Shown here: in pieces, positions 1 through 32,000 of the stretch | Position numbering within the stretch: the stretch's first letter is position 1 | How the letters are laid out: every line of letters starts with the position of its first letter | Source of the DNA: an uncultured bacterium | GTDB taxonomy: Bacteria > Margulisbacteria > WOR-1 > CAVSGV01 | Length of the DNA stretch: 32,000 nucleotides | Reading direction: 5' to 3' | Assembly (NCBI GenBank): GCA_963699255.1 | Contig: OY969425.1 | Span: 1,200,001-1,232,000 of the forward strand | The notes under the pieces: generated by a model | Databases searched by the model: none | Told to the model about the DNA's origin: nothing | Seen by the model: only the letters and a program-made list of their open reading frames with translations | Program-made: the position numbers and the translations under genes

Positions 1-95
1 CCACACGGAAATCATCGACACTGAGATAAAGATACCCGGCGCTTAAGGCAAAAGCCGTCGGCTTCCGCGATGTAGTTGACGCTAACGGCAACAAC

Positions 96-482
96 GTGAT
101 CGCAAGCTTCGACGACGGTCATCCGGCCGTGATCGAGAGCCGCATCGGCAAAGGCAAAGTAATATACGCAGCTTTCAGCCTGTTCCTTTCCATATTGAAC
201 GACGAGAACAAGGAACTTATTAATTTGATAAGAAAACACGTCCCGGAGCCGGAGATAAAGATAACGAATTCAGACCAGGTTGAAATGACCGTCCTGAACG
301 GCGATAAGACCGTTCTGTACATCATCAACCACTCGAATGCTGCACAGTCTCCCATTATCAAATTGCCCAGAAAATACAAAGGAGCCAAGGACATATTGAA
401 CGGGGGCTCTCATACCGCATCGGAGGGCTCCATGTTCCTTGAACTGAAGAGCGCCGATGTAAAGGTGCTGGCTCTGGAATGA
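96..482 (+). CDS. C-terminal fragment of a GH42-type beta-galactosidase-like protein (trimerisation region plus C-terminal beta-sandwich); the 5' part is missing or disrupted
   Basis: 128-aa ORF with a GTG start. The segment VIASFDDGHPAVIESRIGKGKVIYAAFS and the tail VLYIINHSN...VKVLALE resemble the GH42 M and C domains. The same frame is open back to nt 30 and is preceded by an in-frame TAA at 27-29. A different frame is open from the window edge to a stop at 44-46. The true 5' boundary is therefore unclear. Confidence 0.4.
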   Translation: MIASFDDGHPAVIESRIGKGKVIYAAFSLFLSILNDENKELINLIRKHVPEPEIKITNSDQVEMTVLNGDKTVLYIINHSNAAQSPIIKLPRKYKGAKDILNGGSHTASEGSMFLELKSADVKVLALE

Positions 483-487
483 AGAAC

Positions 488-540
488 CCGACACTAAAGT
501 GTCGGTTAAATTAACCGCGACTTCAGTCGCGGGTTTCGAA
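488..540 (+). terminator. Two tandem stem-loops after the GH42-like ORF; the second is GC-rich and followed by a short T-rich tract
   Basis: Hairpin 1 is CCGACAC-TAAA-GTGTCGG (488-505). Hairpin 2 is CCGCGAC-TTCA-GTCGCGG (515-532), followed by GTTTCGAATTT. They lie between the stop at 480-482 and the RBS (AGAAAGGA) of the next gene. Confidence 0.45.
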
Positions 541-550
541 TTTAGAAAGG

Positions 551-2914
551 ATGATAAAGTTGAAGTACGGTTATTTTGATAACAAGGAAAAAGAATATGT
601 GATAACAAGGCCCGACACGCCGCTCCCGTGGATAAATTACCTGGGGTGCGAGGATTACTGCGCCCTGATGTCAAATACGGCGGGAGGCTACAGCTTTTAC
701 AAGGACGCGAAAGAGCGCAGGCTCACCCGGTACAGGTACAACAATATCCCCATGGACAGGGGCGGAAGATACATATATATAATGGATAACAGCTCAAAGG
801 ATTTCTGGTCCGCTTCCTGGCAGCCGGTCCTGAAAGATACCGCAAAATACAAATACGAATGCCGCCACGGCCTTGGCTACACGGTGATAACTTCTGTTTA
901 TTCGGGCGTAAGAACAAAGACGACCTACTTTGTCCCTCTCGGTGAGAACCTGGAAGTCTGGATGATGGAGATAAAGAACGAAACAAAGAAAATAAGGAAC
1001 CTGACGGTCACCTCTTTCGTGGAATTCTGCCTCTGGGACGCTTTGAACGACATGACCGATTATCAGTACAATCTTAATATCGGGGAAACCGTCTACAAGG
1101 ATAATATCATTTATCATCTCTCGCGCTACAGGGTGGAGAAAAAATACTTCGCCTACCACACCTGCGCGAACGCGAAAGCGGACAGCTTTGACAGCGACAG
1201 GACCGCGTTCCTGGGCTCCTACGGGTCCCTCTCCTGCCCCGCCGCCGTAGAGCGCGGAAAGGGCTCGAATTCGATAGCAAGCGGATGGTCTCCCGTGGCA
1301 AGCCAGTTCATGAACATCAAACTAAAACCGGGAGAGACAAAAACGCTGATATTCCTCCTCGGCTACAGCGAGAAAAAGGACGACATCTCCCGAATCGTAA
1401 AGAAGTTCAAAACGGAAGCATCAGTATTGAATGAGCTTAAGGCGCTTAAAAAATACTGGGATGAGAACCTGAGCCATTTCTCCGCGGAAACGGAAGACCC
1501 TGACGTGAACTCTATGGTGAACATATGGAACCAGTACCAGGCAAGGACCACGTTCAACTGGTCAAGGTCCGCGTCCTATTACGAGTCCGGCATAGGCAGA
1601 GGCATGGGGTTCAGGGATTCGAACCAGGACACCCTGGGGTTCGTGCACCAGATACCCGAAAAGGTAAAGTCCAGGATAGTCGATCTCGCGAGCACGCAAT
1701 TTGATGAAGGCAACGCCCTCCACCAGTATTCGCCGTTGACAAAAAAAGCGATTAGCAATGAAAAGAATTACAGCGACGACCACCTCTGGCTGATCTTCTC
1801 GGTGGCGGGCTATGTCAAGGAGACCGGAGATACCGCGTTCCTGGACAGGCTGGTGCCGTACGCCTCCGGAAATGAAGCCTCGATGTACGATCATCTTGCC
1901 AAAGCCATCGACTATACGATGAAAAATCTCGGGCCGCACGATCTGCCGTTGATGTTCTTCGCGGACTGGAACGACTGCCTTAACCTGGGCGGTGTAAAGA
2001 ACAAAGCCGAATCAGTAATGGTGGCGCAAATGCTCGTTGCCGCCGCGCTGGAGATGTCAAATCTGGCAAAGATCTCCGGAAGGTCAAAGGATGAAAGTAA
2101 ATATATCAGCATAGCCGGGGGCATGAAAGAAGCCATCAATAAGTACGCCTGGGACGGGAGCTGGTACCTGAGGGGCTTTACGGATGACGAAGAGCCCGTG
2201 GGTTCTTCCAGGTGCAAGGAAGGGCAGATATTCCTTGAAACTCAGCCATGGGCCGTGATATCAGGGACTGCCGAAGGCGAGAGGGCCAAAAAATGCATGG
2301 ACTCCGTAAAGAAAAACCTGGCGACGGAATACGGGATAATGATCCTCACTCCTTCGTATTCACAATTCCATCCCGAGCTCGGCTCCATATCGATCTATCC
2401 TCCGGGGTTGAAAGAGAACGGCGCCATTTTCTGCCACCCGAATCCGTGGGCGATGATAGCCGAGTGCATGATCGGCAGGGGCAACCAGGCTTTTGAATAC
2501 TACAAGGCGATACTTCCGGCGACAAAGAACAATATCCCCGACATACATAGGGTCGAGCCTTACATATATTGTCAGATGATAGCCGGGCGCGACCACAAGA
2601 ACTTCGGCGAAGGAAAGAACAGCTGGCTGACTGGAACGGCCGCGTGGAACTTTGTAGCGATATCGAACTGGATACTCGGGATAAGGGCCGAGTACGGCGG
2701 GCTGCTTATCGATCCTTGCATACCCAATAAGTGGAAAGGCTTTTCAGTAAAGCGCTATTTCAGGGGAAGCAATTACTTTATAACCGTGCGTAACCCGAAA
2801 CACATATGCAAAGGGGTCAAGCAGGTAATGCTTGACGGCAAGCCGATAAAGGGAAATCTTATACCTGCTTCTAAGGACAAAAAAGACCACCATGTTGAGG
2901 TTGAATTAGGGTAA
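551..2914 (+). CDS. GH94 cellobiose (or chitobiose/cellodextrin) phosphorylase
   Basis: 787 aa. The N-terminus YGYFDNKEKEYVITRPDTPLPWINYLG is typical of cellobiose phosphorylases, as are the overall length and the internal RDSNQD, QPWAV and NPWA motifs. An AGAAAGGA RBS lies upstream. Confidence 0.9.
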   Translation: MIKLKYGYFDNKEKEYVITRPDTPLPWINYLGCEDYCALMSNTAGGYSFYKDAKERRLTRYRYNNIPMDRGGRYIYIMDNSSKDFWSASWQPVLKDTAKYKYECRHGLGYTVITSVYSGVRTKTTYFVPLGENLEVWMMEIKNETKKIRNLTVTSFVEFCLWDALNDMTDYQYNLNIGETVYKDNIIYHLSRYRVEKKYFAYHTCANAKADSFDSDRTAFLGSYGSLSCPAAVERGKGSNSIASGWSPVASQFMNIKLKPGETKTLIFLLGYSEKKDDISRIVKKFKTEASVLNELKALKKYWDENLSHFSAETEDPDVNSMVNIWNQYQARTTFNWSRSASYYESGIGRGMGFRDSNQDTLGFVHQIPEKVKSRIVDLASTQFDEGNALHQYSPLTKKAISNEKNYSDDHLWLIFSVAGYVKETGDTAFLDRLVPYASGNEASMYDHLAKAIDYTMKNLGPHDLPLMFFADWNDCLNLGGVKNKAESVMVAQMLVAAALEMSNLAKISGRSKDESKYISIAGGMKEAINKYAWDGSWYLRGFTDDEEPVGSSRCKEGQIFLETQPWAVISGTAEGERAKKCMDSVKKNLATEYGIMILTPSYSQFHPELGSISIYPPGLKENGAIFCHPNPWAMIAECMIGRGNQAFEYYKAILPATKNNIPDIHRVEPYIYCQMIAGRDHKNFGEGKNSWLTGTAAWNFVAISNWILGIRAEYGGLLIDPCIPNKWKGFSVKRYFRGSNYFITVRNPKHICKGVKQVMLDGKPIKGNLIPASKDKKDHHVEVELG

Positions 2915-3058
2915 GGGGCTATCAAGGGATAATAAAACGAATCAGCGAATGATAAACTGATATATTCGTTTATTGCTGCTTCATTCGTTGATAGATGGAG
3001 CCCACGGCCCAGTTCGAATCTTTCTTGTGGAGTAAACTAAAGTTCGAACGGTTAAGTT

Positions 3059-3849
3059 ATGGTAGGTTTATTTAAAATAACGCCAACGTTTAAATATATC
3101 ATTGTTTTAATGATAATTGTTTTACTGGGTTGGTTTATTATTGGCATGAGTTTGTATAAGTATATTTTAGTGATTGGGATTTCTTCGTGGCAAGATGTAG
3201 CAGCAGTTTCAAACGTTTTACTCCTTGTGGCCGCAATCTATGGGCTTAAACAAATAGCAGTTGCAAGAAATACACTAAAAATAAATTCAAAAAGAGATGC
3301 TTGCAAAATAGCCGCAGATCAATGCAATTTAACATTTAAAGGAATAATATTGCCTTTATATAAAAAGTTGGTTGCGGAAATAAGGAAAAATAAAGTTACA
3401 TTTTTGAGAAGTGGGATATTGAAGTTTCGGGGAAGAAAATTACTTGCAGAACTAAAAAAGGAGAGAAAATCCGAAAGGCTGATATTGATTATTTAATTAA
3501 ATCAAAATATTTTGCGGATTTATTAAATTCAATGGAGGGATACGCTGTATATTATAAGTGTGGAATTGCAGATGAGTATGTTGGGTATCAAACTACCGGA
3601 AAATCATATTGTGAGATATTTAAGGAGTACCTTCCTTATATTATTTCTAGTATGAAAAATGGCTTTTATAAAAACGCCTCTTGGTTGTTTCTATTTTGGC
3701 ATGCTAGGGTTTTAAAGGAAGAGATGGGGAGGAGAATTAAAGAGGTGGGTTCTAAGATTGATACGGCAAGCAAAGAATATCAAGAGCTTCGAAAGGGATA
3801 TTCAGAATTAGAATATCCTCCGATAAAGAAGCCTATTGGATGTGAGTAA
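3059..3849 (+). pseudogene. Small membrane-anchored protein gene split by a single-nucleotide frameshift (ORFs 3059-3496 and 3532-3849); loosely resembles DUF4760-type proteins
   Basis: The frame of the second ORF is open upstream to nt 3394, just after a TAA at 3391-3393. There it reads protein-like sequence (SYIFEKWDIEVSGKKITCRTKKGEKIRKADIDYLIKSKYFADLLNS-MEGYAVYY). The first ORF's tail after the A-rich run at about 3385-3395 looks like low-complexity read-through. The region is very AT-rich. The N-terminus has two TM helices. Confidence 0.5.
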
Positions 3850-4022
3850 TAATATATATCCCCTTAGTCAGCCTCATATTTTGCTGTTTTCTGTATGATT
3901 TCCCCTTGAGTTGGCGCAAATTTCTGGAAGGGGTGCACAAAAACTCATCCATATCACATATTTGACACAGTTTTTTGCATTGCAAATACCCTAGTCAACA
4001 CTTATGAAAGCATTTTCAATAA

Positions 4023-4031
4023 TGGTATAAT
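4023..4031 (+). promoter_or_regulatory. Extended -10 promoter element (TGGTATAAT) upstream of histidine kinase 1
   Basis: TGgTATAAT lies at 4023-4031, 47 nt before the ATG at 4079. The -35 is weak (TATGAA). The same TGnTAnAAT architecture recurs at other intergenic gaps in this window. Confidence 0.35.
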
Positions 4032-4078
4032 CATTCCCGAATCAAACATATGTAAGATTTAGGGGAAATATAGGAACC

Positions 4079-6142
4079 ATGCTTTTAACATTGTATTCAA
4101 TTTTAACATTTTCCGTAGCAATACTGAGCTTCATAATCGGCCTGTTTGTCGTTATAAACCGCAGGAACACTCTGAACATTCTATGGTTCATGCTTTGCAT
4201 AACCATAGCCGGCTGGAACCTCGGATATTTCTTTACCATGGTTCCAGGGATAAGTTATGAAAATGCGCTGCTGTCAAGCAGACTGTCACACGCAAGTGGC
4301 ATACTGATAGCGTCATTTTTCTTTACTTTTACCCTGGTCTTTCTCGGCTTGATAAAAGAGAAAATGCCTCAGCTTATATTAGCGCATATTATTACCGTAA
4401 TACTCGTGGGGTTGTGTCTTACTCCCTTTGTAGTTACAAGTCTTGTCCCAAAAATGTTCATGCCGCTTTATCCTGTCGGGAAAATCGGTTATGCTTTATA
4501 TATAACAAATTTCCTCGCCTGGGTTATTTACTCGCATTATTTGTATATCACAAGTTACAAAAGATTAAATGGCTCACAGCAGGCTCAGATAAAATATTTT
4601 TTGCTGGGCACAGTGATCGGCTTTTTTGGCGGTTGCAACTGCTTCCCGCTTATTTTCAATATTCCCATCTCCCCGATAGCAAGTCTTTTGATCATTGTTT
4701 ATCCATTCACAACTGCCTACGCAATATTAAAACATCGCCTCATGGATATCGAATTTGTTATTAAGCGTAGCTTTGTTTATTCTGTTTTAACCGCTCTGAT
4801 CATCGGGATCTATACTCTTATAATATTTATCTCTCAGGAGTTTTTCGTAAATCTTATCGGCCTTAGATGGCTACTCATTCTCATCGGTTCGGCCCTGATC
4901 GCTATCGGCTTCAAACCTCTTGAGCTTGCATTTACCAATTTTACCGACAAATATTTTTTCAAGGCCAAATATGATTATCAAAAAACCTTAAAAGAGCTGA
5001 GCCGGGCCGCAAGATCTATCCTAGAAATAGATGAGCTCCTTAACAAAGTAACAATGTCTATTGTCGAAACTATCAAGGTAAAGAATGTATTAATCTATGT
5101 ACTTGATAAGAAAAACGGCCAGTTTTTACTGCATAAATCAGTAATTGCTCCTCAACAAAAGATACTGGAGAACAACGCAGGTATAGTTAAGAGCTTAATT
5201 GAAAAGAAAGAAGTCATAATAAACGACGGATCAATTAAGCTTTCCGAAGATGCCGCCGGTTTTATCAGAAAAACAGGCGTTGCTCTGATATTTCCGGTGC
5301 TTTTCAAAGATGAACTTGTCGGCATCTTTTGCCTTGGAGAAAAACTGTCCGGAGATATATACGGCAGTGAAGATATCGATCTTTTGACGACGTTATGCGA
5401 TCAGATAGGAATATCCATAAAGAACTCGATGCTTTCGGAAGAAGCGATAGAAACCCAAAAACAGCTTTACCAGGCGGATAAGCTGGCAACGATCGGCACG
5501 CTCGCGGCCGGTCTTGTCCATGAGATAAAGAACCCTTTGACCGCGATAAAAGGCTTTTCGCAGCTGATTGATAAGGCATTTGAGGAACAAGACAAAGATG
5601 CCATCAAAGATTATAAGGGAGTTATGTCCAGACAGCTTGACAGGATCAGCGAAATCGTGGAAAAGCTGCTCAATTTAAGCAAGCCGAGCAAACTTGAGAA
5701 ACAAAAGATAGATATTAACAGCGTTCTGGAAGACATTATCAAACTTATCGGCAAGCAGGCCTCAAGCCAGCACGTACAGATCGTTAAAGATCTTAATGCG
5801 ACATCAGAAATGATCGCTGATCCCGGACAGCTCACACAGGCGTTCCTTAATCTGATATTGAACGGGATCCAGGCAATGCCAAATGGGGGCACGCTTCAAA
5901 TAAAAACAAAAGAAGCAGGTCCTGAACGGATAACTGTAGAGATAATCGACAGCGGGACAGGTATTTCAAAGGATAAGCTGGAGAAGATATTCGATCCATT
6001 CTATACAACCAAAGAAAGCGGTGTTGGGCTTGGATTGGCCGTTACGAAGAAAATAATTGACGATCACAAAGGGAAAATTGAAGTCAAAAGCGAGGAAGGA
6101 AAAGGAACCACTTTCACGATCCTTCTCCCGATCAATCCCTAG
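4079..6142 (+). CDS. Sensor histidine kinase: N-terminal 7TM sensor, GAF domain, HisKA, HATPase_c
   Basis: 687 aa. About 7 predicted TM helices occupy the first ~290 aa. A GAF-like block is present (ALIFPVLFKDELVGIFCLGEKLSGDIYGSEDIDLL). The H-box is HEIKNPLTAIKG, the N-box is NLILNGIQAM, and G-boxes are DSGTGI and GVGLGLA. Confidence 0.9.
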   Translation: MLLTLYSILTFSVAILSFIIGLFVVINRRNTLNILWFMLCITIAGWNLGYFFTMVPGISYENALLSSRLSHASGILIASFFFTFTLVFLGLIKEKMPQLILAHIITVILVGLCLTPFVVTSLVPKMFMPLYPVGKIGYALYITNFLAWVIYSHYLYITSYKRLNGSQQAQIKYFLLGTVIGFFGGCNCFPLIFNIPISPIASLLIIVYPFTTAYAILKHRLMDIEFVIKRSFVYSVLTALIIGIYTLIIFISQEFFVNLIGLRWLLILIGSALIAIGFKPLELAFTNFTDKYFFKAKYDYQKTLKELSRAARSILEIDELLNKVTMSIVETIKVKNVLIYVLDKKNGQFLLHKSVIAPQQKILENNAGIVKSLIEKKEVIINDGSIKLSEDAAGFIRKTGVALIFPVLFKDELVGIFCLGEKLSGDIYGSEDIDLLTTLCDQIGISIKNSMLSEEAIETQKQLYQADKLATIGTLAAGLVHEIKNPLTAIKGFSQLIDKAFEEQDKDAIKDYKGVMSRQLDRISEIVEKLLNLSKPSKLEKQKIDINSVLEDIIKLIGKQASSQHVQIVKDLNATSEMIADPGQLTQAFLNLILNGIQAMPNGGTLQIKTKEAGPERITVEIIDSGTGISKDKLEKIFDPFYTTKESGVGLGLAVTKKIIDDHKGKIEVKSEEGKGTTFTILLPINP

Positions 6143-6187
6143 AGTGTTCTCCCTCCACCTCTCTCTTTATTACTTTATTCCCCTTAT

Positions 6188-6216
6188 TTGACACTCATTT
6201 TTGTGTGTGGGATAAT
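6188..6216 (+). promoter_or_regulatory. Near-consensus sigma70-type promoter TTGACA-N17-(TGG)GATAAT
   Basis: TTGACA is at 6188-6193 with a 17-nt spacer. TGG is at 6208-6210, followed by GATAAT at 6211-6216. The ATG at 6223 begins 7 nt after the -10 and has no Shine-Dalgarno sequence. Confidence 0.5.
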
Positions 6217-6222
6217 AAAATC

Positions 6223-7419
6223 ATGAGGTTAGCAATTACCGGCGCCACAGGACTTCTTGGCAGGAATTTGCTTTTTGAGATACTAAAGCAGAACATCAAT
6301 AATCTTGATAATCTAGAAATCCTCGTCTTCAGCAGGCCAAAAAATGAACTCTCACACGCTGAACGAATAGAAGAAATACTCCTGAACGACGGATTACAAT
6401 ATATCGGATGTTCCAAAGACAAACTTAGCGATCTGCTTAAATCGATCATACCGATCTATTTTGACCTTTCAAAAGACAATCTTGCTATTTCCAATGACGG
6501 CTTCTATTTGCTAAATAAGAATCCGATAGACTGTTTTTTCCATATAGCCGCTCTAACAGATTTCCGGCATGAAAAACAAGTTGAGGAACAACTGCAAAAA
6601 ATAAATGTGCTGGGAACAAAAAAAATCACTGAACTTATATCCCAGCTGCACGTAAAACAAGCCGCTTATGTCGGATCAGCCTATTCATGCGGCAAAGCCA
6701 CAGGAAAGGTAATGCCTGATTATATTAATCTCAATGAGGGATTCAGAAATCCATATGAAAAATCCAAGCTTGAGGCGGAAATCCTCTTCAGGAATTTTGC
6801 CAAAGATAAAAAACTTAAACACAAAATATTCCGGCCGGCCACGATATGCGGAAGATTGATCGAAAATCCGATCGGCAGTATAAATAAGTTTGATGTCTTT
6901 TACGGCTGGGCAGCTTTCTTTTTGCGTTACAAATTAAAACACATCAAATCAATAAGCAATCTTTACAGCGAATCTTTTAACATGCCTATAAGGTTAGCCA
7001 TAAACAAAAAGAGCGGATTGAATATCGTTCCAGCGGATTTCGCAGGAAAGATCATATATTCCGTATTTGCGCGCGATGAAAAAGACGTCAGCTATCATCT
7101 TGCAAATGACAAGGAGACTCCGCATTCTCTATATATCGATCAGATCCTCACCGGCCTCAACATTTCCGGGTACAGTTTCGTCGACAAAGAACCTTCGGAT
7201 CAATCTGTGATCGAGAAGTTCCATTATAAGACCGTCGGACAGATCTTTGCGCCATATACGCTCTCTAATTCGATCACTTTCGATGTAAGCAACTTAAAAC
7301 CATTGCAGCGGAAGATAGCACTGGAATGCCCTCCGGTAAACGAGGAAAATTTCTCAAAACTATTAAAATTCGCGATAAAACATAATTTTGGTTTACAAAT
7401 AAACACGGAGACAAAATGA
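6223..7419 (+). CDS. SDR-family NAD(P)-binding protein, thioester-reductase / fatty-acyl reductase-like (NAD_binding_4 type)
   Basis: MRLAITGATGLLGRNLL is a Rossmann GxxGxxG motif at the N-terminus. YEKSKLEAE is a YxxxK catalytic motif. The protein is about 400 aa. I prefer the ATG at 6223 over the track's GTG at 6205, because 6205 lies inside the promoter spacer. Confidence 0.7.
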   Translation: MRLAITGATGLLGRNLLFEILKQNINNLDNLEILVFSRPKNELSHAERIEEILLNDGLQYIGCSKDKLSDLLKSIIPIYFDLSKDNLAISNDGFYLLNKNPIDCFFHIAALTDFRHEKQVEEQLQKINVLGTKKITELISQLHVKQAAYVGSAYSCGKATGKVMPDYINLNEGFRNPYEKSKLEAEILFRNFAKDKKLKHKIFRPATICGRLIENPIGSINKFDVFYGWAAFFLRYKLKHIKSISNLYSESFNMPIRLAINKKSGLNIVPADFAGKIIYSVFARDEKDVSYHLANDKETPHSLYIDQILTGLNISGYSFVDKEPSDQSVIEKFHYKTVGQIFAPYTLSNSITFDVSNLKPLQRKIALECPPVNEENFSKLLKFAIKHNFGLQINTETK

Positions 7420-9533
7420 ACCCGTACGCACTCCCCCCTTTCATATCGTGTATTCTGGCAATAACAATTGGATGTTTCGTATTATCAAGAAATGTAAAAT
7501 CAAAAGACAATATTACTTTTAGCTTATTATGCTTTAGCACCGCACTTTGGCTTGCCGGTTACACGATCATGTATTTAAGTACGGATAGTATTCAAGCTTT
7601 AAGATGGGCACGGGTAGGTTTTTCCGGAATTATTTTTATCCCTATTTTTGCATATCACTTTGTAACCTCTTATATTAAAAAGCCGCCAAAAGCATGGGTC
7701 TTCCCGCTCCTATATGGTTTAGGATTATTTTCCGTTTATCTTGGCCAAACAAATTATGTATACTCAGGCATATCAAGATACTTTTGGGGATTTTATCCGG
7801 ATGCCGGCCCAATATATTTTATCTTTCCGGTAAGTTATGTCCTACTTTTTTCCTATGCCACATTCCTGCTCTTTCTGGCCTACCTTCAGGCATTAAAGGC
7901 TAAAGAATACAGGGTCATCCAACAATTGCGCTATGTTTTTATTGCTATTGGGGGCGCAATCCCAGCTGTTGTAGATTATATTATCAAATACAAGATTGAA
8001 ATATACCCGTTCGGATATATTTCTGCGCTGTTTTTCATTTTTGTTATGACATATGCCATTGTTAAAACTCGCCTCATGGACATCGAATTTGTCATTAAGA
8101 GAAGCTTTGTTTATTCGGTCCTAACCGCCCTGATCATCGGGATATATACTCTTATAATATTCGTGTCTCAGGAGTTTTTCGGTAATCTTATCGGCATAAG
8201 ATGGGTGCTCACATTGCTAGGTTCGGCGATGATAGCGATCGGATTTAAACCTCTCGAAACCGCTTTTACCAACTTTACCGATAAATATTTCTTCCAGGGA
8301 AAATATGACTACCACAAGGTGCTAAAAGACCTATCCCGGGGAATGGCCGAGCTCACAAGCCTGGAGAGGCTGACAAAATTGATAACAAGGATAGTAATGA
8401 AGAACGTCAAACTGTCAGGAGCCATGCTTTTCGTTTACGACTATAACGCTAACTTATTCCGCGCCGTGGCGGCGCAGGGCGACATGAAAGAGTTCAAGAA
8501 CGCCGAGCTCGTGAAAACAGACAACCTGGTCAGGTACATGGACGAAAAAGGGGATGTCCTGATAAAAGGGGAAGTCGCCCATGAGATGGATAACAATCAG
8601 GCCCTTGATACTCACAGGAAATTCCTAAAATCGATCCTGAACCAGATGAATAAGTTCAAGGCCGTCCTATGCGTGCCCAGCAAGATCGGAGATAAGCTGA
8701 TGGGCTTCATACTCCTTTCCGAGAAAAAATCCCAGGACGCATATTCCACCGAAGACCTTATGCTCTTCCAGACCCTGGCCCCGCAGGCCGCCATCGCTAT
8801 GAAGAACGCCATGACCTATGACGAGATCAGGAAGGACTTTGAAAAGGAACATGAGAAAGTTGAGAGCATAGAGAAGCAGCTGGAGCGCTCCGAACGGCTT
8901 GCCTCGCTCGGGACGGTGGCCGCCGGCGTGGCGCACGAGATCAGGAACCCGCTGGGGATGATCCAGATAAAGACCGATAAGCTCGCCGTCGACCAGATCA
9001 ATGAAGAAACGCTGAAGGAATTCAAAGCTTCTGTCACAAGCAATATAGAACGCTCAACGAACATCATCAGGAGCATGCTCGACCTCGCAAAATCAAAAGA
9101 AAAAAAATACGAGAAGGTGGACCTGAACGGGGTGATCGAATCCGCGCTTCAGTTCTTCCCTTTAACCGGGATCAAGCTGGTAAAGGAACTGGGCCCGATC
9201 TCGAACATTAACGGGGACGCGGAGGAATTAAAACAGGTACTCGTCAATTTGATAGACAATGCCGTGAAAGCCATGCCAACCGGCGGGAACCTGAAGGTCG
9301 TTTCACGGCAGGAAGAGAACAGGATCACCATAGATGTCACCGATACCGGAGTGGGGATCCCGAAAGAAGATTTTGAAAGGATATTCGATCCGTTCTTTTC
9401 CACAAGGCATGAAGGGACCGGGCTCGGTCTCTCTATCGCCTACAGGATAATAAGGGAACACGGCGGGAGCATCAAGGTTGAGAGCAAGGTCGGGGAAGGG
9501 TCTACTTTTCAGTTACAGTTTACAACAGCTTAG
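7416..9533 (+). CDS. Sensor histidine kinase paralog: 7TM sensor, GAF, HisKA, HATPase_c
   Basis: 705 aa with the same architecture as 4079-6142. The H-box is HEIRNPLGMIQ, the N-box is NLIDNAVKAM, and G-boxes are DTGVGI and GTGLGLS. The start overlaps the SDR stop (ATGA at 7416-7419), with a GGAG RBS 5 nt upstream. Confidence 0.9.
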   Translation: MNPYALPPFISCILAITIGCFVLSRNVKSKDNITFSLLCFSTALWLAGYTIMYLSTDSIQALRWARVGFSGIIFIPIFAYHFVTSYIKKPPKAWVFPLLYGLGLFSVYLGQTNYVYSGISRYFWGFYPDAGPIYFIFPVSYVLLFSYATFLLFLAYLQALKAKEYRVIQQLRYVFIAIGGAIPAVVDYIIKYKIEIYPFGYISALFFIFVMTYAIVKTRLMDIEFVIKRSFVYSVLTALIIGIYTLIIFVSQEFFGNLIGIRWVLTLLGSAMIAIGFKPLETAFTNFTDKYFFQGKYDYHKVLKDLSRGMAELTSLERLTKLITRIVMKNVKLSGAMLFVYDYNANLFRAVAAQGDMKEFKNAELVKTDNLVRYMDEKGDVLIKGEVAHEMDNNQALDTHRKFLKSILNQMNKFKAVLCVPSKIGDKLMGFILLSEKKSQDAYSTEDLMLFQTLAPQAAIAMKNAMTYDEIRKDFEKEHEKVESIEKQLERSERLASLGTVAAGVAHEIRNPLGMIQIKTDKLAVDQINEETLKEFKASVTSNIERSTNIIRSMLDLAKSKEKKYEKVDLNGVIESALQFFPLTGIKLVKELGPISNINGDAEELKQVLVNLIDNAVKAMPTGGNLKVVSRQEENRITIDVTDTGVGIPKEDFERIFDPFFSTRHEGTGLGLSIAYRIIREHGGSIKVESKVGEGSTFQLQFTTA

Positions 9534-9712
9534 TATCCCACTTCCACAATGCAACATCCAATTACTGATGAATGCCCTTATTAAAAGTAATTTGTTCCTT
9601 GTAAATTTATAAACGATTTTCTTAATGCAAATAACAGAACACTTAAGGCATTTCCTTCTTACTTTCTTTTGCTTGACCATTTGTTGTGTGTTTGCTATTT
9701 CTGGTCGACATT

Positions 9713-9730
9713 TGAGGGGCAAGCCCCTCA
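9713..9730. repeat. GC-rich palindrome TGAGGGGC-AA-GCCCCTCA
   Basis: Read directly from the sequence. It lies in the 630-bp non-coding gap and is not followed by a T-run on either strand. Confidence 0.6.
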
Positions 9731-9947
9731 ACGCTCCGCTACTCCCCAATATTCACTTATCTTTTTGAAATAGATATATTCGCAGCCCTAGAAACGCGTT
9801 TGATCTGGCCAGTTAGCCAATCGCGCTTTCACCATATTAACTATGCCTGCCAAAATTAATATGCGTTTAATCCTTGTTAGGCCTTCTGTCTGAGCCGCAC
9901 GAGGCCGAGTTTGTCGAGGACGAGAAGGCGAGTCAAGGCCGTGGGGT

Positions 9948-10010
9948 GCAGGGGCATGCCCCTGCCGGCGTTCTTTGCTTACTTTCTTTCGCTACAGAAG
10001 GAAAGTAAGC
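9948..10010. repeat. Perfect 18-nt palindrome GCAGGGGCATGCCCCTGC (9948-9965), followed by a 14-bp stem / 6-nt loop hairpin (9977-10010)
   Basis: GCTTACTTTCTTTC (9977-9990) pairs with GAAGGAAAGTAAGC (9997-10010), with one G-U pair at the RNA level. The loop is GCTACA. There is no flanking U-tract. Confidence 0.6.
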
Positions 10011-10164
10011 GGGATAAGGAGATGGGATCATATCGAATTTAAACAATTATCTACGGAGGGCGGAGCCTTATCGTCACGATCACTTTAGTTGATTTTTTGC
10101 GCTATTACATGGGGGGATGTTCCACTCAATTTATGTCCACTTGCCAATTGTAACTTAACGCGGT

Positions 10165-10650
10165 TTAAAAGCCCTCTTTATTGATATCTTCCCTCTTATG
10201 CTGGCCTCTCGATAGATAGTCATATATAGTGCCCTTTATCATCTCATCCGCGTGTCCGCTGAAGAAATCGTTCAGAGTGTTGATGATCTGCTCTTCCTTA
10301 AAAGGCTTCGTGATATATCCGGCCACCGATTCGGTCGCGGCGGTGAGCAGCTTCTCATCATCTTCATATGCGGTGACAAAAATGACGCCTATCTTGCTCC
10401 CGTATTTGTCGCGTACTTTTTCCACGAACTCCAGTCCGTCCATTTCCGGCATTTTTATATCAGAGAGGATGCATCCGACACGGGGGCTACCGAGGCCGAA
10501 AAAACTTTTTTTCTTCTCAAGGGCCTGGAAAGCTTCCTTCGCGGAATTCACTATGGCAACTTCGTATTTTCCGGTCTTTTTGACGGTGTCCGCGATCTCT
10601 TTCGCGTACTCCGGCTCATCCTCAACGACCAGAACAAAGGGTTTTGCCAT
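10165..10650 (-). CDS. Single-domain CheY-like response regulator receiver with a short C-terminal extension and no DNA-binding domain
   Basis: 161 aa. VLVVEDEP forms the acidic pocket, ILSDIKMPEMDG carries the phospho-acceptor Asp, and ITKPF carries the conserved Lys. Confidence 0.85.
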   Translation of the reverse strand: MAKPFVLVVEDEPEYAKEIADTVKKTGKYEVAIVNSAKEAFQALEKKKSFFGLGSPRVGCILSDIKMPEMDGLEFVEKVRDKYGSKIGVIFVTAYEDDEKLLTAATESVAGYITKPFKEEQIINTLNDFFSGHADEMIKGTIYDYLSRGQHKREDINKEGF

Positions 10651-10660
10651 ATATCTTAAA

Positions 10661-11509
10661 TTATTTTTGCCCCAGCTGGGTGATTATCGCGCTCCCGAAA
10701 CCGCACATAACGACCAGGCATTTGATAAGCCCTCCGATGAAAGGAATAAGGTCTATCAGGAAAAGGATGATCAATCCCCAGACGACCTCAATTATCATCG
10801 GCTGGTTCGGCTTCCTTAACGCCTTTGTGACCTTTTTCCCGATGAGCTGGGAAACAGCTATAGCTCCCATCGTCATGGCTATTGAAATAAGGACCATTTC
10901 AACGAGTATAAGCGGGATCCCTACAATAGATATAACGAGGATAAAAGCCACTGGAAGGATAAGTATCATCCCGAGTAACCCCCAAAGGAATGCTCTGATC
11001 CATGACCTTTCAACACAGGCCGAGATATTACCTATCTGTTGCGTGAAGAACGCGACCATAAACATTGCAAGACCTATGAACCCTATCACCATGAGAACCT
11101 TCATGAAAAGACACCCCGCGAGCCCACAAACTCCGATCATTGGTACACATGCTGGCATATTATTCACACCTTCCTTGCCTATGGCTATTTCCGTGATATT
11201 CCCCTTTATTTTCGCGCCCTCATCCTTAATAACACTGCCTCCAACGGACACGACATCCCCGGCAACCCTCGCCTTGGGGAAAAGATGCACGCTTCCAAGC
11301 ACGGCGACAACATCACCGCCGACGTCGCCCTTTACATTAATATTCCCCTTTATCGCGACAAGGTCCTTAAAAATAAGGCCCTGCCCCATGTTTATATCTT
11401 CATTGACCTTTACGACGGACGAATCCTTAACGAGCACTCTTGCGTGGGAGATAGAGACCATGGAGACCAAAAGGAACGCGGCTATGACCAGAACAAAGAA
11501 CTTTTTCAC
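10661..11509 (-). CDS. Membrane protein with an N-terminal signal/anchor, a bactofilin-like (polymer-forming, beta-helical GDV-repeat) domain and about 5 C-terminal TM helices
   Basis: 282 aa. GTG start preceded by a GGGGGAG RBS. The repeat run is VAIKGNINVKGDVGGDVVAVLGSVHLFPKARVAGDVVSVGGSVIKDEGAKIKGNI. The C-terminal half is hydrophobic. Confidence 0.55.
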   Translation of the reverse strand: MKKFFVLVIAAFLLVSMVSISHARVLVKDSSVVKVNEDINMGQGLIFKDLVAIKGNINVKGDVGGDVVAVLGSVHLFPKARVAGDVVSVGGSVIKDEGAKIKGNITEIAIGKEGVNNMPACVPMIGVCGLAGCLFMKVLMVIGFIGLAMFMVAFFTQQIGNISACVERSWIRAFLWGLLGMILILPVAFILVISIVGIPLILVEMVLISIAMTMGAIAVSQLIGKKVTKALRKPNQPMIIEVVWGLIILFLIDLIPFIGGLIKCLVVMCGFGSAIITQLGQK

Positions 11510-11536
11510 CTGACTCCCCCTTTCAAACCTCGAAAA

Positions 11537-11565
11537 ATTATAGCAAAAGAGATGTGAGATGTGAA
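11537..11565 (-). promoter_or_regulatory. Candidate internal promoter TTCACA-N17-(TGC)TATAAT for the 282-aa membrane protein gene
   Basis: On the minus strand, TTCACA is the complement of 11560-11565. After a 17-nt spacer, TGCTATAAT follows, with TATAAT the complement of 11537-11542. The -35 is embedded in the GAGAT repeat array. Confidence 0.4.
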
Positions 11566-11616
11566 GTGCGAGATGTGAAGAAACCTCTAATCTCTGATCT
11601 CTAGTCTCAAATCTCT
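11549..11616. repeat. Imperfect inverted array: GAGAT x3 on the left arm, ATCTC x3 (plus GTCTC) on the right arm
   Basis: GAGAT occurs at 11549, 11556 and 11570. ATCTC occurs at 11590, 11597 and 11611, and GTCTC at 11604. The 30-nt arms are about two thirds complementary without gaps around a 5-nt centre. On the minus strand the structure is followed by TTTT. Confidence 0.6.
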
Positions 11617-11854
11617 ACTTTTTTCTCCTCTTTGCCTTTTTAAACCAGAATTTCGGGACCTCTATCTCGATCTCTTCCCCCGGCTTATAAACGGCCGTTA
11701 ACATAAGCTCGAACCCGATTATGATCACGAAGATCGGCCAGATATATTTCCAGGCGAACCCGGGCAGTATCTCAACCGCCTGAAGCATGAGAACTATCCC
11801 GGCCAAGAACACGGTGATCCCCCAAAAGAGCCTTCTTATCGATGTAGGAGTCAT
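11615..11854 (-). CDS. Small two-TM protein of the LiaI/LiaF-like transmembrane (DUF5668-like) type with a basic C-terminal tail
   Basis: I prefer the ATG at 11854 (MTPTSIRRLFWGITVFLAGIVLMLQ...), because GAGGTG lies 5 nt upstream. The track start at 11887 has no RBS. The sequence WKYIWPIFVIIIGFELML resembles the LiaI/LiaF N-terminal TM region. Confidence 0.5.
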   Translation of the reverse strand: MTPTSIRRLFWGITVFLAGIVLMLQAVEILPGFAWKYIWPIFVIIIGFELMLTAVYKPGEEIEIEVPKFWFKKAKRRKK

Positions 11855-11893
11855 TTTCTCACCTCTCGCGCAATGATAGCATGGCACTTGTTA

Positions 11894-11923
11894 TTGGGCA
11901 AGGGTGTTGAAGCATGTTAAAAT
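11894..11923 (+). promoter_or_regulatory. Candidate promoter TTGGGC-N18-(TGT)TAAAAT directly abutting the HypC-HydE start codon
   Basis: TGTTAAAAT is at 11915-11923. The ATG at 11930 begins 7 nt after the -10. No Shine-Dalgarno sequence is present in between (ACCATC). Confidence 0.4.
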
Positions 11924-11929
11924 ACCATC

Positions 11930-13198
11930 ATGTGCTACACGATACCAGGAAAGGTCGTTGAAATTTCAGGTCATACCGCGATCATCGACTATTTCGGTGA
12001 AAAAAGGAAGGCCCTGAACGAGCTCGTGGACCTCAAGGTCGGCGATTACATCTACGCCCAGGGCGGATTCGTCATAAACACGCTCCCCGAAGCCGAAGCC
12101 TTGCAGGTGCTGGACGACTGGCGGGACATATTCTTCGCGCTCCAGAGGACGGACGTCCGCCTCTCGCGTCTCAAGCTTGACGACACAGGCGTGGACAGGT
12201 CTTTCGTCCGCATCCTTGATAAAGCGGCAGAGGCTAAGACGCTCGAAAGAGAAGAGCTGCTGGCGCTTATCCGGACAAAGAACAAAAAAGAGCTGAACCT
12301 TCTTTTCAAGGTCGCCAATTTCCTCCGGCAGAAATACCTTAAGAACGCGTGCTGCGTGCACGGGATAATCGAGTTCTCCAATTACTGCGTGAACGATTGC
12401 GAATACTGCGGGATAAGGAAAAGTGCCAAGATACCAAGATACCGGATGCCAGATATGGAAATACTTCAAGCTGTCGATGAAGCCGTTAACAAATACGGTT
12501 TCAAGGCCCTGGTGCTGCAGTCGGGTGAGGATCCCGAATTTTCAACTGACCGGCTGGCTGAAGTGATAAAAGAGATCAAAAAGAGATATGCCGTCCTTAT
12601 TTTCATATCGGTCGGGGAGATCGGCAAGCACGGCCTTCAAAAACTTTATGACGCGGGCGCCAGAGGGCTGCTTTTAAGGTTCGAGACCAGCAACCCCTGG
12701 CTATACTCGAAGCTGCACTGCGGCGACGAGCTTGAAGACAGGCTTAATGATATCAGAGATGCTTATGGGATAGGCTATCTGATACTGACGGGGGGATTGA
12801 TCGGTTTGCCCGGCCAGACCGAAGAAGATCTTTTGAACGATATCCTGCTCACGAAGGCGCTTCATGCGGAGATGTATTCATTCGGCCCTGTCCTTCCCAA
12901 TGGGCCGGAAACAGAGCTTGTGCTAAAGGTCCTTGCCGTGTCCAGGATCGTGGACCCCATGAACGCAAAGATCGTTGTTACCACCGGCTTTGAAACTCTC
13001 GAAAAGAACGCCAGGTCCCTGGGGCTTATGGCCGGCGCGAATTCGATGATGCTCAACGTGACGCCCATGAAATACAGGAAACTCTACAGCATCTATCCGA
13101 ACCGCGCCCACGAGGATGAGGAGATCGATGCTCAAATAAAGGAAGCTGTTGACCTGCTTTATTCTCTCGGAAGGGCACCTACAGATATAGGAATATAG
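11930..13198 (+). CDS. Fusion protein: N-terminal HypC/HupF-type [NiFe]-hydrogenase chaperone domain joined to a HydE-type radical SAM maturase domain
   Basis: The ORF is 422 aa and contains no internal stop. Residues 1 to ~72, MCYTIPGKVVEISGHTAIIDYFGEKRKALNELVDLKVGDYIYAQGGFVI, match the HypC hallmarks (Met-Cys N-terminus, GDY..hGGFai). The remainder matches HydE hallmarks: IIEFSNYCVNDCEYCGIRK (CX3CX2C), RYRM, LQSGEDP, LRFETSNP and GLPGQT. Confidence 0.8.
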   Translation: MCYTIPGKVVEISGHTAIIDYFGEKRKALNELVDLKVGDYIYAQGGFVINTLPEAEALQVLDDWRDIFFALQRTDVRLSRLKLDDTGVDRSFVRILDKAAEAKTLEREELLALIRTKNKKELNLLFKVANFLRQKYLKNACCVHGIIEFSNYCVNDCEYCGIRKSAKIPRYRMPDMEILQAVDEAVNKYGFKALVLQSGEDPEFSTDRLAEVIKEIKKRYAVLIFISVGEIGKHGLQKLYDAGARGLLLRFETSNPWLYSKLHCGDELEDRLNDIRDAYGIGYLILTGGLIGLPGQTEEDLLNDILLTKALHAEMYSFGPVLPNGPETELVLKVLAVSRIVDPMNAKIVVTTGFETLEKNARSLGLMAGANSMMLNVTPMKYRKLYSIYPNRAHEDEEIDAQIKEAVDLLYSLGRAPTDIGI

Positions 13199-13348
13199 GA
13201 ACAAGGGAATATGGGGATATGGTCTGGGGATTCAGGAAAAAAGGAAAGAGGAAAATAATAACACCTGATTATATGTAAGCTTCACCTGTTTTCCTTTATC
13301 CCTATTTTCCTAAACCATATCCCTATATCCCCACTTCCCAATATTCCT
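13189..13348. repeat. Long imperfect inverted repeat built from GGRATAT-type units (left arm 13189-13247, right arm 13290-13348)
   Basis: An ungapped comparison of the left arm with the reverse complement of the right arm gives 44 of 59 matching positions. This includes a perfect 10-mer, GGGATATGGT pairing with ACCATATCCC. The left arm shows about 8-nt periodicity (ATATAGGA ATATAGGA ACAAGGGA ATATGGGG ATATGG). It overlaps the last codons of the HypC-HydE gene and ends 15 nt before the -35 of the operon promoter. Confidence 0.65.
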
Positions 13349-13362
13349 TTCTCACAGTATGT

Positions 13363-13391
13363 TTGACGGCGAAGGCCATTCTTGATAAAAT
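13363..13391 (+). promoter_or_regulatory. Candidate operon promoter TTGACG-N17-(TGA)TAAAAT
   Basis: TTGACG is at 13363-13368 and TAAAAT at 13386-13391, preceded by TGA. The track's TTG start at 13382 lies inside this promoter. Confidence 0.45.
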
Positions 13392-13417
13392 CAGGTCAGT
13401 ATTCTCTCTCCAAATAT

Positions 13418-14497
13418 ATGAAACAATACTTTATCAGTACTGCTAATTTTCAGGAATTGGTAAAAAAATTACTTAATGAATCGCCCGTTATCGCCCCCGT
13501 TAAATCTTTTAATAACCGCAATTTTGAGGAGATAAACGCGAAAAACCTCGAATGCATCGATATTTCCGGCTTCAGGACAGTGGAACCGTTCAAATCATAT
13601 CTTTTTAAATTGATCGAGAAAACCTCCGGATATTTTGGCAGCGACGAACCAACGCACGGGAAAGCGCTGACGATCATCGGCGCGCGGGGATGCGACCTTG
13701 AAGCGCTTGAGGTGCTGGACAGGGTCTTCGGCGAGGGCGACTTCAAGGATCCTTTCTATATATCCAGCCGCGAAAAGGTCCTTGTGATCGGGGCCGATTG
13801 CACCGACTGCGGGAAGACCTGTTTTTGCACCATGGTCAACGGCAAGCCGTATCCGGTCAAACTATTTGATCTGAACCTGTCCTCTATCAATGACGGATAT
13901 GTGGCGGCGGTCGGGTCAGATAAGGGCGGAAAGTTAATAGAAGACAATCCATTATTGTTCCTGCCGGCCACATCGATCTCCCTTGATGAAAAAGGGAAAA
14001 ATAGGGAAAAAACTATCGATCTGCTTGAGGAGAACAATAAAAACTTCAAGCTCAAACTTGACCTATCACTGACACATAAAAAGAACATTGAGAACAAGAT
14101 ATGGAAGGTCCTGACAAAGGACTGCGTTGAGTGCAGCGCCTGCAATTTTATTTGCCCCACCTGCACGTGTTTTCTCCTGCTTGACCAGAAAAATCCCCGA
14201 CACTCTGGTCGGAGCAAGGACGAGGCTGAGTACGAAAGATATAAGGTATGGGATGCGTGCCTTAAGGCCGGATACCAGAAAGTCGCCGGCGGAAGCAATC
14301 CCAGGGGCAGGCTTTCCGAGCGGCTCCAGAACAGGTATCATTGCAAATTCGATTACTCTTTTGACAGGCTGAACCGCTACACCTGCGTCGGATGCGGAAG
14401 GTGCATAGACGGGTGCGCGGGGAACATAGATATGCGGAAGATATTCGTCGAACTTGAGAAACAGGCGCCTCTGACGGCAAAACTGGAAGCACTATGA
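13418..14497 (+). CDS. Fe-S protein of the AsrA / sulfhydrogenase beta-subunit family
   Basis: CVECSACNFICPTCTCF and CVGCGRCIDGC are cluster motifs. The upstream GADCTDCGKTCFC is typical of AsrA/HydB-beta type proteins. I prefer the ATG at 13418 (MKQYF...) over the TTG at 13382. No clear RBS is visible. Confidence 0.7.
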   Translation: MKQYFISTANFQELVKKLLNESPVIAPVKSFNNRNFEEINAKNLECIDISGFRTVEPFKSYLFKLIEKTSGYFGSDEPTHGKALTIIGARGCDLEALEVLDRVFGEGDFKDPFYISSREKVLVIGADCTDCGKTCFCTMVNGKPYPVKLFDLNLSSINDGYVAAVGSDKGGKLIEDNPLLFLPATSISLDEKGKNREKTIDLLEENNKNFKLKLDLSLTHKKNIENKIWKVLTKDCVECSACNFICPTCTCFLLLDQKNPRHSGRSKDEAEYERYKVWDACLKAGYQKVAGGSNPRGRLSERLQNRYHCKFDYSFDRLNRYTCVGCGRCIDGCAGNIDMRKIFVELEKQAPLTAKLEAL

Positions 14498-15309
14498 ACG
14501 AAAATCCATACAGACCGGTAAAATCCAAGATCGAGGCGGTCATTACCGAGACCCCGACGATAAAGACCTTTGTCCTGAGGCCCGAGGAAAAGTTGTCTTT
14601 TGAATCGGGGCAGTTCATGCAGGTGACGGTACCGGGGATGGGCGAGTGCCCGTTCACGCCTTCTTCCGATCCCAAAAAAACAGATACCATCGAATTTACG
14701 ATAATGAAAGCCGGGAGCGTCACAAAGAGGCTCCACGAAATGAAGGAAGGCGAATATCTGGGAATACGGGGCCCTTACGGAAAGCCCTACCCTATCAGGG
14801 CCTTTTACGGAAAAGAAGTTTATGTCGTGGGCGGCGGCGTGGGACTGGCCCCGCTCAGGGCCCTTCTATTCGCGCTGTCCCACGAACTTGACCACCTGAA
14901 CAAGATAGAGGTCAGGTTCGGCGCGCGGACCCCGAGCGACATTTCGTACAAGAAAGCAATAGACGATTGGAGAAAATGGAAGAACACGAACATAGTCATC
15001 ACGGTGGATGCTTCTGAGCCGGGCTGGACCGGCAACGTCGGCTTGGTCACGACGATCCTGAAAGATGGCGATGTAAAAGTAAATAATGCCGTTGCCATAC
15101 TCTGCGGACCGCCAATTATGATGAAGTTCGCGAACAAAAGACTTCTCGACATGGGGTTTGACCCGAAGGGCATCTATCTGTCAATGGAAAAGAACATGAG
15201 CTGCGGCATAGGAAAATGTTTTCACTGCAACCTTGGGAAGTATTTTTGCTGCAAGGACGGCCCCGTGTTCACATGGGACCAGATTAAGGACATACCCGAA
15301 CCATGGTAG
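14494..15309 (+). CDS. FAD/NAD(P)-binding [2Fe-2S] oxidoreductase of the AsrB / sulfhydrogenase gamma / PyrK-like family
   Basis: 271 aa. GQFMQV...PFTPSS forms the flavin-binding barrel and VVGGGVGLAPL the NAD(P) fold. The C-terminal MSCGIGKCFHCNLGKYFCCKDGPVF is a 2Fe-2S motif. The start overlaps the upstream stop (ATGA). Confidence 0.8.
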   Translation: MNENPYRPVKSKIEAVITETPTIKTFVLRPEEKLSFESGQFMQVTVPGMGECPFTPSSDPKKTDTIEFTIMKAGSVTKRLHEMKEGEYLGIRGPYGKPYPIRAFYGKEVYVVGGGVGLAPLRALLFALSHELDHLNKIEVRFGARTPSDISYKKAIDDWRKWKNTNIVITVDASEPGWTGNVGLVTTILKDGDVKVNNAVAILCGPPIMMKFANKRLLDMGFDPKGIYLSMEKNMSCGIGKCFHCNLGKYFCCKDGPVFTWDQIKDIPEPW

Positions 15310-16727
15310 ATAAAAGAAAGACCACATGCCTTTTTTGTTCGCTCGGCTGCGGAGTGGCGTTCAGGACCGCAGCCGGACAGATCACAGCCATTGATTATGA
15401 CAGGGATAACCCGATCAATCAGGGTTCTCTTTGCCCCCGGGGTTATTACAATCTTGAGCTCATCAACCATCCGCAAAGGCTGACCCAGCCGCAGATCGGT
15501 AAAAGGAAAGTTTCATGGGATGAGGCGATCTCCTCCGCAAAAAGAGAGATGAAAAAGTTCGATCCCTCGTCCATCGGGATAGCGTTGTCCTCCATGGCAA
15601 GTAATGAGGATGCTTACGCGGCTTGCCTCATGGCGAATTCGATGGGAATAAAGAAAGTTTCATCGGTCGGGGATCCCGCAGATATCGAAGCGTTCGAGGG
15701 GGACAGATGGAGCGTTGAAGGATCGTCCCTTGAGAACATCGAGGGGATCGGCGGCCGCGACGCACTTCTGATAATTGGCGATATTCTGACCCGTTCGCCT
15801 GTGCTTTCAAAGTGGATCAACAAGGTTAAATACGGAAAAAGAGGCAATCAGATCATAGTGATCGATCCCAACACATCCCACACTTCCTGGTTCGCGACAA
15901 CGCACTTGAAAAACAGGCCGGGAACTGATGCGATCCTGATGGCCGCGATCCTGAAGGTGATCGCGGAGGAGAACAAAAGAGGGAGCATCGACATTGACCT
16001 GCAGAACGTCGCTCAGACCGTCGGGATCCCCGCTGAAGCAATAATCAGGGCGGCAAAGTCTTTTGACGAGGCGGAGTCGGGAACGATAATATTCGCGCCG
16101 GGAAGGAACATCCAGAGGAACGATCTGGTCCAATATTTTGTCAAAGCGGCTTCGAGCTTTTCGATCAATAAAAAGCACATTACTTTCTACAGCTTCGGCA
16201 ATGCTTTCGGCGTCAACACGATAATTGATTCGATGGTGGAAGGTCGGGAAAAGGGCATCAGCGGCGCAAAAGCCTTGATCTCTCTGGGTGAAAATGCCTT
16301 TGTTCCTGGAGTCAAGTTCACCGTATTATCAACTTACTTTGCGCCTGATGCGCTCGATGAAAGCACGGTCGTTCTTCCATTAGCCAGTCACATGGAGAGG
16401 AAGGGCAATGTGACCATGGCAGGGGGAAGGAACGTGAATTTCAAGCCGATAGTCCATAAGGTTGGCGGCAGGTCAAATGTGAAGATCATAAATTCCCTCG
16501 CTGATATAAAAATGGATTTTGACGAGATCCTGGCTCAGACAAGCCGGGTCCTCGCCCTAGGCATGAAAGTGGAGAAAGTCGACCTGAAACAGAAGATATC
16601 CGAGGCGCGGGATATCGCAGCAAGGCCTTCCGCCGCGGCAGAGAACATAACGCATTTCGGCAACAACGAGCTTGTTAAGAGGTTCTTCTGGTACAGGGTC
16701 AATAACAAAACCGGGGAGATGACATGA
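15303..16727 (+). CDS. Short molybdopterin-oxidoreductase (MopB)-like protein with an N-terminal [4Fe-4S] motif, no recognisable active-site Cys/Sec and no C-terminal MGD-binding barrel
   Basis: 474 aa. The sequence CLFCSLGCGV...LCPRG gives the CX2CX3C...C pattern. NEDAYAACLMANSMGIKKVSSVGDPAD stands where FdhH-type enzymes carry the ...R(I/L)(C/U)H segment. Only five Cys are present in total, and there is no in-frame TGA. Confidence 0.7.
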   Translation: MVDKRKTTCLFCSLGCGVAFRTAAGQITAIDYDRDNPINQGSLCPRGYYNLELINHPQRLTQPQIGKRKVSWDEAISSAKREMKKFDPSSIGIALSSMASNEDAYAACLMANSMGIKKVSSVGDPADIEAFEGDRWSVEGSSLENIEGIGGRDALLIIGDILTRSPVLSKWINKVKYGKRGNQIIVIDPNTSHTSWFATTHLKNRPGTDAILMAAILKVIAEENKRGSIDIDLQNVAQTVGIPAEAIIRAAKSFDEAESGTIIFAPGRNIQRNDLVQYFVKAASSFSINKKHITFYSFGNAFGVNTIIDSMVEGREKGISGAKALISLGENAFVPGVKFTVLSTYFAPDALDESTVVLPLASHMERKGNVTMAGGRNVNFKPIVHKVGGRSNVKIINSLADIKMDFDEILAQTSRVLALGMKVEKVDLKQKISEARDIAARPSAAAENITHFGNNELVKRFFWYRVNNKTGEMT

Positions 16728-17260
16728 CACAACAGCCGGATGTGAGGATCGATTCCGCGGTGCCGCGAGAAAAGTTCAACGGCAAAAGGGTCTATTTGAA
16801 CCTAGACCTTTGCTGCGGCTGCAGAAGCTGCGCCGCGGCCTGCGCGTACGGGCACCACATTCAGTCCCTTTTGGGCCACGGCAAGCTCGAGACTGAAGCA
16901 GAACTTCCTCTGCACTGCCTGCACTGCGATCAGCCGGCCTGCGCCGCTGCATGCCCTAATGAAGCAATGAAGAAAATGGACGATGGGATCGTCCTGAGAA
17001 GCCATTTTAAATGCGTCGGCTGCGGCTCATGCGCCGTAGCCTGCCCCTTCGGAGTGATCCATCCGGACCTCACAAAGCATATGGTCCCTAAATGCGATCT
17101 CTGCATCGATCGCCTGGCCGAAAGCGAGATACCCAGATGCGTGCAGAGCTGCACATCCGGAGCCCTTACTTTTGAGGAGATAGATGAGCAGGTAGTGGAT
17201 GAGAAAAAGAACCTGGCTTCTGTAAGGATACTTTCCAATTTTATCGGAAGGAGGAGATGA
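16724..17260 (+). CDS. HycB / DmsB-type multi-[4Fe-4S] ferredoxin subunit
   Basis: 178 aa with four Cys groups: CCGCRSCAAAC, CLHCDQPACAAACP, CVGCGSCAVACP and CDLC...CVQSC. Confidence 0.85.
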   Translation: MTQQPDVRIDSAVPREKFNGKRVYLNLDLCCGCRSCAAACAYGHHIQSLLGHGKLETEAELPLHCLHCDQPACAAACPNEAMKKMDDGIVLRSHFKCVGCGSCAVACPFGVIHPDLTKHMVPKCDLCIDRLAESEIPRCVQSCTSGALTFEEIDEQVVDEKKNLASVRILSNFIGRRR

Positions 17261-17940
17261 TGATGGCAAAACCTGAAGAACACATGGATAAAGCGTGCGT
17301 CTGTCTTCGGGAAGGCAAGTTCCGCGACGCGATAAAAGAATATCAGGAGGCGCTCCGGATAGACCCGAACAATGCGATAGCCCACAGATCTTTGGGGAGC
17401 TTATATTACCGTCAAACTATGCTCGATGAATCGATCGCCGAATTCAACAAGGCTATCCAGTTGAATCCGAACTATTCTGACGCTCATTACGAACTGGGGG
17501 TCTCGCTTTACAGGAGAGGAAGACTTGAGGAAGCGGTCAGATCGTTCGATGAGGCGCTGAGGATCAATCCTAATTTTCTGATCGCGAGATACTGGTTGGG
17601 TCTCTCATATTATTATATCGGAAAGCTTAATGAGGCAATAAAGGAATTCGATGCGGTAATAGACAAAGGGCCGAAGATAGAGATAGCCCATTACCACCTC
17701 GGCTCGGCTCTGGAGCAGGAAGGGAAGTTCGATGAAGCTATCCGGCAGTTCGAGGAGTTCGTAAAGGAGGTCCCGGAAAGCGCGGCGGCATACTATCACC
17801 TGGGGGTGAATTACTACAATAAGGGCGACGTCGAAAAGGCGATCGTAAATTTTAAAAAAGCGGTCGAGATCGATCCTTCGGATGAGCGGGCGAGAAAAAA
17901 TCTTTCAATGCTGGAGGACCTAAGGAGCCAGTTTTTTTAG
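17257..17940 (+). CDS. TPR-repeat protein (about 6 repeats) embedded in the hydrogenase operon
   Basis: 227 aa. TPR signatures recur, for example AIKEYQEALRIDPNNAIAH, AIAEFNKAIQLNPNYSDAHY and AVRSFDEALRINPNF. The ATG overlaps the upstream TGA, and the stop abuts the next ATG. Confidence 0.85.
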   Translation: MMMAKPEEHMDKACVCLREGKFRDAIKEYQEALRIDPNNAIAHRSLGSLYYRQTMLDESIAEFNKAIQLNPNYSDAHYELGVSLYRRGRLEEAVRSFDEALRINPNFLIARYWLGLSYYYIGKLNEAIKEFDAVIDKGPKIEIAHYHLGSALEQEGKFDEAIRQFEEFVKEVPESAAAYYHLGVNYYNKGDVEKAIVNFKKAVEIDPSDERARKNLSMLEDLRSQFF

Positions 17941-18870
17941 ATGATTGAATTCCTTTATTACATTTTGGTAATGCCGGGTTTTCTCTTCACGGCTTTCACA
18001 GGTCTGCTATCTACCTGGGTTGACCGCAAAGTGACCGCCAGATTGCAGTGGAGGCAGGGCCCTCCTATATTTCAACCGTTCGCGGATATCCTCAAACTGC
18101 TCGGTAAGGAAATAATGATCCCTGAAGGAGCCTCAAAGCTGGTCTTCCTGTCCGCGCCCCTCATCGGAATTGCGGCTGTAACGCTGGTTTCAACTATGTT
18201 ATGGATATTGAATATAAATATATATGGAAGTTTTGTCGGAGACCTTATCGTTATATATTACATGCTGATGATCCCATCGCTTGCCCTGATCATCGGCGGG
18301 TCGGCTTCAAGGAATCCGTTCTCGGCGATCGGAGCAAGCCGTGAAATGAAGCTTATCCTTGCTTATGAACTCCCTTTCATTATCGCGATAGCAACCGTCA
18401 TCGCGAGAACAGGTTCGATAATCATGGGAGATATTATCGGCTATCAATCCATGCACGGAATGATGATCGGGAGCTTCTCGGGCATCATCGCCTTTTTTGT
18501 GTCCCTGCTTGTGGTACAGGCAAAGCTGGGGTTCGTGCCTTTTGATGCATCGGAAGCCGAACAGGAAATAATGGCCGGCACTCTCCTCGAATACAGCGGC
18601 GCGCCGCTCGCGGCCTTCAAACTGACAAAGGCGATGCTTCTGTTCACTCTGCCGGTGCTGCTTATAACCCTGTTCCTTGGCGGGATCGATACCTATTCGC
18701 TTGCGGGCGCTCTCTGGTTCGTCTTAAAGTATTTCGTGATCCTGACGCTGATCATACTCATCAAGAACACCAATCCGAGGATCAGGATAGATCAGGCGGT
18801 CCGCTTTTTCTGGGGCCCGGTGACCGTTCTGGCCGTTATCGGATTCGTTCTCGCTATGATAGGAAGGTAA
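17941..18870 (+). CDS. Membrane subunit of group 4 [NiFe]-hydrogenase, NuoH / HycD / MbhM-like
   Basis: 309 aa and polytopic. The N-terminal WVDRKVTARLQWRQGPPIFQPFADILKLLGKE is the NuoH-family signature. Confidence 0.9.
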   Translation: MIEFLYYILVMPGFLFTAFTGLLSTWVDRKVTARLQWRQGPPIFQPFADILKLLGKEIMIPEGASKLVFLSAPLIGIAAVTLVSTMLWILNINIYGSFVGDLIVIYYMLMIPSLALIIGGSASRNPFSAIGASREMKLILAYELPFIIAIATVIARTGSIIMGDIIGYQSMHGMMIGSFSGIIAFFVSLLVVQAKLGFVPFDASEAEQEIMAGTLLEYSGAPLAAFKLTKAMLLFTLPVLLITLFLGGIDTYSLAGALWFVLKYFVILTLIILIKNTNPRIRIDQAVRFFWGPVTVLAVIGFVLAMIGR

Positions 18871-18871
18871 A

Positions 18872-19288
18872 ATGGCGGATCTTTATAAATGGGGATTGAA
18901 AAAATCTCCCTGGGTTTTTCACCTGGGCGCTTCGGCGTGCAATAACTGCGACATAGAGATTCTGGACACGCTCACGCCGAGATTCGACGTGGAGAGGTTC
19001 GGGATAACGCTCGTCGGCTCCCCCAGGCACGCGGATATCCTGGTCGTTTCCGGTATAGTGAACCGCCAATCCATTGAACGGTTCAGGAAGGTCTATGATT
19101 CCGTGCCGAAGCCGAAGGCCGTTGTCGCCATCGGGGTCTGTGCTTGCACCGCGGACATGTTCCGCGACAGCTATAATTTCGTTAAGCCCGTGGATGAGAT
19201 AATACCGGTGGATGTTTACGTGCCCGGATGCCCGCCCAAGCCGGAGGCGATAATATCGGGTATAATAAAGGCTCTGGAGAAAATATAG
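18872..19288 (+). CDS. [NiFe]-hydrogenase small subunit, NuoB / HycG / MbhJ-like
   Basis: 138 aa. Cluster ligands are SACNNCDIEIL, GVCACTADMF and PGCPPKPEA. An AGGAAGG RBS lies upstream. Confidence 0.9.
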   Translation: MADLYKWGLKKSPWVFHLGASACNNCDIEILDTLTPRFDVERFGITLVGSPRHADILVVSGIVNRQSIERFRKVYDSVPKPKAVVAIGVCACTADMFRDSYNFVKPVDEIIPVDVYVPGCPPKPEAIISGIIKALEKI

Positions 19289-19740
19289 TGAACGTATCAG
19301 AAAATATCAAGAACAAGTTCAAAGACAAAGTCGAGATCTTTGTGAAATCAAAGAAAAGGACATATGTCAATGTTGCTAGAGATGACGCCAAGGACATCGT
19401 CCGCTACATATTCAGCAACATGGGTGCAAGGTTCTCGATAGCCACGGCGATCGATACCCGTCTTGGAGTAGAGATCATTTACCATATGGCTTTTGATAAG
19501 GACGACATGATCGTTTCGGTAAAGACCCTGGTAGCCAAACCGGAGCTTGAGATGCCCACTTTCACGGACATCATTCCGGCAACCGAGTGGATCGAGAGAG
19601 AGATACACGAAATGTTCGGAGTTGTTTTCATCGGCCATCCGAGGCTCGAGAGACTCTTGCTTCCCGACGACTGGGAAGAAGGCGTATATCCCTTCCGGAA
19701 GAAAACGTTCGAATCCGAAAAGGAGAATCCAGAAAAATAA
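19288..19740 (+). CDS. NuoC / MbhK-like hydrogenase subunit
   Basis: I prefer the GTG at 19288, which overlaps the upstream TAG by 1 nt and has GGAGA 7 nt upstream. The motif ATEWIEREIHEMFGVVFIGHP is NuoC-type. The track start at 19228 lies inside the small-subunit gene. Confidence 0.8.
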   Translation: MNVSENIKNKFKDKVEIFVKSKKRTYVNVARDDAKDIVRYIFSNMGARFSIATAIDTRLGVEIIYHMAFDKDDMIVSVKTLVAKPELEMPTFTDIIPATEWIEREIHEMFGVVFIGHPRLERLLLPDDWEEGVYPFRKKTFESEKENPEK

Positions 19741-19742
19741 CC

Positions 19743-20918
19743 ATGGCAAAAGAAAATCTTATACCGATAGGGCCTTTTCATCCGCTTCTTGAGGAGCCGG
19801 AATACTTCAAGTTCTATGTGGAAGGGGAAAAAGTGGTCGACGCGGACGTGAGGATCGGCTACAACCACAGAGGGATCGAAAAGCTTGCCGAGTCAAAGAC
19901 TTACGAACAGGATGTCTTCCTTGTTGAGAGGATATGCGGGATATGCTCGACCTCCCATCCTTTTGCCTTTGTACAGGCGGCCGAGGACGTCTCCGGCATC
20001 GAAGTACCGGAAAGGGCGCAGTATATCAGGACGATAATAGGAGAGCTTGAGAGGATCCACAGCCACCTGCTCTGGGTAGGCCTGGCTGCACATTTCATCG
20101 GCTACAACACGGTTTTCATGTGGGCATGGAAATACCGCGAACCGGTGCTTGATATATTTGAAGTTGTTTCAGGCAATCGCAACCATTACGGCATGTTCAA
20201 GGTTGGAGGTGTGAGAAGGGACATATTTGAGAAGGACATTCCGGGACTGCTGAAAGCCGTTGATGACGTCGAGAAATTCTGTTCGATGCTCGTTAAAGCA
20301 GTGATGGATGATCCGGTCATCCGGGCCAGGACGAAGGGTATCGGCATTTTGAAAAAGAAGGACGCCGCCGATCTTTGCGTGGTCGGGCCGGTCGCCCGTG
20401 CATCAGGGATCGAGATCGACATCAGAAAAGACCATCCATATGCGGCTTACGACAAGGTCTGTTTTGACAAGGTCGTCATGAAGGATGGGGATGTGTTCTC
20501 CAAGACAGCTGTAAGGCTACTTGAAACCCTCCAATCGGTGAACATAATCAGGCAGTGCTTAAAAAGCATGCCGCAGGGGCCTATTGATGCGGATATAAGA
20601 GAGATAGGCACAGGCGAAGGAATAGGACAGCATGAAGCGCCGCGAGGCGAAGTGATACACTATATCAGGTCCAATGGCTCCAATTATCCCGAGAGGCATA
20701 AGATACGCGCGCCTTCTTTCATGAACGTTCCCTCGTTCAAGAAAACCGTTATCGGCGAGTCGATCGCGGACGCGGCGCTGATAACCGCCGCGGTCGATCC
20801 CTGCTACTGCTGCACGGAGAGGATGGTCGTCGTCGACCGTGAAACGAACAGGACGCTTAAGACCGGTGAAGAGCTTGTCAGGCTCTGCCAGGAAAAAACG
20901 GAGAAAATGATGAAATGA
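19743..20918 (+). CDS. Group 4 [NiFe]-hydrogenase large (catalytic) subunit, NuoD / HycE C-terminal / MbhL-like
   Basis: The likely start is the ATG at 19743 (MAKENLIPIGPFHP). The N-terminal Ni-Fe ligand motif RICGICSTSH and the C-terminal DPCYCCTER motif are both intact. About 30 residues follow the C-terminal motif, which looks like a protease-cleavable extension. The track's 19587 start lies inside the upstream gene. Confidence 0.9.
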   Translation: MAKENLIPIGPFHPLLEEPEYFKFYVEGEKVVDADVRIGYNHRGIEKLAESKTYEQDVFLVERICGICSTSHPFAFVQAAEDVSGIEVPERAQYIRTIIGELERIHSHLLWVGLAAHFIGYNTVFMWAWKYREPVLDIFEVVSGNRNHYGMFKVGGVRRDIFEKDIPGLLKAVDDVEKFCSMLVKAVMDDPVIRARTKGIGILKKKDAADLCVVGPVARASGIEIDIRKDHPYAAYDKVCFDKVVMKDGDVFSKTAVRLLETLQSVNIIRQCLKSMPQGPIDADIREIGTGEGIGQHEAPRGEVIHYIRSNGSNYPERHKIRAPSFMNVPSFKKTVIGESIADAALITAAVDPCYCCTERMVVVDRETNRTLKTGEELVRLCQEKTEKMMK

Positions 20919-22693
20919 ACATACTGCTTTACACTATAGCAATGCCGATAGTGTCTTCTTTACTATGCTTTTTCTCAAAGCGCTCGTCGCCATGGATAGC
21001 TCTTGTTATCTCCGCGGCAGAGATATTGCTTGCAGTAAGGATATTCTTTTTCGGAAACGCTATCTCCACCCTTTACTTTCACGCCTACGTACTTAACTCC
21101 GGCATTTTCCTGGCCGCTTCGGCCTTTTCATTGCTGATCGTCCTCTACTCTCTCAAGTTCATGGAAGGTGACGAACGACTAGGGGAATATTACGCATATA
21201 TACTGATAACTATGGGCGCGGCGGCAGGAGCCTTATTCGCGAATGATTATTTCACTCTCCTTTCATTCTGGGGGGTCCTCGGGGCGACCTTATATATGTT
21301 GATCGGGATCGCCGGAGCGAGCGCGGCTTCCTCTGCGAAAAAAACTTTCATCATAGTCGGCGGGTCGGATGCCGTGATGATATTCGGGATAGGCACGGTA
21401 TGGCTAATGACAAGAAGCCTTCAGATAGGGATTTTCCCGATAGCCATGTGCGGGGTCCTCCCTGTGATCGCCTTCCTCTCTCTTTTGTCCAGTGCTCTTG
21501 CAAAAGCTGGAGCCATGCCTTTCCATAGCTGGCTGCCGGATTGCGCCGAGGCGGCTCCTGTTCCGGTAACCGCTTATCTTCCGGCTTCTCTGGATAAACT
21601 TTTAGGCATATATCTCCTGTTCAGGTTGTGTACGGACATATTCCAGGTCACCCCTAATTCTCCTGTGTCGATACTTCTGCTTGTTATCGGTTCCTTTACC
21701 ATTATTGCCGGCGTAATGGCGGCACTTGTACAACACAACATGAGAAAGCTGCTTTCGTTCCACGCGATATCGCAGGTGGGTTACATGGTGCTGGGCATAG
21801 GGACGGCGCTTCCGATCGGGATGGCGGGCGCACTTTTTCACATGTTGAACCATACAATATATAAAAGCTGCCTTTTCCTGACAAGCGGATCGGTAGAGAA
21901 AGAAATGGGAACGGGAGAGCTTGATGAACTGGGCGGCGCGGCAGTATCTATGCCGATTACTTTCGTCAGTGCGGCGGTCGCCGCACTTTCCATCTCCGGG
22001 ATACCACCTTTCAACGGCTTCTTCTCTAAGTGGATGATATACCAGGGCATTATCGAGCTTTCCGGAACAAGCAGGCTCTGGATAATATGGCTGTGCGCTG
22101 CGATGTTCGGGAGCGCCCTGACGCTCGCTAGTTTCATAAAGCTGATCCACGCCGTTTATCTCGGGCAGGGCTCTGGCAAAAAACCTGAACCAAGAGAAGC
22201 CCCCTGGCAGATGTGGCTGCCGCCGGCGATACTCGCGTCACTCTGCGTAGTGTTCGGCATTTTTGCTTTTTCAGTTCCTCTCCCCTATTTCGTACTTCCT
22301 TCAGTAAAAGGGATAATTTACAGCGGATACTGGAACCCGGTTCTTGCGACTGCATTGATATTGATAGGTCTGCTGATAGGGCTTCTGGTCTATTGGCTTG
22401 GAAAGGAAAGAACGACTCTTACCAGCCCCGTCTATATCGGCGGCGAAGAAATTGAAGAAACCAGGGTTAAAGTTTCCGGGACCGGATTTTATAATACCAT
22501 AAGGGATTACGGACCCCTTGACGTTATTTATCGTTTCGCGGAAAGAAAGCTATTCGATATTTATGAGCTCGGCTCAAAGCTTGTTTCCATGCTCTATGAT
22601 GTGCTTGGTTTTCTCCATAACGGGCTTTTGCACACTTATCTGGCATGGATGTTCCTGGGGTTCGCGCTGATTATGCTGTTCATTATCTTTTAG
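20915..22693 (+). CDS. Antiporter-like membrane subunit, NuoL / MrpA N-terminal / MbhH-like
   Basis: 592 aa and polytopic. Proton-pump family motifs include WLPDCAEAAPVPVTAYL, HAISQVGYMVLGIG and GIPPFNGFFSKW. Confidence 0.85.
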   Translation: MNILLYTIAMPIVSSLLCFFSKRSSPWIALVISAAEILLAVRIFFFGNAISTLYFHAYVLNSGIFLAASAFSLLIVLYSLKFMEGDERLGEYYAYILITMGAAAGALFANDYFTLLSFWGVLGATLYMLIGIAGASAASSAKKTFIIVGGSDAVMIFGIGTVWLMTRSLQIGIFPIAMCGVLPVIAFLSLLSSALAKAGAMPFHSWLPDCAEAAPVPVTAYLPASLDKLLGIYLLFRLCTDIFQVTPNSPVSILLLVIGSFTIIAGVMAALVQHNMRKLLSFHAISQVGYMVLGIGTALPIGMAGALFHMLNHTIYKSCLFLTSGSVEKEMGTGELDELGGAAVSMPITFVSAAVAALSISGIPPFNGFFSKWMIYQGIIELSGTSRLWIIWLCAAMFGSALTLASFIKLIHAVYLGQGSGKKPEPREAPWQMWLPPAILASLCVVFGIFAFSVPLPYFVLPSVKGIIYSGYWNPVLATALILIGLLIGLLVYWLGKERTTLTSPVYIGGEEIEETRVKVSGTGFYNTIRDYGPLDVIYRFAERKLFDIYELGSKLVSMLYDVLGFLHNGLLHTYLAWMFLGFALIMLFIIF

Positions 22694-22700
22694 GAGTGAC

Positions 22701-23213
22701 ATGATAGAATTATACCTTTTGATGGTTTTTATAATAATTGCGGCGATGATCGCCGTTGAAAACCACACCTTGCTTTCGTCAATAATTTCACTTGGAGCCG
22801 TGGGGTTAGGGCTGTGCATAATATTCTTGATCCTCGGCGCTCCCGAACTTGCGATAACGCAGCTCGTTGTCGAGATACTCGTTCTTATTGTGCTTATACG
22901 CGCCACCATTGCCGTGTCGGTCCCGGAAACCTACAAGGGAAGGGAATTCCTGTCATACATGATGGCGATAGGTTTCATACTCCTGTTCATGGCCGGCTCG
23001 TTCTTCGCGTTCGGCAATCTTCCGGAATTCGGTGCTCCCATAATGAAATCCGCGAAAATATACATTGAAAATAGCGCCGGAGCTGCCGCGGAAAATCTTG
23101 TGACGACAGTTGCATTGAAATTCAGGAGGTTCGACTCTATTGGAATGGTGGCGATCATCTTTACTTCTGTCATAGGAACACTGGTCATCTTAAGGCAAAA
23201 AGGAAGGAAATAA
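22701..23213 (+). CDS. MrpA C-terminal-like subunit (MbhD/DUF4040-type segment plus MnhB-type segment)
   Basis: 170 aa. The N-terminal hydrophobic segment contains APELAITQLVVEILV. The segment NLVTTVALKFRRFDSIGMVAIIFTSVIG resembles the MnhB-domain motif. An AGGAG RBS lies upstream. Confidence 0.65.
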   Translation: MIELYLLMVFIIIAAMIAVENHTLLSSIISLGAVGLGLCIIFLILGAPELAITQLVVEILVLIVLIRATIAVSVPETYKGREFLSYMMAIGFILLFMAGSFFAFGNLPEFGAPIMKSAKIYIENSAGAAAENLVTTVALKFRRFDSIGMVAIIFTSVIGTLVILRQKGRK

Positions 23214-23217
23214 TTCA

Positions 23218-23607
23218 ATGAGCGGTATGGGTTTGATAGTGAAAACGGTCACAAGGGTTACTGTAGGTGTCATATTTCTTTTCGGATGCTACATCTCCGC
23301 GCAAGGTCATACCACCCTTGGCGGCGGACTTGCAGGAGGGGTCGTTATAGCTCTTGCTTTCATATTATATGTTCTTGCCTACGGCAGGACCCATGCGGAA
23401 GAAAGGCTCGGCAGGCAGCTTGCTTTGATTTTTATGGAACTTGGAGCTATCTTTTTTCTGCTGCTCTCGTTCTTCGGCTGCAAGCCGGAAGGATGTTATG
23501 AATGCATATTATGCAATCTTGCGATATCGGTGATGTCCGGCGCCGGACTTTTTGTCGTTTTCTTGAACTTTACCGCATTCAAGGCAAAGATAAGGGAGGA
23601 AAAATAA
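23218..23607 (+). CDS. MrpB / MnhB-like antiporter subunit
   Basis: 129 aa. GHTTLGGGLAGGVVIAL resembles the GHxxPGGGFxGG motif of MrpB. Confidence 0.65.
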   Translation: MSGMGLIVKTVTRVTVGVIFLFGCYISAQGHTTLGGGLAGGVVIALAFILYVLAYGRTHAEERLGRQLALIFMELGAIFFLLLSFFGCKPEGCYECILCNLAISVMSGAGLFVVFLNFTAFKAKIREEK

Positions 23608-23903
23608 TGGCGGCATATCTCTTGTGTGTCGTTCTGTTCCTTATCGGAGTATATTGCGTCGCTGTCAAAAAGAACCTGATAAAGATCATAGTCGGCCTTG
23701 TGATAATGGAATACTCAATGAACCTTTTGCTTGTGGTCGTTGGCTACCGCGGAGGCGCTGTGGACCCGCTTGCTCAGGCTTTCGCGCTGGCAATGATCGC
23801 GGTAGGACTTGCGACCACAATAACAATGTCCTCGATCGCAATGAGGATATATGACAGACTTGGCACATTTGACATTACAAAGATAGGCAAGCTGAAAGGA
23901 TAA
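23607..23903 (+). CDS. MrpC / NuoK-like antiporter subunit
   Basis: I prefer the ATG at 23607 (MAAYLLCVVLFLIGVYCV...), which overlaps the upstream TAA by 1 nt and has a GGGAGG RBS. It has three TM helices and the NuoK-like IVGLVIMEYSMNLLLV segment. The track start at 23502 lies inside the previous gene. Confidence 0.75.
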   Translation: MAAYLLCVVLFLIGVYCVAVKKNLIKIIVGLVIMEYSMNLLLVVVGYRGGAVDPLAQAFALAMIAVGLATTITMSSIAMRIYDRLGTFDITKIGKLKG

Positions 23904-23905
23904 GC

Positions 23906-25393
23906 ATGATCAACGTTTTGCCGATATTCATTTTACTTCCGCTCGGCGCAGGCTTCCTTATGCTTATGGCATATAGGACCGGAAAGAATTTGCCGGATTT
24001 TATCGGAAATGCCGCGACTTTCTTCCTGGCAGCGATGGCACTTTCACTTTACTTTTTCCGTCCGTTCGGAGCCGTGATGATATTTAAGACAGGATATTTT
24101 CCTGCCGGTATAGGGATCAATCTGGTCCTGGACGGATTAAGCCATTTGCTCCTTCTGATCGTTAATCTTGTGGCTTTCTTTATTACATTTTATTCTGTTT
24201 CATACATGGATAAATATTCAAAAAAAGAAAAATATTATTCACTTCTCATGCTAATGGTCGCCGGCATGAATGGCGCGATCCTGACCGGAGATCTTATCAG
24301 CTTTTTCGTCTTCATGGAACTGGCCGCTATTTCCGGGAGCGTGCTGGTGGCTTTCGGCACGGAGTATGAAGAGCTGGAGGCTTCCTTTAAATACCTTGTC
24401 ATGGGATCAGTGGCGTCCATCTTCATTCTCTTTGCCGTCATCATGATATATTCCATTACAGGTACCACGAACATGGCGGATATCGCGCAGTGTTTCCCCG
24501 GCAACGCCAACTATGCCAAGATGCTGATAACGCTCCTCTTTTTGATAGGATTCGGCACAAAGGCCGCCATTATCCCTTTCCATGCATGGCTTCCGGACGC
24601 ACACCCCGCAGCCCCCGCTCCGATCTCCGCGATGCTTTCCGGTGTCCTTATTAAGGCACTGGGTATTTATGCGCTGGTAAGGACCTTCTTTAATGTGCTC
24701 GGGATGACTCATCAGCTATCCAATATTTTCATGATGCTTGGCGTAATATCCTTGCTTGCCGGAGTAATAATGGCCCTTGGACAGTGGGATCTTAAGAGGC
24801 TTCTAGCTTATCACAGCATTTCGCAGGTCGGATATATAATTCTCGGTATCGGGCTCGCGACGCCTCTCGGAGTTCTGGGCGGCCTTTTCCACCTTTTCAA
24901 CCATGCCATCTTCAAGTCGCTCCTCTTCCTGACAGCCGGCTCCGTGGAGCACTCCACTGGAACAAGGCAGCTCAAGGAGCTTGGCGGACTGCGCCAGAAG
25001 ATGCCTGTTACGTCGAATGCGTCTCTCGCGGCATCCCTTGCTATCTCAGGACTACCGCCGTTCAACGGCTTCTGGAGCAAGCTTTTTATCATCATTGCCT
25101 GCATACAGGCCGGAAAGCTATGGTTCGCGGCAGCGGCAGTGATCGGGAGCATTTTAACGCTTGCCTCATTCATGAAGGTGCAAAAATACGTTTTCTTCGA
25201 GAAGCTGCCGGCTCAGCTGCGCGATACCAAAGAATCTCCCTGGTTCATGGGCGCTCCCATGGTGATCCTTGCTTTGCTCTGTCTTGCCGTCGGGCTTTTC
25301 TTTCCCGTTATCGTGAACTTTCTGATAAATCCGGCCGTTGTGTCGGTGTCGATCGGCACCGGATACGGCCAGCTTGTCCTGGGAGGCAATTAA
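23906..25393 (+). CDS. MrpD / NuoM-N-like antiporter subunit
   Basis: 495 aa. Motifs include WLPDAHPAAPAPISAMLSGVLIK, HSISQVGYIILGIG and GLPPFNGFWSK. Confidence 0.85.
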   Translation: MINVLPIFILLPLGAGFLMLMAYRTGKNLPDFIGNAATFFLAAMALSLYFFRPFGAVMIFKTGYFPAGIGINLVLDGLSHLLLLIVNLVAFFITFYSVSYMDKYSKKEKYYSLLMLMVAGMNGAILTGDLISFFVFMELAAISGSVLVAFGTEYEELEASFKYLVMGSVASIFILFAVIMIYSITGTTNMADIAQCFPGNANYAKMLITLLFLIGFGTKAAIIPFHAWLPDAHPAAPAPISAMLSGVLIKALGIYALVRTFFNVLGMTHQLSNIFMMLGVISLLAGVIMALGQWDLKRLLAYHSISQVGYIILGIGLATPLGVLGGLFHLFNHAIFKSLLFLTAGSVEHSTGTRQLKELGGLRQKMPVTSNASLAASLAISGLPPFNGFWSKLFIIIACIQAGKLWFAAAAVIGSILTLASFMKVQKYVFFEKLPAQLRDTKESPWFMGAPMVILALLCLAVGLFFPVIVNFLINPAVVSVSIGTGYGQLVLGGN

Positions 25394-25876
25394 ATGGTCA
25401 AGAGAGGGAGTCAAACGCTGGGTTTTGTGATCGCTTTCCTGGTATGGCTTATGCTTACCTGGAAGATCGATCCTATGAACATCGCGCTGGGTTCGATCTT
25501 TTCGCTTCTGGCAGCGATCTTCTTCGGGGATCTCCTCACTGTCACGCCGGAGCGCGCTCTTCACCCTGTGAGATATTTTTGGCTTCTTTATTACCTGCCG
25601 ATCTTCCTGTGGCAGATGGTTAAATCGAACATCGACGTAGCTTACAGGGTCCTGCATCCGAAACTCCCGATAAATCCCGGCTTGATCAAAGTTAAGATCA
25701 ACCTTAATAGCGACGTTTCCAAGGCGCTTCTCGCGAATTCCATCTCCCTTACTCCCGGAAGCACGACCGTTGACATAATCGGGGACCAGATATACATTCA
25801 CTGCATAGATGTGGACCGTCCGGTCAGGGAAGAAGTTGAAATGTTCGAGAAAATAATCGCAAGGATACTTGAATGA
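25394..25876 (+). CDS. MrpE / MnhE-like antiporter subunit
   Basis: 160 aa with an N-terminal TM pair. SISLTPGSTTVDI is typical of MnhE. The gene sits in the canonical D-E-F-G order. Confidence 0.7.
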   Translation: MVKRGSQTLGFVIAFLVWLMLTWKIDPMNIALGSIFSLLAAIFFGDLLTVTPERALHPVRYFWLLYYLPIFLWQMVKSNIDVAYRVLHPKLPINPGLIKVKINLNSDVSKALLANSISLTPGSTTVDIIGDQIYIHCIDVDRPVREEVEMFEKIIARILE

Positions 25877-26130
25877 TAAATATACTGATATATATTTTAA
25901 CGCTCTGCTGTTTCATATGTCTTTACAGGATATTTAAGAGCCCGACGCCGGCCGACCGCGCGGTCGCGGTGGATATTCTCGGGATAGTGGTGATAGGCTT
26001 CTGCTCGCTTCTGTCCGTTTCGATCCACAAGGGTTTCTTGATGGATATCGCGATCGCCTGGACGCTGCAGAGCTATATAGCGGTCCTTGCCATCGCGAAA
26101 TACCTGGAGGGGAAGCGCTTCGATGAATGA
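25873..26130 (+). CDS. MrpF / MnhF-like antiporter subunit
   Basis: 85 aa with three TM helices and the motif PTPADRAVAVDILGIVVIG. The start overlaps the upstream stop (ATGA). Confidence 0.7.
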   Translation: MINILIYILTLCCFICLYRIFKSPTPADRAVAVDILGIVVIGFCSLLSVSIHKGFLMDIAIAWTLQSYIAVLAIAKYLEGKRFDE

Positions 26131-26464
26131 AATGATCGGATACTTTTTTATTACCGTGGGAGTGCTGTTCAATCTGTTCGGATGCATAGGGTTGATCAGG
26201 CTGCCGGATATTTACAACCGCCTTCAGGCGGCGGCGAAATGCGCCACGCTGGGGACCTGCGGGACTCTACTGGGTGTTTTTATCATTAACGGTTTTGGCG
26301 CGACGGGCATGAAAGCGCTGCTGGCGATGATCTTCGTCCTTTTGACCGCCCCGACGGCGGCGCAGGCGCTGTCAAAAGCAGCGTATAAGTCAGGCATAAA
26401 AGCCTGGAAGAAAAACGGTAAGGAAGAGTCAATAGAGGAGAAAGAACTGCGTGAAGCTCCCTAA
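26123..26464 (+). CDS. MrpG / MnhG-like antiporter subunit
   Basis: The likely start is the ATG at 26123 (MNEMIGYFFITVGVLFNLFGCIGLIRLPDIYNRLQAAAK), which carries the MnhG signature. The ATG at 26132 is an alternative. It overlaps the end of the MrpF-like gene. Confidence 0.7.
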   Translation: MNEMIGYFFITVGVLFNLFGCIGLIRLPDIYNRLQAAAKCATLGTCGTLLGVFIINGFGATGMKALLAMIFVLLTAPTAAQALSKAAYKSGIKAWKKNGKEESIEEKELREAP

Positions 26465-27050
26465 AATAAGAGAACTCGGAGAAGCGATAAAAGCCTTGAT
26501 GCTTGGCCCTTACACATCAGGGTTCCCTTTCAAGCAGCCGGTGATCCCCGACGGCTTCCGCGGCAAGCCCCAGTTCTACCAGGATGACTGCGTAGGATGC
26601 CTCGCGTGCGTCGAGGTCTGCCCCGCCCGCGCCATCGAATATGTTGACGACAAAAAGACAAAGCTAAGGACCCTGACCCATCACCAGGATATCTGCATCT
26701 ACTGCCAGCAATGCGAGCGCGCCTGCATAACCGAAAAAGGGATAATGCTCACGAAAGAATACGATCTTGCGACATTTGACAGAAAGAGATCGTTCACTCA
26801 GTCGATAAAAGCGCTTGTCATCTGCGAGCACTGCGGCGGCATTGTTGCTCCTCTCGACCACCTGAAATTCCTCGCAAAGAAAGTCGGCCACCTTCTGTAC
26901 TCGAACCCCACCCTTCTCCTTGCAAGGCATGATGAGCTGAAGCTGCTCGAAGCCGATCGGCCCTCAAGCAGCCCTCACAAAAGAGCCGACCATCTCAAAA
27001 TGCTCTGCCCCAACTGCAGGAGAGAGATAATACTGAAGGAGCAATGGTGA
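26451..27050 (+). CDS. 2x[4Fe-4S] ferredoxin subunit, NuoI / HycF-like, with a C-terminal CxxC...CxxC extension
   Basis: 199 aa with a GTG start. The cluster motifs are CVGCLACVEVCP and CIYCQQCERAC. The C-terminal CEHCGG...CPNCRRE resembles the HycF tail. Confidence 0.8.
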   Translation: MKLPKIRELGEAIKALMLGPYTSGFPFKQPVIPDGFRGKPQFYQDDCVGCLACVEVCPARAIEYVDDKKTKLRTLTHHQDICIYCQQCERACITEKGIMLTKEYDLATFDRKRSFTQSIKALVICEHCGGIVAPLDHLKFLAKKVGHLLYSNPTLLLARHDELKLLEADRPSSSPHKRADHLKMLCPNCRREIILKEQW

Positions 27051-27051
27051 C

Positions 27052-27387
27052 ATGCACGAGCTCGGATTAGCAGAAGACATATTAAGAAAAATAAAGGAAG
27101 AAGCAAGGATCAGAGGGCTTTCGAAGGTTTCTTATGCTAAAATAAGGATCGGGGAAACGCTGGTGACCGACCAGCCGGAGCTTGTTGAGTTGTTCTCAAT
27201 GATCTCAGCAGGGACCCCGGCGGAAGGAACCAAACTTGATATAGTTATCTCCCCGCTGAAATCCGTTTGCGGAAACTGCAAAAAGGAGTTCAACCCGAAG
27301 GTCATCAGATTTGACTGCCCCGGCTGCGGATCAAACAGCATAAACATTGCTTCGGGCAAAGAGCTTGTAATAGAGGAAATAAAATAA
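27052..27387 (+). CDS. hypA: [NiFe]-hydrogenase nickel-insertion metallochaperone HypA
   Basis: 111 aa. It has the N-terminal MHE Ni-binding motif and the zinc site CGNC...CPGC. It starts 2 nt after the upstream stop. Confidence 0.85.
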   Translation: MHELGLAEDILRKIKEEARIRGLSKVSYAKIRIGETLVTDQPELVELFSMISAGTPAEGTKLDIVISPLKSVCGNCKKEFNPKVIRFDCPGCGSNSINIASGKELVIEEIK

Positions 27388-28886
27388 TGAATCCATTAGC
27401 TCAACTTGAAACCTCGGACTGGATAAAAGAACGGGTAAAACCGCAGGAAAATTCCCGCTACATGGATCACGGGATGGATTTCATAAGCGAATATGAGATA
27501 TCCCGCCATCTTGAAGGCAACCGTAACCCGTCCAGGCAGCAGATAAGGGATATCATACAGAAAGCTTTAACTATCGAGCGGCTGGAGCCGCAAGAGACCG
27601 CTGCTTTGCTGAATGTGACCGATCCTGATCTGTGGCAGGAAATATTCAATGCAGCGGGAAAGATAAAAAAAGCCGTATATGACAACAGGATAGTCACGTT
27701 CGCGCCTCTTTACTGCGGAAGCTACTGCGTCAACAACTGCCTCTACTGCGCTTTCCGCAAAAGCAACCATGAAGAGCTCAGGCGCGTCCTAAGTATGGAT
27801 GAGATAAAGCGCGAAACAGAGGTTCTGGCGGGAGAGATAGGCCATAAGCGCCTTATTGCGGTGTTCGGCGAACATCCCGCGACGGACGCTGGATATATGG
27901 TGGCGGTCCTGCGGTCAATTTACAGCGTAAAGGTCCCCACAAAGACAGGATATTCAAATATAAGACGAGTGAACATCAACGGCGCCCCGCTTTCCATTGA
28001 AGAATTCAGGATGATAAAAGTTGCGGGCATCGGGACATATCAGATATTCCAGGAAACATACCATCACGTGACTTACGCGAAGGTGCATCCGATAGAAACA
28101 GTGAAAGCGGATTACGCATGGCGCCTGTACGCTCTCCACAGGGCTCAGGAAGCCGGAATTGATGATGTAGCCATAGGGGTCTTGTTCGGGCTTTATGACT
28201 GGAAGTTCGAGGTTATGGGACTGCTTTATCATGCCATTGATCTTGAAAAACACTTCGGCGTCGGGCCGCATACGATATCTTTCCCAAGGCTTGAGCCTGC
28301 GGCCAACACGCCCTTGGCCGAGAATTCGAAATATAAAGTATCCGATGAAGATTTCAAGAAGCTGGTCGCGGTTCTTAGGCTGTCTATCCCCTACGCTGGC
28401 ATGATATTGACGGCAAGGGAAAGCGCGGAGATCAGGCGGCAGGTGATACCGCTGGGCATCACGCAGATCGACGCTTCAACAAAGATAGGCATAGGCGCAT
28501 ATTCTGACCGGTATAGCGAACAGGAGCTTAAGAACCAGCAGTTCCTTATCGGTGATCCCAGGTCGCTTGATGAGGTCATACGCGAACTTGCCGATACCGG
28601 CTATATCACAAGCTTCTGTACCGCCGGATACAGATGTTCAAGGACCGGGAAGTGCATAATGGACCTTCTCAAGTCCGGCAAGGAGAGATGGTTCTGCAAA
28701 GTGAACGCCGTCCTGACTTACAAGGAATGGCTCAATGATTTCGCGTCTCCCGAGACGAAAGCCAAGGGTGAGGCGATCATAAAAAAAGAAATTGAAGAGA
28801 TAAAAACACAAGTCCCCACTATTTATCCGCAGTTCGCTGCTATGTATGACAGGATCCAGAAGGGCGAGAGAGATCTTTACTTCTAG
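27387..28886 (+). CDS. HydG-type radical SAM enzyme (tyrosine-lyase family), full length, with a variant C-terminal Cys motif
   Basis: 499 aa. Hallmarks include LEPQETAALLNV, FAPLYCGSYCVNNCLYCAFRKSN (CX3CX2C), RRVNINGAP, GIGTYQIFQETYH, GVGPHTISFPRLEP and SIPYAGMILTARES. The C-terminus ends GERDLYF, as I recall it from characterised HydG proteins. The C-terminal cluster region reads FCTAGYRCSRTGKCIMDLLKSGKERWFC. The ATG overlaps the hypA TAA (TAATG). Confidence 0.85.
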   Translation: MNPLAQLETSDWIKERVKPQENSRYMDHGMDFISEYEISRHLEGNRNPSRQQIRDIIQKALTIERLEPQETAALLNVTDPDLWQEIFNAAGKIKKAVYDNRIVTFAPLYCGSYCVNNCLYCAFRKSNHEELRRVLSMDEIKRETEVLAGEIGHKRLIAVFGEHPATDAGYMVAVLRSIYSVKVPTKTGYSNIRRVNINGAPLSIEEFRMIKVAGIGTYQIFQETYHHVTYAKVHPIETVKADYAWRLYALHRAQEAGIDDVAIGVLFGLYDWKFEVMGLLYHAIDLEKHFGVGPHTISFPRLEPAANTPLAENSKYKVSDEDFKKLVAVLRLSIPYAGMILTARESAEIRRQVIPLGITQIDASTKIGIGAYSDRYSEQELKNQQFLIGDPRSLDEVIRELADTGYITSFCTAGYRCSRTGKCIMDLLKSGKERWFCKVNAVLTYKEWLNDFASPETKAKGEAIIKKEIEEIKTQVPTIYPQFAAMYDRIQKGERDLYF

Positions 28887-28933
28887 AACGCAAGATTTTC
28901 CCCGCTAAACCCGATAAATATACAGGGGGATTT

Positions 28934-29869
28934 ATGGGGGGAATTGAAGGTAATTACAACTATCCATCAGGCCGCATAACAGAAAATCAGCGCCCTGCTA
29001 CCAAGCAAGGCCAGCCAAATCAAGTGTCCGCAAAAGAATTCATCGATTATTCACCAGCCAAACGAATGGACATTATCGACCACCTTAATCAGGAAGAAAA
29101 ATACGATCTGTTCAATGATATCAAAAAAGAGTATGCCCTATTTAATAATGGCAAGGATAAAGGTAAATGCTTTGAGCCTCTTATGGAGGTAAGCGCCGGA
29201 ATTATCAGTAAAATGATGCCATGTAAAGATTACAAAGATCTTGTAATAAATGTGCTCAGATTTATGCATAATAACATTCAAGATGTTGAGAAATTCAATG
29301 AAAACACGCGGGATTCTAATACATTCGCTGCTCCCCGCGACGCATGTAATTGGATAGGAGATCAAGTCCTGGCTGAAGGGAATTTTAATGGATGTGTGGA
29401 GGCAGCAGTGTTATTTGAACGCCTTTTCAGTGAAAGTGCTTCGAAAATGGGATTCAGTTCGGTAGAATACCATTATATAAGCTCCTTCCAAATTGAAAGC
29501 GCGTTTAAAAGCCCTATTTATCTTGCCGGGCATGCTACTGTCCTGCTTAAACAAGGGGAAGAAAGCTTTCTCGTTAACGCCTCGGCGCTTGAGGATCAGG
29601 CTTTCGATCCGGGAAAAGCAGTAAAATTCGATGAGCTGGAAGGAAGATCGATAATCTTTCGTCCCGACAGTAACGGGATATATAAATGGAAAATGCGCGA
29701 TGAAAACGGCAATGAAATAACGTACCACTTTAAATTATTCGGACAGGATGTTCATTTTCAGTCTCAGAGGAATCCCGCCGATCCTTATGATCCTTCAACA
29801 TCTGACGGGGCAACAGGAAACGCCGTAAGAAGTTTTCTTATCTCTCTCGGTTATCCTATCTTTCCCTAG
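28934..29869 (+). CDS. Hypothetical cytoplasmic protein; possible transglutaminase/papain-like Cys-His core
   Basis: 311 aa with no TM helix or signal peptide, and lower GC than the operon. The RBS is GGGGGA. NGCVEAAVLFERLF followed about 55 aa later by LAGHATVLLKQGEESFLVNAS resembles the order of a transglutaminase-core Cys, His, Asp/Asn triad. This reading is weak. Confidence 0.45.
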   Translation: MGGIEGNYNYPSGRITENQRPATKQGQPNQVSAKEFIDYSPAKRMDIIDHLNQEEKYDLFNDIKKEYALFNNGKDKGKCFEPLMEVSAGIISKMMPCKDYKDLVINVLRFMHNNIQDVEKFNENTRDSNTFAAPRDACNWIGDQVLAEGNFNGCVEAAVLFERLFSESASKMGFSSVEYHYISSFQIESAFKSPIYLAGHATVLLKQGEESFLVNASALEDQAFDPGKAVKFDELEGRSIIFRPDSNGIYKWKMRDENGNEITYHFKLFGQDVHFQSQRNPADPYDPSTSDGATGNAVRSFLISLGYPIFP

Positions 29870-29925
29870 GATCAACTCCTTTTCAATTAAAACACACATT
29901 GTAACGGTATATTCATGATCCAAAA

Positions 29926-29934
29926 TGGTATAAT
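29926..29934 (+). promoter_or_regulatory. Extended -10 promoter element TGGTATAAT upstream of the FAD oxidoreductase gene
   Basis: TGGTATAAT is at 29926-29934. The ATG at 29945 lies only 10 nt downstream, with no Shine-Dalgarno sequence. Confidence 0.35.
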
Positions 29935-29944
29935 TTAATCACTT

Positions 29945-31018
29945 ATGCCAATAATAATCATCGGCGGAGGGATAATAGGCGGCGCGATAGCGTATTACGC
30001 GTCGAAAACCGGCGTCAAAGACATAGTACTGTTTGAAAAGGAAAAGCTGCTGGGCACAGGCGCTACTCAATATTGCTCCGGCGGAGTAAGATATCAGTTC
30101 TCGACCCCCATCAATGTCAAGTTCTCCATAGCCGCGTTCCCGGAGCTTGAGAAGTTCGACATCGGGATGCACAGATACGGATACCTCATCCTGGACATGA
30201 AAGACGATTCGATGTCGAGGGTAAAAATGCAGAACGACCTGGGGGTAAAGAGCGAATATCTGACCCCGGCGCAGCTTAAAGAACGATTCCCGTATATCAA
30301 TATTGAAGGAGTTAAGAGCGCTTCTTTCCACAAGCTTGACGGGATTGCCGAACCGGCGAAACTCATGGAGATCTATGAAAAAGGCGCGAAGGCTAACGGG
30401 GTAAAGGTCAGATATGGGGTTAAGGTTAAGAGATTGGTCAAGGATGGGGATAGAGTTATTGGTCTGGAAACAAATGAAGGGATTATCAAGGCTGGTAAGG
30501 TCATCCTAGCCGCCGGACCTCAATCCCCCGAACTCGCAAAGACCATCGGGTTGGACATCAAGATCGTTCCGAGAAGAAAATACATACTGGCCGTCACGGG
30601 ATTCGACTTTGATTTTCCCGTCGTCATGGAAGTTCCTACGGGCTGGTACATAAAGAAGGAAGGCGCGGACGCCCTAGTTGGAATGTCCGGCAAGGAAGAG
30701 AAGGCGGACTTCGAGAAAAAAGAAGAAAGCGTTACCGAAACCCTTGAGGCATCGCTGAAGAGATTCCCGCTGACCGAGAGCTCGAGCATAAAGAAAGTGA
30801 ACAGCACCATGAGCGATGAGACCCCGGATAAGCACGCGGTGATCGATGACCACACGCCGGGGCTTATAATCGCAACGGGATTCTCCGGGCACGGTTTCAT
30901 GCACTCGCCTGCTGTCGGCAGGATCGTGACAAACCTGATAAAGAATGAAAAGCCGGAACTGGATGTTTCTGAGCTTAAACTTCATCGAAGCCACATCAAA
31001 GAACCGATAGCGATCTGA
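29945..31018 (+). CDS. FAD-dependent oxidoreductase, DAO family (sarcosine/glycine oxidase-like)
   Basis: 357 aa. The N-terminal IIIIGGGIIGGAIAYY is a GxGxxG dinucleotide fold, followed by LFEK. GFSGHGFMHSPAVG lies near the C-terminus. Confidence 0.8.
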   Translation: MPIIIIGGGIIGGAIAYYASKTGVKDIVLFEKEKLLGTGATQYCSGGVRYQFSTPINVKFSIAAFPELEKFDIGMHRYGYLILDMKDDSMSRVKMQNDLGVKSEYLTPAQLKERFPYINIEGVKSASFHKLDGIAEPAKLMEIYEKGAKANGVKVRYGVKVKRLVKDGDRVIGLETNEGIIKAGKVILAAGPQSPELAKTIGLDIKIVPRRKYILAVTGFDFDFPVVMEVPTGWYIKKEGADALVGMSGKEEKADFEKKEESVTETLEASLKRFPLTESSSIKKVNSTMSDETPDKHAVIDDHTPGLIIATGFSGHGFMHSPAVGRIVTNLIKNEKPELDVSELKLHRSHIKEPIAI

Positions 31019-31104
31019 TCTAAAATCCCCCGCTCGCTTCACTCGCGCCAACTCCTCATCCCCGGTTTGAGAACTATCATTATCTACTAATTCTGGCTAC
31101 ATAA

Positions 31105-31127
31105 CTCCCCTCTCCTTACAGGAGAGG
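31105..31127. other. GC-rich hairpin CCCCTCTCC-TTACA-GGAGAGGGG
   Basis: A perfect 9-bp stem 87 nt downstream of the oxidoreductase stop. There is no U-tract, so it is not a canonical intrinsic terminator. Confidence 0.4.
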
Positions 31128-31153
31128 GGCAAGGGGTGAAGTGCATTTCCAAG

Positions 31154-31182
31154 TTTACACAGTGCTCATATTAATGTAGAAT
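31154..31182 (+). promoter_or_regulatory. Candidate promoter TTTACA-N17-TAGAAT
   Basis: TTTACA is at 31154-31159 and TAGAAT at 31177-31182. A GAGG RBS lies 6 nt before the ATG at 31202. Confidence 0.45.
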
Positions 31183-31201
31183 TGGCACTTCGAGGCAGTA
31201 A

Positions 31202-31909
31202 ATGCTATCAATTATCGTTCCAACATATAATGAGAGCAGGAATATAGAGGCGCTTTTAACGCGTATTTTTACCGCGCTTAAGCCAAATTATACCCCTTAT
31301 GAAGTCATCGTTGTAGATGACAACTCCCCCGACGGAACAGCCCAGATAGCGGAAGCGCTTAAGTCCAAGTTCGACCTCAGGGTAGTGAAACGACCCCGCA
31401 AGATAGGGCTTGCCTCAGCGGTATTGAACGGCTTCAAGCTTGCGACAGGCGATATCCTGTGCGTGATGGACGCTGACCTGAGCCATCCTCCTGAAGCGAT
31501 ACCGGAAATGTACAAGGCGATCAGCAGCGGCGATTTCGAAGTGGTCATAGGCAGCAGGTGCGTTGAAGGAGGCGGGGCCACGAACTGGCCTTGGTACAGG
31601 CGGTTCGGTTCAACCTTTGCGCAGCTGCTCGCAAAGCCCATAACACATGTCAATGACAACACATCAGGATTTTTTATCATCAAAAGAAGCGTCCTTGAAG
31701 GCGCGGACATAAATCCGATAGGGTTCAAGATCCTCCTTGAGATCATCGCTAAGGGGAACTATTCAAAGATCAAAGAAATCCCCATAGTGTTCAATGATCG
31801 CGGCGGCGGCAAGAGCAAACTGGGCATGAAGCAGACAATGGAGTACCTGAAGCAGCTCGGCCTAATTTATTACGGGATATTTTCAGGCAAAATAAAAAGG
31901 AGGAAATAA
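31202..31909 (+). CDS. GT2 glycosyltransferase, polyprenol/dolichol-phosphate mannosyltransferase-like
   Basis: 235 aa. Motifs include IIVPTYNESRNI, VIVVDDNSPDGT and CVMDADLSHPPE (the DxD region). Confidence 0.85.
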   Translation: MLSIIVPTYNESRNIEALLTRIFTALKPNYTPYEVIVVDDNSPDGTAQIAEALKSKFDLRVVKRPRKIGLASAVLNGFKLATGDILCVMDADLSHPPEAIPEMYKAISSGDFEVVIGSRCVEGGGATNWPWYRRFGSTFAQLLAKPITHVNDNTSGFFIIKRSVLEGADINPIGFKILLEIIAKGNYSKIKEIPIVFNDRGGGKSKLGMKQTMEYLKQLGLIYYGIFSGKIKRRK

Positions 31910-31911
31910 TT

Positions 31912-32000
31912 TGGTTAATGTTCTTTTGCTGTTCGTTTCCATATCTCTTGCGGTCGCGGGCCAGCTGCTCATGAAACAGGGAATGATGATGTTCGGGAAG
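31912..32000 (+). CDS. 5' end of a small membrane protein (EamA/ArnE-like), truncated by the window edge
   Basis: TTG start 3 nt after the upstream stop. The hydrophobic LVNVLLLFVSISLAVAGQLLMKQGMMMFGK is typical of small lipid-carrier flippase-type proteins. Only about 29 codons are visible. Confidence 0.3.

Follow-up and report, generated by a model that had tools for sequence, protein, structure and literature searches.

A HypC~HydE fusion and HydG encoded beside a group 4 [NiFe] hydrogenase: a possible maturation module for [NiFe] hydrogenases

Gene content of the locus

The window (the whole 32-kb stretch of DNA analyzed) encodes on its plus strand a HypC~HydE fusion of 422 amino acids (positions 11930 to 13198), recognized by domain and structure matches, an AF2 model, and homologs. 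It is followed by a gap-free run of 15.5 kb (13418 to 28886) that comprises the genes of a group 4 Mrp-linked [NiFe] hydrogenase and ends with hypA and hydG. The gap of ca. 220 bp between the fusion gene and the asrA-like gene contains a promoter-like site (13363 to 13391, plus strand; consensus match only), so the fusion gene may be its own transcript. The original prediction of one block bracketed by the two radical SAM genes held only in part, as the fusion gene is set apart in this way. The elements that it listed (the fusion, HydG, the overlap of hydG with hypA, and the large-subunit motifs) were all confirmed at the coordinates given here.

All genes of the run are on the plus strand. 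Domain matches identified an AsrA/sulfhydrogenase-beta-like FeS subunit (13418 to 14497), an AsrB/sulfhydrogenase-gamma-like FAD/NAD(P) subunit (14494 to 15309), a short Fdh-alpha/NuoG-like molybdopterin oxidoreductase of 474 amino acids (15303 to 16727), and a CooF/HybA-like 4Fe-4S ferredoxin subunit (16724 to 17260). A TPR protein (17257 to 17940), also kept within the operon in relatives, precedes a NuoH/HycD-like membrane subunit (17941 to 18870), the NuoB-like [NiFe] small subunit (18872 to 19288; domain matches), and a NuoC-like subunit (19228 to 19740) whose true start is probably after 19288. The group 4 [NiFe] large subunit (19740 to 20918) has intact L1 and L2 motifs (RICGICSTSH and DPCYCCTER), the latter followed by a C-terminal extension of 30 residues. 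Its identity is supported by matches to Complex1_49kDa and NiFeSe_Hases, together with Oxidored_q6, Complex1_30kDa, and NuoH in the neighboring subunits. Eight genes of an Mrp/Mbh-type antiporter-like membrane module (20915 to 26464) and a NuoI/HycF-like 2x[4Fe-4S] subunit (26451 to 27050; domain matches) complete the structural genes. This composition is the same as that of the "enigmatic" Mrp-linked group 4 [NiFe] hydrogenase of Saganbacteria RX5A (Matheus Carnevali et al. 2019, PMC6349859), described as asrA-like, asrB-like, an unclassifiable molybdopterin subunit, cooF-like, NuoHBCD-like, Mrp, and NuoI-like; the molybdopterin protein at 15303 to 16727 corresponds to the "unclassifiable" subunit. 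A term search of the main text and supplements of that paper found no mention of flanking HypC~HydE, HypA, or HydG.

The nickel metallochaperone HypA (27052 to 27387) starts with MHELG, the MHE N terminus of the family, and has a CxxC...CxxC zinc site (CGNC and CPGC). It matched PF01155 with 88.3 bits and fell below the NCBIfam equivalog cutoff (75.7 versus 88.1). Its stop codon (TAA, 27385 to 27387) shares one base with the ATG of hydG (27387 to 27389). HydF and HydA, the partners of HydG, and HypB, HypD, HypE, and HypF were not found in the 32-kb window by Pfam, a six-frame H-cluster motif scan, and tblastn with validated queries, which bears out their predicted absence. The protease needed by the large subunit was not found in the window either, so this genome must encode part of its maturation machinery outside the window.

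One protein combining a HypC domain and a HydE-like radical SAM domain

Residues 1 to 76 of the fusion are a HypC domain (PF01455 [HupF_HypC], 52.4 bits versus a cutoff of 28.5; TIGR00074, 49.4 bits versus 48). The N terminus, MCYTIPG, contains the Met-Cys of HypC/HupF; MCY[AT]IPG, including Cys2, was invariant in 39 fusions, in which the domain order leaves this Cys at the N terminus. Alignment to the HypC structures of T. kodakarensis, S. oneidensis, and E. coli placed Gln44, also invariant in the fusions, where HypC normally has a His (His51 in E. coli HypC). No second HypC was found in any locus examined. This, together with the invariant N-terminal Cys2, fits a carrier role for the domain, an inference from sequence alone.

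The remainder (residues ca. 96 to 422) is a HydE-like radical SAM domain with the motif CVNDCEYC. HydE was by far its best match by both sequence and structure, clearly above PylB and BioB: the fusion matched the PDB sequence of T. maritima HydE with 198 bits, and in Foldseek its AF2 model (pLDDT 83.6, pTM 0.85) aligned to the same protein with a TM of 0.88, an rmsd of 1.9 Å, and 37% identity. With the HydE model TIGR03956, residues 96 to 417 scored 223.3 bits, under the equivalog cutoff of 254.6. All five fusions tested stayed below this value (223 bits for the window and 218 to 248 for four relatives), while the canonical HydE in locus L065 reached 330.7 bits. In quick neighbor-joining trees, calculated without support values, the HypC-fused radical SAM domains formed two clades outside canonical HydE, including that of T. 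yellowstonii. Three loci (L030, L064, and L065) encode, besides the fusion, a canonical HydE and an [FeFe] HydA-like protein, with a HydF start at the end of L065, so the fusion is a separate paralog and not simply the HydE of that system. In the JGI annotation, the fusion and hydG genes are labeled biotin synthase and 2-iminoacetate synthase, respectively.

A comparable recruitment of a HydE/BioB-like radical SAM enzyme to a non-[FeFe] hydrogenase is HmdB/HcgA, of the [Fe]-hydrogenase FeGP cofactor. However, the fusion reached only 48 to 76 bits with TIGR03957 (cutoff, 320.9), and the target enzyme and cofactor differ.

HydG

HydG (27387 to 28886, plus strand; 499 amino acids) was identified with a curated model, a structure alignment, and motifs. 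It scored 444.7 bits with TIGR03955 (cutoff, 312) over residues 29 to 499, and its alignment to T. italicus HydG (4WCX; 450 bits) spanned the full length; the HydG partners of all four relatives tested also passed the cutoff (473 to 537 bits). The radical SAM motif is CVNNCLYC. The C-terminal auxiliary-cluster motif is CX5CX19C (FCTAGYRC...FC) rather than the canonical CX2CX22C, with three Cys and an equal overall span but with the middle Cys displaced, and the same displacement is found in the [FeFe]-linked HydG of T. yellowstonii. His282 was kept in all 62 sequences compared; from the 4WCX alignment, we take the His aligned with it to be the dangler-iron ligand. All HydG partners retain the radical SAM Cys, the three auxiliary-cluster Cys, and this putative ligand, and they look fully functional, although this is judged only from sequence and without biochemical data.

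The window HydG is 66% identical to that of T. yellowstonii, a member of a classical hydA-hydG-hydF-hydE cluster. In a neighbor-joining tree, again without support values, the HydGs partnered with fusions were intermixed with [FeFe]-linked HydGs and did not form a clade of their own. A gene for a ThiO-like FAD oxidase lies directly downstream of hydG in this lineage.

Distribution and genomic neighborhood

The fusion has more than 3,000 homologs, and the version bearing the HypC domain makes up ca. 25 clusters at 50% identity. At least 133 species genomes in GTDB have HypC~HydE; they belong to Margulisiibacteriota, Omnitrophota, Brevinematales, and Planctomycetota. Neighborhoods were counted in 80 fetched fusion loci from other species, with a 10-kb radius for [NiFe] structural genes. 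Such genes were found in 63 loci, and this recurrence of the same arrangement puts the adjacency far beyond chance; the remaining 17 had no hydrogenase gene near the fusion. The enzymes concerned were of the window type, Omnitrophota Mrp-linked group 4, group 3b, and Ech-like. The recurrent module consists of a HycI protease (adjacent in most relatives), a short HypA, HypC~HydE, sometimes Rex, and HydG. HydG was encoded in 36 of the 80 loci, within 150 bp downstream of the fusion in 15 of them, and HypC-HydE-HydG triple fusions were found in three lineages (L059, 921 amino acids; P0244, 906; P0254, 881). HypB appeared in only two loci. HypD, HypE, and HypF were absent from all 80 loci and from the window, with queries validated against PDB; whole genomes were outside the scope of this search.

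Six loci (L030, L031, L038, L039, L064, and L065) have an [FeFe] HydA-like gene 5 to 6 kb from the fusion, and in all of them HydG is nearer to this gene than to the fusion. Together with the family-level HydG score and the identity to T. yellowstonii HydG, they could support an alternative in which HydE and HydG are ordinary maturases serving an [FeFe] hydrogenase encoded elsewhere, their proximity to [NiFe] genes reflecting shared regulation of hydrogen metabolism and not function. We consider this unlikely. It leaves unexplained the covalent HypC with its conserved Cys2 and the triple fusions; the fusion does not reach the HydE equivalog cutoff, its clades are separate, and loci with a HydA-like gene have a canonical HydE in addition. 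Moreover, HydF-like ORFs did not recur across the loci (L065 ends with the start of one, and L027 has an 85-amino-acid fragment), and a published survey reported Saganbacteria without [FeFe] hydrogenases. Another found only one hydrogenase per MAG in Ace Lake Omnitrophota.

The radical SAM pair might instead make a different product, such as a cofactor for the AsrAB/molybdopterin module or a thiamin- or biotin-like metabolite, the HypC-like domain being a mere carrier fold. The JGI labels, the fusion score below the HydE cutoff, and the ThiO-like neighbor of hydG are in line with this possibility. Nevertheless, it is very improbable, since the module also accompanies hydrogenases without a molybdopterin subunit (group 3b and Omnitrophota Mrp-linked group 4), HydE is far ahead as the best match of the radical SAM domain, the HydG partner has the full C-terminal cluster domain missing in ThiH, and the constant neighbors are HypA and the HycI protease.

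A putative route to the [NiFe] cofactor

HydG turns tyrosine into CO and CN-, yielding an Fe(CO)2(CN)-cysteine synthon, and HydE, HydF, and HydG build the H-cluster of [FeFe] hydrogenases. In [NiFe] enzymes, the Fe(CN)2CO unit is assembled by HypC, HypD, HypE, and HypF. The synthon chemistry from HydG to HydE is established (PMC8855341), whereas the anaerobic source of CO for [NiFe] sites is unresolved and HypABCDEF is regarded as necessary (PMC12134894). In the literature searched, we found no description of a HydG/HypC~HydE module for [NiFe] hydrogenases.

What the data show directly is which domains are present, that they are fused, that the neighborhood is conserved, and that the fusion stands apart phylogenetically. 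The explanation that we favor, with moderate confidence and without biochemical data for any member, is that the locus contains a dedicated module for maturing [NiFe] hydrogenases, in which HydG and HypC~HydE supply the Fe-CO/CN unit to large subunits. As in the maturation of [FeFe] enzymes, HydG would split tyrosine, and its dangler iron would become the site of an organometallic Fe(CO)x(CN)y-cysteine synthon. This synthon would pass to the HydE-like domain, whose radical SAM chemistry would strip the cysteine scaffold, and Cys2 of the attached HypC domain would capture the mononuclear Fe-CO/CN unit, instead of its dimerization on HydF. The HypC domain would then place this unit into the apo large subunit, after which HypA may deliver nickel and a HycI-type protease, predicted to be encoded elsewhere in this genome, would cut off the C-terminal extension. 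The radical SAM domain would thus take the scaffold role of HypD toward HypC, and HydG the ligand-supply role of HypE/HypF and of the unknown anaerobic CO source.

The module resembles the HydE/F/G system in its full HydG family member, with radical SAM and auxiliary Cys and the His, and in the HydE fold of the fusion, and algal HydEF is a precedent for fused maturases. In contrast, the window and most related loci lack the HydF scaffold and HydA, the HydE-like domain is HypC-fused, subthreshold, and in a separate clade, and it is surrounded by genes for [NiFe] structural subunits, HypA, and the HycI protease. With the HypABCDEF system, it shares HypA, the HycI-type protease in relatives, and a HypC domain that keeps the essential Cys at its N terminus; the large subunit to be matured likewise has canonical L1/L2 Cys motifs and a C-terminal extension. 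It differs from that system in the absence of HypD/HypE/HypF from the 80 neighborhoods, the rarity of HypB, the fusion of HypC to a radical SAM enzyme with the conserved His replaced by Gln, and the proposed ligand source, tyrosine via HydG versus carbamoyl phosphate. HypX is similar only in concept, as an accessory enzyme that provides the Hyp machinery with a diatomic ligand, but it belongs to an unrelated family with formyl-THF/CoA chemistry that provides only CO by an aerobic route; no window ORF matched it in Pfam and NCBIfam scans, which did not include a HypX-specific search.

In favor of a dedicated module are the retention of HypC~HydE across several phyla and beside three different kinds of [NiFe] enzyme, the coupling to HydG, the triple fusions, the status of the fusion as a distinct paralog, and the two published surveys cited above. 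The idea of a hybrid route, with radical-SAM-derived ligands delivered to a [NiFe] large subunit via HypC, is likewise supported by comparative evidence, though not by biochemical data: of the checks proposed with it, conserved synteny in relatives and the clades of the HydE-like domain favor it, but the HydG phylogeny does not. Besides the lack of a separate HydG clade, the loci without a nearby hydrogenase, those with a HydA-like gene, and the missing protease in the window count against a dedicated module, as does stoichiometry. The HydG product is Fe(CO)2(CN) and the [NiFe] site is Fe(CO)(CN)2, leaving the ligand count mismatched without a further step.

This mismatch also argues for a possible, though less likely, add-on role, in which a conventional HypC/D/E/F set at another genomic site makes Fe(CN)2, while HydG and HypC~HydE give only CO or pre-carbonylated iron under anoxic conditions, comparable to aerobic HypX. 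The unresolved anaerobic CO source and the accepted need for HypABCDEF are consistent with this, as are the missing window protease, which places other maturation genes elsewhere, and the scarcity of HypB, which suggests that the neighborhoods are incomplete kits. Against it, HypD/HypE/HypF occur in none of the 80 neighborhoods despite the presence of the protease and HypA, the fusion has an invariant Gln in place of the His that is conserved in HypCs with a HypD partner, and HydG releases cyanide besides CO, making a second cyanide pathway redundant.

Returning to the dedicated module, HydE and HydG are known only for the [FeFe] cofactor, and finding them fused or adjacent to HypC points to an undescribed route to the Fe-CO/CN unit of [NiFe] enzymes. 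A bolder reading is that Margulisiibacteriota, Omnitrophota, and other uncultured anaerobes make the [NiFe] Fe(CO)(CN) unit wholly from tyrosine via HydG and HypC~HydE, without HypD/HypE/HypF. The absence of these three was seen only at the loci, and we regard this reading as tentative, with the balance slightly against it. If true, it would constitute a second, radical-SAM-based pathway to the [NiFe] cofactor and name a defined anaerobic source of CO, and a noncanonical CO/CN ligand set might result.

The HypC-HydE fusion protein

The gene at positions 11930 to 13198 (plus strand) encodes a 422-aa protein that domain and structure matches identify as a fusion of HypC and a HydE-like protein (HypC~HydE). 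Residues 1 to 76 form the HypC domain (PF01455, 52 bits; TIGR00074, 49.4 bits versus a cutoff of 48), which begins with MCYTIPG and matches T. kodakarensis HypC with an E value of 5e-14. Cys2 is kept in this domain, and the His of HypD-partnered HypCs is replaced by an invariant Gln. Residues 96 to 417 are a radical SAM domain with the motif CVNDCEYC, whose nearest relative is HydE (198 bits with the T. maritima protein), the score with the HydE model TIGR03956 (223 bits) being under the curated cutoff of 254.6. The AlphaFold model of the fusion (pLDDT of 83.6 and pTM of 0.85) resembled T. maritima HydE (TM of 0.88 and rmsd of 1.9 Å) clearly more than PylB or BioB. Current annotations of the protein are "biotin synthase," "radical SAM protein," or "HypC."

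The hydrogenase operon and its surroundings

All genes of interest in the window are located on the plus strand. A gap of ~220 bp with a promoter-like site separates the fusion gene from position 13418, and from there to 28886 neighboring genes abut or overlap throughout. This plus-strand operon encodes, in order, AsrA-like and AsrB-like proteins, a short Fdh/NuoG-like molybdopterin protein, a CooF-like ferredoxin, a TPR protein, the NuoH-, NuoB-, NuoC-, and NuoD-like hydrogenase subunits, eight Mrp/Mbh-type membrane proteins, a NuoI-like protein, HypA, and HydG. The [NiFe] large subunit carries the motifs RICGICSTSH and DPCYCCTER and a C-terminal extension of 30 residues, and one base is common to the hypA stop codon and the hydG ATG. 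HydG scored 444.7 bits with the HydG model TIGR03955 (cutoff of 312) and could be aligned with T. italicus HydG (4WCX) from one end to the other. No HydA, HydF, HypB, HypD, HypE, or HypF gene was found in the 32-kb window. The original prediction had described the fusion, the group 4 operon, the hypA/hydG overlap, and the lack of other maturases in the window, and this observation is confirmed, since each element (domains, motifs, overlap, and missing maturases) was verified. A hidden minimal [FeFe] hydrogenase was also considered and rejected, as a six-frame scan of the window for H-cluster motifs gave no match within a real open reading frame (ORF).

In its gene content, the structural operon matches the "enigmatic" Mrp-linked group 4 hydrogenase of Saganbacteria RX5A, both including asrA-like and asrB-like genes, an unclassifiable molybdopterin subunit, and a cooF-like gene (PMC6349859). 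HydE, HydG, HypC, and HypA are not mentioned there, as judged from a term search that covered the supplements as well. The molybdopterin oxidoreductase of the window (15303 to 16727) has only 474 aa, with matches to the Fe4S4 and Molybdopterin domains and none to the C-terminal dinucleotide-binding domain. It is as similar to the C-terminal part of NuoG as to Fdh, and it might be noncatalytic.

The remaining window genes encode a GH94 phosphorylase, two sensor kinases, a reductase, a response regulator, an amino-acid-oxidase-like protein, and a glycosyltransferase. The region from 3000 to 8000 has a GC content of 0.36 to 0.41 versus ~0.50 elsewhere and contains two small ORFs without family assignment, a 7TM-GAF histidine kinase, and a reductase. 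Just 5' of the fusion gene are another 7TM kinase and a divergent response regulator. Between hydG and the oxidase gene there is a 311-aa ORF (28934 to 29869) without Pfam or NCBIfam matches, which looks like an insertion because it is missing at the same position in an 82%-identical relative (L084). The oxidase, of the FAD-dependent DAO family, is kept just 3' of hydG in this lineage (window 29945 to 31018; L084:11492-12562; L083:3843-4916), with the glycine oxidase ThiO among its best matches (103 bits, under the cutoff). Dehydroglycine is the product of ThiO, and the same intermediate is formed from tyrosine by HydG and ThiH. This overlap may be a mere coincidence.

Distribution and genomic context of the fusion

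A search of 5.8 billion proteins retrieved more than 3,000 homologs of the fusion, the best 120 of which were 64 to 100% identical and, with one exception, contained both domains. Among 1.84 billion cluster representatives, ~25 clusters (50% identity) begin with the HypC domain, and these were the top-scoring matches. Scanning one genome per GTDB species, we found relatives in 133 genomes. Close relatives of the fusion belong to Candidatus Margulisiibacteriota (Saganbacteria/WOR-1), and an identical copy is on record in a 1.77-Mb contig. From the 133-genome scan we retrieved 80 loci with 10-kb flanks, derived from Margulisiibacteriota, Omnitrophota, Brevinematales/Spirochaetota, and metagenome-assembled genomes (MAGs) labeled as Planctomycetota. 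At least one [NiFe] structural gene was located within 10 kb of the fusion in 63 of them, so the association with [NiFe] genes held in relatives.

Four types of neighborhood were seen repeatedly. The window type, with the fusion, the hydrogenase operon, and hypA and hydG at the end, was found, for example, in L003, L005, L008, L009, L016, and L020. Omnitrophota loci (e.g., L032, L050, L055, L059, L062, and L068) had an Mrp-linked group 4 operon ending in NuoI-(HypA)-fusion-HydG. The commonest arrangement (~40 loci) consists of a group 3b hydrogenase (AsrA-like, AsrB-like, small, and large subunits), a HycI protease, an 80-aa HypA, the fusion, sometimes Rex, and HydG. Loci such as L057, L071, L079, and L080 carry an Ech-like group 4 hydrogenase with HypA and the fusion. 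Pfam matches in relatives bore out the 3b large subunit as well as the protease and the short HypA. HydG was present in 36 of the 80 loci, starting no more than 150 bp past the end of the fusion in 15, and in three independent lineages HypC, the HydE-like domain, and HydG are joined, in that order, in a single polypeptide (L059:10001-12766, 921 aa; and the homologs P0244, 906 aa, and P0254, 881 aa). None of the 80 loci contained a second HypC.

Other variants were observed as well. One homolog (P0270, 803 aa) joins HydE to HydG and has no HypC domain. HydE-like proteins of ~424 to 444 aa with an N-terminal extension were also found (P0292, P0294, P0320, and P0322); in P0292, the sole one scanned, the extension is a putative Se/S carrier domain (PF11823), which would make this another carrier-HydE fusion. 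The 80-aa HypA, encoded directly 5' of the fusion (L044:9663-9908, L076:9751-9993, and ~40 other loci), keeps the MHE nickel-binding N terminus and lacks the whole zinc-finger domain; the HypA of the window is full length. An 81%-identical relative (L003:10001-21266) has the same operon minus the ~5.5-kb Mrp membrane module, NuoD being followed directly by NuoI, HypA, and HydG. In 17 of the 80 loci (e.g., L018, L067, L074, and L082), there was no hydrogenase gene within 10 kb of the fusion; the hydrogenase served, if any, must be encoded elsewhere in those genomes. Some of these loci have HydG or the short HypA, and several of the contigs are short. In the curated complete WOR-1 genome MEUD01000001.1, the fusion (L018:10001-11269) lies between ribD and ATP synthase genes.

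Relationship to [FeFe] hydrogenase maturases

With TIGR03956, four fusions scored 218 to 248 bits, all below the cutoff, versus 330.7 bits for a canonical HydE (L065). When the radical SAM domains were placed in a neighbor-joining tree without support values, the HypC-fused sequences formed two clades outside canonical HydE, including that of T. yellowstonii. All the HydG partners tested passed the HydG model and kept the radical SAM cysteines and the three auxiliary-cluster cysteines, plus a conserved His that we take to be the dangler-iron ligand. These partners are polyphyletic; the motif is the canonical CX2CX22C in some and CX5CX19C in others, the window copy among them. The latter group contains T. 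yellowstonii HydG, 66% identical to that of the window and encoded in a classical hydA-hydA-lyase-hydG-hydF-hydE cluster. Only the fusion, and not HydG, is a separate paralog. The expectation that both proteins would branch apart from their [FeFe]-associated counterparts was borne out for the HydE part and not for HydG, whose group includes an [FeFe]-linked copy. Given the separate clades of the fusion and the polyphyly of HydG, the latter resembles an exchangeable supplier, the specialized component being the fusion. The CX5CX19C motif was considered as a marker of [NiFe]-specific HydG and rejected, since it is present in all of the best 120 homologs, T. yellowstonii HydG included, and many fusion-linked HydGs have CX2CX22C.

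Six loci (L030, L031, L038, L039, L064, and L065) have an [FeFe] HydA-like gene with NuoE/F-like partners 3' of the 3b-plus-fusion cluster. It is followed by HydG in L030, L031, L064, and L065, by a canonical unfused HydE in L030, L064, and L065, and by the start of HydF in L065. The HydA-like genes of L030 (16099-17865), L031, L064, L065, and L039 have TSCSSAW or TSCSPGW versus TSCCP, so that the proton-relay Cys is replaced by Ser, and in four of these five MCCTAK replaces MPCxxK. They are located 3' of a Rex gene and a histidine kinase and could be sensory-type enzymes. At one locus only, directly after hydG, an 85-aa ORF (L027:12757-13014) corresponds to just the C-terminal cluster-binding part of HydF (residues 322 to 392, 48% identity).

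Search for conventional maturases

Using tblastn, we searched with HypD from E. coli and T. kodakarensis, two HypE sequences, E. coli HypF and HypB, and T. yellowstonii HydF and HydA (with PDB validation of the HypD, HypE, and HypF queries). HypD, HypE, and HypF were not detected in the window or in the 80 loci with their 10-kb flanks, a result that refers to the loci and not to whole genomes, and HypB appeared only in L021 and L075. The window lacks the protease that its large subunit needs, and therefore at least some maturation genes must be located elsewhere in the genome. In a published survey, none of the Saganbacteria groups is listed with an [FeFe] hydrogenase (PMC6349859, Supplementary Data 22), and Omnitrophota MAGs from Ace Lake are reported to have only one hydrogenase each, of type 3b, 4g, 3d, or [FeFe] (PMC8542988).

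A putative maturation route

From tyrosine, cysteine, and iron, HydG makes [Fe(CO)2(CN)(cysteinate)]- through an Fe(CO)(CN) intermediate, and this complex is the substrate of HydE (PMC8855341). In the route that we infer, HydG would build the same or a closely related synthon, which would be processed by the HydE-like domain of the fusion. A mononuclear Fe-CO/CN unit would then be caught on Cys2 of the attached HypC domain, rather than dimerized on HydF, and handed by HypC to the apo large subunit, with completion by HypA and the protease. The HypC-first order is the only one that leaves Cys2 N-terminal. The weak point is the ligand count, since the HydG product has two CO and one CN, whereas the [NiFe] site has one CO and two CN. 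An exchange step could solve this, as could release no earlier than the Fe(CO)(CN) intermediate plus addition of a second cyanide, or these enzymes might have a noncanonical ligand set.

HydG, the HypC domain, and HypA are members of known families, and the HydE-like domain belongs to a sister group scoring under the curated threshold; it is their combination that connects maturation of the [FeFe] type with that of the [NiFe] type. Current reviews regard HypABCDEF as a universal requirement for the [NiFe] cofactor; one on its biosynthesis, from 2025, considers them necessary and the anaerobic source of CO the most pressing open question (PMC12134894), without mentioning HydG or radical SAM enzymes. 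In the full-text literature searched, including a 2024 survey of archaeal hydrogenases, neither a HypC-HydE fusion nor an action of HydE or HydG on [NiFe] enzymes was described. Conserved synteny and gene fusions thus support, without proving it, the original prediction that radical-SAM-derived ligands reach the [NiFe] enzyme via HypC. On balance, we lean toward a role in [NiFe] maturation for the module of fusion and HydG. That it fully replaces HypD, HypE, and HypF we regard as somewhat less likely than not, their absence having been seen at the loci only; if they were absent from these genomes, this would amount to a new pathway.

Matches to HydE and HydG serve as markers of [FeFe] hydrogenase capacity, a use that the fusion family would confound. 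If the proposed route is true, it would link how the two main classes of hydrogenase are matured, and a compact gene set for heterologous [NiFe] hydrogenase production could be made up of four structural genes together with those for the protease, HypA, the fusion, and HydG. If HydG is coupled to HypC, this would provide a concrete and testable answer to the question of the anaerobic CO source for a large set of uncultured anaerobes.

Follow-up and report, generated by a model that had tools for sequence, protein, structure and literature searches.

A conserved HypC-HydE fusion protein encoded with [NiFe] hydrogenases in uncultivated anaerobes

Introduction

In the maturation of [FeFe] hydrogenases, HydG is established to cleave tyrosine and to generate an organometallic Fe-CO/CN-cysteine synthon, and in the algal HydEF protein consecutive steps of the [FeFe] pathway are carried on one polypeptide. 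HydE is a radical SAM maturase that is not known outside the assembly of [FeFe] hydrogenases. Among the residues of the HydE pocket, to which roles have been assigned, M224 and M291 were implicated in formation of the di-iron HydE product (PMC11826987). For [NiFe] hydrogenases, current reviews hold that all of these enzymes need the six Hyp proteins, and where the CO ligand comes from under anaerobic conditions has been called the most pressing open question (PMC12134894). In a survey covering five genes on either side of 951 [NiFe] large-subunit genes from RefSeq genera, HypE was counted 953 times, HypC 748 times, HypD 615 times and HypF 600 times (PMC12727194); the occurrence of radical SAM HydE or HydG near [NiFe] genes is not reported in the published neighborhood analysis. 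A protein combining both systems has been named once, without analysis, as "an unusual HydE-HypC fusion" in Candidatus Centrionella anaeramoebae, and in this closed 1.52-Mb symbiont genome the [NiFe] maturation genes given by the authors were only HybD, HypA, HypB and the HydE-HypC fusion (bioRxiv 10.64898/2026.04.11.717937). Here we describe such a fusion from an uncultured bacterium, encoded in a stretch of 32,000 nucleotides that was analyzed as a whole (hereafter, the window), together with its homologues and their gene neighborhoods.

Results

Architecture and distribution of the fusion

As listed in Table 1, the fusion is encoded by a single ATG-to-stop frame without internal stops, as the first-pass annotation of this DNA had read it, and the motifs on which that reading relied were all found in the 422-aa product: MCYTIP (aa 1-6), IIEFSN (aa 146-151), the radical SAM motif CVNDCEYC (aa 153-160, nt 12386-12409), LQSGEDP, LRFETSNP and GLPGQT. 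The profiles assigned Pfam HupF_HypC (PF01455) to aa 1-62 (E=5.8e-14, 52.4 bits against a cutoff of 28.5) and Pfam Radical_SAM to aa 147-303 (E=1.1e-14), both well outside what chance would give, with HydE as the top radical SAM family. The AF2 model of the fusion alone formed one confident chain (pLDDT 92.1, pTM 0.91), the latter value giving a hint of a fixed arrangement of the two domains. In the linker region, the model comprised a helix (54-78), a loop and a second helix (90-100), and the consensus FFxLxxTDxRLSR was conserved among homologues.

More than 120 clusters, drawn from NCBI, JGI, ENA and Logan assemblies, showed the same continuous architecture of 417-444 aa, as did 24 of the best 150 representatives at 50% identity and the best 80 species-level genome matches. 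Because the architecture is conserved to this extent, a stop or frameshift hidden between the two domains, about which the first-pass annotation had been wary, was excluded. The fusion occurs in independent assemblies and in several phyla, its carriers being Margulisiibacteriota/Saganbacteria, Omnitrophota, Brevinematales, some Legionellales symbionts and others. Single-chain HypC-HydE-HydG proteins were encoded within [NiFe] operons in three lineages (P0123, P0133 and L073), and proteins of this HydE clade without a HypC module were still located downstream of the [NiFe] large subunit and upstream of HydG. Homologues are named "biotin synthase" at JGI, and the labels that such proteins currently carry also include "radical SAM protein", "HypC" and "[FeFe] maturase HydE".

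Table 1. Features of the window, with coordinates, strand and supporting evidence
Feature	Coordinates	Strand	Evidence
HypC-HydE fusion gene	11930-13198	+	single ORF, 422 aa; Pfam HupF_HypC and Radical_SAM; best NCBIfam HydE; AF2 model
HypC/HupF module, aa 1-72	11930-12145	+	PF01455, 52.4 bits; PDB HypC 2z1c match; Cys2 codon 11933-11935
Helical linker between modules, aa 73-95	12146-12214	+	AF2 secondary structure; conserved consensus
HydE-type radical SAM module, aa 96-422	12215-13198	+	TIGR03956; TmHydE match; Foldseek; pocket residues
Electron-input module of hydrogenase cluster	13382-17260	+	Pfam, NCBIfam
AsrA/ShyB-like Fer4_22 protein	13382-14497	+	Pfam, NCBIfam
AsrB/ShyC-like FAD/NAD protein	14494-15309	+	Pfam, NCBIfam
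Truncated molybdopterin/NuoG-like protein	15303-16727	+	Pfam, NCBIfam
CooF-like 4Fe-4S protein	16724-17260	+	Pfam, NCBIfam
Group-4 (Mbh/Mrp-type) membrane [NiFe] hydrogenase	17941-27050	+	Pfam
NuoH-like subunit	within 17941-27050	+	Pfam
[NiFe] small subunit	18872-19288	+	Pfam
NuoC-like subunit	within 17941-27050	+	Pfam
[NiFe] large subunit	19743-20918	+	Pfam; L1 and L2 motifs
Mrp antiporter-like subunits	within 17941-27050	+	Pfam
NuoI-like ferredoxin	26451-27050	+	Pfam
HypA nickel metallochaperone	27052-27387	+	PF01155, 88.3 bits
HydG tyrosine lyase, 499 aa (proposed substrate supplier of the fusion)	27387-28886	+	TIGR03955, 444.7 bits

The HypC module

The N-terminal region was borne out as a complete HypC domain beginning with Met-Cys: besides PF01455, the NCBIfam profile hypC_hupF (TIGR00074) scored above its cutoff (49.4 bits against 48), and the crystallized HypC 2z1c matched the module with E=1.3e-12. 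Cys2 and Pro6 were retained in all 134 full-length homologues. The position of E. coli His51, which may bind Fe in the complex of HypC and HypD (PMC12134894), is taken by Gln44 in the window protein (YAQGGF, nt 12053-12070), and among the 134 homologues by Gln in 128, Thr in three, Ala in two and Tyr in one, with His in none. The module also departs from HypC as a small stand-alone protein working with a HypD scaffold, being joined to a 350-aa enzyme; HypD was found neither in the window nor within 10 kb on either side of the fusion in 87 loci.

The HydE module

Among radical SAM families, TIGR03956 (HydE) matched the window protein best (E=4.9e-66, 223.3 bits), albeit under its trusted cutoff of 254.6, whereas other fusions exceeded that cutoff (P0137, 263.4; P0140, 283.2; L073, 322 bits). 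Sequence matches in the PDB gave E=1.7e-57 for HydE from Thermotoga maritima (TmHydE) and 6e-23 for PylB. In Foldseek, the AF2 model superposed on TmHydE (3iiz) with an rmsd of 1.6 Å (TM 0.90, 37% identity), compared with 3.5-3.7 Å for PylB and BioB. Furthermore, E58, the CX3CX2C motif, V105, Q107, L157, R159, E161, M224, M291 and Y306 (Tm numbering) were invariant in 29 of 29 diverse fusions, M224 corresponding in the window protein to HAEMYSF (12863-12883) and M291 to GANSMML (13034-13054). K309 was more variable (Arg in 18, Lys in 10 and Pro in one of the 29), with Arg in the window protein (YPNRAH, 13094-13111). The C-terminal auxiliary-cluster cysteines were absent from the module, and the HydE modules of the fusions formed a clade apart from canonical HydEs.

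BioB (83.6 bits, cutoff 225) and PylB (130.8 bits, cutoff 348) were rejected as identities of this module on scores, fold and pocket residues. The HydE assignment made in the first-pass annotation stood with respect to best family, fold and pocket, with the correction that the window protein scores below the NCBIfam trusted cutoff.

Gene neighborhood in the window

The large subunit to which the first-pass annotation had pointed proved to be a real [NiFe] catalytic subunit, carrying both cysteine motifs, L1 (RxCGxCxxxH) as RICGICSTSH (19929-19958) and L2 (DPCxxCxxR/H) as DPCYCCTER (20796-20822), followed after L2 by a 31-aa C-terminal extension. Pfam and NCBIfam profile searches detected no HypB, HypD, HypE, HypF or HycI in the window, and neither HydF nor HydA was present there; a 311-aa ORF (28934-29869), considered as a hidden HydF or HydA, had no Pfam or NCBIfam match.

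The HydG of the window scored above the TIGR03955 cutoff of 312 and matched TiHydG (4wcx) over its full length (E=7e-134); ThiH was rejected for this protein (235 bits, cutoff 380, against 444.7 for HydG). In the CX2CX22C motif of its C-terminal auxiliary-cluster domain, the second Cys is replaced by Gly, and extra Cys residues occur at +3 and +9. The resulting CTAG motif was considered as a signature of [NiFe]-linked HydGs and rejected, as it was confined to the lineage of the window and L004, the other partner HydGs being canonical.

Gene neighborhoods of 87 fusion loci

The context of the fusion was surveyed in 87 non-redundant loci (1.46 Mb), each covering 10 kb on either side of the fusion. 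A [NiFe] large subunit was encoded in 64 of them and HycI in 60, with the fusion immediately following HycI in 54 of the latter. True HydG was present in 47 loci, immediately downstream of the fusion in 21, and the nine partner HydGs tested all scored 489-557 bits with TIGR03955. HypA was found in at least 20 of the 87. Stand-alone HypC, HypD, HypE and HypF were each found in none of the 87 loci within the same ±10 kb. Operon linkage to [NiFe] genes, HydG, HypA and HycI is thereby directly observed, as are the domain identities, the residue conservation and the conservation of the fusion described above. In one locus (L054), hypA-hypB are followed by the fusion in the slot of hypC, and neither hypD nor hypE comes after it. 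Bins labeled as Saganbacteria, a lineage reported to be without [FeFe] hydrogenases (PMC6349859), showed the gene order [NiFe]-3b, HycI, fusion, HydG. Against a uniform [NiFe] association, the fusion lies beside ATP synthase genes in one Margulisbacteria clade, with no hydrogenase within 10 kb. As for Hyp genes in the genomes of such lineages, a part of an Omnitrophota KO table that covers few genomes places hypA, hypC, hypD, hypE and hypF in at least one of them; in the supplements of Matheus Carnevali 2019, no hyp KOs were present.

The genomic company of the fusion is [NiFe], not [FeFe]: within the same ±10 kb, HydA was found in eight of the 87 loci and HydF in one. In eight loci, a group-A6 [FeFe] hydrogenase lies between the fusion and HydG, and Riflemargulisbacteria possess [FeFe] hydrogenases (PMC6349859). 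A canonical stand-alone HydE was encoded in two loci, both with [FeFe] genes, namely beside a HydF-HydG set in L084 and, in L085, directly after the HydG that follows a group-A6 HydA operon. These stand-alone proteins grouped with canonical HydEs, and the fusion in the same loci follows the [NiFe] operon.

Discussion

Proposed pathway

The genomic company of the fusion suggests that many uncultivated anaerobes may build the [NiFe] cofactor by an undescribed route. On balance, we lean toward a pathway in which an Fe-CO/CN synthon from HydG is processed by the HydE module and then delivered by the fused HypC to the apo-form of the [NiFe] large subunit, in place of HypC, HypD, HypE and HypF. In this pathway, the HydG of the window would cleave tyrosine to form the Fe-CO/CN-cysteine synthon, which would enter the conserved pocket of the C-terminal HydE module, where SAM radical chemistry would remove the cysteine scaffold and leave a protein-held mononuclear Fe carbonyl-cyanide species. 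The N-terminal HypC module, for which a free Cys2 at the start of the chain would be needed, would then capture the Fe fragment for delivery to the adjacent [NiFe] hydrogenase, whose apo large subunit would receive it. Nickel would subsequently be inserted by HypA, with HypB where present, and HycI, where present, would cut the C-terminal extension of the large subunit. The HydG and HypC-HydE pair would take over the roles of HypC, of HypD as scaffold and of HypE and HypF as the cyanide pathway.

A hand-over from an [FeFe]-type radical SAM step to a [NiFe]-type iron chaperone, as the first-pass annotation had proposed, is strongly backed by the gene context, the triple fusions and the lack of HypD, HypE and HypF nearby, and it is what we infer here; we likewise infer in which direction transfer would run, what the ligand stoichiometry would be and that HypD, HypE and HypF would not be needed. 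The known HydG product carries two CO and one CN, whereas the [NiFe] site carries one CO and two CN, and an extra ligand exchange must be assumed. Since M224 and M291 are retained, the HydE module may also still make an [FeFe]-type dimer. Tentatively, we further put forward as a serious possibility that a large set of uncultivated anaerobes, from the carrier groups named above, make the Fe-CO/CN center of [NiFe] enzymes wholly from tyrosine by means of HydG and HypC-HydE, without HypD, HypE, HypF or carbamoyl phosphate, which would constitute a second independent route and would connect [FeFe] with [NiFe] maturation in evolution. A ligand set other than the canonical one, e.g., Fe(CO)2(CN), might also be produced in this way.

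Alternative explanations

The probability that the fusion is an assembly or indel artifact joining ordinary hypC and hydE genes is negligible, given the more than 120 clusters, 24 of the best 150 representatives and 80 species-level genomes that share the 417-444-aa architecture, the conserved linker, and the single confident chain of the AF2 model (pTM 0.91). It is highly improbable that the protein is a BioB, PylB or ThiH-family enzyme that acts on another substrate and became joined to a HypC-like fold by chance. The sub-cutoff HydE score of the window protein and the "biotin synthase" annotation of homologues at JGI would fit such a function; against it stand the still lower scores for PylB and BioB, the three fusions above the HydE cutoff, the clearly closer superposition on TmHydE, the invariance of HydE-specific pocket residues, and the recurrence of true HydG as a partner, fused to the protein in three lineages. 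An ordinary [FeFe] maturase, that is, a HydE for the H-cluster whose N-terminal OB-fold is an accessory (e.g., for docking to HydF or HydG) and whose proximity to [NiFe] genes reflects co-regulated islands of hydrogen metabolism, appears improbable. In its favor are the full conservation of the HydE pocket including the dimerization methionines, the group-A6 [FeFe] hydrogenases between the fusion and HydG in eight loci, the [FeFe] hydrogenases of Riflemargulisbacteria, and the unrelated N-terminal domains of other HydE proteins. However, 54 of the 60 loci with HycI have the fusion directly behind it, where the [NiFe] operon ends, HydA and HydF are rarely nearby, a separate canonical HydE accompanies the [FeFe] genes in L084 and L085, and the Saganbacteria-labeled bins hold the fusion and HydG in [NiFe] operons of a lineage reported without [FeFe] enzymes. 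The strict Met-Cys-x-x-x-Pro at the extreme N-terminus is, moreover, the functional signature of HypC.

An arrangement in which the pathway is only partial seems unlikely to us, being less remote than the preceding ones: the fusion would be a dedicated HypC-type chaperone whose HydE module, with HydG, gives part of the ligands (e.g., CO), while HypD, HypE and HypF encoded elsewhere in the genome give the cyanides and the scaffold. It explains equally well why the fusion is linked in operons with [NiFe] genes, bears on the open question of where CO comes from when [NiFe] enzymes mature anaerobically (PMC12134894), and is compatible with the distance that can separate Hyp genes from structural genes, as well as with the Omnitrophota genome mentioned above. 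Even so, HypD, HypE and HypF, normally top neighbors, were encoded nowhere in the 1.46 Mb of neighborhoods, the paper on the closed symbiont genome names none of them (bioRxiv 10.64898/2026.04.11.717937), and the HypC module does not have His51, the possible Fe ligand on HypC-HypD (PMC12134894). In addition, HydG makes cyanide besides CO, and a second cyanide pathway would therefore be redundant.

Implications

If the complete HydG and HypC-HydE pathway is correct, it would identify tyrosine as a definite source of the CO and CN in the [NiFe] enzymes of many anaerobes, and would show that two hydrogenase maturation systems long held to be unrelated can combine. For producing [NiFe] hydrogenases of groups 3b and 4 in a heterologous host, the operon plus the genes for HycI, HypA, the fusion and HydG would make up a compact gene set. 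The annotation of proteins under their four present names would also be corrected; their misnaming misleads metabolic reconstructions, in that [FeFe] capacity is inferred or [NiFe] maturation appears to be "missing".

Comparison with known systems

Compared with HypC, HybG and HupF, the N-terminus of the fusion is alike in its OB-fold and C-terminal helix, in its Met-Cys-x-x-x-Pro start at the extreme N-terminus with invariant Cys2 and Pro6, and in its neighbors, the genes for the [NiFe] large subunit, HycI and HypA. It differs in its covalent joining to a radical SAM enzyme, in the replacement of His51, mostly by Gln, and in having no HypD partner gene nearby. With HydE (TIGR03956; T. maritima 3iiz and 7o1o), the fusion shares the full-length fold, the CX3CX2C motif, all pocket residues checked and HydG as a genomic partner; unlike HydE, it belongs to its own clade without the C-terminal auxiliary-cluster cysteines, often has Arg at K309, scores below the family cutoff in the case of the window protein, and is tied to [NiFe] operons rather than to HydF and HydA, sitting alongside canonical HydE at some loci.

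The job proposed for the fusion is that of HypC-HypD with HypE and HypF, namely assembly of Fe-CO/CN on the Cys2 thiolate of HypC for transfer to the apo large subunit. In the canonical system of Fe(CN)2CO assembly, cyanide is derived from carbamoyl phosphate via HypF and HypE on the [4Fe-4S] protein HypD, whereas here CO and CN would both come from tyrosine via radical SAM enzymes, and HypD, HypE and HypF were near no fusion. Algal HydEF offers a precedent for joined maturation steps, but it unites two proteins of the [FeFe] pathway, while the fusion unites two different maturation systems. The fusion of Ca. Centrionella anaeramoebae has the same architecture and likewise lies in a [NiFe] operon, together with genes for a protease, HypA and HypB; the preprint draws no link to HydG and does not comment on the missing HypD, HypE and HypF.

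Identity of the HypC-HydE fusion

The fusion proposed in the first-pass annotation was upheld: the gene forms one uninterrupted frame, all motifs quoted earlier were found in its translation, and Pfam and NCBIfam detected both modules. Pfam assigned aa 1-62 to HupF_HypC (52.4 bits, cutoff 28.5) and aa 147-303 to Radical_SAM, and NCBIfam hypC_hupF scored 49.4 bits (cutoff 48). By far the top radical SAM family was HydE (TIGR03956; 223.3 bits, E=4.9e-66), under its trusted cutoff of 254.6. PylB (130.8 bits) and BioB (83.6 bits) fell well short of their own cutoffs and were rejected for this half. In structure-sequence matches, aa 96-417 aligned end to end with Thermotoga maritima HydE (TmHydE) structures (E=1.7e-57; PylB, E=6e-23; BioB, E=2e-10), and aa 1-71 matched the crystallised HypC 2z1c (E=1.3e-12). 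The AF2 model, built from an input alignment of 31 sequences, was confident (pLDDT 92.1, pTM 0.91), and its HydE body superposed on TmHydE with an rmsd of 1.6 Å and TM 0.90 at 37% identity, PylB and BioB fitting clearly more poorly. Profiles, PDB matches and fold were thus in agreement with the earlier assignment of the radical SAM half to HydE rather than BioB or PylB, and the identities of both modules were demonstrated.

Distribution

A database search for the same architecture, proposed earlier, revealed that the continuous fusion recurs widely: over 120 clusters built at 90% identity contain both Pfam domains (408-444 aa, 64-100% identical to the query), and the top 150 representatives at 50% identity included 24 fusions. 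Scanning the GTDB species, each represented by a single genome, gave 489 relatives, of which the best 80 were all full-length fusions. Such recurrence across clusters and species-level genomes ruled out an assembly artefact, the probability of which we regard as practically nil. The best 80 came from bins labelled Margulisiibacteriota/Saganbacteria/WOR-1, Omnitrophota (many), Brevinematales/Spirochaetota, Planctomycetes, Atribacterota, Elusimicrobia and others; MAG taxonomic labels may be wrong. Full-length fusions of 56-58% identity in L086 (an Aenigmatarchaeota-labelled bin, 610-kb contig) and L044 (Falkowbacteria-labelled) point either to misbinned or mislabelled sequences or to lateral transfer. 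The HydE bodies of the fusions formed essentially one clade by neighbour joining, with 32 fusion tips within an MRCA clade of 38; the remaining six were three truncated fragments, one mis-started protein and two genuine stand-alone proteins.

Gene context

Features of the window, in gene order, and of related loci
Feature	Position	Strand	Remarks
Two paralogous 7TM-GAF histidine kinases	4079-9533		687 and 705 aa; either side of NAD-dependent fatty-acyl-reductase-like gene
Response regulator, LiaF-like membrane protein	just 5' of fusion	opposite to fusion
HypC-HydE fusion	11930-13198	+	422 aa; single ATG-to-stop ORF, zero internal stops
AsrA/AsrB-like, molybdopterin-like, CooF-like electron module	first 3' of fusion
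Molybdopterin-oxidoreductase-like protein	15303-16727		truncated, 474 aa; Fdh-alpha only 125 bits; Pfam C-terminal domain unmatched
TPR protein	17257-17940		227 aa, all-TPR
Group-4 Mbh/Mrp-type [NiFe] hydrogenase	next
HypA	next
HydG	next		444.7 bits (cutoff 312); E=7e-134 to TiHydG
HydG auxiliary-cluster motif	28611-28709		aa 409-441; CX2CX22C reads SFCTAGYRCSRTGKC...WFCKVNA
ORF immediately 3' of HydG	28934-29869		311 aa; zero Pfam/NCBIfam matches
DAO-family FAD oxidase, ThiO-like	29945-31018		103 bits, well under cutoff
GNAT, alanine-racemase-like PLP protein, Fe-S L-serine dehydratase	L054:11572-14495		3' of fusion, Ca. Mcinerneyibacterium
[NiFe] large subunits beside HypC-less HydE*-HydG pairs	L093:1-150; L094:1872-3158		stop right after DPCMSCAAH

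The window large subunit carries RICGICSTSH, DPCYCCTER and a C-terminal extension of 31 aa. HypB, HypD, HypE, HypF, HycI, HydF and HydA were not found in the window. Seven related loci also encode the molybdopterin-like protein (cluster 27). In the window HydG motif, as in locus L004, Gly replaces the second Cys and additional Cys residues lie 3 and 9 residues further on; this may represent a re-wired ligand to the cluster holding the dangler Fe. The canonical motif (CTACYR...C.PNA) occurs in L005, L010 and the homologues P0123, P0133 and P0149.

ORFs of the 80 species-level loci were called and clustered without prior labels, and the top clusters were annotated; seeded tblastn covered 1.46 Mb from 87 non-redundant loci, taking in 10 kb on either side of the fusion.

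Genes recurring around the fusion
Gene	ORF clusters	tblastn
[NiFe] large subunit	58/80	64/87
HycI protease	53/80	60/87
Fer4_22 beta subunit	49/80
FAD/NAD gamma subunit	49/80
Small subunit	43/80
Rex-like regulator	32/80
Group-4 NuoB-, NuoC-, NuoH-, NuoI-like	9-12/80 each
HydG		47/87; directly downstream in 21
HypA		at least 20/87
HypB		2/87

Operon linkage was evident, HycI leading into the fusion as immediate same-strand neighbour in 54 of the 60 HycI loci. It was not universal, because in L001, L019, L025 and similar loci (one Margulisbacteria/WOR-1 clade, including a curated complete genome) no hydrogenase, HydG or HypA lay within 10 kb of the fusion, which sits there between ribD, or genes just 3' of it, and the ATP synthase operon where the contig reaches. 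L054 reads group-4 hydrogenase, HycI, HypA, HypB, HypA, fusion and then unrelated genes, an order that places the fusion in the usual hypC slot with the hypD/E slot empty. The L-serine dehydratase downstream of the L054 fusion may be coincidence; going by the title of PMC11736057, ammonia-lyases have lately been tied to [FeFe] maturation.

Proposed maturation route and HydG fusions

HydG yields [Fe(Cys)(CO)2(CN)], which HydE then processes; in [NiFe] maturation, Fe(CN)2CO reaches the large subunit on Cys2 of HypC. From sequence and gene order, we infer a route in which HydG would supply the HydE module, whose product would be trapped by Cys2 of the neighbouring HypC module and placed by HypC in the large subunit of the [NiFe] enzyme without recourse to HypD/E/F; maturation would be completed by HypA, alone or together with HypB, and HycI. 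The HydG synthon carries 2 CO and 1 CN against 1 CO and 2 CN at the [NiFe] site, so that the route would need a change of ligand set or would give a non-canonical site.

Three proteins combine HypC, HydE and HydG, in that order, in a single chain: P0123, of 906 aa; P0133, of 881 aa and with just 38% identity; and L073, of 921 aa, from a closed chromosome of an Omnitrophota member. Each is encoded within or adjoining a [NiFe] operon; their domain order leaves HypC at the free N-terminus, opposite to the proposed flow. Both stand-alone HydEs of the fusion clade have a [NiFe] setting and lie ahead of HydG, one directly 3' of a [NiFe] large subunit lacking a C-terminal extension and the other oriented divergently to the genes for the small and large subunits. 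Neither a cleavable C-terminal extension nor HycI was seen with the L093/L094 large subunits, which may represent a variant needing neither protease nor HypC module.

P0149 (803 aa) is a HydE-HydG fusion without HypC, whose HydE part clusters with canonical HydEs in the tree. N-terminal domains of another kind (~90-110 aa) were observed on HydEs P0171, P0173, P0199, P0201, P0150, P0227 and P0246; those scored (P0173, P0150, P0227) passed the HydE cutoff. One such domain type, with a conserved Cys, we take to resemble small Se/S-carrier-like domains, which suggests that HydE was joined to carrier modules more than once.

Overlap with the [FeFe] system

In eight loci (L037, L038, L047, L051, L058, L066, L076, L085), the stretch between fusion and HydG encodes a genuine [FeFe] hydrogenase of group A6, along with NuoF- and NuoE-like subunits. 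This recurrent island, which brings both classes of hydrogenase and the two types of HydE under a single regulatory cassette, reads [NiFe]-3b operon, HycI, fusion, Rex-like repressor, Cache histidine kinase, NuoF-like, group-A6 HydA, NuoE-like, response regulator(s), HydG and, in L085, canonical HydE. Separate canonical HydEs occur in L084, which holds HydF-HydG-HydE, and L085, where the auxiliary-cluster cysteines are visible; in L085, HydG and canonical HydE directly follow the [FeFe] operon and the fusion follows [NiFe]-HycI. Since both stand-alone copies cluster with canonical HydEs in the neighbour-joining tree, this placement indicates two HydE paralogues split between hydrogenase classes, apparently sharing one HydG.

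Alternative explanations and comparison with known systems

HypD/E/F might act from elsewhere in the genome, the fusion contributing CO. At least one Omnitrophota genome carries hypA, C, D, E and F. His51 of HypC (E. coli numbering), a conserved residue that may ligate Fe in the HypC-HypD complex and is needed for activity (PMC12134894), was His in 0/134 sequences and Gln in 128/134, a loss consistent with HypC no longer partnering HypD. We consider such a partial pathway rather unlikely.

An ordinary [FeFe] HydE bearing a decorative domain, as the [FeFe] islands might suggest, is improbable: Cys2 and Pro6 of the HypC module were present in 134/134 sequences, and loci in Saganbacteria-labelled bins read [NiFe]-3b, HycI, fusion, HydG, [FeFe] hydrogenases being reported missing from Saganbacteria (PMC6349859). 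A radical SAM function other than HydE has very little probability. With residue roles from PMC11826987 (TmHydE numbering), E58, the CX3CX2C cysteines, V105, Q107, L157, R159, E161, M224, M291 and Y306 were invariant in 29/29 diverse fusions, which thus keep the dimerisation methionines; the K309 position is R or K, and the C-terminal auxiliary-cluster cysteines, dispensable in HydE, are missing.

Full-text literature searches found no analysis of the HypC-HydE architecture, and the Margulisbacteria and Omnitrophota genome papers examined did not discuss maturation. A 2026 preprint on Candidatus Centrionella anaeramoebae, which names a "HydE-HypC fusion" alongside HybD, HypA and HypB, calls this set the full maturation machinery without interpretation or mention of HypD/E/F or HydG (bioRxiv 10.64898/2026.04.11.717937). 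Within ±10 kb of the fusion, tblastn found stand-alone HypC, HypD, HypE and HypF in 0/87 loci, and HypD motifs were likewise not found; the published baseline, mostly cultured organisms, counts HypE 953, HycI 758, HypC 748, HypD 615 and HypF 600 within ±5 genes of 951 [NiFe] large-subunit genes from 1,969 RefSeq genera (PMC12727194).

Follow-up and report, generated by a model that had tools for sequence, protein, structure and literature searches.

The window (the whole 32-kb stretch of DNA that was analysed) carries a group-4 [NiFe]-hydrogenase operon, with a gene encoding a fusion of HypC and HydE ahead of it and a hypA-hydG pair at its end (Table 1). The genes of the operon are tightly packed or overlapping, and encode in order AsrA-like and AsrB-like proteins, a short molybdopterin oxidoreductase, a 4Fe-4S protein and a TPR protein, followed by NuoH-, NuoB- and NuoC-like subunits, the [NiFe] large subunit (19743-20918), NuoL/MrpA-, MrpB-, MrpD-, MrpE-, MrpF- and MrpG-like subunits and, finally, a NuoI/HycF-like ferredoxin (26451-27050). 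Genuine NiFe ligands are present in the large subunit, within both the L1 motif (RICGICSTSH, conforming to RxCGxCxxxH) and the L2 motif (DPCYCCTER, conforming to DPCxxCxxH/R). A scan for promoters and terminators returned signals that were not enough above background to define the ends of the operon. The same subunit set was described in Saganbacteria RX5A for a group-4 [NiFe] hydrogenase of the Mrp-Mbh type, an operon type referred to as 'enigmatic' in that organism (Matheus Carnevali et al. 2019, PMC6349859), both having the hydrogenase core as well as subunits resembling Mrp antiporters, a molybdopterin oxidoreductase that defies classification, a protein like CooF, AsrA and AsrB. Flanking hypC::hydE, hypA and hydG genes go unmentioned in that description, and the KEGG tables in its supplements contain zero Hyp or HydG rows.

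Table 1. Features of the hydG locus, with positions numbered from the first letter of the window
Feature	Position	Strand	Basis
hypC::hydE fusion, 422 aa	11930..13198	+	TIGR03956 223.3 bits, TIGR00074 49.4 bits
group-4 [NiFe]-hydrogenase operon	13382..27050	+	profile matches, gene spacing
hypA, nickel metallochaperone, 111 aa	27052..27387	+	PF01155 88.3 bits
TAATG, overlap of hypA stop and hydG start, putative translational coupling	27385..27389	+	sequence
hydG, radical-SAM tyrosine lyase / CO + CN- synthase family, CTAG subfamily, 499 aa	27387..28886	+	TIGR03955, 4WCX
radical-SAM cluster motif C114-x3-C118-x2-C121 (CVNNCLYC)	27726..27749	+	aligned with 4WCX motif
His282, equivalent of TiHydG His265, predicted dangler-Fe ligand	28230..28232	+	LLYHAID / MLYHANH alignment with 4WCX
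auxiliary-cluster motif C411-TAG-YR-C417-SRTGK-C423-x13-C437 (CX5CX5CX13C)	28617..28697	+	alignment to 4WCX, 4RTB
DAO-family FAD amine oxidase (sarcosine / N-methyl-Trp / ThiO-like)	29945..31018	+	PF01266 184.5 bits

The HypA protein has the N-terminal MHE nickel-binding motif (MHELG...) and a zinc site comprising C73, C76, C89 and C92, and scores 75.7 bits against TIGR00100, below the cut-off of 88.1. An earlier note on this DNA had placed the stop codon of hypA over the start codon of hydG, and this was borne out by the two open reading frames, which overlap by 1 nt, with the sequence GAGGA lying ~9 nt upstream of the hydG start. The 1-nt overlap is repeated at related loci L005 (hypA 9666-10001, hydG 10001-11467) and L175 (hypA 19346-19681, hydG 19681-21177). 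It is hidden in the public gene call of the query HydG (P0001, 474 aa) because the start of that version is Met26, the 499-aa form being backed by full-length homologs of 74-90% identity.

Membership of the HydG family is clear. The query protein scores 444.7 bits against TIGR03955 (cut-off 312.15), with residues 29-499 matching model positions 8-470 of 470, and was aligned with the HydG proteins of T. italicus (4WCX, E = 7e-134) and C. hydrogenoformans (4RTB, E = 7e-103). Since the match to 4WCX spans the full length, starting at residue 29 and ending with the C-terminal residue, the HydG fold is beyond doubt, and the whole-length resemblance previously drawn by eye down to the terminal GERDLYF, which is identical in the two proteins, was confirmed from residue 29 onwards. 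The query has in common with both structures the radical-SAM CX3CX2C motif, a TIM barrel with BATS domain, a C-terminal cluster domain with at least three cysteines, and the conserved histidine that binds the fifth 'dangler' Fe in TiHydG (PMC8162317). Indeed, of the 106 HydG columns that are near-invariant across 148 other HydGs (conservation of 97% or more), the query clade keeps 102, and from the conserved residues the gene is predicted to encode a catalytically intact HydG that converts tyrosine via dehydroglycine to CO and CN-. Candidate specificity-determining residues in the clade were rejected, as G418S is the sole clade-wide change among the 106 columns and is therefore too little for claiming new chemistry.

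The sole HydE-like gene in the window is the copy fused to hypC. Its radical-SAM domain (CVNDCEYC) is like that of the T. maritima HydE structures (3CIW, 5FEW, 7O1O), corresponding to residues 17-344 of TmHydE (7O1O) with 198 bits, as against 84.5 for PylB and 43 for BioB; the score against the HydE family model falls just short of the cut-off of 254.6 bits, although no other family comes close to HydE. The fusion protein differs from those structures in having an N-terminal HypC domain and in having no C-terminal accessory-cluster cysteines. The HypC domain (MCYTIPGKV) resembles the Fe(CN)2CO carriers HypC, HybG and HupF in its MC-x-x-PG motif, in keeping the essential Cys2, in its OB-fold length and in its location with hypA at a [NiFe] operon; it differs from them in being covalently joined to a HydE-type enzyme, in having no HypD encoded nearby, and in the replacement by Gln43 of the conserved histidine (H51 in E. 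coli, H45 in T. kodakarensis). The HypC::HydE family has at least 120 full-length members, and this histidine is replaced by glutamine in 116 of 120 members among the matches listed.

The linkage of hydG to [NiFe] genes recurs in relatives, and at least 11 contigs were matched by length as carrying both HydG and the HypC::HydE fusion. In the window and in L003, L005 and L175 alike, the group-4 operon's NuoI-like gene is followed by a hypA-hydG pair, and in L175 the operon has hypC::hydE first and hypA-hydG last. A nickel ECF transporter, hydG, hypC::hydE and a group-4 hydrogenase stand in a row at L119, whilst L092 combines hypC::hydE and hydG with a group-3b hydrogenase and hycI, and L089 has hypC::hydE, hypA, group-3b genes and hycI, with hydG located 1 kb further. 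The L174 locus, from Saganbacteria, has a two-gene hypC::hydE-hydG module, and at L173 a hydG with the canonical cluster motif faces hypA in convergent orientation where an operon of the group-4 type ends, beside CbiM and Zip. The fusion gene is located elsewhere, apart from hydG, in L087. A metagenome scan revealed three more members of the close HydG clade among the matches listed, and the listed matches from a scan of genome contigs with the query HydG were all of 66% identity or less.

Homologs of HydF and HydA were found neither in the 32-kb window nor in 11 related loci. Within about 10 kb of hydG, hydF or hydA occurs in 0 of 12 [NiFe]- or fusion-linked loci compared with 98 of 153 other HydG loci, a difference for which Fisher's p = 1e-5 overstates the independence of the data because the 12 linked loci represent two or three clades. 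When loci of at least 20 kb are considered the corresponding values are 0/9 and 40/54. Genes for HypD, HypE and HypF were likewise absent from the window and from the flanks of the related loci.

The function of the query, as read from gene context, is probably (with a likelihood of roughly 55%) that of a bona fide HydG recruited, together with HypC::HydE, to maturation of the [NiFe] cofactor. To our knowledge, HydG is the one enzyme known for anaerobic production of metal-bound CO and CN- and has so far been linked exclusively to [FeFe]-hydrogenases, and we know of no enzyme that has been assigned to supplying [NiFe]-hydrogenases with their CO ligand under anaerobic conditions. Because it is built into [NiFe] operons with hypC::hydE, HydG may supply this ligand. 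A treatment from 2025 regards the CO ligand's origin in anaerobic [NiFe]-hydrogenases as unresolved, and leaves radical-SAM and tyrosine routes undiscussed (PMC12134894).

In the recruitment scheme, HydG would convert dehydroglycine to CO and CN- at its C-terminal [4Fe-4S] cluster and dangler Fe, and would either build an Fe-CO/CN unit or merely free CO and CN-. The HydE domain of the fusion would then process the Fe-CO/CN unit as HydE does during H-cluster synthesis, the HypC domain would capture a mononuclear Fe-carbonyl/cyanide fragment via Cys2 and pass it to the [NiFe] large subunit, and HypA would then insert nickel. Direct hand-over to HypC is implied by the fusion, and the overall flow from HydG through HydE and HypC to the large subunit is presumed, as is the chemistry that would turn Fe(CO)2(CN) into Fe(CN)2(CO). 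The latter step bears on the recruitment reading adversely, since the known product of HydG is Fe(CO)2(CN) and the [NiFe] site requires Fe(CN)2(CO). A bolder and distinctly more tentative version is that HydG and HypC::HydE could form a tyrosine-based radical-SAM supply of the [NiFe] Fe-CO/CN unit in anaerobes of the Margulisbacteria/Saganbacteria type, replacing the anaerobic CO source and possibly HypD, HypE and HypF, and amounting to a third, hybrid maturation pathway whose [FeFe]-type chemistry would serve a [NiFe] enzyme. The proposed role, that of an enzyme dedicated to supplying CO ligand and encoded alongside the hydrogenase, is like that of the aerobic CO synthase HypX. The two are unrelated in fold and chemistry, HypX acting by O2-compatible decarbonylation of formyl-THF or formyl-CoA, whereas HydG, which is O2-sensitive, cleaves tyrosine by radical-SAM chemistry and yields CN- as well.

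What gives the arrangement its significance is that hydG is coupled to hypA, and HydE is fused to HypC, within [NiFe] operons of a group reported to be without [FeFe]-hydrogenases. Two or three genes plus the hydrogenase offer a concrete, clonable system for probing a possible supply of the [NiFe] cofactor by radical-SAM chemistry, and automatic annotation as '[FeFe] hydrogenase maturase HydG/HydE' should not be taken as proof that an [FeFe]-hydrogenase is present. A literature search, the scope of which took in few subscription journals, found nothing relevant on HydG or HydE in [NiFe] maturation or on a HypC-HydE fusion, and an earlier description is possible.

The principal alternative to recruitment is that the query is an ordinary H-cluster maturase, working for HydF and an [FeFe]-hydrogenase whose genes would lie elsewhere in the genome, with the hypA neighbourhood reflecting no more than clustering of accessory genes. 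The protein is nearly indistinguishable from H-cluster HydGs, and on that score an ordinary role fits equally well: the equivalog cut-off is passed, identity to HydGs of classic hydGEF/hydA operons is 66-69%, the near-invariant positions are conserved and the match between the HydE domain and TmHydE is a full-length one. The query is set apart from hydGEF-type HydG by its coupling to hypA inside a [NiFe] operon, and it is gene context that renders the ordinary role unlikely, if still worth serious consideration. The HydE domain is fused to a [NiFe] chaperone in at least 120 proteins, the linkage recurs with two [NiFe] groups, a nickel transporter and two unrelated HydG clades, and hydF and hydA are missing from the linked loci to the extent already given. 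The taxonomic record points both ways, in that [FeFe]-hydrogenases were reported as not found in Saganbacteria, members of which bear the module, whereas Riflemargulisbacteria, which are relatives of these lineages, possess [FeFe]-hydrogenase (PMC6349859). The names of homologs of about 70% identity are the sole basis on which the window's own lineage is placed as related to Margulisbacteria/Saganbacteria.

It is considerably less probable that HydG serves as a generator of diffusible CO (and CN-) for a conventional HypCDEF system, as an anaerobic analogue of HypX, with the fusion being unrelated or accessory. HydG does free CO and CN- in vitro, and at the loci themselves hydG adjoins hypA while hypC::hydE may be situated elsewhere, as in L087. 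Moreover, the anaerobic source of CO is unknown and nanomolar CO is enough for maturation (PMC12134894). Set against this, L092, L119 and L174 have hypC::hydE next to or overlapping hydG, an arrangement suggestive of a coupled pair, a direct transfer to HypC is implied by the fusion, and the hypD, hypE and hypF genes on which a conventional system would draw occur in none of the flanks examined.

Next, the auxiliary-cluster motif of the C-terminal domain was considered, since here the query differs from 4WCX and 4RTB, its middle cysteine being at +6 as opposed to +3 and an extra cysteine being present at +12. Alignment of the query (SFCTAGYRCSRTGKCIMDLLKSGKERWFCKVNA) with 4WCX (SYCTACYRMGRTGDRFMSFAKSGQIHNFCLPNA) and 4RTB (SFCTACYRKRRTGKTFMGLADRGQIKDFCTPDA) places C411 and C437 in register with the first and last cysteines of canonical CX2CX22C, with Gly414 in place of the +3 cysteine and new cysteines at +6 (C417) and +12 (C423). 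The earlier note had read CX5CX5CX13C at this site by eye, with a shifted register as the possible source of error; alignment to both structures upheld the reading, with canonical CX2CX22C absent and the register as first stated. Chance can be set aside as the origin of the motif, because it is invariant in 32/32 members of the query's own clade.

A very improbable interpretation of CX5CX5CX13C is that it marks a remodelled site, giving a different organometallic product, or serving a different acceptor, in the [NiFe]-linked copy. The motif is admittedly unlike that of every biochemically or structurally characterised HydG, G418S, which is private to the query clade, adjoins it, and the extra Cys423 could in principle be a fourth ligand. 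The distribution of the motif is nevertheless at odds with remodelling. Among the matches listed, CTAGYRC is carried by 120/120 closest homologs, including annotated HydGs of Thermodesulfovibrio, Caldanaerobacter and Thermoanaerobacter uzonensis; the T. yellowstonii protein, which is 66% identical to the query, is encoded in a cluster comprising hydA, TM1266-like, aspartase-like, hydG, hydF and hydE genes. CTAGYRC is also the commonest form in a survey of 165 distinct related HydGs, drawn from 175 loci. Within this sample the exact C-x5-C-x5-C-x13-C arrangement was found in 30 copies from loci that have hydF or hydA compared with 8 in a [NiFe] context, and a C-x5-C-x19-C form in 49 copies with hydF or hydA. 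Cysteine placement at +6 (or +20) accounts for the majority of relatives (143/165), most of them in hydGEF/hydA loci. Conversely, the [NiFe]-linked HydGs of Margulisbacteria and Saganbacteria at L089, L092, L173 and L174 have the canonical CTACYR...C motif, as do 119/120 relatives of such proteins among the matches listed. Motif and gene context therefore vary independently and, because the query clade is nested within CTAG-type HydGs of FeFe operons in a neighbour-joining tree, the motif is older than the [NiFe] association.

The motif is therefore no adaptation to the [NiFe] context, that possibility being rejected on the distribution and the tree, and the expectation that it would track with [NiFe]-linked copies fails on the ratio of 30 to 8. 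The remodelled site, which the earlier note was prepared to give up should the variant be common in ordinary [FeFe] operons, is given up here since it proved to be so; the accompanying suspicion, linking the protein to [NiFe] as opposed to [FeFe] biology, stands. From sequence comparison, CX5CX5CX13C is read as characteristic of one lineage, a large HydG subfamily whose predicted middle ligand sits at +6 (or +20) after a shift from +3 and whose cysteine at +12 is optional. Cysteines at +3 and at +6/+20 are mutually exclusive, and at least three cysteines are kept in 164/165 HydGs. Given that the +6/+20 placement is common to so many relatives, the C-terminal domain of the query very probably supplies three ligands to the auxiliary cluster. 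The textbook CX2CX22C is not universal and the position of the middle cluster ligand is flexible (+3, +6, +20), which bears on motif-based identification of HydG and on the design of mutagenesis.

Assignment of the query to thiamine biosynthesis, as a 2-iminoacetate synthase like ThiH, after the JGI annotation borne by many homologs and the ThiO-like appearance of the neighbouring DAO protein, is scarcely credible and was rejected on a TIGR02351 score (235.3 bits, residues 52-406 only) below the cut-off of 380, the protein having a complete HydG-specific C-terminal cluster domain of roughly 90 residues that is missing from ThiH, and thiamine genes being nowhere nearby in the 32-kb window. The best NCBIfam matches of the DAO-family oxidase itself are all below their respective cut-offs, and it is uncertain whether the protein is part of the HydG system. 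Copies of 79% identity adjoin hydG in L003 and L005, the gene being kept directly downstream in these relatives.

The hydG gene recurs, together with a hypC::hydE fusion gene, inside [NiFe]-hydrogenase operons that lack hydF. In the window, the fusion ORF sits ~180 nt upstream of a group-4 operon that starts with AsrA- and AsrB-like proteins, a short molybdopterin oxidoreductase, a ferredoxin and a TPR protein, proceeds through NuoH-, NuoB- and NuoC-like subunits to the [NiFe] large subunit, which carries genuine RICGICSTSH and DPCYCCTER motifs, and ends with Mrp-type antiporter subunits and a NuoI-like ferredoxin. The operon genes are tightly packed, with overlaps or few-base gaps, and continue directly into hypA-hydG. 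Saganbacteria RX5A has exactly this operon type, which was called 'enigmatic' (Matheus Carnevali et al. 2019, PMC6349859); HydG, HydE and Hyp genes are unmentioned in the text and supplements of that study. The short match of the molybdopterin-oxidoreductase subunit is in line with a published comment that this subunit is not classifiable as a formate dehydrogenase.

Coordinates of features in the window and, where named, in the collected hydG loci
Location	Position	Feature	Remarks
Window	551-2914, 4079-6142, 7416-9533	GH94 cellobiose/chitobiose-phosphorylase-like gene and two large sensor histidine kinases	upstream of hydrogenase region
Window	11930-13198	hypC::hydE fusion	HypC domain 11930-12160
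Window	13382-27050	group-4 [NiFe]-hydrogenase operon	
Window	15303-16727	molybdopterin-oxidoreductase subunit	474 aa; matches N-terminal third only of formate dehydrogenase alpha (model 1-227 of 672)
Window	27052-27387	hypA	PF01155, 88 bits
Window	27385-27389	TAATG	hypA stop/hydG start
Window	27387-28886	hydG	499 codons
Window	27387-27461	part of hydG omitted from public gene call P0001	75 nt
Window	28934-29869	ORF between hydG and DAO gene	311 aa; no Pfam/NCBIfam match
Window	29945-31018	DAO-family FAD amine oxidase	directly downstream of hydG
L003	11492-12562	DAO-family FAD amine oxidase	directly downstream of hydG
L005	11471-12541	DAO-family FAD amine oxidase	directly downstream of hydG
L089	11273-11506	truncated HypA, group-3b-linked	77-79 aa with L092; translation lacks zinc-binding CxxC pairs
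L092	6324-6563	truncated HypA, group-3b-linked	known from length and Pfam match only

The overlap of the hypA stop with the hydG start that had been read from the sequence was borne out by the ORF map and the raw sequence, the A of TAATG being common to both ORFs (a 1-nt overlap), with GAGGA ~9 nt upstream of the hydG ATG. The full-length HypA, with its MHE N-terminus and CxxC...CxxC zinc site, is by these sequence features genuine. The public gene call for the window HydG (P0001, 474 aa) starts at Met26, dropping 25 conserved N-terminal residues and the coupling with hypA; the 499-aa form is favoured because homologs are full length and the identical 1-nt overlap occurs in loci L005 and L175.

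[NiFe]-linked hydG loci
Locus	Arrangement
L175	hypC::hydE, whole group-4 operon, hypA and hydG in one compact block; HydG 78%, fusion 84% identical to the window's
L003, L005	operon terminates in hypA-hydG, as in the window
L119	NikM/CbiQ/CbiO-type nickel transporter, hydG, hypC::hydE, group-4 hydrogenase
L092	hypC::hydE overlaps hydG; then group-3b [NiFe]-hydrogenase and hycI
L089 (WOR-1, GCA_001771345.1)	hypC::hydE, hypA, group 3b, hycI; hydG 1 kb beyond
L173 (790-kb Margulisbacteria contig)	hydG convergent to hypA at end of same group-4 operon type, fusion at opposite end of operon; CbiM and Zip transporter adjoining
L174 (Saganbacteria, GCA_026387795.1)	two-gene module hypC::hydE-hydG alone

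For at least 11 more cases, contigs of identical length for the two proteins place HydG and the fusion together. The HydGs of L089, L092, L173 and L174 form a separate deep branch with the canonical CTACYR, as found also in 119 of the 120 relatives listed, and the fusion copies of these loci, 55-72% identical to the window's, belong to one conserved fusion family, indicating that two HydG lineages are paired with one fusion family and [NiFe] operons. The [NiFe] link of the window HydG is therefore supported by recurrent operon linkage, more strongly than could be seen from a single stretch. In the main rival explanation, which is less probable, HydG and HydE would be normal H-cluster maturases serving an [FeFe]-hydrogenase encoded elsewhere in the genome; the orthodox HydG sequence fits this equally well, and the recurrent linkage speaks against it. 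Neither hydF nor hydA occurs in any of the 12 distinct linked loci, whereas 98 of the 153 remaining HydG loci have at least one of them (Fisher p = 1e-5, which overstates independence because the linked loci come from only two or three clades); among loci 20 kb or longer, the counts are 0 of 9 linked versus 40 of 54 others.

The window protein scores 444.7 bits against the curated HydG equivalog model TIGR03955 (cut-off 312.15) and aligns end to end with the solved HydGs of T. italicus (4WCX, E = 7e-134) and C. hydrogenoformans (4RTB, E = 7e-103), down to the identical terminal GERDLYF, in agreement with the whole-length match to HydG that the earlier note had judged by eye. It contains eight Cys, four in the radical-SAM region and four in the auxiliary-cluster motif. 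In the alignment with 4WCX, His282 corresponds to the histidine with which TiHydG ligates its fifth, 'dangler' iron (PMC8162317), and of the 106 columns with 97% or higher conservation across 148 other HydGs, 102 are unchanged in the window HydG and its closest relatives, G418S being the only clade-wide change. These alignments show a HydG with the full set of hallmark residues, in which three ligands for the auxiliary cluster are very probably provided, and there is no sequence argument for altered chemistry. The proposed motif register, CX5CX5CX13C in place of CX2CX22C, was likewise right: the auxiliary-cluster segments align as SFCTAGYRCSRTGKCIMDLLKSGKERWFCKVNA (window) and SYCTACYRMGRTGDRFMSFAKSGQIHNFCLPNA (4WCX), with C411 and C437 retained, the +3 Cys replaced by Gly414 and extra Cys at +6 (C417) and +12 (C423).

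The distribution of this motif was surveyed in 175 loci from genomes and metagenomes, yielding 165 distinct HydGs, with neighbours identified by tblastn; the set is skewed towards relatives of the window HydG, so that counts do not represent family-wide frequencies.

Cys occupancy at positions 0, +3, +6, +12, +20 and +26 among 165 distinct HydGs
Pattern	Total	With hydF/hydA in locus	In [NiFe] context
C-C--C	77	49	0
C-CC-C (window)	43	30	8
C-C-CC	19	6	0
C---CC	5	3	0
CC---C (canonical)	20	10	4
C----C	1	0	0

Although the earlier note took the variant as a possible sign of a remodelled site with a different product or acceptor, this is not supported, since the motif is ordinary in HydGs of FeFe operons. 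It is not restricted to [NiFe]-linked copies, given the 30 beside hydF/hydA, nor does it track with them, as the canonical copies in four linked loci demonstrate. Indeed, CTAGYRC is present in all of the best 120 database homologs listed, including annotated HydGs of Thermodesulfovibrio, Caldanaerobacter and Thermoanaerobacter uzonensis; that of T. yellowstonii, 66% identical to the window's, lies in a textbook cluster of two Fe_hyd_lg_C genes, TM1266-like, aspartase-like, hydG, hydF and hydE. In a neighbour-joining tree the window clade is nested inside CTAG-type HydGs of FeFe operons, indicating that the motif is older than the present [NiFe] context. Within this sampling the motif is a common subfamily form, not special to the [NiFe] context. 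The textbook CX2CX22C is in the minority among the 165 relatives, at least three Cys of the motif are present in 164, and the +3 Cys never occurs together with a +6 or +20 Cys; on the simplest reading, the middle [4Fe-4S] ligand may occupy several positions in one loop (+3, or +6 and/or +20). The HydGs characterised to date are apparently all of the +3 type. Annotated HydGs of Caldanaerobacter and T. uzonensis (records P0072, P0082, P0111 and P0112) belong to the CTAG type, but that of T. italicus, whose structure is solved, to the CTAC type, and Thermoanaerobacteraceae may have two HydG paralogs or have undergone type exchange.

The fusion comprises a HypC domain (residues 1 to ~76; MCYTIPGKV; TIGR00074, 49 bits) followed by a HydE-type radical-SAM domain, which scores 223 bits against TIGR03956, just under the 254.6 cut-off, and matches T. 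maritima HydE over its full length at 198 bits, compared with 84.5 for PylB and 43 for BioB. The family has at least 120 full-length members (64-100% identity), those named among the matches listed being from Candidatus Margulisiibacteriota, Saganbacteria and WOR-1. Cys2 and CX3CX2C are kept in all 120 members listed, and the otherwise conserved histidine of HypC (H51 in E. coli, H45 in T. kodakarensis), which has been implicated in Fe/CO2 binding, is Gln in 116 of them (Gln43 in the window). The replacement of His by Gln with Cys2 invariant suggests that the HypC part of the fusion deals with its iron cargo in another way.

We consider it slightly better than even (probability roughly 0.55) that HydG/HydE chemistry has been redeployed to [NiFe] maturation through a functional link. 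By analogy with the established H-cluster pathway (PMC8162317), HydG would use two tyrosines to form an Fe(II)(CO)2(CN)(Cys) unit and the HydE domain of the fusion would activate it; rather than dimerising en route to HydF, the mononuclear fragment would be caught by Cys2 in the HypC domain and passed to the large subunit, with nickel insertion by HypA as the last step. The stoichiometry of this route does not yet balance, with 2 CO and 1 CN made where 1 CO and 2 CN are needed. In a weaker version, HydG would do no more than provide a conventional HypCD scaffold with CO (and CN-). Radical-SAM enzymes and tyrosine are not mentioned in a 2025 paper on the anaerobic CO-ligand source of [NiFe]-hydrogenases (PMC12134894), and full-text literature covering few subscription journals yielded no description of HydG/HydE in [NiFe] maturation or of a HypC-HydE fusion, which is absence of evidence only. 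The linkage of hydG with hypC::hydE makes this long-standing question directly testable.

The neighbourhood is partly syntenic, since GH94 also lies upstream of the fusion in L175, and the 311-aa ORF looks like a lineage-specific insertion, as any gene at that position is lacking in L003, L005 and L175. HydGs of DPANN archaea (P0291, P0307, P0308 and P0331, from Undinarchaeota, Micrarchaeota, Altiarchaeota and one 'archaeon') share 60-63% identity with the canonical-motif Margulisbacteria/Saganbacteria clade, a similarity that suggests HydG transfer between these groups. The DAO-family oxidase is conserved in the window clade (79% identity), its best matches, none of which reaches its cut-off, being N-methyl-Trp oxidase, sarcosine oxidase and ThiO glycine oxidase. 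The product of ThiO is dehydroglycine, the intermediate that HydG and ThiH derive from tyrosine, and a functional link between the oxidase and HydG is possible.
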